A DNA stretch of 64,000 bases, taken from the NCBI GenBank assembly GCA_052327205.1, contig CM126206.1, positions 205,158,001 to 205,222,000 on the forward strand. The letters run 5' to 3'. Below, one piece after another: positions 1 through 64,000 of this stretch. The notes under the pieces were generated by a model. It saw nothing but the letters and a program-made list of their open reading frames with translations, ran no database searches and was not told where the DNA came from. How positions within the stretch are numbered: position 1 is the first letter of the stretch; every line of letters begins with the position of its first letter. The position numbers were made by a program, and so were the translations under genes. The DNA comes from Somniosus microcephalus (Eukaryota).

Positions 1-555
1 ATACTTTAAAGCAAGGTAAGTTTATTTTTAGCCCCGTTAGAATATAAAATTATTTTTTCCAAAAATTTTAATTATTGTTTAAAATAGTTATTTAATGTAA
101 TTTATAGTTTATTTAAAAAATGTGATTTAAAAAAAATTATTTGAAGGTTTACTGCTATTTTGGGGCCTTAGTATTTATAAGTCTTGACAGCTCTTCCTAT
201 CAAGACTTATGAATGGGCTTTTCCCTCCTCCGATTGGCTGCCCATGGCCCACGTGATCCCAGGGGACGCATCGAACTAACTGCGCCCTGGGACACGCAAG
301 CACTGCGCGCCGGCAGCTGGGCCAGGCCCCGGATCGGAATTCCACGGGGCCCTTATGCTCAACTGCCGGCGCGCAAGGTAAGCGCAGGTCGGGGGCTTAC
401 ACCCGCGGGAAGCCCCCGACCCGAATTTCTGGGCCATTATAATATTTATATATCCACATTTTTGTAATTGTGCACATGAACTCCTGGCAAATGAGTAAAG
501 CCTCAGATTGGTCCCTGAAATCATGGCCAGGCTTTTCCTAGTCATATGATGATTG

Positions 556-2230
556 CTGAACCCTTTATTTAGTGCCTTTAACAGAAAAAACATCCCAAAG
601 CACTTCACACAGGCATAAAGAAAAATAGACACTGAGCCAAAGAAAGAGATATTAAGAGGGGTGACCAAAAGTTTGTTCAAAGAGATGCACTTTAAAGAAA
701 GTCTGAAAAGAGGAGAGGGAGGTGGAGAGGCGCTGGGGTTTAGGAAAGGAATTCCAGAGCATGGGGCCAAGGCAGCTGAAGGCACGGCCATTAATTGTGA
801 GGCAAAAGGGTTCCACAAGAGGCCAGTCAGAGGAATGGACAGTTCTGGAAGGAAGATGGGGGGCGGGGGGAGGGCGAGGGGTTGTAGTGCTGGATGAGGT
901 TAGAGAGAGAAAGGGGCAAGGCCATAAAGGGATTTAAATGCAAGGATGAATATTTTGTAATGGTGTGGTTATGATCTGGAATGCACTGCCTGAAAGGGCG
1001 GTGGAAGCAGATTCAATACAAACTTTCAAAAGGGAATTGGATAAATGCTTGAAGGGTAGAAATGTGCAGGGCTATGGGGATTGAGCAGGGGAGTGGGACT
1101 AATTGGACAGCTTTTTCAAAGAGCCAGCACAGGCACGATGGGCCAAATGACCTCCTTCTGTGTTGTATCATTCTATGATTCTAAGGCTTTAGGTATGAGG
1201 TGTTGGAGGACTAGGCACCAATGTAGGTCAGTGAGGGGGAAGAGAGAGTAGAACTTGATGCGGGACAGGATACAGGCACAGTTTTGGATGAGTTGAAATT
1301 TCTGGGGGGTGGCAAATGTGAGGCTGGCAGGAGAGCATTGAAATAGTCGAATCTGGAGGCGACAACAGCACAATGAAAGTTTCAATGGCAGGTGGGCTGA
1401 GGTAGGGCAGAGGCAAGCAATGTTACAGAGGGGAAAGTTGGCAGTCTTTGTAACGGAGTGGATATGGGGTCGGAAGCTCAGTTCGGGGTCATATAGGATA
1501 CATGGGTTGCGAACAGTCTGGTTCAACCTGAGACAGTGGCCAAGGAGGGGGAAGGAATCCAAAAGTGGATGACAAGCAGTCTGACAGCACAGAGGATAGG
1601 TTGAGAGGGATGGTGGAGACAGAGCTGTGTGTCATGAGAGAGCTGGCCTCATGTCTATGGATGATGTTGCAATGAGGAATTAGGGTTAGGGACTCGAGGC
1701 GATAATGAGTGGGTGGGAATAGATTTGATTGCTAGAGATATTGTGGCTATGCCTAAATAGGTAAGAATGGAACCATGCCAGGACAGTCCCACTGAGCTGG
1801 GCAAGAGAGGTGTTGGAGGAGGATGGTGTGGTTGACCATTGCAAAGACTGCAGAAACATTGAAGAGTATGAGGAGAGATGATGTATCATGATCACAATCA
1901 GAGAATGTTGTTTGTGACTTTGGTTAGAACCGTTTTGGTGCTGTAGGGCAGGGAAACCTGATTGGAGTTATTCAAATAGGAAGTTGCATGAGAGATGGGC
2001 ATGGATCTGGGAAGTGAGAAAACATTCAATGTCTTTGGAGAGAAAAGGGAGGTTTGAGAGGGGGCAGTAATTTACAAGAACAGATGGGTTGATGGTAGGT
2101 TTTTTGAGGAGAGGCTAATGATGGCTACTTTGAAAAGGGAGGGTGTCAGTCCGAGAGGGATTCATTTACAATGTCATCTAGCAAGGGGACCAAGAAAGGA
2201 AGTTGGCTGGCAGCTGTTTAGTAGGAATGG
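556..2230 (-). mobile_element. Degenerate L2-type LINE 3' region, interrupted by a short CR1 3' tail (+, ~960-1180)
   Basis: Minus-strand peptide remnants (LSFRPHIHSVTKTA, LQLIQN-like, LSGTVLAWFHSYL) typical of L2 RT C-terminus. Boundaries approximate. Confidence 0.6.
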
Positions 2231-3569
2231 AATCAACATAAGAATTGCTAGACAATAAAAGAGCAAGGTCCATCTAGTTCGCCTTCGATCATCCTGGTAG
2301 TCACATGATACAATGATAACAGAATTGTTGACTAATCATGGTAATCAATCTCTATCAATTAGTCTACAGCAGACCCAGACATGAGGCAAGGATACCTCTC
2401 CAGTGGTGGAGAGCTTTGGAAACCTTAGGTTCAAAGTCACCTATTCCTCCCAAGCATGCTACACTTGCCAATTTTCAGGTCTCAAATTACTCACTGTATC
2501 CAAAAATATTTTCTCAAAGAAATCTAATTAATTTGCATTTGAATGAATTAACGTTATCTGTTTCCATTTTCTCCCTAGGGAGTCTGTTCTGTAGATTTAC
2601 TGCTGGCTTACTGAAATAATGAGGGGAATGTTAACCCTCAAAAACAGGTGGGTTTGGGTCAGGTTGGAAGTAAAAATATTTTAAAATCTCAAACCCGAAC
2701 CCACCCACTTCTGGTTTTAATGGAGGCGGGATGGGCAACCAACCAGCTCCCAGGAGGCAGGTCGCTCATTTAAATATTTTAATGAGGCTGCGTGCCTCAG
2801 ATTTTTTTTTCCTCAGGAAACCTGGCAACTAAAGTGAGGTAAGTGCCTTTCCAGCACTGCTAGTGAGCCAGGAGGAGCAGAGGTGCTTCCCTCCGGCCCA
2901 AATAAACCTGTTAACCTCCCCAGCGATCGAACCACACCGCAGCCCCTGCGATCCGATGAGCTCCCAATGTCCTTCACAGCCCACGATCTCATCCCACTCC
3001 ATGTCCTCCATGGGCCCCATGATCTTCTCCCCATTTCCTCGGCCACCCTATCGATGACCCACCCCCACCACCTCTCCATCCCTCCCTCCTCTACGCTCTC
3101 AATGTGGCTGCGGCCAGGAAACAGATTCCAAAAATGGTAATCAGGTCCTTCCTGCCGGTAAGTTCGGTAGGACCAGAGGGAAACCCGTACTTCCATGTTT
3201 CCCGACCGCAAAACTGTTCCACGCCTTTGCTAATATTGGGGCCAATATTTCTGCATATTAGTTTTAAATTAACCACTCTTGAAGTGAAGTCCGTGTCCTC
3301 TGGTTTGCTACTGTTCTGGACAAGGTATAACAGCTCATCATGGTCTACATTATCTAGTCCCTTTAGAATCCTAAAAGCAGCCAATTATATCACCTCTCAA
3401 CCATCCCTTGAGACATGGCAAATTTACATAAGAGTTCCTCATAATCTAATCCCACCATCCCATCAATCATTCTGGTTGCTCTCTTCTGTGTCATTTCAAC
3501 AGCTGCAATTTGGCAGCTAAATGGAGGGTCTCTATCCTGGTGTAAAGGAATCCATGAACTCTTCACATT

Positions 3570-4790
3570 TGTTATTAGAGGTGAAGGTAAAGGAGGCAGT
3601 GAAAGAGTGATTGGTAGGTGAGAAGGAAGCTCTTCAGGATGATCCTAGGGGAGTGGGTGGTTTTGGAAAAGGAGAGTGAAGCCCAGTAGGGCTTAATGCA
3701 GTCCAGCCATATATGGTGATGAATGGCTAAGGCAGTTGTGCTCAAGTCTGCACCCCTCAGACTTGAGCGAGCAAAGGTGGGAATTTTAACAGGGTAAAAA
3801 CCAAGATGGGAGATAGTGAATGTTTTTCTAGTAAAAAGAGCAAAAAAGGTGGAGGTGTGGGAGTGATTGAAAAAATTAACAGCTGCAGAGATATTGTGTG
3901 ATTTGAAGAGCCAAGCGCGGGTAAGTCGTGAGTTCAAAAGTGTACTTTGGGATGGGTGGGGGAGGTAGTTGTTTTATTGATGGCAGATGCAGAAGGAAAC
4001 AGGGTTGGAATGGGGATAGATGTGGTGAGGGAGACAAGTAAGTAATCAAAGATGGCCTTGTATTTGGTCCAGATCACAGGAATATAAAAGCCACAAGAGA
4101 TGTGAGGACCAGGAGGTGACAATGAATAAGGTTTGGAGAATTTTTATGGAAGGAGAGATTTAGGGAGGACAGTGAATTCAGAGAATAAAGGGGGGGGGGC
4201 AAGATAGTGATTAATATCACCAAGGATGGCGAGTCACTCAGTGCAAAGGCTGAAGGACAGGAGGGAGGATATGTAAATGAAAATGAGGATTTTAAAGAGG
4301 TGGTGAGAGAGGTAAAACAGGGTGAGGTGCTTGAAGGAGGAGATCATATTAGAGCAGAAGGAAATACCAAGATGTGACTTGATAAGGGCCACAATGCCAT
4401 TGCAGCAGTTGGGGCAGGGCATGTGGTAGAAAGTATAGCCAGGTGGGAAAGCTTCCTAACAGGCAAGGTGCCACCACCTGCTTGCCAGGTTTCAGTCAAA
4501 GTCAGGTTGTCAAAACAATCATTCACAATAATGTCATGGTGCCAAGGTCCTTGTTCATGAGTGAATGGACATTTTGGAGGAAATGCAGAGGCGTGATTAT
4601 TGAACTACTAGCAGAGTCAAAGGGGGCAGTAGTGGCTGGGCTGAGTGGGAAGGGATGGAGGTTGGGGAGGTTAATCCCCAGCAGGTGTGCTGGATAGTAA
4701 GGTCTGAGAGAGAAAATGGGGCAGTTGGGGTTGCTGTTCTTAAGGAGGCAGCAAAGGGTGCCTTGATGCACCTTAGGAGAATGTCAAGAG
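3570..4790 (-). mobile_element. Degenerate L2-type LINE, endonuclease region
   Basis: QNVHSLMNK, LTLTETW and G.VALIKSHL APE-like remnants on the minus strand. Boundaries approximate. Confidence 0.5.
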
Positions 4791-5364
4791 AGGGCTTACT
4801 TCAAGGGGATTCAGGCCTGAGATAACAGCAGGAAGGCAGAGGAGTAGTGATGGATTGGGGGTCGGGGTGGGGGCTGGTGGGTGCGGTGCATAGTACTTTA
4901 GGGGAGAGAAATGAAAAGTGGCATGCCTGAAATACAGAAATGACATTTTGCTCCCATAAGAGCGGAACAAAAATTACTGACCTTGTGCTTTGGCTCTTCC
5001 CAGGCTTCAGTTTCCGCCATCGGAACAGCATGGCACCACTCCAATTTTCCTGCTTGCTATTGAGGCGAGTGCCTCTGATGGACTCCTAGAGAGTAGGCCT
5101 CAGGCCTCGATTAAGTTAATGTCCGTACCCTCCAATTTTGGACTAGGTCGATTGGTGGAGTGGGTCTCCCGGAATTTCGGGTCAGTTACTTTATCCCATT
5201 ATTATATAATAAAGGGCACTGTCTTAAGATGAAAATGTATATAACATTTCAAATTTGTTTTTTCTTGCACATCTATTATTTCATTCTGAATTGGAATTTC
5301 CTTACAAGCTAGACATTTTATGACAACTACCAAATATTCCTATGAACAATTCCAACTGCATCAA

Positions 5365-6866
5365 ACATAATAAAAGTGCAACTTTTTATTAAATAAGTAC
5401 AAAATATATCCATATATATATATATATAATATATACACACACACACATTTCTCAGGTTAAATAAATTCTAATGGCTATAATTGCATGTCCATTTAATACA
5501 TTATAGAAACACGTCTAAAAACTAGACTAAGTTAGTTAGCTCAGTCACCCCAGTTGGCAAGTTGGAATGACAATACATTAGCCAAAAATAGTGCAAGCAA
5601 CTTCTCAACACTGAGCAATTATTTTTAAAATGTTCATGTCAGCTTCTTCTACGACATTTTTTTGCAGCCCAGGCCTCTTTCCTGAATGTGGTTTGGAGTC
5701 GAGATCATCGACCCAGTGTCCTAGTCAGTGGTCTGCAGAAGCCTGTGCGCTCAGTTTGCACGAGAGATGGAGTACTTTGGCGTATACTTGGCTGATATTT
5801 CTTTTGTCCCTTTACTAAATGAGGTACAATACTGCTTTCAGCTTGTGATCACTTCACTCCAGAAACACTTTTGGCCTGCATGGACTGGAACAGCTAAAAT
5901 AGGCAAATATAACTAATAGGTGCATGGATTAGTATGTATAGACCAGGCCAAAACACATCTGCTGCTTAAAGCTCCATAAAAAGATCAGAGGTGTTCTGCC
6001 GTTAAATCCTCAAAAAGTTGCTTTCATCCTAAATAAAGTTCAGTGGAACTCTCCATAAATCAGATTTAAAACATAATTGCATTATAGCTGTGTATAAGGT
6101 TATGGAGTAGATTAAAAGTGTGTCCTTTGCTTTAATCAACATAAACTCCATTATTACATCATAAACCGTATTAAATTCATACATTATTAGATTGTTTGGA
6201 CTGACTGGAGCTGCTTTCAGGGAAATCCTTTACAAATATATGAAGATCTGCACTGATTTAGTGGACGCTGGCCAGCTGTTTAAGCACCTTGTTCCTTTGC
6301 ACGTATCTCAACAATTTAAAATGTGCCAAAATCAACCAGATTCTGTGCCGAGAGGAGAAGTCTCTTTACGTAGCTCAGTCACTTTAGCAGATTTTGAGAG
6401 TTCATAAATTTACAACAAAATAGAATAAAATGCAATTATTTTCAGGACTAACTTACAATGATATCTATTATAAACAGTGATTAGTGTTTCAAATTGCTTG
6501 GGATTCATTTTTAAATATTTGAGGCCTCGTTGGCCATTTTGGTACTGTAGTAATTATTTTGGGGAATAAGGTCACACATTTGGGCTCAAAGATGCTTGGA
6601 TTACAAAAAACCCTATAAATATGTCACTATCTTTATACAATTGTTTTGAATTATGTAGTAGTCCAATGTACAGAAATGTACATCCGTTGTCCATTTGTTC
6701 AGTACACATGTATTCAATTTTTGGAATTCAACAGAATGTAGTTCAAGTGAAAGCAATGGGCTTGACTGAAACAGACAAACCAATGTGTTGCTGCACATTT
6801 CATTTGTGGTGTCAGAGGCCCCAAAAAGATCAAATTTCTTCCTTTTCAGTCGACATTGATTTATCG
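5365..6866 (-). other. PLEKHA8: Probable PLEKHA8 3' UTR
   Basis: Unique AT-rich sequence after the stop codon; AATAAA on the minus strand (tttatt near 5385). The end point is inferred. Confidence 0.5.
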
Positions 6867-7064
6867 TTATACCACTTCATCAGATTCTAAATTATATTCT
6901 TCATATAAAGCATCCAAGATCTCTATTTGCTTCCCCATGGCTGGAAGATACTGGTTTAAATCTCTCTGCATTCCTTCATAGAACGTCTCCTTCTGTTCAT
7001 CCCCTTCATTTACAGCAAGTGCTGCCATAAAACCTTCATAAAATGGAGCTGCTCTTAATGCCAA
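6867..7064 (-). CDS. PLEKHA8: PLEKHA8/FAPP2 last coding exon (GLTP domain C-terminus)
   Basis: Encodes LALRAAPFYEGFMAALAVNEGDEQKETFYEGMQRDLNQYLPAMGKQIEILDALYEEYNLESDEVV*, matching the FAPP2 C-terminus as I recall it (..LESDEVV). The tcacag acceptor lies at 7065-7070; exon is 198 nt. Confidence 0.95.
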   Translation of the reverse strand: MALRAAPFYEGFMAALAVNEGDEQKETFYEGMQRDLNQYLPAMGKQIEILDALYEEYNLESDEVV

Positions 7065-7158
7065 CTGTGAATGTGAGAATAAGTCAATCACACTTATTTC
7101 ATTGTTTCTGAAAAAAATGCACTATACAAATGCATTAGACGTATATTAAAAAACTTAC

Positions 7159-7220
7159 TGCAAAGACACCTCTAACGACCCAACCATGGTACTGTCGCAA
7201 CGTTCTACCATACGAAGTAT
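7159..7220 (-). CDS. PLEKHA8: PLEKHA8 exon (NTSYGRTLRQYHGWVVRGVFA)
   Basis: GLTP HGW motif; tttag acceptor and gtaag donor; 62 nt, phase-compatible with both neighbours. Confidence 0.93.
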
Positions 7221-8059
7221 CTAAACAAGAGAACAAAAAAAAAACACATTTTGTGCAAAGATAATAAAAATCCAGAACATTTAAAAACTATATACAACTG
7301 TAGGAAACAATATCCAATTCAAACTGCTGTACATCAACAATTTGCCAAACAGGCTGGATAACTATAAATTCACAAATATTCTCTCTCTCTCTTTTCACAT
7401 TGTAAGCTTTCAGGAAATTGATTAGAAATGAGTAATGCCATTCTCTTTCTAAATCGACAGGACTTCACCACCGTTGGGTTAAGAGCGGCACCATGGAAAC
7501 ACAAAACAAATTACAACAAGGAATGCAGAAGCTATCGCTATTCAAAGAATCAAGATAGGCCTAAACAGGGTCAGGGGTCAAAAAATTCATCTTGTGCTGG
7601 CTTATGCAAAGGTCAGGGGCTATGGGCCTTCAGGAAAGTAGATTCACATTCTCAAAGAAAATAGACATGTGGGCGTGGAGCGGCGCTAATGGCAAAATGC
7701 ACCTATAATGCAATACACACTGCGTCAGATTTGTCAAGGTGAGATAACGCTGAAGTTTCCACACAAACTCATTAGCATAAGGCTGGATGTAAAATCTCCC
7801 ATTAATCAGTGCAATCAATCGTAATCAATGTGTGACTGGAAAATGGCATCCTCCAGCATCACTTGGAGGAGTGGGATTGCCAGGAAATGAGCTATTCTTT
7901 AAGTTTTTGAACTAAATTGATCTGCAGCAGAGCAGAGTAGATCAACTAACTGATTTAATGCTCTTGATCTTACTCTAATTGGCTTTAATTGACTGTTTGT
8001 GTTGTGGCAGAATTATACCAAGTAGTCATTTGTATATAGGGACCCTAGCTCCTTTTTAA

Positions 8060-9280
8060 AAATAATGTCCTCTGGATGTGGGCAATATTGGCATGGCCAC
8101 ATTTATTGTCCATTCCTAGCTGCCCTAAGGTGGTGATGGGCCTTATCCTTGAGCTATTTCCGTCATTGTCCTGATGGTGCCTCCATACTGGTGCTATATA
8201 CAGAATTCAAGGATACTGAGCCAGTGATAATGAAGGAAAGGTAATATATGTCCAAGGCACAAAGGTGAGAGATTTGGAAGGGAACTTGGAGGCAGTGGTG
8301 TTGCAAAGAAGTTACTGCTCTTGTCCTTACTAATGGTTGAGCTTGCAGGGGAGGGAGCTGCTATTGCAGTAACCTTGGTGAGTTGCTGCAGTGCATCCTG
8401 TAGATCATACATACTACAGCCATCATGTGCCAGTGATGGAGGGGAGGGTATATGGAGTTGAACATCAGGGGTGCGAAACAAGCAAACTACTCTGTCCTGG
8501 ATGGTGTCAAGCTACTTAGGAACATAGGAACAGCCTGTACCGTCATTCAATTAGATCATGGCTGATCTGTATCTTAACTCCATCTACCTATCTTGGTTCC
8601 ATAACTCATAATACCCTTGCCTAACAAAATCTATCAATCTCAATTTTGAAATTTTTAATTGACCTAGCCTCAACAGCATTTTGGGGAGAGATTTCAACTA
8701 CCCTTTGTGTGAAGCACCACTTTCTGACAACACCCCTGAACAGCCTAGCTCTAATTTTAAGGTTATGCCTCCTCATTCTGGACTTCCCCCACCAGAGGAA
8801 ATAGCTTCATTCTATCTTCCCTATTAATTCCTTTAATCACCTTAAACACCTCAATTAGATCACCCCTTAATCTTCTATACTCAAGGGGAATATAAGCCTA
8901 GTCTATGCAACCTGGCCTCGTAATTTAACCCTTTTAGCTCCAGTACTATTTTGATGAATCTGCGCTGCACCCCCTCCAAAGCCAGTATCTCCTTCCTGAG
9001 GATTACTTGAGTGTTGCTACATTCGCACTCATCAAGGCGAGTATTCCATCACACTCCTGACTAGATGGTGGAGAGGCTTTGAGGAGTCAGCAGGTGAGTC
9101 GTACAGTATCCAAGGCTCTGCCTTGCTCTCGTCACCATGGTATTGATATGGCTGTTCCAGTTAAGGTTCTGATCAGTGCTGACTCCCTAAAATGTCAATA
9201 CTGGGGGACTTGGCAATGGTGGCAAGGGAATTGAGCTTTTTCTTGTTGGAGAAGGTTATTATTTAGTACTTATGTGACAC
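8060..9280 (-). mobile_element. Degenerate LINE 3' fragments with a nested CR1 tail (~8515-9000)
   Basis: Resembles 24560-25290; the internal segment resembles other CR1 tails in the window. Confidence 0.5.
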
Positions 9281-9720
9281 TGTAGGAATAGGTGTATTCC
9301 TAACCAAATCACTGAGGTCGACTCAGGTGAAACAATCCAACAGGTCTTTAATGAAGGATTTGACGAAGTACAGAAAACAACAAGGATTGATGCAGGAGAG
9401 CCTTGGAACAGGTCTTACCCGAACGGGGACGCCACAAGGACTGACTCGGCAGTCCCGTGGATTGCGTCGTGACGTCATCGCGTTTTCCCGCGCTTGGGGC
9501 GGTCACGTGATGTGCGACGTGACGTCATCGCGTTTGCCCGTGCTTGGGGCGGTCACGTGATGTGTGACGTGACGTCATCGCGTTTGCCCGCGCTTGGGGC
9601 GGTCGCGTCATCGCGTTAGGTCGCGTTCTTAAAGGGGCAACGCTCCGTACATGCAAACTCTATACAAACATAGTTAAAGGGAATTATGCACAGTAAGAGA
9701 CACTCGGTGGTACCGCTACA
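9281..9720. mobile_element. Solo LTR (440 bp)
   Basis: TGTAG...CTACA termini, ACAC flanking both ends (4-bp TSD), CpG-rich interior inside AT-rich DNA. Confidence 0.7.
9469..9615. repeat. ~3 copies of a 50-bp CpG-rich tandem unit
   Basis: GTGACGTCATCGCGTTTKCCCGYGCTTGGGGCGGTCACGTGATGTGYGAC starting at 9469, 9519 and 9569 (third copy partial). Confidence 0.9.
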
Positions 9721-11375
9721 ACACGACTGTTATGTGGCACTTTTCTACCCAAGCCTGGAAGTTGTCCATGTCCTACTGTAGGGCTGCATAGGCTACTTCA
9801 TTATCCGATGATTTGTTCAATGGAGTTGAGCATTGTGGAATCATCAGCGAATAGCCCCATTCCTGACTAACAGAGGGAAGGTACCTGATCAGATCTTTAT
9901 CAAAAGGTTGCTAAGTTTTCTTTGCTATTGCCAAATTTCAAATGGCAGTCCCAATATACTGCAAACAATGCAGCTGTCCCAGCTATCCAGCCCATTCAAC
10001 CTTTCAACCCAAATCAGTGTTTAACATCTATTTTTGGCTGTAAGGTGTTGTGCAATTAGTTGAAGAGCTTCCAGCAAATCAACGGAAGAGAAAGATCAGG
10101 ATTGTGCAAGACAACGCAGGCCAGGTGTAATGGAGTAAAACTAACGGCCGCAGCACACCGTCAGAAGTAATGCAAGAACAATGACAATACTTTATTTCCG
10201 CTCCTCACCAGGTTTTCAAACTTTTTCCTCACCCAGTGCCTTAGCCTCCAATTGTATCTCATCCTTACTCATCACTTAAATACTTCTGAAGAAGTAGGAG
10301 AGCTGTTTTACAGCACTAGAGGACTGGAATAGTACTCGTCCTAATTGGTGTTCTGTTACACACCTTGTTGAAGAATGAAGGAATTGTGCACATCAATTGG
10401 GCGGGAGGCAATCAGAGGGAAACATTAAACAGGATAGAAGGGAATTGAAACAGTGAAAGGTTATTTGAATAATTATGCTAGTCATCATATAGCAATGCAA
10501 GAAGAAGGGATCTCAAAAAAAAAGTATTAAAATCCATTTTAGCAATTTTGTTGACCCTCAAGGGGTTCTTGTTTTTCTTGCTTAAATGGGAAAGCTTGAT
10601 GTATTTGACCAGTCTGTCGAAATAATGTGGAAAATAGTAACACTATTTATAGGATAGCAAAATACTGCAGATGCTGGAAATCCAAAATAACAACAGAAGA
10701 CGCTGGAAAAACTCAGCAGGCCAGGCAACATCAGTGGAGTGGGAAATAGAGTCAACGTTTCAGGTCGAAAACCTTCTTCAGGCAGGCAGGCAGGGAGGGA
10801 GGGGGGCTGGGATCGCGAGTTTGGGGAGGGGAGGAGGGTCGGTCGATTGTGGCTGAAGGTTTGAGGGGCAGGTGGAGCACTCCTGCTTTAACTCCACCCT
10901 CTCCTGCCAGTCATTGGCGGGGGGAAGGGGTAGGGGTGGGGATGGGGGTGTTAAAATTGGCCCCAATACGTTGCTGCTCCAACAGGAAGGAAAGAGTACC
11001 TGATCTGGCTCTGGCCAATGAATCGGAGCAGTCGGCACCCTTACTGTAGGCCAACATTTAGGAAACAAACACCACAGTATTATTAGTTTCAGTGTAAGAA
11101 AAAAATGTCAAAGAAAAGGGCACTTGAAAATAAGCAAACTATAGAGAAATGAAAGGAACCTTGTCCAGATTATTTCATTTCTGAATATAGGCAACATTAG
11201 CAATAAAGATGGCTTGCTGACTCTCTGATTATGTGGATTGATTTAGTGACATATCTCCCTTATTGCAAAGGCAAAGGATTCCTTTAAAAAATACAGCTAG
11301 TCGAAAGCAGATTATCTAAATATCAAATACAGAACTCCTCCAAATTGTCAACACATCATTCACTCTATCCAATTT

Positions 11376-11670
11376 TTGGATGAGCCATTAAACCGAGGCC
11401 CCACCTGCCTGCTCAGGTGAACATTAATGATCCCATGGAACTATTAGAAAAGCTGGGGGTTCTCCTGTTGTCTTGGCCAACATTTATCCCAATACAGCAC
11501 CACCAAATGAACTGGTCACGTATCTCATTATTGCTTGTGGGACCTTGCTGAGGAAAGTTGGTTGCCGTGTTTGCTTACATTACAACACTGAGCAAACTTT
11601 AAAAAGTAATTCATCGGCTGTAAACTGTTTTAGGATGTTCCAAGAATGTGAACAGTGCTATATAAATGCA
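11376..11670 (+). mobile_element. Deu-domain SINE (SacSINE1/AmnSINE1-like)
   Basis: gatgagccattaaaccgaggcccc...gatcccatgg...ggccaacatttatccc resembles the DeuSINE core as I recall it. Confidence 0.65.
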
Positions 11671-11783
11671 AGTTCTTGCTTCTTTCTTGTGGATCAACCT
11701 TTTCCTCTCCCTCCCACTTTGTTGATTAAGCACAGAGTAACAGGAAGGCAATCCCATAAAATAGATGGTTAACTCAGACTTAC

Positions 11784-11854
11784 TTAGTGCTTTTTGGATA
11801 TCCTTTTCTCCATTGTTCACTTCTTCCAGAAATCCCTTCAGAAATTTCAATCCT
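11784..11854 (-). CDS. PLEKHA8: PLEKHA8 exon (GLKFLKGFLEEVNNGEKDIQKAL)
   Basis: tcacag acceptor, gtaagt donor, 71 nt; continues the WLKR-GL motif. Confidence 0.93.
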
Positions 11855-12729
11855 CTGTGACAAGCAGTTAAGGGGAAAAATTGGTGATTTTCACGTTGAT
11901 TACCAATTATTTCTTGATATATTTACAGTAAAGTTTTACAATGCAGTTTTACTTAGATACTTGTTTGGGGGGGGGGGGGGGGGGGGAGAAATGGTTTTGC
12001 ATTCTGTTAATAAGGGCAATACTGAAAGTTGCCACGAGGTGGAATATATATAAACACACACACACACACACATCAACCTAAAAAATGGAAATGCTAATGA
12101 ATGGCTTCAAAAAACCTGACACCGTCCCCAAAAGGCCAACAACTCAAATCAATGTTCAACGGCAAAATAACTCTAAATAAAGGCTTAATGACCAGGCCAC
12201 TGCTTTAAGGTAACTGAATCAGTTAAATTTCTTGAGGTAATTGGCAAAAGAACCCGAAGCAACATGAGGGTTTCTTTTTACGCAGTGACTTGTTATGATC
12301 TGAAAGGGTGGTGGAAGCAGATTCAATAATAACTTTCAAAAGGAAATTGGATCAATACTTGAAAGGGGAAAATTTTGCAGGGCTATTGAGAAAGAGCATG
12401 GGAGTGGGATTAATTGGATAGCTCTTTCAAAGAGCCTGCACAGGCACGATGGGCCGAATGGCCTCCTGTGCTATATCATTCTTGATTCTGTCAAATACAT
12501 TGGGTTCCAAAATTCTTTTAGTACCTGGGGTCATAGTCCACAATTAAGTTTCCTGTGAAAAATTAACCCCCTGGTCCTCGTGTATGACATACCAAAGGGA
12601 GCTACAGTGGGACATGAACTGGTCATGGCTTCAGCTGCAGCTATACATAATATTCCAGCAGTTGTATTGCAGGGAGAAAACAGAAGTACACAAAAGTGAC
12701 ATTTTTGCAGAGCGACGTCAGCTCTGATA

Positions 12730-13230
12730 GTGCAAAATTGATTTCCTATGGGGTCTGGGCAGCACAGCTTCATCAGAATGCTACCGGAGTTACAAAGGTT
12801 AAATTATGAGGCCAGGTTGCACAGACTAGGCTTGTATTCCCTTGAGTATAGAAGATTAAGGGGTGATCTAATTGAGGTGTTCATGATGATTAAAGGATTT
12901 GATAGGGTATAAAGAGAGAAACTATTTCCTCTGGTGATAGAGTGCTGAGCAAGGGGACATAACTTTAAAATTAGAACTAGGCCATTCAGGGGTGGTCAGG
13001 AAGCACTTCTCACACAAAGGGTAGTGGAGATCTGGAACTCACTCCCCAAAAAAGGTGTGGAGGCTGGGTCAATTAAATATTTCAAAACTAAGATTAATAC
13101 ATTTTTGTTAGGCAAGGGTATTAAGGGTTATGGAACCAAGGTGGGTAAATGAAGTTAAGATCAGCTATGATCTAATTGAATGGCAGAACACACTTGAGGT
13201 GCTGAATGGCCTATTCCTGTTCTATGTCCC
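12730..13230 (+). mobile_element. 5'-truncated CR1 LINE
   Basis: LGLYSLEYRRLRGDLIEVF RT tail followed by a CR1-type 3' UTR. Confidence 0.75.
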
Positions 13231-13375
13231 TATGCCCTTCCCCCAGGGAAATTTAGATATTTTTGACACTTTTTAATGCATTTGCCAGCATCGAAGTGTA
13301 TTGTGATCGACAAGTTGAAGCCAAGATATTCTGTAATGGATATATTATACATTAAATATCAAAATAAGAATAGTA

Positions 13376-13693
13376 CAGGAAACTTTGTGTTATCCGGAGG
13401 CTAACTGTCCGGAATGCTCGAGCCACCGGCAAAAATCAGGTGCCGTTTGTTAGGTTTTTTTCCTTCTCGTTGCTTTTTTCCTCAACAGTCAAGCTCTGCA
13501 AGGTCTGCTGAAGCTGTTGCTAAGCTAGAGAGATGCTTGGACTGTTTAGAAGCTGTTCAGCAACAGGGTTTGTTGACAGATACGGAGCTCAGAAGCTTCC
13601 GTATCTTTCAACATTAGCGCTGGAGTGTCCGGCAGTTTTGAGGGAACGGCAACAGCTCGGTCCTGTCGGTGCCAGATAGCACAAAGTTTCCTG
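13376..13693. mobile_element. TA-target MITE (Tc1/mariner-type), copy 1
   Basis: TIRs CAGGAAACTTTG...CAAAGTTTCCTG, TA on both sides; second copy at 32505-32830. Confidence 0.85.
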
Positions 13694-14177
13694 TAGTTGA
13701 AGTCAAAAATCAGTGTTGGCCAAGAAAAATCGCTGACTAGCCACAGGCGTTGCTATGGCAACACAATTTTAGCATCATGCAATAATTTTAGTAAAAATAC
13801 AAGGTAAATGTACTTCACAAAGTGCACATTTACTTAAACATCTATCACCATTCAGTGCAAGTTTTTCTCTTTCACCAAAGTTTGGAATTCTGGCATGAAT
13901 TTATCAGACACAGCACGTCTTAGTGCAACTTCTAGATTTTTGTCCAGCAGTTTTGAGCGGTACTTTGACTTCATCAGGGTGATTGCTGAGGGTGTTGATT
14001 CACACAACAAAATGTGCCAGACCATGCCTTTGCCATTACGTGCCCTGTTGGAGCTATTTCTTATGGGTCGGGCTTATTTTCTTCTGCTGGCCTGGAGTGG
14101 TTATTCCAACTGGCCAGGCTGACCATAAGGGCAGCTTGCCTCTCCAGACAATGTTGCTGGTCTTTCCATGGTGCTGA

Positions 14178-16345
14178 AACATAGAAGATAGGAGCAGGAG
14201 TAGGCCATTCGGCCCCTCGAGCCTGCTCCGCCATTCAATGCGATCATGGCTGATCATCCAAATTCAGTACCCGGTCCCTGCTTTCTCCCCATACCCCTTG
14301 ATCCCTTTAGCCGTAAGAAATATATCAAACTCCTTCTTGAATATATTTAATGTATTGGTCTCTACTGCCTTCTGTGGTAGAGAATTCCACAGGTTCACCA
14401 CTCTCTGGGTGAAGAAATTCCTCCTCATTTCTGTCCTAAATGGCCTACTCCTTATCCTTAGACTGTGACCTCTGGTTCTGGACTCTTCGACGAGGGAAAT
14501 ATCCTTCCTGCATCTAGTCTGTCCAGTCCTGTCAGAATTTTATAAGTTTCAATGAGATCCCCTCTCATTCTTCTAAACTCCAGCGAGTACAAGCCCAATC
14601 GACCCAATCTCTCCTCATACATCATTCCTGCCATCCCAGGTATCAGCCTGGTGAATCTTCGCTGAACTTCTTCCATGGCAAGAACATCCTTCCTCAGATA
14701 AGGTGACCAAAACTGCACACAATACTCAAGATGTGGTCTCACCAAGGCCCTGTACAACTGCAGCAAGACATCCTTGTTCCTGTACTCAAACCCTCTCGCT
14801 ACGAAGGCCAACATACCATTTGCCTTCTTAACCGCCTGCTGCACCTGCATGCTTACCTTCAGCGACTGGTGCACAAGGACACCCAGGTCTCGTTGCACTT
14901 CCCCTTCTCCTAATCTACTGCCATTCAGATAATAATCTGCCTTCCTGTTTTTGCCACCAAAGTGGATAACCTCACATTTATCCACGTTATATTGCATCTG
15001 CCATGCTTCTGCCCAATCACCCAACCTGTCCAAATCATCCTGTAGTTTCTCCGCATCCTCCTCACAGCACACACGCCCACCCAGCTTTGTGTCGTCTGCA
15101 AATTTGGAGATATTACATCTAGTTCCCTTGTCTAGATCATTAATATATATTGTGAATAGCTGGGGTCCAAGGACCGATCCCTGCGGTACCCAACTAGTCA
15201 CTGCCTGCCACTCTGAAAAAGACCCGTTTATTCCAACTCTTTGCTTTCTGTCTGCCAACCAGTTCTCTATCCAAGTCAATACCTTGCCCCCAATCCCATG
15301 TGCCTTAACTTTACATGCTAATCTCTTATGCGGGACCTTATTGAAAGCCATCTGAAAGTCCAAATACACCACATCCACTGGTTCTCTCTTATCTATTTTT
15401 ACCTGTTGCATCCTCAAAAAATCCCAGTAGATTAGTCAAGCACGATTTACCTTTTGTAAATCCATGTTGACTTTGTCCGATCCTGTCACTGTTTTCCAAG
15501 TGCTCTGCTATTACATCTTTTATAATGGACTCTAGCATTTTCCCCACTACCGATGTCAGGCTTACCAGTCTGTAATTATCAGTTTTCTCTCTACCACCTT
15601 TTTTGAATAGTAGGGTAACATTGGCTACCCTCCAATCCATGGGTACTGTTCCAGATTCCATCGAATGTTGGAAGATGATCAGCAATGCATCTACTATTTC
15701 TAGGGCCACTTCCTTAAGTACCCTAGGATGTAGATCATCAGGCCCTGGGGATTTATCAGCTTTCAATCCCGTCATTTCCCTACAAACACTGATTTCTTTC
15801 AGTTCCTCCCTTTCATCAGACCTTATGTTCCCTGACATCTCTGTGAGGTTATTTGTGTCCTCCTTTGTGAAGACAGAACCAAAATATGTATTTAATTGGT
15901 GCGCCATTTCTTTGTTCCCCATTATAAATTCCCCTGATTCTGACTGCAAGGGACCTACACTTGACTTCACCAATCTTTTTCTCTTCACATATCTATAAAA
16001 GCTTTTACAGTCAGTTTTTATGTTCCCTGCTAGCTTACTCTCATATTCTATTTTCCCTTTCTTAATTAATCCCTTTGTCCTCCTTTGTTGAATCCTAAAC
16101 TGCTCCCAATCTTCAGGTTTACTGCTTTTTCTGGCCAATTTATATGTCCTCTCCTTGGATCTTATGCTATCCCTAATTTCCCTTGTTAGCCACGGTTGAG
16201 TCACCTTTTTTGTTTTATTTTTATGCCAAACTGGGATGAATAAATTCTGTAGTTCATCCATGCGGTCTTTGAATGTTTGCCATTGCCTATCCACCGTCAA
16301 CCCTTTGAGTGACATTCCCCAATCAATCCTACCCAACTTGCGCCT
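14178..16345 (-). mobile_element. CR1 LINE, 5'-truncated ORF2 (RT) pseudogene
   Basis: ORFs 15389-16381 and 14458-15417: [23 protein letters not shown]. Same family as the CR1 at 30557-57463. Confidence 0.92.
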
Positions 16346-17479
16346 CTGAAGTCTGGCTTTTTCACCCGTGTTACACACCATTTTAGCAGATACCCATTAA
16401 CCAAGGAAGTAAAGCACACACAATGACCAAAATGCATTCAGACACTTTGCCTTTTCTCTTACCATTTTACCAACAAACACACAAAAAGGTTAAAGTTTAC
16501 ACTCATACACTATGCAAATGAGTATTGAGATTTCATGCTCAACGATAGTGTCCGTTACTCATTTTTTATTTACTAATCAAAAATGCAATTAGTCACATCA
16601 TGCTGGCACTTTTTCCACCCACCAGTTAATGCTGGCACTCTCCTTCCTCCCCCAACCCAAAGTGCTCCTGCTTCTGAAACCAAAGCAACCTCTCCCCTTC
16701 ACTGCCATTCATTTCTCTCTTCCCTCTATTACCATCCACTTATCCCCTTCATTGCCATCGATTGCCTTTCCTTTCCTCTTCACAGCCATCCACTCCCTGC
16801 TTTCACTACCATCCATTTCCCCCCTTATAATGTACTCTGTCCCTGTCCTCTTGCATTCCATCTCTACTTTTCCCTCACTATGCATTCTCCCACCTCCCAT
16901 TAGAATCTATTTCTTCTCCTCACTCCCTCCCCTGCTGCTTGCTCCAGAGTCTAGTGGCCAAAGCATGCTTCTAGCACTAATAGCCTAGATTTCTGCCTCC
17001 TGAATAGGAAGGATGATAATTGGGACCAGTGGTATTGGAAGCAAGCATACAAAGGGAGTGGGTCTGTCTGGTGCATTAGCCACTGGACTTGGGAGGAGCA
17101 GAACGAAGGGAATAGAGAGTTTGCACTGTCTGCTGATTTCAGCCCACACATGTGGACAGTGCAAACAGGGACTCCAAATGCTCAATAGCTGCATAACAAA
17201 CATATGATTGGTATGTATATAGAGCTGGTGCTCAGTAATTATAGCTCTCCTATTTTTGGAAGGATAATACGGCTGCTTTGTGTGTGTTTCCTTTAAGTGT
17301 ATGGATAAGAAATTATGGCTGATTGGGTATACGTCAGTGTTTGTTGCAGAAAACAAATTCTTATACACAAGTTGTTTATAGTGGGTTAGAAGAAAATAAC
17401 ACACAATAGTTTAGATGTCAAACCACAAGTGCAAAGTTCATACAACATGGAGTCACAATATCATTTGAGTAAGCATCTC

Positions 17480-17610
17480 CATTCCCAATGGCTCAGTTAG
17501 CAAACGCAGTGTGGAACAGCCATACAGAACAGAAGGTCTTGATTCAATTTCCAATCTCTGTCAAGTTAGCTGATCTTATTCAGGGAGGAAGGGAAGTTAA
17601 CTCAATGACC
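17480..17610 (+). mobile_element. Degenerate tRNA-derived SINE head
   Basis: A-box-like TGGCTCAGTTAG and weak B-box-like GATTCAAT; a similar decayed copy lies near 21750-21900. Confidence 0.4.
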
Positions 17611-18021
17611 TGGCTTATGTATGGAAAATGGCTAAGTGGACAAGGTACTGAAGATGACCTCATCTGTGGAACTGTACCCAATACACCAGTAGAAGTTAAT
17701 ACCTTCAGATAAGGAGGTGGGGTTGGGGGGGCAAGGAAGAGGAAAATAAAAGCTAGTATAAATTTCTACATTACTGCAACACAAGGGATGTGGCAAGATC
17801 CTTTCTTGCAATACACACTAGACCACTAGAGGGTAGAATTGGATAAATATTGAACTCAATCTGTTTTTTTGTTGCTGTTAATCCATCTGTATTTCACACA
17901 GTCTTTTTTGCATACATTCACAAAATGTAATTCATTCAAAAATGGAAGATCAATAGAACATTTAAAGATTGCAGATGTGCACCCCTTGATTAGAACCAAA
18001 ATCATACATATAAAATATATA

Positions 18022-18170
18022 GGGGTAGAAATTTGTTTTGGACGGTAGTGCAAAATGGGCAGTATCGCACGGGCCACCAGTTATATAGAAGGCAATGGAA
18101 CTGAATATCGGGCGGGTTGTATGAGTGGTCTGCCCATGTTACACTACCGGCCAAAACAAATTTCTACCCC
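18022..18170. mobile_element. Palindromic PIF/Harbinger-type MITE
   Basis: TIRs GGGGTAGAAATTTGTTTTGG / CCAAAACAAATTTCTACCCC; 3-bp ATA flanks both ends. Confidence 0.85.
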
Positions 18171-18402
18171 ATAGTGTGTATATATAATGTAAGTTTTAAA
18201 TTCAATTAGAATTGTCCCAGTGGGATCAGAAGGCTTCAACCATCCAGTGATATTTGTAGTGCTCCTTTGCCTCCATTATGTCATCTAATTAATTATAACC
18301 ATATGATAAATAAACTGTTCAAGTTTCTATAAACTGGCAAATTTTAAAATTATCTTAAAACATTTTGTAAATTTTAAAGACACTTTCATTCCCTTGTCCA
18401 AA

Positions 18403-20971
18403 ACATAAGAACATAAGAAATAGGAGCAGGAGTAGGCCAATCGGCCCCTCGAGCCTGCTCCACCATTCAATAAGATCATGGCTGATCTGATCCTAACCTC
18501 AAATCTACTATCACTCTACATCCCACCCAAACCCATGTGATCTCCCGGGAGAGGCGGAAAACCAGATAAAAAAACCCAATGGCCAATTTGGGAGAAAAAA
18601 TCTGGGAAATTCCTCTCCGACCCATCTAGGCGATCGAAACTTGTCCATGAGATCACTCTGTCCCTATATTTTCTACAGTACTTACCTTCTGTAAAGGCGA
18701 TCTCCAACCCAGCCAGGAACATGAATAAAACCATCTCCTGAAATCTAACACAGAATTAGAACACAAGAAGTAGGAGCAGAACCAGGCTACACGGCCCCTG
18801 GGCCCGCTCCACTACCCACAGGGCCACGACCATTCCGAACCTAGACTCATGTCCAATTTCCTGCCCGCTCCCCGTAACCCTTAATTCCCTTTACTTCTAG
18901 GAAACTATCTATTTCTGTTTTAAATTTATTTAATGATGTAGCTTCCACAGCTTTCTGGGGCAGCAAATTCCACAAACCTACCACCCTCTGAGTGAAGAAG
19001 TTTCTCCTCATCTCAGTTTTGAAAGAGCAGCCCCTTATTCTAAGACTATGCCCCCTAGTTCTAGTTTCACCCATCATTGGGAACATCCTCACCGCATCCA
19101 CCCGATCAAGCCCCTTCACAATCTTATATGTTTCAATAAGATCGCCTCTCATTCTTCTGAACTCCAATGAGTAGAGTCCCAATCTACTCAACCTCTCCTC
19201 ATATGACCACCCCCTCATCCCCGGGATTAACCGAGTGAACCTTCTTTGTACTGACTCGAGAGCAAGTATGTCTTTTCTTAAGTATGGACACCAAAACTGT
19301 ATGCAGTATTCCAGGTGCGGTCTCACCGCATATACCTGTATACCTGCAGCAATACCTCCCTGTTTTTATATTCTATCCCCCTAACAATAAAAGCCAACAT
19401 TCCATTGGCCTTCTTGATCACTTGCTGCACCTGCATACTAACCTTTTGAGTTTCGTGCACCAGGACCCCCAGATCCCTTTGTACTACAGTACTTTCCAGT
19501 TTCTTGCCATTAAGATAATAACTTGCTCTATGATTTTTCCTGCCAAAGTGCATAACCTCACACTTTCCAGTATTGTATTCCATCTGCCAAATCTCTGCCC
19601 ACTTACTTAGCCTGTCTATGTCACTTTGCAGGTTTTTTATGTCCTCCTCACTCACTACTTTCCCTCCCATCTTTGTATCATCTGCAAACTTTGATATGTT
19701 ACACTCGGTCCCCTCCTCCAAATCGTTAATATAGATTGTAAAGAGTTGGGGACCCAGCACTGACCCCTGCGGAACACCACTAGTTACCGATTGCCAGTCT
19801 GAGAATGAACCATTTATCCCAACTCTCTGCTTTCTGTTAGAGAGCCAATCCTCCACCCACGCCAGAATATTACCCCCAATCCCGTGATTTTTTTATCTTG
19901 AACAATAATCTTGTGTGGCACCTTGTCAAATGCCTTTTAGAAGTCTAAATACACTATGTCCACTGGTTCTCCTTTATCCACCCTGTATGTTACTTCCTCA
20001 AAGAACTCAAGCAAATTTGTCAAACATGACTTCCCCTTCATGAAACCATGCTGAGTTTGTCCTATTAAATTATGTTTATCCCAATGTCCCGTTACTGTCT
20101 CCTTAATAATGGACTCCAACATTTTACCAACCATAGATGTTAGGCTAACAGGTCTATAGTTTCCAGCCTTCTGCCTACTACCCTTTTTAAATAAGGGTGT
20201 TACATTAGCAGTTTTCCAATCTGCCGGGACCTTTGCTGAGTGCAGGGAGTTTTGGAAAATTATTACCAATGCATCCACAATCCCTACCGCCACTTCCCTC
20301 AAGACCCTAGGATGTAAGCCATCAGGTCCAGGGGATTTATCCAGCTTGAGTCCCATTATTTTACCAAGTACCACTTCCTTAGTGATTTTAATCGTGTTTA
20401 GCTCCTCCCCCCCCCCCCCCATAGCCCCGTTTGTCCAGTGTTGGGATATTCTTAGTGTCCTCTACCGTAAAGACTGATACAAAATATTTGTTCAGCGTTT
20501 TTGCCATCTCCATGTTTCCCACCATTAATTTCCCGGTCTCATCCTCCAAGGGACCAACATTTACTTTAGCCACCCTTTTTCTTTTTATATAACTATAAAA
20601 ACTCTTACTATCTGTTTTTATATTTTTTGCTAATTTACTTTCATAATCTATCTTCCCTTTCTTAATCAATCTTTTTGTTATTTTTTGCTGTCTTTTAAAG
20701 ACTTCCCAATCTTCGATCCTCCCGCTAGATTTGGCTACCTTATATGCCCTTGTTTTTAGTCGGATACTATCCTTAATTACTTTACTTAGCCACGGATGGC
20801 TATCTTTTCTTTTACACCCTTTTTTCCTCAGTGGAATATATATTTTTTGGAAGTTGTAAAATAACTCCTTAAATGTACACCACTGATCATGTACCGTCTT
20901 ACCCTTTAATCTATTTTCCCAGTCCACTCTAATCAATTCTGCTCTCATACCTTCATAGTCTCCTTTATTCA
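18403..20971 (-). mobile_element. CR1 LINE, 5'-truncated ORF2 pseudogene
   Basis: Frameshifted ORFs 20388-21050, 19937-20422, 19323-19856 and 18847-19326 with RT motifs; (ATAAGAAC)n tail. Confidence 0.92.
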
Positions 20972-22206
20972 AAAGTCTTAGGAAAGAAGGAAAAAAAAAC
21001 TCAAGCTGCCCTAATGGCCCCACTGGTAAATGGACAGTCAAATGTGACATTGAGCTATGGAGAAGAGCTAAATCCTAAACCCGATCTCCAATCCATGCAG
21101 AGTTTACTGACTTGAGGCACCAAGATCTCACTCCCAATCACTGTTCAGTGATTGCTAGAGAATACGATTGGACAAGGGGTGGGGCAGAAACTGGCTCAGC
21201 TCTGATGCCCCTTATGGTCAAATACTCATGGTCTAGCCTCACTTGGGCAAAATATCGGCGAGCAGCCAGCTTCTATAGCACCCAAGCAGGAGTCGGTGTC
21301 TTTCAAAGAAAGAAGATTGGACCTGGGGGCGGGGGGGGGGGGGGCAGGGAAGGGGGGGGATGTCAAGAGAAAAAGAACTTCATCAGTGACTATTAGCAAC
21401 TACTTCAGTGTTAGTCAACATCCTTACCAGCTTTAGAACGTTTACATCCTGACCCCTCTTAATCTCAAATTGCAGTTAGCTATGGGTGAAACGTAATCTG
21501 ACAACACACACCAAAACCGCAATAGAAGACGTAGATGTAGGCGTCGGCATAAACCACCCCTACCCCACCCCTTCAGGGCCTGTGGTTTGGGAGCGACAAG
21601 CTGTGATGACCAGCTCGGGATGGTGTGATTTGTTACAATCAGAAACTTTAAACAAAAAAAAAATCAAGAGTCCAGTTACTGATTTATACACAAACACACA
21701 CACACCCAATGTAGGAAATGCATTTATCAGGCAAAATGATGGACCATACTCCTATTAGCATGTCTTCGTGGTCAATTTACAACGATGTATTACTCAGCCA
21801 CACAGACCAGAAAGTTCTTTGTTTCAAATGTTGTTCTAGGTGGAGTTAACTGATCGTAGCTCAGATATTAACAAGGGGCTGCAGCGTCCTCTAGTGGGGT
21901 GGGGAGGAAGAAAAAGAGTGGAGATAACAGCTAAGGTTACTACTACTGTACTTATTGCTGTCCAGTGGCCTTCGTTGTAAAATGTGTGCATGTGGAGTTC
22001 CAGTGACTGAGCTGACTTGTGAGGTCCCGCAGTCTATTAGACTGACACTCCCTGTCTATGGAGGATGCATGAAGAATGGTCCCTTGGATAAACTCCAGGA
22101 ACTGTGCTAGTAGCCGTGGAACTACACGCCCAACATGAACCAATGCCTTTAGGAGAGGATTGGTCAGGAAAGAAATTTTGGAAAGGAAAAAAACACACAT
22201 ACATAC

Positions 22207-22337
22207 CTCTTCAACCAAAGGAGTGCCTCAGTTGCAGAGTTTCTAACTGTAGCCACATCGGTTTCCAATTCATAAAGTACTATCTTCTGAAGGGTAGTGA
22301 ACCTTATGGAATCAGTGATGTATTTCTGATTTATTTT
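22207..22337 (-). CDS. PLEKHA8: PLEKHA8 exon (KINQKYIT...RNSATEALLWLKR)
   Basis: GLTP signature SATEALLWLKR; ttcag acceptor, gtatgt donor; 131 nt. Confidence 0.95.
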
Positions 22338-22491
22338 CTGAAAGTAGAATACTTTTTTTGCAACCATGATCGAAGGATTGAACTTGATTTTAAAAAGCAC
22401 ATAAAACCTAAATATCCAGTTTTATTACAAGTAATCACAGACTAACAGTAAATTAATGACATCTAGAGTAACAGAATAATGAACAACTTAC

Positions 22492-22550
22492 CTTAATATT
22501 ACCCACAAAATCTAATTTAACAGGAGCAAAGACTGTTGGACCAAGTTTAT
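22492..22550 (-). CDS. PLEKHA8: PLEKHA8 exon (DKLGPTVFAPVKLDFVGNIK)
   Basis: GLTP motif FAPVK.D..GNI; tcacag acceptor, gtaagt donor; 59 nt. Confidence 0.95.
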
Positions 22551-24559
22551 CTGTGAGGGGAAAAGTGACATAAGGTCAGTATAGAATACTGAAACTGTTA
22601 AATTGTGATCTGTTACAGAAACTAGAGATAAAAATGAAATTTGTTCAATTCATAGACTCTCGCAGCAGCCCATCTAACCTTGTGACTTGAAAAGAATTAA
22701 GGAAGTTCATGAAGTATTTGTTTAAAAATTAAAGTAGCTGAGGCATTGAAAGTAATTACACTGACAGAATTGCCTCCTTTAAGAAAGTGATACATTTTGA
22801 AGTAGCAAAATCACCATCACGACCACACTGCAGATTTAAAAATCTATCAGTGGCATCAAAAAAGCGCAGTAACGTGATTTTAATAACGGTTTCAACATGG
22901 TTTGTGTTGATGACCTAAAGATAAGAGAAGATTTTCCTGGGTTGGTGTCCAGGAACTCCTGGGTGCAGCGAGTATTGGAAAATCAGGTGGGTCACAGCGC
23001 ATGCCTGTAAAGGAACATGTCTGATAGTCCTCCTTGGATACAAATGGGGGAAATTTGGACTGGTTCCTTTACAGGTGTAGGCTCCGACCCAGCCATTTTC
23101 CACTTTTCACTATGCTTGGGCGGTCTGGTACGCCTGGCCACAGACCCAGGAAAATTTCTGTTAAAGGGATCAATGTCAAGGTTTTGCTTTCTTCCCTCAC
23201 AGTACCGCCAATCAAACCATCCTCCACCTTCAAGAAAGTGAAAACCTCGACTCACTGAACATCTGGTCAGCAGAATAAATGCTCCTGTAGTTTGACAGAT
23301 AGCCATTATTCCCCAAAGTGGAAATAGGTATCATGAAACAATGAGGCTCATTAGTGTACGATGGTAATCAGGTGGGAGTGTTGGTTCACTGCCTAGCTAC
23401 ACTATTAGCTCACTCCATACAGTACTTTGTTTTTCAAAAATAAAACATAATAGACTAGAACTGGGGGCGGTGGGGGTGCGGTGTTGCTGAGCAGTTGTTC
23501 CAACAGAAAGAGAAATACTATCAATTACCTCAGCATGCCTTTAGTAAACTTGTGAGGTAATCAGCAGACAGGAAAAAAACTTCCAACTTCCACATTATTT
23601 GAGCAAAAATAAAAGATGGAGTTGTGGGTTAGCACAATGTCCATTCATCTCTGGAAATTTAACTAGAATTAAACCCAGATTGATGGGAAGAATGTAATCT
23701 CTCTACCAGCTACCTGGGGTTTTAGCAGTCTCAATCAAGTTCTCAGTGGGACCACAGCCCGAAATAAATGCGAGACATTCATACTTTGAGATACATTCCC
23801 ATCGGGAATTTCCCTTAATTTCATTTCCCATTACATACTATCTCATAGAATTACAGATAGAATTACATCTCATGTCCATTCTGTCAGCTGACTCAACCTA
23901 CGTGACTCAACTTGTTGCCACATTTTGAGCACATGGAGCACTTAGTGTTTAATAAATAGTACATGCCAGCACTTGGGTAGATTGCAAAGTGCTGACTCAT
24001 TATCAACTGTTCCTTTCCATTCAAGGCAGTATAGAGCAAGGAGCAAATAAAGCCAAAGAGTCTCTTTTTCTTAAGAATTAACTGACAATTTAGAGTTAGT
24101 TTCTCTCTGAATTGGTGGGAAAAACTGGGAGGGATAAGAAAATGAGAAGGAAGCAGCATTGCAAAAACAGAGTTTTGTCTACCGGGCTTTTTTTGACAGA
24201 CACCAAGGGGTAGATTATCATTCAATGTAATCTGGGTTTGGGGAGAGGAGAGAATAAAACAAAACATAATTGAGCCAGGCATCTTTCTACTGTCACCTTG
24301 GCACCAATTCTGTGATTTCCCGCAGGAAGTGACGTCATGAATATAATGTGTCACCTTAAGCGACACAATGTTTTTAATGCACCATATAAGATGCAATTGA
24401 TGGGATATTATACAACACATTTCCCACCATCTGTGCTTTAGTAACTCTAAGGAGCTTGGTGTAGAGCATAAACACCAGCATAGACCAGCTGGGCTGAATG
24501 GCTCGTTTCGTTTCTGTGCTTTAAATTCTATGTAATTCTGGCATCCAGCCTTTTTTTCC

Positions 24560-25290
24560 ATTCATTCATGGGATGTGGGTGTCGCTGGCAAGGCCAGCAT
24601 TATTGCCCATCCCTAATTGCCCTTGAGAAGGTGGTGCTGAGCCGCCTTCTTGAACCGCTGCAGTCCACGTGGTGTAGGTGCTCCCACAGTGCTGTTAGGG
24701 AGGGAGTTCCAGGATTTTGATCCAGCAACAGTGAAGGAACGGTGATACATTTCCAAGTCAGGATGGTGTGTGATTTGGAGGGGAACTTGCAGTTGATGTG
24801 TTCCCATGCGCCTGCTGCCCTTGTCCTTCTAGGTGGTAGAGGTCATGGGTTTCGGAGGTGCTGTCGAAGAAGCCTTGGCGAGTTGCTGCAGTGCATTTTG
24901 TAGATGGTACACACTGCAGCCACGGTGCGCTGGTGGAGGGAGTGAATGTATAAGGTGGTGGATGGGGTGCCAATCAAGTGGCCTGCTTCATCTTGGATGG
25001 TGCTGAGCATCTTGTGTGTTGTTGGAGCTGTACTCATCCAAGCAGGTGGAGACTATTCCATCACACTCCTGACTTATGCCTTGTAGATGGAGGAAAGGCT
25101 TTGGGGAGTCAGGAGGTGAGTCACTCGTCGCAAAATACCCAGCCTCTGACCTGCTCTTGTAGCCACAGTACTAATGTGGCTGGTCCAGTTAAGTTTCTGG
25201 TCATTGGCGATTCCTAGGATGTTGATAGTGGGGGATTCGGCGATGGTAATCCCACGGAGTGTTAAGGGAAGGTGGTTAGACTCTCTTTTG
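24560..25290 (-). mobile_element. LINE 3' fragment (same family as 60040-61450)
   Basis: RT C-terminal remnants (HQRTVAAVCTIYK, SWNSLP, FKKAA). Confidence 0.7.
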
Positions 25291-26046
25291 TTGCCTGGCT
25301 AAGGATTACGGGTGGTGGTGTTAAATTTTAAATGATCGTTTTGACTTGAGCAATGGACTGCATTAGTTAAATCGGAGATTGATGGATATCTGTTAACCAA
25401 AAATATAAAGGGATATGGGGCAAAGTTATATGGAGTTAGGTCGCAGATCAGTCATGATCTCATTGAAAGGCGGAACAGGCTCGAGGGGCTAAATGGCTAC
25501 GTTCTTGTGTTAAAGCAGCAAATTTACAAATTCTAACTTGAGAATTTCTTTATCGTCTTCAGCTAGGACCGCTAATCATGGAAGGTGCTGCAGCAATTTC
25601 CTTCCCCAGCCCACCCGAGATGAGCCCCTTAGTGATGTCATAAATGGCATCTCTAATTATTTAGATGACCTTGATTGCAAGAAATGGGCTGGTGTCAGAA
25701 GTGCAGGAAAGGAAAGACCGGCCACCAAAAATTCACTGCCATTATGGACAATGGAAAATCGGCCCTAAATGTCAATCTGCAAACAGAACTGCAATTCCTT
25801 TTCCTTCCTTATTTTAGACTATTTTTATATTCCTTGAGCTACTACAGGCAATAACATTCCAATATGCATTTCAAGTAAGTTAAAAAGTAAAGCTTATTTC
25901 ACAATGACATTGGGCATTATACGTCGCAAAATAAAAATGCACTACACATTGTGGTCCATGACAGGCTGGTAAAGAGTTCAGAGTTCGAAGCCCATATGTC
26001 CTCTTGGCAGGAAAATGTGGGGAGACGGCAAGAATCACAACACATA

Positions 26047-26891
26047 GGGGTCGATTTTCCCGAAGCTGTCGGGAAGAAGGCGGGACTACAACTTTCGGGT
26101 TTTAGACCCGCCTATATCGACGTCCGGCCAATCCGCGCGATTTTCCCTTGATTGGCCGTGTTGAACCCGCCCAGCGGGCTCAGCAGGCCAATTAAGGGCC
26201 ACCCAGCAACAGGTGACATCATAGACTGCAACTTCATCTGTCAAGAGTTCTAGACAGATGAAATATCAGTGTTTCACAGCTGTTTGAAGCTGCCAAACAC
26301 TGACAGTCTGAGTTCTAACATGAGTCCTTCTGTACAGACTCAGTTAGAACTCTCAGCAGCACTCAAAGCTGAAGGCTGTCACTTTTCACAGATCGCAACC
26401 ATTCAGCTTTAAGTGCCGGCTGAGTGATGCGCTCCCGACGCCTACAAAAAGAAAGGCTGTTAAGGTAAGTACAGGTAAGTAAAAGTTCTTCACACACTTT
26501 AGACACACCAAACATACTTACCTTTGCACTCATGCACCCATCACTCACCTGAACACCGACATCGCGACCCCTCCAAGTCCATCAACCCAACGGCCCGCCT
26601 GCTCGAACCTGGCATGGTTTGGAGCTGTCGGAAACCCACACGAAACCCCTCAAAATAGGGATTAGGCTAAAAACTGCTTGTTAACTACCTGTTAACAGGC
26701 AGTTAATTGGCGCTAATCCCTTTCCACCTCGGGTCGGCGGGTCCCGGTGCAGGGCGGGTACCCGCCGCCTCTGAAACTTGCGTGGAGCGGAGTTTTGGGT
26801 GGGATGGTGTCGGGACCCCCGAATTCGGGATTTCCCCCCCCCACCCCACATGCCTGAAACCCCGCCTGACGGCTCCAGGAAAATCGACCTC
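26047..26891. mobile_element. Non-autonomous Harbinger-type element
   Basis: TIRs GGGGTCGATTTTCC / GGAAAATCGACCTC with GC-rich subterminal regions. Confidence 0.7.
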
Positions 26892-29401
26892 TTACTTTTT
26901 CAGCTTAAATTTTAATGGGGAGAAATGTGCTTCTGGCATGTCATCAGGATGCCAAGACAACTTGCAGACAGCAGGAGCTACTGCTTATTTTATTAAGAAA
27001 TTAACTTAACCAAAGTCATTAAGAATATAGCAACATTGCTCAACTATTAGACGAGGGCCGGATTTTTTTTTTTTTTTTTTTTAAAAACAGGTTGTGCGGG
27101 TGCGGGCTGCACAGCAGGTCGGGAGCCCAAAGATATGAACAGCACGTTCTCCACTACGACTTTTAATTAATGGCCCCCATTAAATTAGTCATATGCGTTT
27201 GCCGGCCCTATTAAATGGTGCGGGTCTGATGACTTCATCAATGACTAATTTCCAGTGGGGATATTTAAAGCAGCCTTGACCACATCACATTTGAAGGTTC
27301 ATGTAGGAGTGTGGAGGGAGTATTGTAGAGGATTGAGTTATTGCTGCAAATTATAAAAATGAGTTTCCAAAGACAGAGGGATGCACCCCGCATTTCGGAT
27401 GCTTCGCTACATAATCCGAAGGAGGGCGTCGGAGCACGCAGGGCGGTCAAGACCTCCCCAAGAGACCAAAAGGGCATGGCTTGAAAATGCTGAGGAGGTC
27501 AGCTTCAGGGATGTCATCAGGAGGACATGGGTACAGTAGATTGAGACATTCAATGATCTCATGAGGTCAGGAAAGGTGGGTGCAAAGCCACACTCACCTT
27601 CATCCTGATGTGCCTGTCACCACATCCCCATCACTCTGCCTTCCCAAGCCTACACCTGTGCATCACTCCTCACACCAACCTACCTTCCAGGTCCACCCAT
27701 CCCTTCACTGTCTATGCACCTACTCACATCCCCATCTGACTAACCACCCCTGACACTCACCCACATCCTCATGCAATCATACCAAGTAACACCACAGAAG
27801 GCCATTTGGCATTGGCACCCCGCTCCCTCAGTCACCCTCTGTAACCCATCCATTCCTTACACTCATGCCATCACTCTCACTCAAACTTCTCTTCTTTCCC
27901 TCCTTGTAGAAGAGAGCCCACAACAGGAGGGAGAGACAGCGAACCGGAAGTGGCCGTCCAGTTTTCAGCAAGTTGACTCCTGCAGAGGAGGCGGCCCTGG
28001 AGGTTTCCGGAGGTGGAGAGCTGCTGGCAGTGGGAGATGGAGAGAGGGGGACCTCTCAGCAACCTGGTGACAGAATTACATCTCATAAAGCCACATGGCA
28101 TACACCAGTCACTCATATGGGGACGGGTGTCAGCAGCCAGTGAATGTTCATCATGTACACAATGGTATCGTTACTGAATCTTAATGTAACATTTCTAAAT
28201 CATCTCTTTACTCTCCCACAGGTTCCCCACTGTCCAGCCGGAGGAGGAAGACAACTCCGCAGAGGGACCTCCAGCCTCTGAGGGTGCACCGTCAGCAGGC
28301 CCAAATGCAACCAGCACCAGCGCAGATACCCACACCTCGGTGGGTCCTATGCGAGGTAGAGTAGTGTTGTGAAGTGTGGGACACCAGGTGACAAGTGAAC
28401 AAGAGCTGATGGTGTTGACAGGGACAGCAGTGGAGACTCCTCGCCAGAGGGCTCAGGACACTCCCAGCTCTGCTCAGCTGCATGCAGACGCTGAGCCGCG
28501 GGGTCCATCCAGAAAGGCGGCGATCCTGGAGGGGCAGTAAGAAGTGCAGGAGGCTCGGACAGGTTTTGCAGCCGCGATGTCTGCAAATGTGCAGAGAATG
28601 GAGGAGTCTATCTCCAACATGAGCAACACCATGTCACAGGTGATGGTGACTGTAGGCTCTTCCATGGAAAGGATGGCCACCTGCATGGAGCAACTAATGC
28701 ACCACCCACATGAGCACATGTTAGCTATGGAGAACAGATGGCAGAGGCTCATAGACCTTCTCTCTAGGAGGGATCTAAATGTAGACTTAGATCCTCATGG
28801 CCCCACTGCTATACAGCAAGGTGCTCTCCGGCTCCTTGCTAGCAGGGAAGTGCAGGTGGTCCACGAGAGGGATGATGGCGAGAGGGTACATGGAAGTGGG
28901 GGCTCATCTCAGAGCACTCCCATTCTCCCCCATTGCCTCCACTCGAGTCAGAGCCCCAGAGGCTTCCTCAGATCCTGATGGTCAAGTCTGCCCCTGCACA
29001 GTTGCAGGAGGAGCAGTCTTCGGCGGGGCCCTCACAGGCTCCAAAAACCAGAGGACGTCCGCCAAAAGTGTCTGATGAGTCGCAGCAGGGAAGTGAGCAG
29101 GCTGCCTCTACCTCTGCTGAAGCCACAGGGGTTGCACCTCGTAGAAGCACGCGTAAAAGAAAAAAGCCAATCCTAAATGCACAACGGTAGCACATGGGTG
29201 TATAAAGAAGTGTTTTTGTTAAGGTTCTGGTACTGTTATCACACATATAAATGTATTTACGTTCACCACTTTCCGGTCATACCCACTGCTGTCTGCTACC
29301 TTGGAAGTGGCTTTGTGAGTTGGAGTGAATGGTGAGTCATCACGTAACCGCAATGGGGGTTAATGTGAAAGGAATGGCTTGGTCACTGAGGGGGGGGGGG
29401 G

Positions 29402-29890
29402 GTGTTGCCCCTCCTCCTCGTCTTCCAGCTGTTGCCCCTCCTCCTCATCTTCCAGCTGTTGCCCCTCCTCCTCCTCGTTTTCCAGCTGTTGCCCCTCCTC
29501 CTCGTTTTCCAGCTGTTGCTCCTCCTCCTCGTCTTCCAGCTGTTGCTCCTCCTCCTTCAGCTGTTGCTCCTCCTCCTCTTCCAGCTGTTGCCCCTCCTCC
29601 TCCTCCTCCAGCTGTTGCTCCTCCTTCTCGTCTTCCAGCTGTTGCTCCTCCACCTCCTCGTCTTCCAGCTGTTGCTCCTCCTCCTCCTCCTCGTCTTCCA
29701 GCTGTTGCTCCTCCTCCTCCTCCTCCTCGTCTTCCAGCTGTTGCTCCTCCTCGTCCTAGTCTTCCAGCTGTTGCTCCTCCTCCTCCTAGTCTTCCAGCTG
29801 TTGCTCCTGCTCCTCTTCCAGCTGTTGCTCCTCCTCCTCCTCGTCTTCCAGCTGTTGCTCCTCCTCCTCGTCTTCCAGCTGCTGCTCCTC
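29402..29890. repeat. Minisatellite (CCT)nCGTCTTCCAGCTGTTGCT in the acidic tail of the Harbinger A transposase
   Basis: About 17-18 variable-length units; the minus strand reads (E)nQQLED, downstream of the CCALH motif. Confidence 0.9.
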
Positions 29891-32504
29891 CTTTTCTTCC
29901 AACAAAGCAGCTCTGGGATGTGCGCCTTGCTCCTCATTCAGCTCTAATCCTCGCTGCTGTGCAGGGCGCAGCATAAGACGATAACTGTGGAGACCCTGGC
30001 TGGTGCGTACTGAAGGGCTCCTCCAGATCTGTCAAGGCATCTGAAGCGCATCTTCAGCATGCCTACTGTTTTCTCTATGACAAATCTGGTGGACATGTGG
30101 CATTCATTACAACGCTCCTCGTCCTCATTGCCTGTCCTCCTCAAGGGTTTCATGAGCCATGTCTTTAGTGGATAGCCCTTGTTGCCAAGCAGTCAGTCGG
30201 TAAGTGTGTTTGGTGGTGCGAAGAGCTGAGAGAGGGTGAACTGGCACAGCACGAATTTGGCACACACATGCATGATGATCTTCCTATGGTTGCAGATGAG
30301 CTGCACACTGAGGGAGTGGAAGCTCTTGCAGTTCACAAACACTCCTGGGTGATGTTGGGGTGCCTTCATGGCCACATGTGCAGTCAATGATGCCCTGCAC
30401 CCGTGGGAAGCCAACCAGGGTGGCAAAGCCGAGCGCTCATTCAGTAACACTGGCTTCATCAGTGGCAAAGTTCACAAAATTAGCTGCCTTGCTAAACATG
30501 GCATCGGTGACCTGGGTGATGCATTAGTGAGCAGCCAACTGTGAGATGCAGCAAATACGAAAGGGAAGCAAGGATAGAAGCAAAAGACAGGAAGGAGAAA
30601 AGCAAAAGTGGCAGTCAGAGAAATCAAGGGTGTAAATCAAACATGGCCAAAGTAAATAATAATTCTAAAAGGTCTAAGTGTTAAAAAAACAAGCTTCAAC
30701 ATCCATGGGTATTCATTATTCAGGAAAGACAGGCAAAAAGGAAAAGGAGGTGGGGTAGCATTGCTGGTTAAAGAGATTAACACAATAGTAAGGAAGGATA
30801 TTAGCTCTGATGTGGAATCTGCATGGGTAGAGCTGAGAAATACCAAGGGGCAGAAAATATTAGTGGGAGTTGTATACAGACCCCCAAACAGTAATGCTGA
30901 GGTTCGGGATGGCATTAAACGGGAAATTAAAGACACGTGTAATAAGGGCACAGCAGCTATCATGGGTGACTTTAATCTACATATAGATTGGGCTAACCAA
31001 ATTAGTAACAATACTGTGGAGGAGGAATTCCTAGAGTGTATACGGGATGGTTTCCTGGACCAATATGTCGAGGAACCAACTAGAGATCAGGCCATCTTAG
31101 ACTGGGTATTATGTAATGAGAAAGGATTAATTAGCAATCTTGTTGAGCGAGGCCCCTTGGGGAGGAGCGATCATAATATGATAGAATTCTTCAATAAAAT
31201 GGAGAATGAAGTCGTTGACTCAGAGACTAGGGTCCTGAATTTAAATAAAGGAAACTACGATGGTATGAGGCGCAAGTTGGCTAGGATGGATTGGGGAATG
31301 TTACTTAAAGGGTTGACGGTGGATAGGCAATGGCAAACATTTAAAGATCGCATGGATGAACTACAGAATTTGTTCATCCCTGTTTGGCATAAAAATAAAA
31401 CAAAAAAGGTGCCTCAACCGTGGCTAACAAGGGAAATTAGGGTTAGCATAAGATCCAAGGAGAGGACATATAAATTGGCCAGAAAAAACAGCAAACCTGA
31501 GGATTGGGAGCAGTTTAGGATTCAGCAAAGGAGGACAGAGAGATTAATTAAGAGGGGGACAATAGAGTATGAGAGTAAGTTTTCAGGGAACATAAAAACT
31601 GACTGTAAAAGCTTCTATAGATATGTGAAGAGAAAAAGATTGGTGAAGTCAAGCGTAGGTCCCTTGCAGTCAGAATCAGGGGAATTTATAACGGGGAACA
31701 AAGAAATGGCAGACCAATTAAATATATATTTGGTTCTGACTTCACAAAGGAGGACACAAATAACCTCCCAGAGATGTCGGGGAACATAGGGTCTAATGAG
31801 AGGGAGGAACTGAATGAAATCAGTATTTGTAGGGAAATGGTGTTGGGGAAATTGACGGGATTGACGGCCGATAAATCCCCAGGGCCTGATAATCTACATC
31901 CTAGGGTACTTAAGGAAGTGGCCCTAGAAATAGTAGATGCATTGCTGGTCATCTTCCAAAATTCTATAGACTCTGGCACAGTTTCCATGGATTGGAGGGT
32001 AGCTAATGTAACCCCACTATTTAATAAAGGTCGTAGAGAGAAAACAGGGAATTATAGACCGGTAATGGGGAAAATGCTAGAGTCCATTATAAAAGATGTA
32101 ATAGCAGAGCACTTGGAAAACAGTGACAGGATCGGACAAAGTCAACATGGATTTACAAAAGGTAAATCATGCTTGACTAATCTACTGGAATTTTTTGAGG
32201 ATGTAACTGGTAGAATAGATAAGGGAAAATCAGTGGATGTGGTGTATTTGGACTTTCAGACGGCTTTCGATAAGGTCCCGATAAGATCCCGCATAAGAGA
32301 TTAGCATGCAAAGTTAAAGCACATGGGATTGGGGGGGTAAGGTACTGACTTGGATAGAGAACTGGTTGGCAGACAGGAAGCAAAGAGTTGGAATAAACGG
32401 GTCTTTTTCCGAGTGGCAGGCAGTGACTAGTGAGGTACCGCAGGGATCGGTGCTAGGACCCCAGCTATTCACAATATATATTAATGATCTAGACGAGGGA
32501 ACTA

Positions 32505-32830
32505 CAGGAAACTTTGGTTTATCCGGAGGTTAACTGTCCGGAATGCTCGAGCCACCGGCAAAAATCAGGAGCCGTATAGTTAGTTTTTTTTTCTTTTCGT
32601 TGCTTTTTTTTTCCACCAGTCAGGCTCTGCAATGTCTCGCTGAAGCTGTTGCTAAGCTACAAAGATGCTTGCAAGGTATGGCCGACTGTTTAGAAGCTGT
32701 TGCTAAGCAACAGGGTTTGTTGCCAGATACGGAGCTCAAAATCTCCGTATGTTTCAACATTAGCGCTGGTTTGTCCGGCAGTTTTGATGGGACGGCAACA
32801 GCTCGGTCCCGTATAGCACAAAGTTTCCTG
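32505..32830. mobile_element. TA-target MITE, copy 2
   Basis: Same TIRs as 13376-13693; removing it plus one TA restores the CR1 sequence GGAACTAGATGTAAT. Confidence 0.88.
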
Positions 32831-34211
32831 TAGATGTAATATCTCCAAGTTTGCAGATGACACAAAGCTGGGTGGGCGTGTGTGCTGTGAGGAGGATGCT
32901 GAGAAACTCCAGTATGATTTGGACAGGTTGGGTGATTATACTGCATCTGCCATGCATCTGCCCAATGTGGATAAATGCGAGATTATCCACTTGGTGGCAA
33001 AAACAGGAAGGCAGATTATTATCTGAATGGCAATAGATAGGGAAAAGGGGGAAGTGCAACGAGACCTGGGTGTCCTTTGTAGGGTTCTCAAAATTCCCAC
33101 ATTCCCCAAAGTTATTAATAAAGGGACCCTGAAGGACAAGTTATTAATAAGGGTACCCTAAATGAAATGGCTTCTGGACCTTGTGGCAGAAACATGCAAG
33201 ATTGAAAGCAGGACCCTGCAAAACAGGTCAAGTTCAAAAGGGCTTTGAAAAACCTGACATGCCTGGGCCTGTGGGAGACTTGTTATTTTTGAAGCCAGAC
33301 AACTAGATAATACAGAATACACATTCTTCATTTTGAAACAAATCAACTCAGGAAAGACTTAATCTTGAACCCATCAAACCTTTGCATAAATAATCGCTTA
33401 CAGTTTAAACTGGCTACCAAGCCAGGAAGATACCGATTCACATTATGCATAACACCGAGACATTAAAGACCATTTAGCAACGGGGCAACCACCCAAAAAG
33501 CAGTTAAAGTGAACGACTATAATCACCTTAGACGAGCCCGCCAAAATTAGACAAAGAACTAGCCCTAATTTGGCGCGCAGGTAACAACCTCCAAAAGAGT
33601 ATAATTGTAGGAAGACAAGCAGGCAAATGCGGGGACGAACTGCTACGGAGATGAGCGAGCAGAGAAGGGCAGTGTGGTGAAGCGTTGGGGACAAGCAGGC
33701 ACACGCTCAGGTCCAGGTTACTCGAAATTCAAAGAAGCAGCATGAAACATCATGGCGAGGAGGCACGGTGGGGCAGGTTCCACCGAAGATGACTAGGCCG
33801 CAACCGCAGCCTTACACAAGGAATGACCACGAGCACCGCGGTAACAAAGGGCGCCGGCTAAACCATACCTTCAGATCATTACCACTGCACAGGTAACGAT
33901 CTAGGCCATTGCGACCGAGCTGACACCAAAGACCGCCAACCGAACCCCAACCGCAACAAAACCTCGACGACCAGACCACCACCGGAAGAACAAAACCCGA
34001 AGTTTTCCACTCTACAAGATAAAGTACCCAGCAAAGACTTTACTCCCTATCTCTAACGGAGAAAAGAGGGTAATTTACTCAGACGAATCCACCACTGCGC
34101 TCTGGGACCATGTGGCGACGACAGGCCCCAAAGGACACAAAGAGCGAACCCCAAAACCGCAACCGGCTTAATCGACAGGATTCGACCTGTCAAGAAACCC
34201 TTATTGGTGAG

Positions 34212-37200
34212 TGTGGTAAACCACTGTTATTGTATATTGTTACCTCTGGGTGGCGCTGTGTACCAAGGCATGCATCAGCTGACTCCGCCCACATGACCAG
34301 GTATAAAGGTGGGGGTTTCGCCGACTCACTTCCTTCTTGGAACCAGCCACCCACGAGAGGCATGCTCTGTTCTCTAGTTAATAAAAGCCTTTTCATCACC
34401 TTCCTGATTCATCGTCTTTTATGGAGTAATTGATAAGCGTATCAATTTTATTAACTAGAAGTAAAATGGCGACACCTGAACAGCAACAACAGCAGGCGTT
34501 GCTGCGAGCCCTCAGACCGGCATGCCTGGACCTCGACCCTCAAGCAGCGGGTTCATCAACCAATTTCGAACACTGGCTGAGCTGCTTTGAATCCTTCCAA
34601 GGCGCCTCCGCCGTGACATCGGAGGAGAACAAACTAAAAGTTTTGACCGCCCAGGTGAGCCCTCAAGTATATACGCTCATCCGGGACGCTACTACGTACA
34701 CGGCGGCCCTCGAACTACTAAAAGGGCAATACACGCGCTGAGTGAACACGATTTACGCCAGACACCTCTTGGGATCCCGCAGGCAGCAACCGGGGGAATC
34801 GGTAGAGGCATTTTTACGGGCGTTACAGACACTCTGCAGAGACTGCGACTGTAAGGAGGTAACGGCTGCGGGGCACGCGGAGGGACTTACTTGTGATGCC
34901 TTCGTCAGGGGCCTCCAGTCCGACTACTCCCGGCAGAGACTGCTCGAAAGCAAGGAGCTCGACCTGAAGACGGCCGTAGCCCTTGCGCTCTCGCTAGATG
35001 CAGCCCACCGAAACCTCGAAGCATACTCACGTAACGGCGCCGCGCCATGGCCATCGCGACCGTGGGACATGGGACCGCCGCCCCCGGCACCAACTGCTGC
35101 AGCGATGTCCCGAAATCAACTGGGACAGCCGCCCCCGGTAAGAACCGCAGCGATGCCCCGTAACCAGGCCCAAAAATGCTATTTCTGTGGCCAGTTAAAA
35201 CACCCTAGAGCGCACTGCCCGGCTAAGACCGCTACCTGCTCGGGCTGCGGGAAGAAAGGCCATTACGCCAATGCCTGCAGGGGGAAACCAGCGAACGCCA
35301 GCAGCGCCGCGTGCGAACCATGGGGGCAGCCATCTTATCTGCCATTTTGTGCACCTCCGGCCGCATGGCCGCCGCCATTTTATCCGCCGCACTCAACCGC
35401 CACTTCGTCTCCGGACTCGACCACCGCCTCGTCGGACGACCATACCGACTCACTAAGCCATACACTGGCCTCCGTTACGCTGGATCAAGCCCTCCCTCAT
35501 CATCTATCCAGCTCCATGATGGATATCACGGTAAACGGCCGCGCCACCACTTGCCTAATCGACAGCGGGAGCACAGAGAGTTTTATTCACCCAGACACGG
35601 TACGTAGCCACTCCCTCACGGTCCTGCCGACGCGCCATCGGATTTCTATGGCGTCCAAGTCCCAGTCAATGGACGTCGGCAGCTACTGTGTGGTGACCCT
35701 TTCGGTTGGGGGCACAGAATATAAAAATTTTAAACTTCTAGTCCTGCCCCGTCTCTGCGCTGCCGTGCTGCTAGGGTTGGATTTTCAGTGCCACCTTAGA
35801 AGTGTCACATTAGCATACGGTGGACCCCTCCCCCCACTCCTCGCATATCTGATATGGTCAACCAGATTGCGCAATACAAAGTATTCTCCACCATTGACCT
35901 TAAGTCAGCATACCACCAGCTCCCCATCCGCCATGAGGACCGCCAGTATACTGCCTTCGAGGCGAACGGCCGCCTCTACCACTTCCTTAGGGTTCCCTTC
36001 GGCGTCACCAACGGGGTTTCGGTCTTCCAAAGGGAGATGGACCGGATGGTTGACGAGAACGCGCTGCAGGCCACCTTTCCCTATCTGGATAACGTCACCA
36101 TCTGTGGCCACGACCAGCAGGACCATGACGTTAATCTAGAAAAATTCCTCCGTACGGCCCAACGGCTGCACCTAACGTACAATAAAGAGAAATGTATGTT
36201 TCGCACCAAACGCCTCGCCATTCTCGGCTGCGTGGTGGAGAACGGAGTCATCGGGCCCGACCCCGACAGAATGCGCCCCCTAATGGAGCTACCCCTCCCC
36301 CACTGCCAAAAAGCACTGAAGAGATGCCTGGGGTTTTTCTCCTACTATGCCCAGTGGGTGCCCCACTATGCAGACAAAGCTAGACCCCCTCATCAAATCC
36401 ACCTCCTTCCCCCTGACACCAGAGGCGTGTGCAGCCTTCACTCTTATCAAGAGCGATATCGCGAAGGCCACAATGCACGCAGTGGATGAGTCGATCCCCT
36501 TCCAAGTGGAGAGCGATGCATCCGACTTCGCCCTAGCTGCGACCCTTAACCAGGCGGGCAGACCCGTGGCCTTTTTCTCAAGGACCCTCCAGGGCCCCGA
36601 GACCCGACACTCCTCTGTTGAAAAGGAGGCCCAGGCTATTGTGGAAGCGGTGCGTCACTGGAGGCATTACCTGGCCGGAAAACGGTTTACCCTGCTCACT
36701 GACCAGCGTTCAGTAGCTTTTATGTTTAATAATAAGCAGAGGGGCAAAATCAAGAACGACAAGATCTTGAGGTGGAGAATCGAACTCTCCACCTACAATT
36801 ATGATATCTTGTACCGGCCCGGGAAACTAAATGAGCCCCCAGACGCCCTATCACGTGGTACATGCGCCAACGCGCAGGTTGATAGACTGCAGACCCTCCA
36901 CAATGACCTCTGCCACCCGGGGGTCACCAGGTTCTTCCATTTCATCAAATCCCGTAACCTGCCCTACTCCATCGAGGAGGTCAGGACCATGACCAGGAAC
37001 TGCCAAATCTGTGCCGAGTGCAAACCGCACTTTTATAGGCCGGACAGAGCAAGCCTGATCAAGGCCACTCGCCCCTTCGAGCGCCTGAGCGTCGATTTTA
37101 AAGGGCCCCTCCCCTCCTCTGACCGCAACGTGTACTTCCTCAACATAACTGATGAGTACTCCCGTTTCCCGTTTGCCATCCCTTGCCCAGACATGACCAG

Positions 37201-38223
37201 TACCACGGTCATCAAATGTCTGAATGACCTCTTCGCCTTGTTCGGGTTCCCTAGCTATATACATAGCGACAGGGGCTCATCTTTCATGAGCGACGAACTT
37301 CGGCAGTACCTGCTAGCGAGAGGTATTGTTACGAGCAGAACCACCAGCTACAACCCCCGGGGGAACGGCCAGGTGGAAAGAGAGAACGCGACGGTTTGGA
37401 AGGCCGTCCTCTTAGCCTTAAAATCTAAGGGCCTTCCGACCTCTCGCTGGCAGGAGGTCCTCCCTGCGGCGCTCCACTCCATCCGGTCACTGCTTTGTAC
37501 TGCCACTAATGCCACCCCTCATGAGCAAATGTTCGTTTTCCCCAGGAAGTCCACATCGGGAACCTCGCTACCGGCATGGCTGACTTCTCCTGGGCCCGTC
37601 CTACTGCAGAGGCACGTAAGGACCCATAAAACGGACCCCCTGGTCGAGAGGGTGCGCCTCCTACACGCCAACCCCCAGTATGCCTGGGTGACATACCCAG
37701 ACGGGCGGGAGGACACGGTCTCCATACGAGATCTCGCACCCTCGGGTACCCCTGAACTACCACCGTTATCCCCCACCACCCCTCCCAATCCAACCCCTGT
37801 AGACGACATGCCGGAGCCCCAGGACCCTTCGTTGACCACCCAGACACCAGATCCGACGTTGGATGCTGCAACACCGCCGCCGCCGCCACCACGACGATCA
37901 GGACGTCAGACAAGGCCTCCTGATAGACTTAACTACACGAACTTGTAGTACCCTTCACCCCGCCGGACTTAATTTTAAACAAGGGGTGAATGTGGTAAAC
38001 CACTGTTATTGTATATTGTTACCTCTGGGTGGCGCTGTGTACCAAGGCATGCCTCAGCTGACTCCGCCCACATGACCAGGTATAAAGGTGGGGGTTTCGC
38101 CGACTCACTTCCTTCTTGGAACCAGCCACCCACGAGAGGCATGCTCTGTTCTCTAGTTAATAAAAGCCTTTTCATCACCTTCCTGATTCATCGTCTTTTA
38201 TGGAGTAATTGATAAGCGTATCA
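34212..38223 (+). mobile_element. Gypsy-1 (Mag-like) LTR retrotransposon inside the provirus 5' LTR
   Basis: 233-bp LTRs (34212-34444, 37991-38223) with one difference found by eye; GTGAG TSD; twin zinc knuckles, DSG protease, YLDN RT, RNase H, HHCC/DDE integrase; PPT AAGGGG. Confidence 0.93.
34466..37948 (+). pseudogene. Gypsy-1 gag-pol, disrupted
   Basis: In-frame TGA at 34739-34741, internal deletion at ~35840 removing the RT N-terminus, frameshift at ~36385. Confidence 0.85.
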
Positions 38224-38575
38224 GTGAGCATAGTCCCTGGCCCCTTATAGCACAATTTAGTTAGATATTGGGGGTGGGACAAGGGTAGGGGGTTTAATCA
38301 TGTGATTTTTCCCTCGATGTACCATGTGTTCCCCATTCTTAATTAAGTGTGTCTTTTATATGCCTGTAACTATTCCAGTAATTTTCAGTGTTGTAATTTT
38401 ATTGTGCCTTTAATAAAATACAGTTTTCTTGCATCAAACCAGTTGTCTACTCCAATTTGTATCGCAGCCTGTACCTAAGTCCGGAGTCTAGAACCACAGG
38501 GGTGTGGGAGCGATTCGAACCACTCAAAAACAGTCAGGGGCAAGCTGACTGCGTACACCAAAACCCCTACAGAAA

Positions 38576-38595
38576 TGGCGACCGCGGCAGGACTC
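38576..38595 (+). promoter_or_regulatory. Provirus primer-binding site, tRNA-Arg(UCG)
   Basis: TGGCGACCGCGGCAGGACTC is the reverse complement of GAGTCCTGCCGCGGTCG-CCA, the vertebrate tRNA-Arg-TCG 3' end as I recall it; 4 nt after the LTR end. Confidence 0.8.
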
Positions 38596-38646
38596 CGGCA
38601 ACAGGGGTGCGATACAGTAGACTCTGATTCGGAGGAGCAAACTGTG

Positions 38647-40288
38647 ATGGAAGAGAGGATTTCTAATTATGTCTTCAGTAAGGTGAATATCACAAGAAGT
38701 GGATCACTAATCTGTTAAAAGCTGGGTGTCCGGTAGGTGCTGCAGCTAAATGGACAGAAGGGAAGGATCATAGGAAATCCATGGAAAAGGCAGTCTGGCT
38801 GATGTGCTTCAAGAAACAGATCCAGCTTTTGGACAGGCTCGTTGAAGCACAGGCAGCCGAGATATGGGAGTCAGCCCTGGAAGTTGAAGACAGGACTCTA
38901 GCACAGGAGACCAAGAGCAATGAGCTGAGGTTGCGGGAAAAGAATGCCCACCTAGCAAAACAAGTAAGAGAGCAGGAGGAGAAAGTAAAAGACATAAAGA
39001 CCGCATACAAGATAGCGAGCACACAGGGGTTCGAAGATGCAGATCACAGCCCCTGCAAGGAACAGATAGAGAATCTGAGCTCTAAGAAAAGCAAAGGGCA
39101 TGGTGTGCCTCATAAGCCCTAAGGCAGCCCAGGCCGACTTTACAGGGAACGAGGGGAAAGCGGTTCAGACACCACGGGTAGTGCCAAGGGACGATCCGGT
39201 TGAGGGGCAGGAGGACCCACGACCACCACCAGTAGCGCCAGGTTTCAGCGAGGTCTGGCAACAAGGGGGGGGTGGAGTTATGGGTAGAAACGGAGGTGGA
39301 GCAGCCCCCGCAAGAGAGGCTGGCACCGGGACAGATGTGCCCGGCCTGGCAGCAAAGGTTTGGCCCGCCCGCTAATGACGGGGAAGAGGGACCCCTCCAA
39401 AACCAGTTCGTAGTTCCCTATGGCACCCAACAGCGTAGGGCCATGGTAAGCCATATACCAAAGCTCACAGAAAAAGAGGACCCCTCGGTCTACTTCAGGG
39501 AAGTGGAACAGGCAGCCAGCATCAACGAGTGCGATGATGCCGAACAGACCAAAATGCTGCTGTTCTCCCTGGAGAGTAAGCTCCTCCAGTCCCTCTCGGA
39601 CCAGTGTAAGAAAGGACAGTGCGAGTATGGGGAGCTCAAGGAGGAAGTTCTCGAGGCCATGGGGATGAATGAGGGAAGTCCTTTCTCCCGAATGGAGAAG
39701 ACAGTGCAGCTCGCAGGGGAAACCCCGCAGGCTTTCGCAGACAGGTTGTGGCCGGTGTACAGGAGTGCCTGTACTGGGGCACCTGACCGGGCTAACCTGG
39801 ACCAGGATCAACTGACCCACTGGCTCCGTTGCCTGGTGGCAAACAGCTTGCCACAGGTCAGGGCCAAGGTGGAAGTCTGTTTTGACCCTAAGAATCCCCT
39901 GACTACCGAACTGACGGTGATCAGACAATTGACCCTAGCTTACAGGAATAGTAGGGGAACCGATGCACACCCACCTAAGGGGAAGGTGCATGAAGTAAAA
40001 CCCGGACAGGGTAGGAAGGAGTGGCATCAGGAAGGGAATAACCCCCCCAACACAAAGCTTAACTGTTATGGGTGTGGGAAGGATGAACACTGGAGGAAGG
40101 AGTGCAAAAACCCTTGGAAGGATAACAAGGGAAAGAATTCCTCAGCCCAAAAGACAGAGTTAGGAATCCCTCCCGCCACGGTCGAGTCCTTTTTGGACGC
40201 GATGAGGACCCTTTTGACTGGCCCAGGGAGGGTAGCAGCCACTACCGGTGCTCTGACCCCATCAGCCCCATCCAACCCACAGCCCTGA
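38647..40288 (+). pseudogene. Provirus gag (frameshifted)
   Basis: N-terminal coiled coil (ELRLREKNAHLAKQVREQEEKV), MHR-like QLAGETPQAFADRL, single CYGCGKDEHWRKEC knuckle. Confidence 0.85.
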
Positions 40289-41009
40289 CTAGAGCCAGCG
40301 CAGCCTATTTACCTGTGTTCGCTTCAGTACGACTTATGGAAGAGACCCCTCGTTGAGATGGAGGTAGAAAAGGTAAAGGGGACCTATCTGTTGGACACGG
40401 GGGCATCATGCACCGTGATCCATTCAGATAACCCCACCACCTCAGCTCCATCTAGCGGGGTCCCATACAGCCTGTCGGGATTCACGGGTAAAGAACAGGC
40501 AGGCTCATTTTCCATCCCGCTGTCCATTCGTTTAGGAACACTCCGCTCTAAGTGGACCTGTATCCTAATGAAGTGGGAACTGGAGGGTGGAAAAGGGATC
40601 CTGGGAGCCGACTTTATTGTGGGCCACGGGATCCTAGTGGATTTAAGGAATCTCTGCCTATGGGGGGCAAGTACAGGAAAGGAAGGCGGAGTAGTAGTAA
40701 TCCCAGGGAAAGAGGGGAAGGGGACCCTGTGCACCATGAAGTCTAAAGAGGGTTATAACCTCGAGCTCATGGTCAGTAATACCCCAAATGAGTTCCAGGC
40801 ATCTGTGCGAGCCCACCAAGCCACATTTGCCACACACAAGCACGACTGTGGGAGGGTCAACGGGTTAGAGGTCAGCGTAGACGGGGACCCTATGGCCCGA
40901 CCACAAAAACAGTATAACTTCCCCAGGGAAGCGGAGCCAGACATGGAAGCAGCCATGTCCTCCTTAGTGCAACAGGGGGTCCTGAGACCGATAGCCACCC
41001 ACGTAAACT
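40289..41009 (+). pseudogene. Provirus protease and RT N-terminus; rest of pol deleted
   Basis: LLDTGAS and GILGADF protease motifs, then PQKQYNFP...LVQQGVLRP..VN. RT homology stops at ~41009 with no RT core, RNase H or integrase recognisable. Confidence 0.85.
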
Positions 41010-43677
41010 GTGAACTGGAAAGTTCACAGACCGCACAGGAGGGGGGCAATGGCTCGTGTTAAAAAACCACCAGCCAGAAAACCCCCACCAGCCAAAGTCC
41101 CTAGAAGGTCCCCACGAACGCCACGGCCAAAGAAACCGTGGTCACCGGCTCCCCAGTTTAAACGGGCAGCCTCTCGTCAGGGATCGGTCTGAGGACAGAG
41201 GTTCCCAGCCAGCAGCCGCAGGCTGCGAGGGACCGAAAGTACAGGACAGGGCAGCCACACCGAAGGGAGTAGTGTGCTGCAGCCCGAACAGGGATTAGCC
41301 TGGCCGCCCGGAGACGGGCGGCAGATGTACATAGTTTCTGTAATGTAATTTGGTTATTGTTAAGTTTGGGTGTTTAGTTTAATTTTAAACAAGGTGATTG
41401 GTAGTTTAAATATTATTGTTTTAGTGTTTGTATTGTGTCAAGGTCACAAGACTCGACTATGCTTCATCCAAGCCAGAGAATCTTCTCGGGACCTGGCTAT
41501 ATGCTCGTGTCTCTTTACAGAAGGGATTTCGGGATGAAGGGGGGCATACTCCTACTCGCCCCGATAGGAATGAGCACAGGGAAGCGAGGTGATGTGGAGG
41601 ACTCCCACATCTATGGGTGCTCAGGAGAGAGAGCACCGGTTGTGACTGCTGGGGGCAGCGAACGAGGCGTGGAGGAGCTCGCCATCTATTCCCATGAGGG
41701 AAGATGGCCAGGGTGGCTGGGATCCAACTCCACCCGGTACTCCAGCCAGACCGGGTTCACCTATGGGGAGGCCTCCCTCCCCTGCCCCAGCATACAGGTG
41801 GTGGCCACACGGGTTGGGGTCATTGAGGGGAAACGCGTGTGCCTGACTTGCAGAGTACAGATTCCACTGGGAAGGTGGTGGTGGCTCAGAAAGCTGAGCA
41901 AAGACTTGGGGGACCGTACAGCTGACTGGGTACGACTAGGGAACGACACCTACCGGACGGTCACAGGGACCCGAGGGGGGACTAGTGTATGCTGGGATAA
42001 GTGGTGGGAGTCGGAACAGGGAATTTATGTCTGCATGTGGGGGTCGCAAAGGGCCTGCCCCACAGGCATATCCATCATCTTCTCCGCATCATGGCAGGAT
42101 AAGGGGAAGGGGGTGGAATGGGATTCCCACCTACACACTTGCATAGTCCCACGCTCCCCAGCCCCAGTTAAAGCCACTGAACTAGTGGCACGCGCCCGAA
42201 AGCCCCTGCCCATGACCCAGGCAGCAAGGACACACAGAGAGGGGTGCCCTGCCACCACCAAGGGACCAGGGAATGGGCTGGTACTAGTGCCGACGGAAAA
42301 GGTGCTATACCAGGGAGTACACGACGCGGTAGCTTCCGTGATTCTGAACCTTACCGAGGTACACTTACCTGAGTGGTGCCCCAAAGAGACAGAACAGCTA
42401 TACCAGGCCCCGTTAAGAGAAATGTTTAGGAAATTCTACGAGTTCGATTTTGCCAATGTAGACAAGACAGAACTGTCCACTACACACACTGAGTATTTTG
42501 GTAGTGCGGGGAGACAAAGAAGGGGAACCTGGAATGATGTTTTCACAGCGTTTAACACAGGATCCTCTGTTATAAACAGCCTGGATGACATAGTATTGCA
42601 GACACAGATAAACAGTTTGAACACACAATTGCGAAAAATCTTAATGGATGAAAATACAGTAGTAGGCTCAGAGTTACACGAGGACCAGGCTATGACGTTC
42701 CATTTAAAAGAGATCATTGCTGAGCTGGAGAAGCACGCAAAGACTGTAAATGCCCTCATAAAAGAGAGGACAGCAATGCTTCAGATCAGGCTGCACAGAA
42801 CGAGGTGTGCGTACTGTATGGGGCATGGTTGCTGGGCGAGGGCCGCAGTAACCTGGAGGATTTAAAACAGGGTTTAGTCCCCTCCTGGATCAGCAACAAG
42901 CACCTCGCAGCCCTCCACTGGGCTTCTGAGGCCTACCCTGTCCCAGTAGATTGTGGGCGCTCTAACCACACTATCATGGGGATAGTAGTGAGGATGCCGG
43001 TCATGGGGGGGACAGCCCGACCTGCACCGGTATACAGGGTAGAGAACATTGGAGTCATTCAAGGGGGTGCACACATCCGTTTCACAGTGGTCCCACCTTA
43101 TCTCAAAGTGGGAGCACGCAATAACAGGTACTGACCTCTAGGGGTGCCGGAGCCGGGGAGCACACATAATACTATGTCCCCAGCACTTGAACGCCTATTC
43201 AAAACCACAGTGCAGGTTTAAAGCTGCTGGCGCAAAACCTATAAACTGTACCATGGAGGTAATGGCACAAGACCATGTTCCCCCACAGGTAGCATATATA
43301 GGAGGTGGGACATATTGGCCTAGAAATTCAGTATAGCCACGTTTGGGGCACTACAGCCAGGCGTTCGCTAAATTTAGCGCCCGGCGCAACTTAGCGCCAC
43401 CTTTGCCGATATTCAGTTGCATCGCCCCAAGAGGTTGCTGCTGCGCTAAAGCAGGCGATGCAAGACTATCATAAGGAGCTAAACCAGCGTGCCAAGGCGC
43501 TAACACCGAGGGCGGGTGCAGCGCAGGTGCGGCAAGTTGCTGATTGAAGGCAGACACGCTGGCGCCGGTCAGCTCTTAAAGGGGGAGGGTGGACTTGTTT
43601 GGCTGCCACGCCCTGCACACTGCAGCCCTGAATCAAGGCCTGAACATAGTTGCTTCAACAGGTCAACGCCCACGACT

Positions 43678-46600
43678 ATGGAGAAGGCTAGGGAGCGAGC
43701 GCAGCACTTCAGCGAGGGTGCCCTGAAGCTACTGGTTGGCACAGTGGAGCGCAGGCGACTTGTCCTCGTCCCCGATAGTGGCAGGAGGCCGCTGCCCAGC
43801 GAGTATAGAAAAGCCTGGAGGGAGGTGGCAAACAGGGTGACCTCCAACAGCATGGTTGCCAGGACTCCTGTGCAATGCAGAAAAAAGTTCAATGACCTCA
43901 CTCGGGTTATCAGGGTGAGTGCCCTTTCCAGTATCCTCCTCATCCCTGCATGTGCACCTCACTTTATGGCCAAAGGGACCTGAAAGCCCCAATGCCCAGC
44001 CCTCATCCAACAACTACGGGACTCTCATGAAAATCACTTGCACATTCAGCACTTTACACACTGTCAGGGCTATTCCACCATGGGAGGCAGTGCAGGCAAG
44101 ATCAGGGCTTGACACTGTCAGGGCTATTCCACCATGGGGGGCAGTGCAGGCAAGATCAGGGCTTGACACTGTACTTAGAGGCCGTCCTTTCTCTTGCAGG
44201 GCAAGCTGGCCCACAATCGCAGGCAGCAGCGACGGACCGGGGGTGCCGTCCTGACCTCAAAGAGCTCAGCGACCTGGAGCAGTGTGTGGAGCGCATTATG
44301 GCAGGCCGGCTGATTGGCCCTGTCGCCAGTGGAGATGCCGACCCTGTTCTGGACAGCAATGGTAAGGTCATAACCTTTTTGACCGCTCTTTCCACTTGTG
44401 CCTCACACCAGCATCCTTTGCCACTATCAAACCAATGCAGTGCATAGCAGCACTCATGCCTCCCTCGCTGCCGCCCTGTCCTCACTCTAAAGCAACTCTT
44501 GTGCCTCCCTGCTTTCAAATGCTGAATCGCCAGGTGAGGAGGCGGGCCCTCAAGCTGCCACTGTCAGTGATTCTGAATTCGAGGAGGAGGAAGAGGAAGC
44601 TGGCCCATCAGTGCCACCCTCAGCCGAGGCAGCCCATGGTCATGATGGGGACACGTCTTCCCTGGAAGGGAGCAGGGGGGGGGAAGGGTCCGAGGAGAGT
44701 GAAGCTCCGGGGCCCAGTGGGCTGCAGCAACGCGGGAGGGGTGGGGAAGCTCGGTGGCCTTCTCCCCGGAGGGTGAGTGCGGCCTCCACTCCTGCTACGG
44801 TGAGCGCAGAGGAGGTGCGGCTCCTTGGTGAAATGGGCGCCCAGGCTGAGCGCAGGCACACTGAGCTCATGGCTGCAGTGGCAAGGATGCCTGACTCCAT
44901 AGAGTCACTGGCAAGGAGTGCTCAGGAATTCGGGGCAGCACAGGCCAGGAGTCTGCAAGAATTCAGTGCAGCACAGGCAAGGAGTCTGCAGGACTTCGCG
45001 GCAGCACAGGCGGCTTCCAGCCAAGTACTCAGTCGTACCGTGCATTCACTGGCTGGTCTGATGCAGACACAGATCAGGGCCACACGGGCACTAACTGCTG
45101 CCACCCTCGCTGGATCGGCCAGGCATCGCCGGGGCCCTCGCCGCGCCACAGCAGCCTGTGCTTCAGCAGATTGCTGCGCATGCTGCAGTGCTGGGCCGTG
45201 CGAGTGCCAGTGTATCAGCCGACCAGGGAGTGCCTGTGCTCTGTCAGGTTGGCAGCATTCCTGCAGCCATAAGAACATAAGAAGTAGGAGCAGGAGTAGG
45301 CCATAAGTCCCCTCGGGGCTGCTTCGCCATTCAACAGGATCATGGCTGATCCGAATCTAGACTCACGTCCACTTCCCTGCCCTCTTCCCGTAACCCCTAA
45401 TTCCCTTATCTGCTAGGAAACTGTCTATCTCCGTTTTAAATTTATTTAATGTTGCAGCTTCCACAGCTCTCTGGGGTAGCAAATTCCATAGATTTACTAC
45501 CCTCTGAGTGAAGAAGTTTCTCCTCATCTCAGTTTTGATAGGGCAGCCCCTTATTCTAAGATTATGCCCCCTAGTTCTAGTCTCACCCATCAGTGGAAAC
45601 ATCCTCACCGCATCCACCCGATCAAGCCCCCTCACAATCTTATATGTTTCGATAAGATCGCCTCTCATTCTTCTGAACTCCAATGAGTAGAGTCCCAACC
45701 GACTCAACCTTTCCTCATACGTCAACCCCCTCATCTCCGGAATCAACCGAGTGAACCTTCTCTGAACCGCCTCGAGAGCAAGTATATCTTTTCTTAAATA
45801 TGGAAACCAAAACTGCACGCAGGATTCCAGGTGTGGCCTCACCAATACCCTGTATAACTGCAGCAAGACTTCCCTGTTTTTATACTCCATCCCCCTTGCA
45901 ATAAAAGCCAAGATTCCATTGGCCTTCCTGATCACCCGCTGCACCTGCATACTAACTTTTTGTGTTTCATGCACCAGGACCCCAGATCCTTTTGTACTGT
46001 AGCACTTTGCAGTTTCTCTCCATTTAGATAATAACTTGCTCTTTGATTTTTTTCTGCCAAAGTGCATAAACTCACACTTTCCAACATTATATTGCATCTG
46101 CCAAATCTCTGCCCACTCACTTAGCCTGTCTATGTCCTTTTGCAGGTTTTTTATGTCCTCCTCACTCACTGCTTTCCCTCCCATCTTTGTATCGTCGGCA
46201 AACTTGGATATGTTGCACTCAGTCCCTTCCTCCAAATCGTTAATATAGATTGTAAAGAGTTGGGGTCCCAGCACTGACCCCTGCGGAACACCACTGGTTA
46301 CTGATTAACAGCCCGAGAACGAACCATTTATCCCAACTCTTTGTTTTCTGTTAGATAGCCAATCTTCCACCTATGCCAGTATATTACCCCCAATCCCGTG
46401 ATTTTTTATCTTGATCAGTAATCTTTTGTGTGGAACCTTGTCAAATGCCTTTTGGAAGTCCAAATACACTACATCCACTGGTTCCCCTTTATCCACCCTG
46501 TATGTTACGTCCTCAAAGAATTCGAGCAAACACTGTCACTCCTCCACTGCAGCTGCCACCACCCGTAGGACAGACTGCTGCCGCCCAAGCAGAGTTGGAG

Positions 46601-46798
46601 CAGTCAGCAGCCGGGCCCTCCAGGCCCAGAGCTGGTCCAGGCCGTCCCCCAAGGGCATCTGCCGTCTCACCATCTGGCCCTCAGCAGCCTTCCCCCAGCC
46701 TTGCTGCAGCCACTGGGGTCCCATTGAGGAGGAGCTGCAGGGCGGGAAGGGGCCACTCGCGGAAGCGAGGCGGATCACCCTTGCAGGGGAAAAAGTAG
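43678..46798 (+). pseudogene. Harbinger B Myb/SANT-like DNA-binding gene (spliced, CR1-interrupted)
   Basis: Exon 1 43678-43914 (AWREVANRV...RTPVQCRKKFNDL, gtgagt donor); exon 2 44200-44361 (GKLAHNRR..TGG); exon 3 split by CR1. Confidence 0.8.
45268..46530 (-). mobile_element. 5'-truncated CR1 inside Harbinger B
   Basis: ORF 45363-46274 with KFADD; ATAAGAAC tail. Confidence 0.9.
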
Positions 46799-47132
46799 GT
46801 GGTGTGGCCAAATGTTTTTTTATATATGAAGGCCAAGAAGGTTTCTTTATATATGAAGGCCGAGACTGTTGTGTTTGTTTTTTATATGAAGGCCGAGGAT
46901 CATGGTCATTTTTGTTTAACTGTTTTTTTCATTTTCTGAAGGTTGAGCCAGTTATGTCTCTGACTGTTTTTTGGGGGGTTTATCTGAATTAGTTTGTCAT
47001 GCGGGAAGGGCACAGAGTTTGCACATTGTCCATGTTTGCACTTTGAACTATTTGTTGCCTTGACCAGCTGAGGGCTTGCAGAGCGGCTCCATTCATGTCC
47101 TTTCATTGGCACAAGCCATTCCGAGAGGGGGC

Positions 47133-48208
47133 CTAGAACCGAGTTGCAATAAGCTGCCAACGGACGGCCCTTGCACTTTGTGCCTCCCTCCCGTCTTGGT
47201 GCTCCGCTTCCTCCTCCTCCTCCTCTGGTGGTCCTCCAATGTCTGCTGGCAGTGGCCGAGTCCTGAGGATAGCCAGGTTGTGCAGCATGCAGCACACTAC
47301 AACAAAATGGGAGACTCGCTCAGGCGAGTACTGTAGGGCTCCTCCGGAACGATCCAGACAGCGGAACCATTGCTTGAGCATGCCAATGATGTTCCTGGTA
47401 GCTTGATGGGTGTCATTGTATCGCTCTTCAGCAGGGGTGCTGGGCGCACGGAGCGGGGTCATCAACCAGGTGCACAAAGGATAGCCTTTGTCCTCGAGAA
47501 GCCATCCTCATGGGTGAGCCTGGGCTTCAAAAATGTCTGCCACAGGATGAAGGCATTGTGGCTGCTGCCAGGAAAGCGGGCATTGACAGCTAGTATGAGC
47601 TGCCTGTGGTCACACACCAACTGGACGTTGAGCGAACGGTAGCCCTTCCGGTTGCGGTAATCCTCGGCATTCTGTAGAGGTGCCTGCAAAGCCACATGCG
47701 TGCAGTCAATGGCGCCCTGGACCATGGGGAAGCCCGCTATTCCTCCAAATCCCATTGCACGTTCTTCCTGCTTGTCCAGGGTCATGAGGAAGGAGATGTA
47801 CTGACGTCTCCTTCTGAAAAGGGCATTGGTCACCTGACGGATGCAGCAATGTACCGCGAACTGGGAGATGTTGGAAATGTCCCCAGTAGCAGATTGGAAG
47901 GAGTCGGTGGCATAGAAGTTGAGAGCCACCGTCACTGCCACCGACAGAGATGTCCTGCTCCTCAGCCGTGGCTGCAGATCTCTGCAAAGCAGGTGGCAGA
48001 TCTCGGTGACCACCTCCCTTCTGAATCGCAGCCTCCGAACACACTGCTCCTCAGACATGTTCAGATATGAGAACTGCTGGCGGTATACCTTGGGTGGGTA
48101 AGGCCTCCTGTGCCGACGCCTGTTGGCCCTTCTCCGTCTGGCCATGACTGGCACTCTCTCACGGCGTCTGAGCCCTTTGAATGCAATGCAGTAAGCCAAC
48201 GTTTCCAC
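47133..48208 (-). pseudogene. Harbinger B transposase (HARBI1-like DDE)
   Basis: [44 protein letters not shown]; frameshift near 47530. Confidence 0.9.
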
Positions 48209-50027
48209 CCATTGCAGCCCCCATTATATGTGGCAACTCAAGGCTATGGCACTGAAAGTTAAATCCAAGTGCAAAGCTCTGGCCTGAAGCCAGAAGTACC
48301 TGTGCGAGCGCCGAGTCAAACCAGAAAGCTCTCTCCCTTTGTCTCTCTCCAAATATCCGTCTCTCACAAAGAAGGATTGCCACAAAATGGCTACCACTTA
48401 TAATGCAGGAGGAGTCCCCTTTAAATAGCACCCCCCGCAGCGACTGGGAACCATTCCCCTCTACCAGTCGCTGGGGGCGCCAGCCGCACAGAAGGGCGGC
48501 GCCACTGAAGTTCCGGTTCGGGGCGCACCAAGGGCGTTGCACCATGAAATGACGTCAGGATCTGCGCGCGCAGCTGAGCGGGCGCTGCGGTTTAGTGCCG
48601 CCGCTAAATCTTGAGTGAAGTTCGCGAGAGGCGCAGATCGCGCCGCGCCCGGGCGCTAGCCGCTTAGCACTCCACTTCTCCTCCTCCTAAGGCGCTAACG
48701 GCTGGCGCTAACAACTGAATTTCTAGGCCATTGTGTCACCACAGGTGCGCCCCACTACCAGCATGGACAGCATAGCTGGTGTCTGGTAAGTGACAGCAGT
48801 TTCTGCTTTAAACCCGAGGCAGAAGCTCAAGTGGCCCAGGAATGAATTGGCCCCATTCCTGAACCCTCTACTGTTCACCTCACTGTAAAAGTGAATTTTA
48901 CCAACCTGCAAATATATGTAGCACATTTCGGCTACGAAATCCCCCCTCTACCAGAACATCTTACCAAGTTACTAAAAGCAGTAGTCATCTCACAAAAACA
49001 TTTCTACACGTTGGAGCAGAAGACAGTAGAGATAGGGGCCAAGATATTGAATATTGTAGTTCCACCCTGGTGGGACATCTTTGAAAATATAGAGGTCCTT
49101 TCATGAATTAGAATGGCTTCCCACATCCTCGTGGTTTGCCAGCTGGGAATAGTATTGTACCTAGTGTGCACTCAGTGCAAGGGAAAAGGCCAAATACTAG
49201 AATTCTGAAACCAAAGGACTTGGAAGGAGCATTATGTTAAGGTGGAGGGAGATACACCTGTTTGAATCTTTTTATTTTATATTTCTGAATAAAGATTGTT
49301 GTTTTTTTGTGTTTTTGTTATTTTTAATAAAGATTTTGATGTGTTATTTTTAATAAAGATGTGTGTGTACCAAGTGGTGCAGGGGTGTTGGAACCCCTCC
49401 ATGCTTGGATGTATGTAAATAACTGTATTCTGCCTATGTATGCTTATGTACACTACATTTTTAGAGAATGGGAAATGTGTGTGTCATGGGATGTTAGATA
49501 GGTAATTACAGGGAAGGTTGGCTATGGAGGGTCGGGAATTTTGCTCAACTTTGTAAGTATGATACTTAAAGCGAGTTTTAGTATCAACAGGAGGGAGTGT
49601 AGGGCTCTCAAAATTCACACATTCCCCAAAGTTATTAAAAAAGGGACCCTGAAGGACAAGTTATTAATAAGGGTACCCTAAAGGAAATGGCTTCTGGACC
49701 TTGTGGCAGAAACATGCAAGATTGAAAGCAGGACCCTGCAAAACAGGTCAAGTTCAAAAGGGCTTTGAAAAACCTGACATGCCTGGGCCTGTGGGAGACT
49801 TGTTATTTTTGAAGCCAGACAACTAGATAATACAGAATATGCATTCTTCATTTTGAAACAAATCAACTCACGAAAGACTTAATCTTGAACCCATCAAACC
49901 TTTGCATAAATAATCGCTTACAGTTTAAACTGGCTACCAAGCCAGGAAGATACCGATTCACATTATGCATAACAAACACCGAGACATTAAAGACCATTTA
50001 GCAACGGGGCAACCACCCAAAAAGCAG

Positions 50028-50784
50028 GGGGATAGAATATAAAAATAGGGAGGTATTGCTTCAGTTGTACAAGGTATTGGTGAGACCGCACCTGGAATAC
50101 TGCGTACAGTTTTGGTGTCCATACTTAAGAAAGGACATACTTGCTCTCGAGTCAGTACAAAGAAGGTTCACTCGGTTAATCCCAGGGATGAGGGGATGGA
50201 CATATGAGGAGAGGTTGAGTAGATTGGGGCTCTACTCATTGGAGTTCAGAAGAATGAGAGGCGATCTTATTGAAACATATAAGATTGTGAAGGGGTTGGA
50301 TCGGGTGGATGCGGGGAAGATGTTCCCGATGATGGGTGAAACGAGAACTAGGGGGCATAGTCTTAGAATAAGGGGCTGCTCTTTCAAAACTGAGATGAGG
50401 AGGAACTACTTCACTCAGGGTGGTAGGTCCATGGAATATGCTGCCCCAAAAAGCTGTAGAAGCTACATCATTACATAAATTTAAAACAGAAATAGACAGT
50501 TTCCTAGAAGTAAAGGGAATTAAGGGTTACAGGGAGCGGGCAGGAATTTGGACACGAGTCTAGGTTCGGATCGGTCATGGCCCTGTGGGTAGCGGAGCGG
50601 GCCCTGGGGCCGTGTAGCCTGATCCTGCTCCTATTTCGTGTGTCTAATTCTGTTAGATTCAGGAGATGGTTCTGTGATAGTGGATTGGCGGTTAGGATCA
50701 GATCAGCCATGATCTTATTGAATGGCGGAGCAGGCTCGAGGGGCCGATTGGCCTACTCCTGCTCCTATTTCTTATGTTCTTATG
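50028..50784 (+). mobile_element. 5'-truncated CR1 in the 3' LTR
   Basis: ORF 50056-50478 RT tail; the segment is absent from the 5' LTR at the same position. Confidence 0.9.
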
Positions 50785-51320
50785 TAAGGTGAACGACTAT
50801 ATGTAAGGTGAACAACTATAATCACCTTAGACGAGCCCGCCAAAATTAGACAAAGAAGTAGCCCTGATTTGGCGTGCAGATAACAACCTCCAAAAGAGTA
50901 TAATTGTAGGGCCACCGGTAGGCAGACAAGCAGGCAAAAGTGAGGATGAACTGCTACGGAGACGAGCAAGCAGAGAAGGGCAGTGTAGTGAAGCGTTGGG
51001 GACAAGCAGGCACACGCTCAGGTCCAGGTTACTCGAAACGCAAAGAAGCAGCACGGAACATCGTGGCGAGGAGGCACGGTGGGGCAGGCTCGACCGAAGA
51101 CGACTAGGCCGCAACCATACACGAGGAACGACCACCGCGGTAACAAAGGGCCGGGTAAACCATACCTTCAGATCATTACCACTGCACAGGTAACGATCTA
51201 GACCACCGTGACCGAGCCGACACCGAAGACCGCCAACCGAACCCCAACCGCAACAAAACCTCGACGACCAGACCACCACCGGAAGAACAAAACCCGAAGT
51301 TTTCCACTCTACAAGATAAA

Positions 51321-54300
51321 TGTAGTGTCCGTGTGTAGATAAAGACACTGAAGACAGGAGTTGGTTCATAGGTATTTACTAAGCAAGCCTGGGGGGGGGG
51401 GGGGGGGGGGGGGGTTCTAAAGGATATACACAATACACAGGCTTATATAGCCCAAGTGGCAATTACCGGCATTACGCACACCTGGGGCTCTTAAAGGCAC
51501 ATACACCATAATTCCTCCCCTTCTAGCTAACTAGTACATCATATTTTAAGTAATTATTAATTACATGTTATATGCAAAATAATATACATTGCTGTATTAA
51601 TTAATTATAAGTTAGTCTCTCAGGAGGATTCCTGACTCGGTCCGGATAACGCCTCGGGGGTGTAGTAGTTTCTGGTGGTGTAGTAGGTTCTTCTGGCAAG
51701 GCCGATTCGGCTTGAAGGCCAGTGTCGGGTTCATCGGGCTCCAGTATCACCGGATCGGAGGTAGATATGGGTATCTCTACTTCATCGTTAGATGTATAGA
51801 GTGGTGGTGTATGTTGTCCCTTTTCGGATGACTTGATGATTTGGTCAGCATGGCGCCTTATTATGCTGTCTCCGATGTCCACGGTATACATCAGTGGTCC
51901 TAATCGTGTGCAGATAGTTCCAGGCTGCCATTTCTCGGTACGGTAGTCCCGGGCCAAAACCGGTTGGCCTATCTGGAAGGCCCTAGTTGGCCTTTCATTC
52001 ATGCCCTGAAACTGCCGGTTCTCCACGTCCCTTCGGATGTTGGGCTTGACCAAATCCAGCCGGCATCTTAGGTTTCTATTGTAGAACATCATGGCGGGAG
52101 TTTGGTTAGTAACCATATGCGTTGCATTCCTATATGCAAATAAGAAGTTATCCACCTTGTGCTGAAGTTTTATGTCTTCATTACTCATGGCCTTGATGGC
52201 CTTCTTGAAGGTCTGGACAAACCTTTCAGCCAATCCATTGGTGGCGGGATGGTATGGGGCGGACGTGTAGTGCTTTACCCCATTGTTCTTTAAGAACTTT
52301 CTGAATTCTTCGGACACAAATTGCGGTCCATTATCAGAACATATCTGCTCCGGCAGCCCATTCCTGGCAAATATGGTCCTTAATACTGTGATGGTTTTTT
52401 CCGTGGTGGTGGAGGACATCTTTATTACCTCCGGCCACTTGGAGTGTGCATCAACTGCGATTAAGAACATTGAGTCCATAAATGGACCAGCAAAGTCGAT
52501 GTGCACCCTTTGCCAGGGAGATGAGGGCCACTCCCATGGATGTAGAGGGGCCTGTGGCAGAGCATTTTGGACCTTCTGGCATCCTAGGCAGCTCTTGGTC
52601 ATGTCTTCGATGTCTCCATCGATACCTGGCCACCATACAAACGCCCTAGCTAGGTTCTTCATTTTCACTCCACCCAGATGCCCCTCGTGAAGCTCCTTTA
52701 GCACTTTATCCTGGAGTTTGGGTGGAATCACCACTCTGGATCCACACATCAAGGTTCCTCGGCACACTGACAGCTGTTCTCTTCTTTGCGAGAATGCTGG
52801 CAACAGTGGTTCGCCATGTGCTGGCCATCCCTTCACTGTTAAATCATAGACCCGTGAGAGAGTAGGGTCATTTCTTGTCTCCCTTTCAATGGCAGAATTT
52901 GTCACCGGTAGACATTCCACTATGGTAGAGTGGAATATCTCTACTGGGTCTACTGTAGGTGCCTCTTCTATCGTTGGCAATGGTAGGCGTGATAAACCGT
53001 CAGCATTCCCATGCTGTTTTGACCCTTTGTATTCAATGTTGTATTGGTGTGCCCCTAGAAAAAGGGACCACCTCTGTAGTCTTTGTGCCGTCATAATGGG
53101 GACACCTTTTTTAGGGTTGAATATGGAGATGAGGGGTTGATGGTCAGTCAGCAAGGTAAATTTTTGTCCGTGTAGGTAATGGTTGAATTTCTTCACTCCC
53201 CATACCAGGCTGAGTGCTTCCCTGTCTATTTGGGCATAGTTACGCTCAGCTGAGTTCAATGAGCGTGACGCAAAAGCTATCGGCCGTTCCGAGCCATCAG
53301 GGAATCTATGGGACAATACCGCTCCTATGCCGTAAGGGGATGCATCGCACGCCAGTCTGATTGGTAGTGATGGGTTGTAATGAGCCAAAATTTTCTCGGA
53401 TGTGATTAAGTCTTTACATTTATGGAAGGCACGTTTACAGTCTTCGTTCCATTTCCAAATCACTCCTGTCTGTAGAAGATCATTAAGAGGGTGTAGAATA
53501 GTTGATAAGTTCGGTAAAAATTTATGATAGTAATTTATTAATCCCAGGAATGACCTTAATTGTGAAACATTTTCAGGTGCTGGGGCTTTTATAACTGCTT
53601 CAATTTTTTCAGGTGACTTATGCAACCCTTCCTTATTAATTATGTGGCCACAATATGATGTCTGATTTTGGAAAAATTCGCACTTGGGGCGATTTGCTCG
53701 TAGGCCCCGTTCTTTCAGCCTAGTGAGCACCTGCTCCAAATTGGCAAGGTGCTCGTTGTCGTTTTCTCCTGTTATAAGGATGTCGTCTAGGTAGCATGGA
53801 GTCCCCGGAATCCCTTGCAGGACTTGCTCCATAGCTCTTTGCCAGATAGCTGGAGCTGATGCTATTCCAAAAACCAGTCGATTGTACTGGTACAGGCCTT
53901 TGTGTGTGTTTATTGTGAGATACTTTTTAGAAGTCTCCTCAACCTCCATTTGTAGATATGCCTGTGCCAAGTCAATTTTTGTGAAACGTTTCCCTCCGGA
54001 TAGTGAGGCGAAAATATCTTCTATCCTCGGAAGAGGATACTGTACCGTGTGAAGGACCGGGTTTACAGTCACCTTAAAGTCCCCACAGATGCGAATTTTT
54101 TTCTGTTCCTCAGAGTTATTTTTCAATGTTTTTTTCATGACTGGAATGATGGGTGTTGCCCATTCGCTCCAATCTATTTTGGATAATACGCCTGCCTTTT
54201 CCAAATTCTTCAGCTCTGCCTCGACTGCCGGACGCATTGCGTATGGCACCGGTCTTGCCTTAAAAAATTTTGGAATTGCTGTATCTTCCACTTTTATTGA

Positions 54301-56221
54301 GGCGGTGATGCCTTTCAAGGTTCCTAGTTTCTCTTGAAACACTTCTTTGGCGTTGGCCAAGATGCCTTTTAATCGTTCAGGTATGATGTCATCATTGTTT
54401 TTTTCCTTACTGGTCACCGTCAGTGCCTGAATGGAGTGCCAGTCTAAACGTATCTTCCTTATCCATTCACGTCCCAACAACGGTGGACCACCATCTTGTA
54501 GAATGTATAAATACAACTTTTGTATTTCTTTGCCGTTGTATACCACAGGCACCCTTATTTTTCCTTTGGGGTAGACTTTCTGCCCCGTATATGTTTTTAA
54601 GATAATGGATGTGTCTTTTAGAGGTATATGCGAAAATAGCCTCTCGTAATCTCGTCGATTTATTACGGTTAGAGCTGATCCTGTATCTAGCTCCATTTTA
54701 ACTGGGGACCCTGCTATTGTGAGGGTAACCCAAATGGTTTGGTAATCCTCTTTGGCAAGTACATTATGTAATTTGAGACAGCTTAGTCTCTTGTTTCCGG
54801 AGTCGCTATCGCTATTCTGGTCTTCGGAGCTATTGTCCGTCACCATTTGTACCTTCCTGTACTTTTCTTTATTGATTTTTTGTTTTCTGTCAGTGGATTT
54901 ATTTTGTTCAGATTGGCATACCCGTGCAATGTGTCCAATCTTACCACATTGCCTGCATGCTTTGCCCTTGAACCAGCAGTCCCTCTGGTTATGGGTGGAT
55001 CTGCCGCAGCGATAACATCTTCCGAACTCCTGTGTCATTTTATGGGTGCCGAAGTCCTGTGTCTCTTGTTGTATCTCTGCAGCTCCTTTTGCTGCTGCTT
55101 CGTATGATACAGCCATACTGAAAGCTTTGTCCAATGTTAAATCTTTTTCAGAAAGCAGTCTTTTTTGTGTTCCTTCACTTAAGAGACCGCAAACAAATTT
55201 GTCTCGAAGATAATCCGATAGTCCTGCTCTGAATTGGCAGTACTTTGATAGCTTTCTTAATTCGGTTAGGTAATCAGCGTTACTTTCATTCTTGTGTTGA
55301 TTTCTCTTGAAGAACTTGAATCGTTCCGCTATCAGCAGCGGTGTTGGGTTTAAATGCTCCTGCAGGGTATCAACAATTTCTTTAAAAGTCTTGTCCTTTG
55401 GTTTGGCTGGAGTGATTAAATTTCGTAACAGCCCGTATGTCTTCGCGCCCATTAAGTTCAGAAGTACTGAAGCTTTTTTTTCATCTGTTATTCCATTTGC
55501 AGTGCAATAAACCTCTACTCATTCCACGTATGTGGTCCAATCTTCTATTTCGCCATCAAAAGCCTCAATATTACCAGATTTAGGCATTTCAGAAAAGATA
55601 TGGCGCTTCCCGCGCTTTTTTTTTTCTCTCTGTAGCAACGATATGGCGCTTCCCGCGCTTTCCCGCCGCTGCTACCGATAACAACGCTGTTTTAATGTGG
55701 TTTCCGTTTATTCACTGTTGGAGACTCGTTCCCGACGGAGGTCTAAACGCTGACCTGCTTGCTGCGCCAGCCGTCTCTCGAGTGCACCCTCCCAGTCCGT
55801 TATTGCTTGCCTCCGATTTCGCTGCCTGTCTCAGCTGTAGAGCCCACCGCTGGAGCTCCAGCCTGACGCCCAGGAAGGATTAGCGCAGAACCTGTCACCA
55901 GCTTGGCCAGCTGGTGAAACCACAGTTTCTCTTACTTCCTTGAGTCTTCTGGACGCTGGAGGAATCGATGTCCTTGAGGTGCTGCCGAATTGCAGGTAAG
56001 TCCGTTTCCACTTCGTCGCCACTGTAGTGTCCGTGTGTAGATAAAGACACTGAAGACAGGAGTTGGTTCATAGGTATTTACTAAGCAAGTCTGGGGGGGT
56101 TTCTAAAGGATATACACAATACACAGGCTTATATAGCCCAAGTGGCAATTACCGGCATTACGCACACCTGGGGCTCAAAGGCACATACACCATAATTGCT
56201 CTTAAAGGCACATACACCACA
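51321..56221 (-). mobile_element. Gypsy-2 (Mag clade) LTR retrotransposon in the 3' LTR
   Basis: LTRs 51321-51510 and 56023-56221; ATAAA TSD; PBS TGGCGACGAAG (tRNA-Ser-like) at 56011-56021; PPT AGAAGGGGAGGAA. Confidence 0.93.
51601..55587 (-). pseudogene. Gypsy-2 gag-pol, single frame with one premature TGA
   Basis: ATG at 55587 (MPKSGNIEAFD), TGA at 55519-55521, then an open 1283-aa ORF with twin knuckles, DTGS, YLDD, RNase H and integrase. Confidence 0.9.
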
Positions 56222-59200
56222 ATAAAGTACCCAGCAAAGACTTTACTCCCTATCTCTAACGGAGAAGAGGGTATTTTACTCAGACGAATCCACCACTGCG
56301 CCCTGGGACCACGTGGCGACGGCAGGCCCCAAAGGACACAAAGAGCGAACCCCAAAACCGCAACCGGCTTAATCGACAGGATTCGACCTGTCAAGAAACC
56401 CTTATTGGTGAGCATAGTCCCTGGCCCCTTATAGCACAATTTAGTTAGATATTGGGGGTGGGACAAGGGTAGGGGGATTAATCATCTGATTTTTCCCTCG
56501 ATGTGCCGTGTGTTCCCCATTCTTAATTAAGTGTGTATTTTATATGCCTGTAACTATTCCAGTAATTTTCAGTGTTGTAATTTTATTGTGCCTTTAATAA
56601 AATACAGTTTTCTTGCATCAAACCAGTTGTCTACTCCAATTTGTATCGCAGCCTGTACCTAAGTCCAGAGTCTAGAACCACAGGGGTGTGGGAGCGATTC
56701 GAACCGCTCAAAAACAGTCAGGGGCAAGCTGACTGCGTACACCAAAACCCCTACACCTTGTGCACCAGTCGCTGAAGGTAAGCATGCAGGTGCAGCAGGC
56801 GGTTAAGAAGGCAAATGGTTTGTTGGCCTTCATAGCGAGAGGATTCGAGTACAGGAGCAAGGATGTCTTGCTGCAGTTGTACAGGGTCTTGGTGAGACCA
56901 CACCTTTAGCCTTTAGTATTGTGTGCAGTTTTGGTCACCTTATCTGAGGAAGGATGTTCTTGCCATGGAGGGAGTGCAGCGAAGATTCGCCAGACTGATA
57001 CCTGGGATGGCAGGAATGACGTATGGAGAGAGATTGGGTCGATTGGGCTTGTATTCGCTAGAGTTTAGAAGGAGAGGGGCTCTCATTGAAACTTATAAAA
57101 TTCTAACAGGACTAGACAGACTAGATGCAGGAAGGATGTTCCCGATGGCGGGGAGTCCAGAACCAGGGGTCACAGTCTAAGGATAAGGGGTAAGCCATTT
57201 AGGACAGAGATGAGGAGGAATTTCTTCACCCAGAGAGTGGTGAAACTGTGGAATTCTCTACCACAGAAGGCAGTTGAGGCCAACTTATTAAATATATTCA
57301 AGAAGGAGTTAGATATATTTCTTAAGGCTGAAGGGATCAAGGGATATGGGGAGAAAGCAGGGACAGGGTACTGAATTTGGATGATGAGCCATGATCTCAT
57401 TAAATGGCGGAACAGGCTCGAGGGGCTGAATGGCCTACTGCTGCTCCTATCTTCTATGTTTCTATGTCTGCTGCAGATCCCTGGAAAAAGCCTGAGGCAA
57501 AGAAGTTGAGGGTGCTGGTGACTTTGACAGTCACTGGTAAGGCATGTCCACCAGGTCCTTTGGGCTGCAGCTCTTGCTCCAGCAAGCTACAAATGTCTGC
57601 AATGACCTGGCGCAATAGCCTGAGCCTCCTTTGGCACTGCTGCTCAGTCATGTTGAGGAAGCTCATCCTCTGCCTGTATACCCTGTGTTGGGCGCATCAC
57701 CTCCAGCATGGTGCAGCCCTGCGCTGATGCCCTCTGTCCTGTGGAGCATCAGGTCATTGAGGAGAAGGTTGGTGGTGTTGTTGCTGCTGCTGGTGCTGGG
57801 GCTCATCTTGGTCTGATTCTGAGGACCAAGGTGAGACAGTATAAACGGCACCTATGCTGATGTAATAGATGGCAGGTCAAGTAAAGATCAGAGGACCAAT
57901 CTGTCAATGTTGTGATACTGAGTAGCAATGTGGTGAAAGCACCTTCCGAAGTTGCAGAAAAGACCTGAAAACTCTAGACACCCAAATCTGTGCAAAAAAT
58001 TGAGTCATCAAGAGCCTTTCCCTTAGGCAAGTAATGAGGTGTAATGTGGGAGTAATAATGTGGATCTCCATGCTCTCCATTAATGGCCTCGCACAATGGC
58101 CACTGAGCTTCCATCTCACGTTGACAGACAAGATTCCCGAGCTGCGTGATTCCCATGGTTATCCAGTAAAAATCAAAATCTCTGGTTAAAAACCCTGTTA
58201 GGGGTCTCACAACAACCATTTAATGACTTCAATTAGGTCGCTCGCCTCTGCCGTTCGGGTCTGTGGCGCGCTAGGAAGCGCGCATGAGTTAAATGAGCAA
58301 GGCGACGGGATGATGGCAGGTTCCCAATGCACTCGCAATTTCAGCAATTTTTACTGCCGACCCGCCCCCAAACCCACACGCCCGACAGCAGGAAAATTCC
58401 AGCCAAGGTCTTCGTTTTGTGTACCTCATATGCACTGCTTTTAAGAATTCCCTAATATAATTCTGCACACCAAGTCTTCTTGCTTTGGTGCCAAATTTAA
58501 AATGTCAAATATGTTTGTACAGATCTCAAAAGTTTCCACCAAATCACTTATTGATTCCTTAAAATGTAATAGTTTTGATGGGAACATTCTAATGAGCCAA
58601 TTCAGCACTTCCTTTCACATCAATAGAACCACTGTAAGTATCAATCATCAACTATAACAGTTTTTATTCACAGTTTTCTGTAGAACTTAGTATTTAAAAC
58701 AATAAAACTAAACTTGCTTTCAAGTGCATGCAGCAGCTGTAGCTTAACATTCAAATACTGAACATTTCTTAAAATTAAGTAAAAGATCAAATTAATTTCT
58801 GAAACAAATCCAATAGCCAAATGCTACTTTTACTGACATGTATAAAATAGAATTCCTCAATTAAAATTTGTCGAATGAAAATTTGTTTAAAAAAAAATTA
58901 AGTGCATCGAGTACTTTTCCACCAGAGAAATCCAATGTTAGCTGCACATTTCAGTGTATCCGTGCACTTGTATCATAACTTGCAGGAATTTGGTGGGGGA
59001 ACTAAATTGTGATCTGGTATAGAACATCAAAACTATTTTTTTGCAAAAAAAAAGACAAATCAAAAAAGGTTAATCATCCACATAAAATATTATTAGCACA
59101 ATTATGAGATAAAAATGTATTTGCTGGCAACAGAAAATAAATTTAAAATTAAGGGAAGGTTAGAATGGTTTGCTTGCAACGGTCCCCAAGTACCTCCATG

Positions 59201-59273
59201 AAAGAACATGCAGTGTTAGCTTAAAAATAATCACCTACAAGAATATTACAGAAATGAAGGTGCAATTTCTTAC

Positions 59274-59359
59274 CTAACACTGGAACTATTGCATAACAAG
59301 ATTCCAGAAATGGCAGAGTAGGGATACCATTGCCTTCTTCAAATTCAATATCATTAAAT
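59274..59359 (-). CDS. PLEKHA8: PLEKHA8 exon (FNDIEFEEGNGIPTLPFLESCYAIVPVL)
   Basis: Start of the GLTP domain; tttcag acceptor, gtaag donor; 86 nt. The phase-1 end joins the 22550 exon to give ..VPVL-D-KLG. Upstream exons were not found in the window. Confidence 0.92.
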
Positions 59360-60039
59360 CTGAAAATGAAAATAGACTTGCATATATACTGTTGGAAAGC
59401 ATGAAAAGATTAGCAAAATAAAATAAGGAGACATTTTGTATCAAAAGGGAAACTCAAATAAAATTAATAAATAAGTGGATATGCTATTTTGGAGAAAAGA
59501 TGGCAAACTGGATGATTAAAACAAAGGAACTTCAACCTTTTATCCTCAGTTTGGAAAGACTTTACACAAGCCTGCAATGACTTATTCAATTGTACCTTCA
59601 AATAGCATTTTAAAAATATTTTTTTGTTTTAGGCTACTTATCATTGTGGGTGTTTCAATCCATTACAAGGTCACAATCTTTTGAAATGACAAAAAGGTGA
59701 ATACAACGACAGTATATTCAAATGAAAACTCAAAACTACCCACCAGTAGCTGGAACTTTTAGCACAGGTTTATTAAATAGAATTCAAATGGTGGACCAGC
59801 TGAATTACCACTTATGGCAAGAATTAGTTATTGTTGCAGGTGCACAGCACTGGTGCCAGAAATAACACACTAATGCCATCTTCTTCAAAATGTACAGTGC
59901 ACCCGAACATCTCCCTGTTAGGGGATAGAAAAAAAATTAACAAATGGGTAATTATTTACTATTTTTGTTCAAGTTGTTTGTACAACTGATGTCAAAATGA
60001 ACTGATGATAAATCAACTGCATGTACTTCTAGCTTATTC

Positions 60040-61450
60040 AGCTGGATACCCATCAATTTTTAACAAATCACGCATCACCGAAAAATGAGGTGCCATCCTG
60101 GGGAAGCTGCAACACAGGACTACATTGCATTCCAAACAGCGGAAGCAGCATGCTATAGACAGAGCTAAGCGATCCCACAACCAACAGATCAGATCAAAGC
60201 TCTGCAGTCCTGCCACATCCAGTTGTGAATGGTGGTAGACACTTAAACAACTAATGGGAGGAGGAGGCTCTATGAATATCCCCATCCTCAATGATGGCGG
60301 AGCCCAGCACGCGACTACAAAAGACAAGGCTGAAGCGTATGCAACCATCTTCAGCCAGAAGTGCCAAGTGGATGATCCATCTCTGCCTCCTCCTGAGGTC
60401 CCCACCATCACAGAAACTAGTCTTCAGCCAATTCGATTCACTTCACGTGATATCAAGAAACAGCTGAGCGCACTGGATACAGCAAAGGCTATGAGCCCCG
60501 ACAAAATGCCGGCTGTCATGCTGAAGACTTACTCCAGAACTAGCGGCACCTCTAGCCAAGCTGTTCTAGTACAGCTACAAAAATGGCATCTACTAGACAA
60601 TGTGGAAAACTGCCCATGTATGTCCTGCTCATAAAAAAAAAATGGACAAATCCAATCTGGCCAATTACCGCCCCATCAGTCTACTCTCAATCATCAGCAA
60701 AGTGATGGAAGGTGTTGTCAACAGTGCTATCAAGCGGCACTTACTCACCAATAACCTGCTCACCGATGCTCAGTTTGGGTTCTGCCAAGACCACTCGGCT
60801 CCAGACCTCATTACAGCCTTGGTCCATACATGGACAAAAGGACTGAATTCCAGAGGCAAGGTGAGTGACTGTCCTTGACATCAAGGCAGCATTTGACTGA
60901 GTGTGGCATCAAGGAGCCCGAGTAAAACTGAAGTCAATGGGTATTAGGGGAAAGACTCTCCACTGGCTAGAGTCATACCCAGCACAAAGGAAGGTGGTTG
61001 TTGGAGGCCAATCATCTCTGCCCCAGGACATCGCTGCAGGAGTTCCTCAGGGTAGTGTCCTAAGCCCAACCATCATCAATGACCTTCCCTCCATCATAAG
61101 GTCAGAACTGGGGATGTTCGCTGATGATTGCACAGTGTTCAGTTCCATTAGCAACTCCTTAGATAATGAAGCAGTCTATGCCTGCATAGACGACATTCAG
61201 GCTTGGGCTGATAAGTGGCAAGTAACATTCATGCCACACAAGTGCCAGGCAATGACTATCTCCAACAAGAGAGCGTTTAACTACCACCTCGACATTCAAC
61301 AGCATTACCATCGCCGAGTCCCTGATCATCAACATCCTGGGGGGTCACTATTAACCAGAAACTCAACTGGGCCAGCCACATAAATGCTGTGGCTACAAGA
61401 GCAGGTCAGATGCTGATTCCCCAAAGCCTTTCCACCATCTGCAAGGCACA
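60040..61450 (+). mobile_element. Degenerate CR1-clade LINE RT fragment
   Basis: NYRPISLL, QFGF, PQGSVL, FADD in fragmented ORFs. Confidence 0.8.
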
Positions 61451-61454
61451 AGGC

Positions 61455-63278
61455 AAAGTGGGCTGGGATCAGCTACTTGTAGGAAAATCCACATCAGAGC
61501 AGTGGGAGTCATTCAGAAAGAAAATAGAGAGTGTACAGTGCCAACATGTTCCCGTAAAGGTCAAGGGTGGGACCAACAAGCCCAGGGAGCCCTGGATGTC
61601 AAGGGATATACAAGAATGGATTAGGAAAAAATGGGTGGCTTTTGGCAGATACAAAGGACTAAAAACAGTGGAAGCCCCAGGGGAGTATAGAAAGTGCAGG
61701 GGGGTACTTAAAAAAGAAATTCGGAGAGCGAAAGGGGGCATGAAAAAACACTGGTGGGCAAAATAAAGGAAAATCCCAAGGTGTTTTATTTATAAGTACA
61801 TTAAGGGCAAGAGAATAACCAGGGAAAGAGTAGGGCCCATTAGGGACCAAAGTGGCAATCTGTGTGTAGAGCCGGAAGATGCAGGTGAGGTTTTAAATTA
61901 ATATTTTGCATCTGTGTTCACTATGGAGAAGGACGATGTAGGCATAGAAATCAGGCAGGGGGATTGTGATATACTTGTACAAATTAGTATTGAGAGGGAG
62001 GAGGTACTAGCGGTTTTAGCGGGCTTAAAAGTGGATAAATCCCCAGGTACTGACGAGATGTATCCCAAGCTGCTGTGTGAGGCAAGGGAGGAGATTGTAG
62101 GGGCTCTGGCACAAATTTTGAGAACCTCTCTGGCCACAGAGGAGGTGCCAGAGGACTGGAGGACAGCTAACGAAGTACTATTATTCAAAAATGGTAGTAG
62201 GGATAAACCAGGGAATTACAGGCCAGTGAGCCTAACATCAGTGGTAGGGAAATTATTGAGGGACAGAATTAGTCTCCACTTGGAGAGGCAAGGATTAATC
62301 AAGGATAGTCAGCATGGTTTTGTCAGGGGGAGATCATGTCTAACCAATTTGATTGAATTTTTTGAGGGGGTGACTAGGTGTGTGGATGAGGGTAGTGCAG
62401 TTGATGTAGTCTACATGGACTTCAGTAAGGCTTTTGACAAAGTCCTGCAAGGGAGACTGGTCAAGAAGGTAAGAGCCCATGGGATCCAGGGCAATTTGGC
62501 ACATTGGATCCAAAATTGGCTTAGTGGCAGGAGGCAGAAGGTGATGGTCGAAGGTTGTTCTTGTGACTGGAAGCCTGTGTCCAGTGGTGTACCGTAGGGA
62601 TCGGTGCTGGGTCCTTTGCTGTTTGTAGTGTACATTAATGATTTAGGCATGAATGTAGGCGGTATGAACAGTAAGTTCGCAGATGACACGAAAATTGGTG
62701 GAGTGGTAAATAGCGAGGAGGGAAGCCTCAGGCTACAGGACGATATAGACTGGTTGGTTAGATGGGCAGAACAGTGGCAAATGGAAGTTAACCCTGAAAA
62801 GTGTGAGGTGATGCATTTTGGGAGGACTAACAAGGCAAGGGAATACACAATGAATGGTAGGACCCTAGGAAGGACAGAGGATCAGAGGGACCTTGGTGTG
62901 CATGTACAGTACATAGATCCCTGAAGGCAGCAGGACAGGTAGATAAGGTGTTTAAAAAGGCATATGGGATACTTGCCTTCATTAGCCGAGGCATAGAATA
63001 TAAGAGCAGGGAGGTTATGATGGAGCTGTACAAAACGCTAGTTAGGCCACAGCTGGAATACTGTGTGCAGTTCTTGTCGTCACATTATAGGAAGGATGTG
63101 ATTGCATTGGAGAGGGTGCAGAGGAGATTCACCAGGATGTTACCTGGGCGAGAGCGCTTCAGCTATGAAGAGAGACTGGACAGGCTGGGGTTGTTTTCCT
63201 TAGAGCAGAGAAGGCTGAGGGGGAACCTGATTGAGGTGTACAAAATTATGAGGGGCATAGATAGGGTAGATAGAAAGG
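61455..63278 (+). mobile_element. CR1 ORF2 fragment
   Basis: KSPG, NYRPVSLTS, QHGF, KFADD; abruptly joined to another CR1 at ~63279. Confidence 0.85.
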
Positions 63279-64000
63279 TATGCTCCTCCTGCGCTATGTG
63301 GGAACTCAGGGACACTTCCTGTGTCCCTGACAACCATGTGTGCAGGAAGTGTGTCCAGCTGCAGCTACTGGCAGACCGCATTACGGTGCTGGAGCAGCGA
63401 TTGGATACATATGGGACCATTCGCGATGCTGAGGACGTCGTGAATAGCACGTTTGATCAGTTGGTCACACCGCAGGTAAAGTTGGCACAGGCAGAGAGGG
63501 AGCGGGTGACCAACAGGCAGAGTAGTAGGCGCAGGCAGGTAGTGCAGGGGTCCCCTGTGGCCATCCCCCTCTCAAACAGATATACCGCTTTGGATACTGA
63601 TAGGGGGGGTGGCTTACCAGGGGAAGGCAGCAGCAGCCAACTTCCTGGCACCACGGGTGGTTGTGCTGCACAGAACGGGAGGAAAAGGACTGGGAGAGCT
63701 ATAGTGATAGGGGATTCTATTGTAAGGGGAATAGATAGGCATTTCTGCAGCAGCAAACGAGACTCCAGGATGGTTTGTTTCCTCCCTGGTGCAAGGGTCA
63801 AGGATGTCTCGGAGAAGCTGCAGAAAATTTTAGAAAGGGAGGGTGAACAGCCAGTTGTCGTGGTGCATATAGGCACCAATGATATAGGTAAAGAACAGGA
63901 TGAGGTCCTAAAAGCTGAATATAGGGAGTTAGGAGGTAAATTTAAAAATAGGACCTCAAAGGTAGCAATCTCAGGATTGCTACCAGAGCCACGTGCTAGT
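63279..64000 (+). mobile_element. CR1 ORF1 (zinc finger + SGNH esterase), runs off the window
   Basis: CSSCAMWE..HVCRKC, LSNRYTAL, VIGDSIVRG, VVHIGTND. Confidence 0.85.

Follow-up and report, generated by a model that had tools for sequence, protein, structure and literature searches.

The window, a stretch of 64,000 nucleotides on contig CM126206.1 of Somniosus microcephalus, contains a provirus at 33078-56755 that begins with TGTAG and ends with CTACA. It is flanked on the forward strand by the 4-bp target-site duplication CCTT, read from the sequence at 33074..33077 on the left and at 56756..56759 on the right. The provirus interrupts a CR1, the two halves of which overlap by 4 bases when compared with the CR1 copy at 14176-15121. 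An earlier note on this DNA had described a provirus beneath four younger insertions, with a 4-bp duplication and the order LTR-PBS-gag-pro-(deleted pol)-env-PPT-LTR. The insertions could be delimited, and 8,563 own bases remain without them, close to the note's figure of about 8.6 kb. The order of the parts was confirmed.

The 5' LTR is entered by Gypsy-1 (34212..38223, forward strand), an LTR retrotransposon with LTRs of about 233 bp (K2P 0.009) and the target-site duplication GTGAG. Env is split by a Harbinger transposon (43317..48729) with 16-bp perfect TIRs and the duplication ATT; its open reading frames are a Myb/SANT frame on the forward strand and a DDE_Tnp_4 transposase on the reverse strand. 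This transposon in turn holds a CR1 3' fragment (about 45269..46530, reverse strand). Another CR1 3' fragment lies in the 3' LTR at about 50028..50803 (forward strand) and shows no clean target-site duplication. Gypsy-2 (51321..56221, reverse strand), also an LTR retrotransposon, retains an open gag-pol frame of 1305 aa and has the duplication ATAAA.

All parts of the two provirus LTRs read on the forward strand. The first part of the 5' LTR (U3; 33078..34211) starts with TG and matches 49598-50027, 50804-51320 and 56222-56412, while its last part (38229..38571), with AATAAA and a terminal CA, is 98% identical to 56408-56755. The 3' LTR consists of 49598..50027 (97.4% identical to 33078-33503), the CpG-rich segment 50804..51320, which is the most diverged from the 5' copy, and 56227..56755, which matches the 5' LTR and ends in CA. 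In own bases the LTRs measure 1477 (5') and 1476 (3'); their pieces are 97.4, 89.1, 96.9 and 98.0% identical, with an overall K2P of 0.036. A purine-rich PPT ending in GGAGGGAG precedes the 3' LTR at 49578..49597 (forward strand). No accessory ORF is conserved in both LTR copies, the longest frame in the 5' LTR being 88 aa. The LTRs had been called unusually long, which holds against SnRV (518 bp, PMC12193657, versus 1.48 kb here) but not against Loki-Dcl, where the LTR is about 1.4 kb by line count.

The PBS (38576..38593, forward strand) starts with TGG at 38576 and probably pairs with tRNA-Arg, for which the support is indirect: in six prokaryotic or viral loci carrying the complementary 3' end, four of the five tRNA genes called were Arg. 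Literature on a tRNA end matching the PBS was not found, and no Rfam families or tRNA genes were detected within the window. Gag (38575..40288, forward strand) is frameshifted near 38.7 and 39.1-39.2 kb and ends with TGA-CTAG in frame with pro. It contains one CCHC knuckle (Pfam E=0.012, below the cut-off) and matches SnRV Gag weakly (E=0.01). The following segment (40289..41010, forward strand) comprises the protease, which matches RVP (Pfam, E=1.6e-4), a pre-RT segment and the start of RT; it is 65% identical to the intact Pol P0001 over 217 aa. About 34 residues into RT the alignment with P0001 stops. Beyond this deletion junction the sequence (41011..41533, forward strand) is unassigned and is perhaps an IN tail, a reading not confirmed by BLAST, which gave no match for 41011-41300. 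The rest of RT, the tether, RNase H and the IN core are absent from the provirus.

The 5' part of env (41534..43316, forward strand) encodes a probable N-terminal Ig-like domain (aa 85-167), an F2-like strand, the cleavage-type motif RQRR at 42512, a fusion-peptide-like stretch, a heptad region and a Cys-containing region, and is frameshifted near 42.77 and 43.1 kb. The 3' part (48733..49211, forward strand) carries WWD at 49068 and a transmembrane segment peaking at about 49113, has two in-frame stops and is 68% identical to the C-terminus of P0061. These motifs lie as the earlier note had described them. One CxxC is found in the N-terminal part. Neither CX6CC nor an LQNR-type ISD was present in the five env pieces tested, in line with the remark that no gamma-type ISD had been seen. 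The proposed shark host is supported as elasmobranch-type: each of the 13 named Env relatives comes from a shark, skate or ray, with 16 of 20 relatives looked up. Neither Gag, Pol nor Env is encoded in full by the provirus.

Env had also been described as F-like. This is backed by the Atlas features, which score 0.93 to the Baculo_F cluster and 0.91 to the Fusion_gly cluster, and by the relative P0067 (70% identical), for which the Atlas score is 0.95 and TM 0.57 to a Fusion glycoprotein F0 cluster. Neither the window Env nor any of 18 relatives gave a match to Pfam Fusion_gly or Baculo_F, sequence and profile searches of the PDB returned nothing meaningful, and the Env search among longer proteins yielded none of 4964 candidates. 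The two structures predicted by AlphaFold were of poor quality (pLDDT 46, and 43 for the relative P0073), and Foldseek of the Env models against BFVD and PDB produced no matches at E<=0.001; RSV/hMPV F at PDB ranks 2, 4, 5 and 8 had non-significant E values of 0.7-1.4. The top five VIA matches were F or foamy Env (Z 4.9-5.6), and they are not counted as evidence because they span one helix only.

The earlier note assigned the provirus to the lokiretroviruses (lokiorterviruses; Wang & Han 2020, PMC7947760; 2022, PMC9040795), as a representative of that lineage in sharks, and Env offers this reading some ground. It aligns with a Loki Env by hhalign over 179 columns (21% identity, E=0.0024, probability 12), and a profile of its F1 part placed two Loki Envs above all 200 shuffles, which SnRV Env did not reach (8/200). 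SnRV Env nevertheless gave a collinear match of 211 columns (E=0.005), as weak as that of the Loki Env. The window Env is F-like by the Atlas features and, on a relative, by structure; it has no gamma motifs and leans weakly to Loki Env over SnRV Env. An F-like Env is not unique to Loki, and its presence is not enough to make an element a lokiretrovirus. The TGA-CTAG junction, common to the Loki locus L003, and the LTR length of Loki-Dcl also speak for Loki affinity.

Since RT is deleted in the window, phylogenetic placement rests on P0001, the only match at E<=0.01 among 1638 candidates, which is 65% identical and has RT, tether, RNase H and IN. Close relatives of P0001 were not found in viral contigs, nor was the Loki motif. 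The whale-shark gene models P0066 and P0071 combine P0001-type pol pieces (39-69% identity) with this env (53-54% identity), so that the whale shark carries the provirus family of the window. P0001 has a dual RNase H, the second being retroviral; this resembles Loki but is not diagnostic, as it also occurs in canonical retroviruses and Odin.

The RT tree (50 rows) places P0001 inside canonical retroviruses with support 100/96 and the Loki-type rows outside with 100/100. The RT+tether tree (37 rows) again puts it inside canonical retroviruses (99/96), in a group with frog and coelacanth sequences (100/99). The trees contained three Loki-type rows only, and no Odin or fish foamy-like rows. Joining P0001 with Loki gave an AU value of 0.019; for the whole P0001 group, including frog and coelacanth, the value was 0.0009 on RT+tether and a borderline 0.055 on RT alone, the latter being a point in favor of the Loki assignment. 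RT identity of P0001 is 41% to SnRV, 33-34% to Loki, 35% to FFV and 50-52% within the frog/coelacanth group. P0001 carries the RT motif PQG, versus PFG in 24 of 24 published Loki RTs. PQG is not absolute to retroviruses, being found in four Gypsy rows as well. The window's own protease and RT start match SnRV at E=2e-16 versus 6e-6 and 1e-5 for Loki, and PR and RT lie 173 aa apart in the window and 160 in SnRV versus 566 in both Loki loci. Furthermore, the screen that defined Loki found none of six chondrichthyan genomes positive, although one of the six species was the whale shark, in which this family is present. The lokiretrovirus label is unsupported, because the lineage is defined by RT phylogeny and the RT of the relative falls elsewhere; membership is very unlikely and largely refuted.

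In the RT phylogeny proposed in the earlier note and run here on P0001, AU tests also rejected the Gypsy and gamma/epsilon groupings (0.019 and 0.0002, respectively). Descent from an errantivirus-like Ty3/Gypsy element that carries env for a baculovirus F-type protein would account for the top Atlas clusters being Baculo_F/Gypsy env. Against it stand the retroviral second RNase H and the Gypsy clade, which excludes P0001 at 100/99 in the RT tree; on these trees this origin appears refuted, its probability being close to nil. Foamy viruses differ in the CCHC knuckle, present in the Gag of the window, and in the gag-pro junction, which here keeps one reading frame. A spuma-related, foamy-like ERV from cartilaginous fish would fit the long LTRs, and joining the group with foamy viruses was not rejected (AU 0.14 and 0.07, with no fish foamy-like rows). 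This topology was never the best tree, however, and the RT identity to FFV is below those to SnRV and the group itself, so a foamy-like origin is extremely improbable. Its further support is that foamy Env has been structurally linked to F, according to PMC11468914.

The domains are somewhat discordant. The IN of P0001 is 43.6% identical to Loki, 35.7% to SnRV and 44% to P0012, with a poorly resolved IN tree, and the best match of its tether outside its own group is a Loki locus (38.8%). Both values count against the canonical reading, the IN value also for Loki membership, and the IN and Env F1 identities, leaning to Loki against a canonical RT, would also suit a recombinant in which a canonical RT backbone captured env, perhaps with IN, from a lokiretrovirus instead of inheriting an F-type Env. 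Domain replacement is given as common in this group in PMC7947760. On the other hand, the Env resembles that of Loki only very slightly, to a degree equalled by the SnRV match, no Loki donor has been reported in cartilaginous fish, and the lower IN identity to SnRV can be explained by the long branch of SnRV. Such a capture is considered unlikely.

The locus is best explained, with high probability, as a defective endogenous canonical retrovirus (Retroviridae, not lokiretrovirus) of an elasmobranch genome, belonging to an early-branching lineage with frog and coelacanth ERVs and having SnRV as the nearest named virus. The provirus inserted into a CR1 and afterwards took up four younger elements, the pol deletion, frameshifts and stops. 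The ancestral virus was probably primed on tRNA-Arg and may have read through the UGA-CUAG stop to produce Gag-Pol, with a Pol of the form PR-RT-tether-RNase H-IN, as in P0001. Entry would have depended on a furin-cleaved class I F-type fusogen, of which the N-terminal Ig-like domain is the likely attachment part.

It is tentatively suggested that this early-branching canonical lineage of sharks and rays, whose Pol relatives occur in frogs and coelacanth, has retained an F-type Env of ancestral origin, a homologue of Loki Env, and added an Ig-like attachment arm. If true, and taken with foamy Env, this would place an F-type fusogen in the ancestor that Retroviridae and Loki share. It would contradict the scenario of independent origins favored in PMC9040795, which is based on the lack of detectable similarity between canonical and Loki Envs. 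Snakehead-related ERVs of cartilaginous fish are already in print; what may be important is the pairing of a canonical retroviral RT with an F-type Env that is detectably similar to that of Loki. It hints at a greater age and a wider spread of this Env type in retroviruses than has been supposed. Several shark and ray genomes contain many copies of the family, and on these the origin of retroviral Env can be examined.

Among known systems, Retroviridae share with the provirus the arrangement LTR-PBS-gag-pro-pol-env-PPT-LTR, tether plus RNase H, and the RT clade (Pol taken from P0001). Gamma- and epsilonretroviruses are set apart by the AU value and the env motifs given above, and errantiviruses by RT, which in P0001 lies outside Metaviridae. 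Odin elements combine dual RNase H and a sister position to Loki with lack of env, which is present here. Lokiretroviruses resemble the provirus in the F-like Env with RXXR and, through P0001, in dual RNase H and the level of IN identity; they differ in RT clade, the PFG motif and a PR-RT interval longer by about 400 residues, and the Env of L003 is without the long Ig-like N-terminal arm. The frog and coelacanth Pol models P0003-P0008, annotated 'NYNRIN-like' or 'Gypsy integrase-like', form one clade with P0001 (100/99) at about 50% RT identity; the NYNRIN-like name had favored Loki. The Pyxicephalus Pol model ends with an Ig-like segment after IN. CmiERV lineage I of the elephant shark clusters with SnRV by Pol in Han 2015 (PMC4422223), and by that description is a cartilaginous-fish ERV similar to the provirus in size (9.56 kb) and LTR divergence (0.033). 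The SnRV group is equated with clade Huo in Xu et al. 2018 (PMC6001957). For SnRV the reference used here was L001 (10,688 nt), whose RT is the same as in the SnRV row of Wang & Han Dataset S3. The sisterhood of SnRV with P0001 is weak in the RT tree (91/54) and absent from the RT+tether tree (AU 0.063). SnRV differs from the provirus in the stop (TAG-G versus TGA-CTAG), LTR length, PBS sequence and a shorter Env with a short tail. Nevertheless, SnRV has the highest RT identity to P0001 among named viruses and shares with the provirus a canonical RT with PQG, a pre-RT motif, a similar PR-RT spacing, a gag stop in frame with pol, a single CCHC and a weakly collinear Env core.

The most fitting reading of the provirus at 33078-56755 is a degraded elasmobranch ERV from a canonical lineage that branches early and lies close to the snakehead retrovirus (SnRV). 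In the self-comparison of the window, its LTR pair is split into four matching pieces: 33078-33503 against 49598-50027 (97.4%), 33505-34023 against 50804-51320 (89.1%), 34019-34211 against 56222-56412 (96.9%) and 38224-38571 against 56408-56755 (98.0%). The 5' end reads TGTAG at 33078, the 3' end reads CTACA at 56755, and CCTT flanks the element on both sides. The coordinates proposed in the earlier note are exact. The provirus interrupts a CR1 whose halves overlap by 4 bases when matched to a second CR1 copy, an independent sign of the 4-bp TSD. After subtraction of the insertions, 8,563 bases belong to the provirus itself, with LTRs of 1477 and 1476.

The younger insertions under which the provirus had been said to lie were all delimited. 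Gypsy-1 (34212-38223, TSD GTGAG) is located in the 5' LTR, and a Harbinger element (43317-48729) with 16-bp perfect TIRs, Myb and DDE_Tnp_4 domains and a CR1 inside is located in env. The 3' LTR contains a CR1 fragment without a clean TSD (about 50028-50803) and Gypsy-2 (51321-56221, minus strand, TSD ATAAA). Divergence within the LTR pairs of the two Gypsy elements is 0.009 and 0.017, as would be expected if they were inserted later than the provirus. Gypsy-1 shows no TGG-type PBS straight after its 5' LTR (34445-34470); what follows is AT-rich sequence leading to the start of gag. Gypsy-2 retains an open 1305-aa gag-pol frame with all domains (51604-55518, minus strand), and by this reading frame its family may have been recently active; its two LTRs are told apart by a long run of G and by a short duplication. 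The Harbinger carries both Myb/SANT and transposase genes as well as short tandem repeats; its TSD is ATT, the usual Harbinger TSD being TWA. Elsewhere the window consists largely of CR1 fragments; no long host ORF was seen there, and a degenerate tandem array of 27-30-bp units CCT/CAGCTGTTG lies at 29355-29975.

Divergence of the provirus LTRs is K2P 0.036 overall; three pieces lie at 0.017-0.024 and the CpG-rich one at 0.067. The corresponding age is wholly rate-dependent: the mammalian rate gives about 8 My, the shark rate that PMC4422223 assumes about 80 My. The CpG-rich piece (about 33506-34023 against 50804-51320) is roughly three times as divergent as the others and has several indels; 15 of its 32 differences fall at CpG, and its non-CpG differences are also raised (0.033 per site versus 0.012-0.016 elsewhere). 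Another copy may have recombined with this piece or converted it.

The PBS begins at 38576. The complementary tRNA 3' end is that of tRNA-Arg in four of the five tRNA genes called in six loci, a prokaryotic or viral comparison set that indirectly supports a tRNA-Arg type; presumably the PBS matches vertebrate tRNA-Arg(TCG). Gag is frameshifted, has a single CCHC knuckle and ends at a stop, TGA-CTAG, in frame with the protease; UGACUAG is described as a readthrough context in PMC13517186. The coding match to Pol ends about 34 residues into RT, and the rest of RT, the tether, RNase H and the IN core are absent. None of the gene products is encoded in full by this copy.

The lineage was therefore placed through P0001, the sole intact Pol found among 1638 candidates (65% identity across 217 aa), which has the domains RT, tether, RNase H and IN. 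Two whale-shark gene models combine P0001-type pol pieces with env of the provirus family, which ties this pol type to the family. The best relatives of P0001 are frog and coelacanth Pol models. References were SnRV (its RT matching the published row exactly), three lokiretrovirus (Loki)-type loci and 40 retroviral RT loci; of these 40, the RT tree took in 14 and the RT+tether tree 8. The Loki-type loci are near-complete elements on contigs filed as metagenome records, presumably host fish DNA. The RT tree used 50 of 104 RT cuts, leaving out near-duplicates and most Gypsy rows. It places P0001 within canonical retroviruses (100/96) and Loki outside (100/100), with SnRV weakly supported as sister to the shark-frog-coelacanth group (91/54). 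In the RT+tether tree (37 rows), P0001 is still within canonical retroviruses (99/96) and the group is retained (100/99); SnRV moved away.

In AU tests, P0001 with Loki gave 0.019, and the whole group with Loki 0.055 on RT and 0.0009 on RT+tether. Values were 0.019 for P0001 with Gypsy, 0.0002 with gamma/epsilon, 0.14 and 0.07 for a foamy grouping, and 0.063 for the group with SnRV. The shark lokiretrovirus proposed in the earlier note is thus not borne out by RT of the relative, although the Env is probably F-type like that of a lokiretrovirus; the observation behind the proposal was confirmed and its interpretation supported in part. In the Loki-defining paper (PMC7947760), none of six chondrichthyan genomes, whale shark included, is Loki-positive.

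Env starts at 41534, with RQRR at 42512, WWD at 49068 and TM at about 49113; frameshifts and stops are present. CX6CC and LQNR were searched for in five env pieces and neither was found, in agreement with the proposed non-gamma Env. The proposed F-likeness is likely, at less than high resolution. Atlas features of the Env core score 0.93 against Baculo_F clusters and 0.91 against Fusion_gly clusters, and those of P0067, a 70%-identical relative, 0.95. The Atlas model of P0067 reaches TM 0.57 against a Fusion glycoprotein F0 cluster and 0.54 against Baculo_F, with alignment scores below the service's naming bar; structure models made for the Env family were too poor to add to this question. Residues 85-167 match Ig_3 weakly (E=0.0016, below the Pfam cut-off). 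An Env F1 profile ranked both Loki Envs (6.6 and 9.4 bits), but not SnRV Env, ahead of all 200 shuffles, a modest result because shuffles do not keep heptad periodicity. By hhalign, 179 columns aligned to Loki Env (E=0.0024); when the alignment was widened, SnRV Env matched over 211 columns (E=0.005) and Loki Env over 34, all at low probability. By eye, a stretch at the N terminus of SnRV Env (6131-9532 of its locus) looks Ig-like, and its core shows weak collinearity with the shark Env family; Pfam gave neither a fusion nor an Ig match. The Pyxicephalus Pol model continues past integrase into an Ig-like segment (residues about 1214-1291); this sequence suggests an Ig-led env in the frog relatives too.

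Of the 20 relatives that the Env search gave, 16 were checked; all 13 named ones are sharks, skates or rays, which points to an elasmobranch host. In two sawshark gene models (P0063, P0064), env pieces of the family are spliced to two other genes, a zinc-finger and a Niban-like one, which could be annotation artefacts or exonisation. Matching contigs numbered 28,399, 35,490 and 7,617 in three runs from three organisms, with all 30 bins covered, and one RNA run gave 3,359 matching reads (about 24% of the run searched), only 26 reaching 99% identity. These counts show an abundant family in which other copies are transcribed.

The analysis shows the structure, insertions and breaks of this copy, and the domain order and placement of the relative. 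By established retrovirology, an intact element would be primed by tRNA-Arg, produce Gag-Pol through stop readthrough and generate the 4-bp TSD on integration. Furin would cut Env at RQRR, freeing a fusion peptide together with a heptad repeat, while attachment would fall to the Ig-like arm.

In searches of the open literature, no description was found of a shark ERV that joins a canonical RT to an F-type Env with an Ig domain; a term search of PMC11468914 found none of the words Loki, snakehead and shark. SnRV-related ERVs of cartilaginous fish are already known (PMC4422223, PMC6001957). Several features lean towards Loki: IN of P0001 is 43.6% identical to Loki versus 35.7% to SnRV (the IN tree giving no clear placement), the best match of its tether outside its group is Loki, one Loki-type locus (L003) shares the TGA-CTAG junction, and both Loki Envs are detected by the F1 profile. 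The LTRs, called unusually long, are so only relative to the 518 bp of SnRV, since those of Loki-Dcl measure about 1.4 kb. Loki differs by its PFG motif, found in 24 of 24 published RTs, and by a protease-to-RT spacing of 566 aa in 2 of 2 Loki loci versus 173 in the window. SnRV shares PQG with P0001, a supporting point only since four Gypsy rows also have it. Its spacing is 160 aa, and the window's own PR and RT start match SnRV at 2e-16 versus about 1e-5 for Loki.

Follow-up and report, generated by a model that had tools for sequence, protein, structure and literature searches.

Co-varying LTR and leader arms point to self-primed reverse transcription in an animal lineage of Ty3/Gypsy retrotransposons

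In Gypsy-1, a retrotransposon of Somniosus microcephalus, the position just past the 5' LTR does not open with the TGG of a tRNA primer-binding site, and instead holds an exact complement of a segment of the element's own LTR. The locus therefore raises the question of how minus-strand DNA synthesis is primed in this element and its relatives. Gypsy-1 was analysed within a stretch of 64,000 nucleotides, referred to here as the window, which also contains a second element, Gypsy-2, with an ordinary primer site. Taken together, the evidence indicates that a large animal Ty3/Gypsy lineage very probably primes minus-strand DNA with its own RNA in the manner of Tf1, using a predicted cut and a predicted start site within the LTR.

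Gypsy-1 and its complementary arms

Gypsy-1 is a Ty3/Gypsy LTR retrotransposon, identified by direct LTRs with TG...CA ends, a target-site duplication, a polypurine tract, the PR-RT-RH-IN order and a Ty3-like RT. Its features, and the internal control in Gypsy-2, are as follows, in window coordinates.

34212-38223, + strand: Gypsy-1, whole element, LTR to LTR
34207..34211, + strand: 5-bp target-site duplication, left; the same 5-mer stands at 38224-38228
34212..34444, + strand: 5' LTR, 233 nt, TG...CA ends, with CA at 34443-34444
34302..34307, + strand: TATAAA, not conserved in relatives
34373..34386, + strand: arm 1, candidate self-primer; cut predicted after 34386 from Tf1
34376..34386, + strand: 11-nt core of arm 1, opening with an initiator-like A-G-T; W-G-Y is in register in 17/19 families
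34380..34385, + strand: AATAAA within arm 1
34387..34445, + strand: inter-arm loop (rest of R, U5 and 1-nt spacer), predicted to template strong-stop DNA, starting with a conserved RCC
34446..34459, + strand: arm 2, at the primer-binding-site position, without TGG; 1-nt spacing as at the Gypsy-2 TGG site
34466..37948, + strand: gag-PR-RT-RH-IN, broken
35177..35278, + strand: twin CCHC zinc knuckles with a 6-residue spacer, a spacing shared with six relatives and Gypsy-2
36082..36093, + strand: RT catalytic motif YLDN in place of YxDD
37977..37990, + strand: polypurine tract
37991..38223, + strand: 3' LTR, in which arm 1 recurs at 38152-38165
38224..38228, + strand: 5-bp target-site duplication, right
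56006..56023, - strand: internal control, the Gypsy-2 LTR end (56023), 1 nt, then an ordinary TGG-type primer site

Over their 233 nt, the two Gypsy-1 LTRs differ at one base. The target 5-mer occurs singly at a paralogous empty site near 56403 of the window. The coding region is disrupted by a stop at 34739-34741, by the loss of ~94 codons near 35842 and by a frame change near 36370-36390; the copy is dead, and was probably mobilised in trans. Among named proteins, the nearest belong to rays and a catshark (69-83% identity), and named hits to the lineage extend further to cnidarians, molluscs, a crinoid and nematodes. Neighbours in the Atlas carry nothing more specific than the generic label 'K02A2.6-like'. 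For one relative, L001, the top solved-structure match is Ty3 Gag-Pol (E 5e-58).

Gypsy-1 and Gypsy-2 are each nested in one of two ~1.5-kb repeats (33078-38571 and 49598-56755; 89-98% alike), with insertion points ~190 nt apart in repeat coordinates. The two repeats resemble LTRs belonging to a larger element, with a site of TGGCG type near 38575 and a match to a retroviral-type protease at 40289-41059. An ORF within this larger LTR element (43504-43980) encodes a Myb/SANT-like domain, a domain typical of Harbinger-type transposons. Elsewhere in the window, a degenerate array of 9-30 nt repeats (29329-29976) is open in three frames.

At the end of the 5' LTR, a single A is followed by arm 2, TTTTATTAACTAGA (34446-34459), which is the exact 14-nt reverse complement of arm 1 (34373-34386). 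The earlier note had placed a 14-nt LTR complement one base past the LTR, and it lies precisely there; a match of this length is reached by none of 20,000 shuffles of the Gypsy-1 LTR (maximum 13) and by none of 19,650 random 233-nt stretches of the window (maximum 10). The duplex of the two arms appears in the predicted fold of Gypsy-1 RNA, with a modest folding energy (z -2.6 from 34373, -0.9 from 34376 and -1.0 from 34332).

Co-variation of the arms across relatives

Relatives were gathered with an alignment of 48 RH-IN sequences, and the loci examined comprise the best 80 of 398 confirmed metagenome loci together with 50 from genome bins. Two scans of viral_contigs returned no relative. Loci L081-L083 and L084-L130, filed in bacterial genome bins, are animal-type Gypsy elements, several of them near-complete with terminal repeats, and L081-L130 are apparently eukaryotic contamination. 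In L004, a change close to the 3' end of arm 1 is common to both LTRs (3806-4011 and 7670-7866) and missing from arm 2. Such an LTR-only change is expected if new LTRs copy arm 1 from the 3' RNA, and it is not diagnostic.

A blind scan anchored on gag identified a gag start at 29 loci, of which two are short of upstream DNA and 27 were scored. In 20 of the 27, an exact inverted repeat, 10-19 nt long, ends beside the gag start. Among the seven misses, L026 is positive on inspection, L023, L038 and L080 are decayed members of positive families, and L061 and L062 carry deletions that leave a partial duplex; in L020 no duplex is seen. Inspection also reveals the duplex in L057 and L013, and duplexes with differing letters occur in ~20 families.

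The search for compensatory changes between the arms, suggested in the earlier note, was run with anchors blind to pairing to avoid circularity: arm 1 was located via the following AA|RCC, and arm 2 via CA plus one base. The final arm 2 anchor is the first CA-N-TTT after arm 1, an earlier rule having misplaced L006 and found none for L026. Sixteen families were run and two without the motif (L019 and L081) were dropped, leaving 14 whose independence is incomplete (L005, L006 and L009 are related, and two families come from one assembly). With these anchors, Watson-Crick pairs form at 137 of 140 sites across positions 4-13, a sum reached in 0 of 50,000 permutations. Arms paired across families average 5.55 of 10, with 2 of 182 combinations reaching 10, and slid registers pair at 20-44 of 140. 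Up to four pair types occupy one alignment column, and two-sided swaps separate close relatives (L001 from L007, and L005 from L006). Pairing extends to -12 and -13 in 13 of the 14 families, to -14 to -16 in nine, and beyond in three to four.

With junctions located by eye, all 19 families pair at 11-13 of 13 positions. In six control elements from other clades, the best result of a 400-nt search is 7-9 pairs, and TGG stands at the site in four; these controls are without the duplex. The proposed absence of a TGG-type primer-binding site is borne out, with no TGG after the Gypsy-1 5' LTR and none at the start of the site in any of the 19 families. The pairing of arm 1 with arm 2 is a real, conserved and co-varying feature.

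Signals around the duplex and the route of priming

On its LTR-proximal side the duplex terminates in AAA. A hairpin of at least 4 bp opens at the first base past arm 1 in 10 of 14 families, compared with 1.27 expected (0 of 1,000 shuffles); this local hairpin is absent in the Gypsy-1 copy, where a longer-range stem is predicted instead. In 17 of 19 families an initiator-like W-G-Y occupies the positions 11-9 nt ahead of the predicted cut; it resembles the initiator consensus TCAKTY given in the available text of PMC3601003. A start at W-G-Y would yield an 11-nt primer, the length described for Tf1 in the accessible part of PMC7175516. Since pairing runs further upstream, a start exactly at -11 cannot account for everything; the simplest reading is that starts are heterogeneous, from -11 to -16, and that arm 2 is recopied from the primer in each cycle. 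The earlier note had cautioned that the TATA at 34302, ~70 nt upstream, might separate the primer from the transcript 5' end. This caveat carries little weight given the W-G-Y so near the predicted cut and the presence of an upstream TATAWA in Gypsy-1 alone among 14 families, and the TATA is rejected as a feature of the lineage.

Two ordinary RNA-seq runs contain sense-strand gag reads derived from related subfamilies; only 29 of 781 reads in one run, and 30 of 1156 in the other, match at 99% or better. Neither run shows a start cluster at either candidate site, nor is one expected in data of this type, and two contig sets likewise point to no start site. Possible 3' ends at 34397-34401 (11/18 and 8/28 molecules) coincide with the point at which subfamilies diverge, and hence were not used. 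The reads also carry arm-2 variants at 34454 and 34458, and a 1-nt LTR deletion in 33/127 and 41/160.

In the proposed route, genomic RNA would begin within the 5' LTR, probably a few bases from the start of arm 1. Arm 1 would then pair with arm 2 at the primer-binding position over 13-14 bp, the pairing recorded by co-variation. A cut would follow just past the conserved AAA, at the junction of the duplex with the adjacent stem, probably made by the element's own RNase H, as in Tf1. RT would extend the new 3'-OH over ~59 nt of U5 and R before jumping to the 3' R. Plus-strand synthesis would subsequently copy the primer and thereby rewrite arm 2, so that the arms would stay matched after any change in arm 1. 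The overlap of AATAAA with arm 1 would follow from a short R region.

The pairing could also be produced or used in other ways. The primer might be arm-1 RNA from elsewhere, supplied by the 3' LTR copy, a dimer partner RNA or short solo-LTR transcripts, a route that would still be independent of tRNA. Co-variation is blind to cis versus trans, and pairing reaches 2-7 nt upstream of the initiator-like motif, a segment that a 3' copy with its U3 would supply. The loop between the arms, 23-67 nt across families, and the junction hairpin nevertheless favour a local fold, and a 3' end acting as primer would be expected to strip the R needed for strand transfer; such a source is unlikely. Slightly less probable again is a mainly regulatory duplex, hiding the 5' poly(A) signal or closing the leader beside the gag start while priming occurs otherwise. 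In 18 of 19 families the gag ATG and the start of arm 2 are indeed separated by 14-35 nt, and a canonical AATAAA or ATTAAA hexamer falls within the 5' LTR arm in 10 of 19, but the other nine keep the duplex without it; in L021 the hexamer is present only in the 3' LTR. Masking of the poly(A) signal, put forward in the earlier note, thus cannot be what maintains the duplex and is rejected as a conserved role. Arm 2 also sits exactly 1 nt past the LTR end, in the primer-site register of Gypsy-2, and no other primer site is present.

Priming at arm 2 by a fragment of a host tRNA, with the LTR match secondary, has a precedent in the half-tRNA priming of Copia elements described in the available portion of PMC6317226. 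It is very unlikely here, as arm 2 varies by family in step with its own LTR, which a fixed set of tRNAs would not track, and no site opens with TGG; on these two grounds tRNA priming is rejected. ARAGORN detects 0 tRNAs in the 64-kb window. A chance match in AT-rich DNA, or a duplication private to the Gypsy-1 copy, would suit the AT-rich composition of both arms and the modest z-scores of this copy, but is scarcely credible beside the shuffling result and the many families with different letters, and chance is refuted by the 14-family co-variation test. Self-priming, as the earlier note proposed, is strongly supported by the co-variation of the arms across the lineage, with the cut and the start site placed by prediction.

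Placement of the lineage and comparison with known systems

The lineage was placed in an unrooted 30-row RT-RH tree, whose rows are drawn from the 59 of a quick tree; one further row was excluded for its short length. Gypsy-1 RT is represented by P0006, and the chromoviruses sampled are plant and algal only. The lineage forms a single branch (100/100) on a long stem (1.6-1.8 changes per column), and the plant and algal chromoviruses are set apart (100/98). Its sister is Gypsy-2 plus P0224, at 98/97 in the 30-row tree and 72 in the quick tree, in a region of long branches that holds no named Mag or SURL reference. The Gag of the lineage aligns with that of Gypsy-2 (27% identity, E 3e-18). Twin CCHC knuckles and a single gag-pol ORF are taken here as Mag-type features, and the label 'Mag-type' for Gypsy-2 likewise presumes such features in place of a named reference sequence. 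No Pfam chromodomain match is found in the window, and neither Chromo nor SH3_Tf2-1 is matched in the window or in seven long relative ORFs, in a search that detected positives in 3 of 23 reference proteins. The description of Gypsy-1 as Mag-like and without a chromodomain therefore fits. The further suggestion that self-priming arose independently stands in part: the best tree places the lineage outside the chromoviruses, but forced union with them is not rejected (p-AU 0.227) in a tree whose chromoviruses are those of plants and algae. An origin independent of Tf1/sushi is favoured, not proven.

The RT of the lineage carries a further peculiarity. YxDN occurs in 46 of 55 and 68 of 94 readable lineage proteins (two overlapping hit lists), and in 2 of 85 other Gypsy proteins, both out-of-clade. 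In L006 and L008 the motif stands in an intact ORF of an element whose LTR overlaps are identical, and the duplex also occurs in members with YLDD (L010, L013, L019, L021 and L083). Since DD and DN members both have the duplex, the two traits are untied, and YxDN is rejected as a requirement for self-priming. In Ty3, D214N retains reduced polymerase activity and loses transposition, according to the available text of PMC5371799; the searched literature yielded no paper on a natural YxDN motif. That young, intact copies carry the motif naturally poses a puzzle of its own for RT chemistry. The broadest claim is that a widespread, Mag-related animal Gypsy lineage, unpublished as such, evolved self-priming independently of Tf1/sushi, with an architecture of its own (a primer helix of 13-19 bp that ends in AAA, stacks on a cut-site hairpin and overlaps the initiator and poly(A) signal) and an RT mostly transposing with the YxDN that is lethal for Ty3 transposition. 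Taken whole, this claim is evenly balanced between holding and failing.

Only for Tf1 has self-priming been demonstrated; predictions cover the chromovirus relatives of Tf1 and a single plant Copia lineage. If it operates in a large non-chromovirus animal lineage, freedom from host tRNA priming would have arisen more than once, and the finding bears on the question, raised in the accessible text of PMC3601003, of which came first, hairpin or tRNA priming. The model predicts the cut position, the primer length and the strong-stop length. LTR finders based on the primer-binding site would miss or downgrade the lineage.

Within the Mag lineage (A, B and C clades; SURL), comparison is through Gypsy-2, which shares the knuckle spacing, an alignable Gag and the single ORF. 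Gypsy-2 differs in its TGG tRNA-type site and its YLDD, whereas the self-complementary lineage stands on a long stem. Cigr-1 of Ciona intestinalis, in the description by Simmen and Bird in 2000, reportedly has ~245-bp LTRs, a single ORF of ~1,210 aa and an urchin-type Gag; relatives of Gypsy-1 have LTRs of 164-233 bp and ORFs of 1,190-1,250 aa. The lineage may be the Cigr-1 clade, judging from the agreement with these sizes and Gag type, and the primer site of Cigr-1 may already be mentioned in that original description. The Cigr-1 clade extends to molluscs and annelids. In the available part of PMC6238403, Cigr-1 is listed under Mag in a reference table, and its clade is reported in cephalopods and a gastropod, groups that also yield hits to the Gypsy-1 lineage.

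For plant TAR (Copia) and Tcn1 (Gypsy), self-priming is predicted from an LTR complement of at least 10 nt located 0-5 nt past the LTR, as set out in the accessible portion of PMC6317226. The test is of the same kind as that applied to the Gypsy-1 lineage, and extends predicted self-priming beyond Tf1/sushi, but concerns plants and Copia or chromovirus elements. The searched literature, with subscription papers and Repbase reports outside its scope, describes self-priming for Tf1/sushi, Tcn1 and Copia TAR and for no Mag-related animal lineage.

The closest functional parallel is provided by Tf1. Its first 11 bases pair with the primer-binding site and RNase H cuts between bases 11 and 12 (available text of PMC7175516), and the duplexes flanking the primer helix are required (available text of PMC10085805). 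Tf1/Tf2 of Schizosaccharomyces pombe, Tj1 and the Tf1/sushi chromoviruses likewise have no tRNA site and a primer position that complements a 5' LTR segment, together with a stem flanking the duplex and the Ty3/Gypsy domain order, as far as described in the accessible parts of PMC7175516, PMC10085805 and PMC4600332. The Gypsy-1 lineage differs in its duplex of 13-19 bp, which ends in AAA and often overlaps the poly(A) signal, in a leader of only 14-35 nt, and in forming one local hairpin where a three-duplex 'pretzel' is described for Tf1 in the available sources. It differs from Tf1/sushi as well in its twin CCHC Gag without a chromodomain or Tf2-type SH3 match (window and seven long relative ORFs), in the YxDN of most RTs, and in a branch separate from the sampled plant and algal chromoviruses. 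In conclusion, the lineage most likely works like Tf1 but lacks the chromodomain that serves as a criterion of the Tf1/sushi group.

Follow-up and report, generated by a model that had tools for sequence, protein, structure and literature searches.

A putative immunoglobulin V-like head preceding a predicted F-type fusion core in the Env protein of an endogenous retrovirus of the shark Somniosus microcephalus

Introduction

For attachment, F-type fusion proteins usually depend on a second, separate protein or on sites of their own. Among the retroviral Env proteins, cited here and below for the available portions of the respective sources, those of the gamma type carry N-terminal immunoglobulin (Ig)-like receptor-binding domains (RBD), and one class (Env-Dbi) has captured a SIRP-like IgV domain from its host (Hotzel, 2024; 10.1101/2024.03.17.585361). 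The Env of foamy viruses combines an F-like core with a built-in RBD of its own fold (PMC11468914), while the Env of lokiretroviruses has been matched to PF00523 (Wang and Han, 2020; PMC7947760). A paper on the F-type Env of errantiviruses (PMC13524379) mentions neither immunoglobulin nor sharks in its available text, and an anamniote Env survey likewise mentions no Ig module and no sharks.

Here we analyse a window of 64,000 nucleotides of the Somniosus microcephalus genome (GCA_052327205.1, contig CM126206.1, positions 205,158,001 to 205,222,000), which contains an endogenous provirus whose env gene encodes an Ig-like module ahead of a predicted F-like core. The initial annotation had been aware of no description of this architecture for the present type of Env. 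Ig-type heads as such are known from the gamma-type Env. For their combination with an F-like core, full-text searches listed no paper, a scope outside which subscription papers, Repbase, bioRxiv supplements and the SnRV Env fall.

Results

Organization of the provirus

The env gene carrying the module is part of one broken, nested and dead provirus on the plus strand (Table 1). Its LTRs of about 1.47 kb (TGTAGGG...CCCTACA) are flanked on both sides by the target-site duplication CCTT and differ at 50 of 1,464 aligned bases (3.4%; leaving out the most divergent block lowers this to 1.9%). About 3.2-3.5 kb of pol is absent at 41016/41017 relative to most other copies; the Pol of another copy comprises protease, reverse transcriptase (RT), a Ty3-like tether, RNase H and integrase, with Pfam matches to RT_RNaseH at residues 438-543 and to RNase_H at 591-733. 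Decay of the F1-like segment of env is evident from a frame break near 42770, a short deletion near 42918 and further breaks. The whole provirus sits inside a LINE and carries four later insertions, namely two Gypsy elements, one Harbinger-type transposon and one LINE piece. The Gypsy element in the 5' LTR has LTRs of 239 nt that are 99% alike, the Harbinger-type transposon itself contains a LINE piece, and the 3' LTR, immediately preceded by a purine tract, is interrupted by a LINE piece and by a Gypsy element (51601-55518, minus strand) with an open gag-pol frame of 1,305 codons. Outside the provirus, a long degenerate tandem repeat at 29355-29975 has open frames on both strands, which lack a Pfam match.

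Table 1. Parts of the provirus and of its env gene, with positions in the 64,000-nt window
Feature	Position	Strand	Remarks
5' LTR, first part	33078..34205	+	begins TGTAGGG; preceded by CCTT target-site duplication
Unrelated Gypsy LTR element nested in 5' LTR	34206..38223	+	protease, RT, RH, integrase
5' LTR, last part	38224..38571	+	ends CCCTACA
Primer-binding site	38576..38593	+	18 nt complementary to 3' end of host tRNA-Arg(TCG) plus CCA
gag, in pieces	38682..40288	+	CCHC knuckle; charged N-terminal part coiled-coil-like (by eye)
Protease and start of RT	40289..41016	+	pol gap adjoins 3' side
env leader and conserved segment of about 60 residues upstream of module	41534..41776	+	hydrophobic leader; one N-glycan site at 41726
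Ig V/I-like module, 108 residues	41777..42100	+	six Cys, Trp cluster, EQGIYVC
Pro/Thr/basic linker with two Cys	42101..42262	+	least constrained ectodomain part between subfamilies
F2-like segment	42263..42523	+	GPGNGLVL strand through furin site RQRR (42512-42523)
F1-like segment	42524..43316	+	putative fusion peptide, heptad region, Cys-rich region
Harbinger-type DNA transposon in env	43317..48729	.	Myb/SANT and DDE frames, terminal inverted repeats, 3-nt duplication
env 3' part with membrane anchor (about 49113-49172)	48730..49200	+	stop codons present
3' LTR in three pieces (49598-50027, 50804-51320, 56222-56755)	49598..56755	+	followed by CCTT

Position and residues of the Ig-like module

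The initial annotation had described, between the signal peptide and the furin site, a B-strand Cys, a Trp 9-11 residues later and a second Cys at a distance of 61 residues within a (D/E)xGxYxC motif, and every residue and spacing of this description proved correct. The residues fall in the open frame 41405-42865 (plus strand), where the module lies in frame between the hydrophobic leader starting with Met 41534 and RQRR. The codon of the B-strand Cys is at 41849 and is followed by three Trp codons at 41876, 41879 and 41882 (+9, +10 and +11), while the sequence E-Q-G-I-Y-V-C occupies 42014-42034, its Cys at 42032 being 61 codons past the first. Four more Cys missing from that description (41783, 41840, 41990 and 42056) are likewise conserved, and an N-glycan site is present at 41942.

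As compared with Ig domains of the V/I-set, the B-to-F Cys spacing of 61 is within the expected 55-75 and the third Trp (+11) within the expected 10-15 residues after the first Cys, both being invariant in an alignment of 35 sequences; the [DE]-x-[GA]-x-Y-x-C motif appears as EQGIYVC here and as DEGIY/DEGMY-x-C in the other subfamilies and the skate. In shuffles of a 442-residue Env piece, the strict pattern [VILF]x[LIV]xC-x8-14-W-x38-62-[DE]xGxYxC occurred 6 times in 100,000 and a looser C/W/YxC pattern 3,797 times in 100,000, both patterns having been composed after the sequence had been seen.

Just upstream of the module (41650-41720), the subfamilies show E-E-T-A-T/V-Y/H-F-H or E-D-Q-A-T-Y-F-H, reminiscent of how the F strand of an Ig domain ends, and the best PDB match of a whole-Env profile is a Fab at this very stretch (E 0.16). 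There is no space for a full second domain, and the stretch may be a remnant or a chance resemblance.

Tests for an immunoglobulin fold

The initial annotation had called the Ig V/I-set consensus established, which is too strong a term for the assignment. The family-wide pattern and several weak tests point the same way, while the best Pfam score stays below its cut-off and the fold could not be modelled. The Pfam model Ig_3 matches the module with an E value of 5e-4 over model positions 2-74 of 78, at a score of 20.9 bits against a curated cut-off of 30, and is matched at E<=1 by 14 of 14 and by 33 of 35 aligned relatives (best 2.8e-4); the V-set and I-set models gave no reported match in the Pfam scans of the relatives. 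A single-sequence search of the PDB yielded a best E value of 0.082, with Ig proteins making up three of the five matches. A profile of 14 sequences (A3) placed the V domain of CRTAM on top (E 0.019; the alignment spans about 90 residues and has two short gaps), Ig-domain proteins accounting for 11 of its 15 matches at E<=10, and a wider profile including the flanks (A4) gave two matches, neither of which was an Ig protein. The V/I-set domains of CRTAM, neurotrimin and CD8 alpha are the best, though weak, sequence neighbours and share the same Cys-Trp-Tyr-Cys spacing; identity to them is in the twilight zone, and only the virus has the four extra Cys and the Trp clusters.

Profile comparison with HHalign used alignments of exons from the same genome as targets (30 distinct V-set, 27 I-set and 30 fibronectin-III sequences). 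The module scored 18.7 against the V-set and 19.3 against the I-set exons over 65-68 columns. Fibronectin-III exons gave 12.5, over 9 columns, reversed controls 12.1-12.2 and 60 column shuffles 10.8+/-1.9 (maximum 17.6). The HHalign probability for the module was just 4-7%, whereas true V versus I domains reached 97%. When six representatives were shuffled, the real score was equalled in 0-14 of 2,000 shuffles for the I-set, in 0-38 of 2,000 for the V-set and in 55-1,072 of 2,000 for fibronectin-III. Sliding along Env confined scores of 18-20 to windows overlapping the module, with the remaining ones reaching up to 15-16 (I-set).

AlphaFold and Foldseek, proposed along with the initial annotation as a way of checking the fold, lent it no support. 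AlphaFold2 gave a mean pLDDT of 35 from the single sequence and again with 35 sequences, the latter run modelling a helix across the Trp strand, and Foldseek with the first model found no match at E<=0.001 in PDB and BFVD. AlphaFold is known to fail on shallow and narrow alignments, and as the present alignment is of this kind, the two runs carry little weight; on the other hand, because both ended at a pLDDT of 35, the Ig fold is regarded as probable rather than demonstrated. If the module is numbered like an antibody light chain from the canonical Cys, two of the extra Cys presumably come to lie at positions 20 and 74, which we take to be adjacent and outward-facing, on strands B and E; the remaining two presumably lie N-terminally and where strand G begins. 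The extra Cys could thus plausibly form two additional disulphides that match the register of a V fold. On these grounds, a divergent Ig V fold of the module appears quite probable.

Conservation and selection

The family to which the element belongs is very large: searches of the 6.4-Gb host genome yielded 14,000-17,000 first-look candidates each, of which 150 were scored, so that all such counts are rough or lower bounds. The 150 copies scored from one set of 15,284 candidates are 86-95% identical across the module. At least four subfamilies are present (A, that of the window, and B, C and D), with some env frames open over about 800 codons. In the 35-sequence alignment (50-93% identity), for which stop-free copies had been chosen, the third Trp, the Gly, the Tyr and all but one of the six Cys are invariant, the exception being nearly so. 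Subfamily D provides a fairer test of conservation because it was retrieved by a downstream stretch; all nine key residues are kept in 14 of its 20 copies as counted by script, or in 15 of 20 if one misplaced by the script is added.

The only homologues of the Env recovered from the databases searched are proteins from sawshark and skate. Contrary to the possibility, raised with the initial annotation, that other family members might lack the C/W/[DE]xGxYxC pattern, it is kept in four subfamilies of this genome and in both of these species. Two of the sawshark models (P0005 and P0006) join env pieces to a zinc-finger gene and to Niban and are probably gene-model artefacts.

The homologue search proposed with that annotation had been coupled to an estimate of selection, and the module turned out to be under purifying selection between subfamilies, with pairwise dN/dS values among natural copies of 0.09 (B-C), 0.16 (B-D) and 0.17 (C-D). 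These figures come from 76 usable loci out of 79, one duplicate locus having been dropped beforehand, and from at most 60 non-independent pairs per comparison. Between A and the other subfamilies, synonymous sites are saturated (pS 0.74-0.78, pN 0.24-0.25). Elsewhere in Env, dN/dS is 0.22-0.47 in the linker and, where measurable, 0.11-0.13 in F2. In distant subfamily pairs, the module retains 53-62% identity as compared with 66-75% for the F2 piece. The purifying selection between subfamilies indicates that the module was required while the virus replicated. Values within subfamilies were discarded as evidence, since the copies of A-C had been selected by module score.

Two RNA runs from a related organism covered the whole element at low depth and on both strands, with reads mostly 90-95% alike and no joint; with thousands of copies in the genome, such reads cannot demonstrate env expression. 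Searches of viral and metagenome contigs returned nothing, or three chance matches of 15 residues.

The fusion core

From GPGNGLVL (42263) onward, the first strand, the cleavage site, the heptad region and later motifs are common to the shark and lokiretrovirus Env, as judged by eye. Matches to the Pfam model Fusion_gly are weak (E 0.063 in one of ten proteins, 0.065 in one of eight and 0.031 in two of twelve), and PDB sequence searches with the whole Env and with the F core matched no F protein. The Env core is likely a fusion core of the paramyxovirus F type, as far as these shared sequence features go. According to the available supplement of PMC7947760, the lokiretrovirus Env resembles that of the shark in its signal peptide, a first strand of the form GP-x-x-G-hydrophobic and an R-x-x-R cleavage site, and the viruses further share the heptad region, the membrane anchor, a weak Fusion_gly match and a Pol with tether and RNase H. 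The two differ at the N-terminus: about 225 residues, including the Ig-like module, precede the shared first strand in the shark Env, whereas all 22 lokiretrovirus Env with an N-terminus pass directly from the signal peptide to the first strand without such an arm (by eye; one of the 23 records in the supplement has no N-terminus and was left out).

Relationship of the Pol protein

The Pol of the shark element has a tether plus RNase H and the motif LPQGFHNS in its RT. LPQG is the general retroviral form of this motif, and a tether plus a second RNase H is common to all retroviruses. In the available supplement of PMC7947760, the lokiretrovirus RT reads PFGY-x-NS instead, at 38 + 31 places, with the amphibian and coelacanth rows reading likewise, and PQGFHNS does not occur; one table row of the same source gives no lokiretroviruses in three chondrichthyan genomes. 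A tree of the RT-tether region (35 rows) groups the shark Pol with frog and coelacanth Pols and one further row (support 87/89), and a branch with support 100/99 divides it from ten teleost Pols of the PFGY-x-NS type and from Gypsy. The identity as a lokiretrovirus, which had been the first label of the element, was dropped in view of the RT motif and the separation from the teleost Pols.

The RT and RNase H stretches resemble, by eye, those of SnRV as given in the PMC7947760 supplement, and the nearest Pols (frogs, coelacanth, birds) come from the host range given for the SnRV clade, which includes lineage I of CmiERV from the elephant shark (Han, 2015, PMC4422223; PMC12193657). Lokiretroviruses are characterised by an integrase close to CGIN1/NYNRIN, and the top named matches of the shark Pol are annotated as NYNRIN-like. 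Two bird proteins with such an annotation, P0020 (ostrich) and P0021 (hummingbird), prove to be Pols that possess tether and RNase H, and they share the side of the tree on which the shark element lies. SnRV reportedly has an Arg-tRNA primer site and a coiled-coil Gag, as Hart et al. are said to have described in 1996, and the shark element resembles this description in its 18-nt match to tRNA-Arg(TCG) and its coiled-coil-like Gag. The provirus is thus probably SnRV-like as judged from its sequence, an assignment that is probable but unproven because the tree contains neither an SnRV nor a published lokiretrovirus sequence among its 35 rows.

Discussion

Ig V domains of adhesion molecules bind cell-surface proteins, and we lean towards reading the module of the shark Env as a divergent Ig V fold that likely serves as the cell-binding head of a fusion protein, itself likely of the F type, and likely derives from a host exon. 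Env would be produced as a single precursor and cleaved at RQRR, leaving an N-terminal subunit (Ig-like head, linker and F2-like piece) attached to the membrane-anchored F1-like subunit. The trimer would display three heads projecting on flexible Pro/Thr linkers, each of which could bind a cell-surface protein, hold the virion and help to trigger fusion. The provirus contains no partner gene for its fusion core, whose attachment function the Ig-like head would supply, so that a single chain might perform the role which falls to the separate attachment protein in the case of paramyxovirus F. The module itself would likely have been taken long ago from an exon of the host Ig superfamily and stiffened by the two extra predicted disulphides.

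The layout of the shark Env can be set against two described systems as far as the cited sources are available. With the gamma-type Env, including Env-Dbi, it shares an N-terminal domain of the Ig V type and a Pro-rich linker, and with the SIRP-like class also a canonical disulphide between strands B and F and an additional one (predicted for the shark module), but those heads sit on SU/TM of the gamma type instead of an F-like core, and the SIRP-like domain aligns clearly with its host donor, whereas the shark module has no recognisable one (10.1101/2024.03.17.585361). The foamy virus Env shares the F-like core together with a binding domain in one chain (putative in the shark), but its RBD is a large insertion of its own fold at residues 217-543, as opposed to the N-terminal and Ig-like module of the shark (PMC11468914).

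The module could be something other than an Ig domain, namely a Cys/Trp-rich viral domain with Ig-like spacing by chance, and the failed AlphaFold runs, the empty fold searches, the scores below threshold and the lack of an Ig match with profile A4 would all fit this explanation, as would the unusual Trp clusters and the fact that the region was chosen for its Ig-like look. We regard it as unlikely, given that the strict motif arises so rarely by chance, that three different comparisons place Ig proteins first and span the module from end to end, and that the extra Cys suit positions on neighbouring strands. An Ig fold may also have served as a spacer, a shield, a cap steadying the trimer before fusion or a mimic interacting with an immune receptor, with the F-like core itself binding the cells, as the lokiretrovirus Env presumably does. 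The lokiretrovirus Env has spread widely without an arm (PMC7947760, available part), which implies that an F-like core is able to work alone, the best neighbours in the structural database are immune and adhesion molecules (CRTAM, CD8 alpha), and the module has been under steady purifying selection with no rapid change in the dN/dS comparison. On the other side, an N-terminal module on a Pro-rich linker corresponds to the layout of gamma-type RBDs (10.1101/2024.03.17.585361, available part), and the module diverges faster between subfamilies than the F2 piece, which is a tendency of binding heads; a role other than receptor binding seems rather unlikely to us.

As to the origin of the module, the initial annotation had proposed that a host domain of the Ig superfamily was captured. 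Several weak sequence tests indeed indicate an Ig domain of the V/I-set, but no close host donor emerged from searches of the shark's own genome, the PDB and protein homologues. An Ig-like, cell-binding module might alternatively have come from another virus, for example as a gamma-type Env head, or from a duplicated F domain II. Transfers of RBDs between retroviral Env have been reported (10.1101/2024.03.17.585361) and F domain II has a fold of the Ig superfamily (PMC11468914), as stated in the available texts; the missing host donor points in the same direction, and so do the GC3 (0.68) and CpG level of the module, which match those of gag and the leader and are unlike those of a recent host exon. 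Against this, the gamma-type heads described in the available text of 10.1101/2024.03.17.585361 are without the canonical B-F disulphide that is kept in the module, and a comparison of the module with the F core of the element itself gave a score of only 9.5 over one column. Duplication of F domain II was rejected as source on account of this lack of similarity, and a viral origin altogether strikes us as improbable; an ancient host exon is the likely source.

An Ig head fused ahead of an F-type core, both of them predicted, would represent a third way of attachment beside a separate attachment protein or sites within the fusion protein. The module is also a small and testable RBD candidate for a class of retroviruses from fishes and amphibians for which no mode of entry has been described. 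If the placement of Pol holds, an F-like Env would occur in the SnRV clade, beside those of foamy viruses and lokiretroviruses, which would bear on the question of the first retroviral envelope.

A lead outside the sharks comes from the frog Pyxicephalus adspersus, where the protein XP_072255088.1 (P0012) continues behind its integrase with a stretch resembling a signal peptide, followed by an Ig V-like domain (residues about 1195-1310). This part may represent the beginning of a frog env, or else a host exon that the gene model has appended. More speculatively, and in our opinion doubtfully, retroviruses of the SnRV clade in sharks, skates and frogs could share a fusogen of the paramyxovirus F type with exchangeable host-derived Ig heads, namely a V domain rich in disulphides in the chondrichthyans and an independently captured V domain of the CEACAM/SLAM type in the frogs. 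If this were true, the F-type Env would lie deep within the true retroviruses, and the capture of Ig domains would be a recurrent way of gaining receptors. The frog domain and the shark module appeared unrelated in a direct comparison. The frog domain is without the canonical Cys pair and matches Ig_3 with an E value of 0.012, SLAMF5 with 0.0022 and CEACAM8 with 0.027; the protein containing it is a Pol model of the sister group, in a protein cluster with one member.
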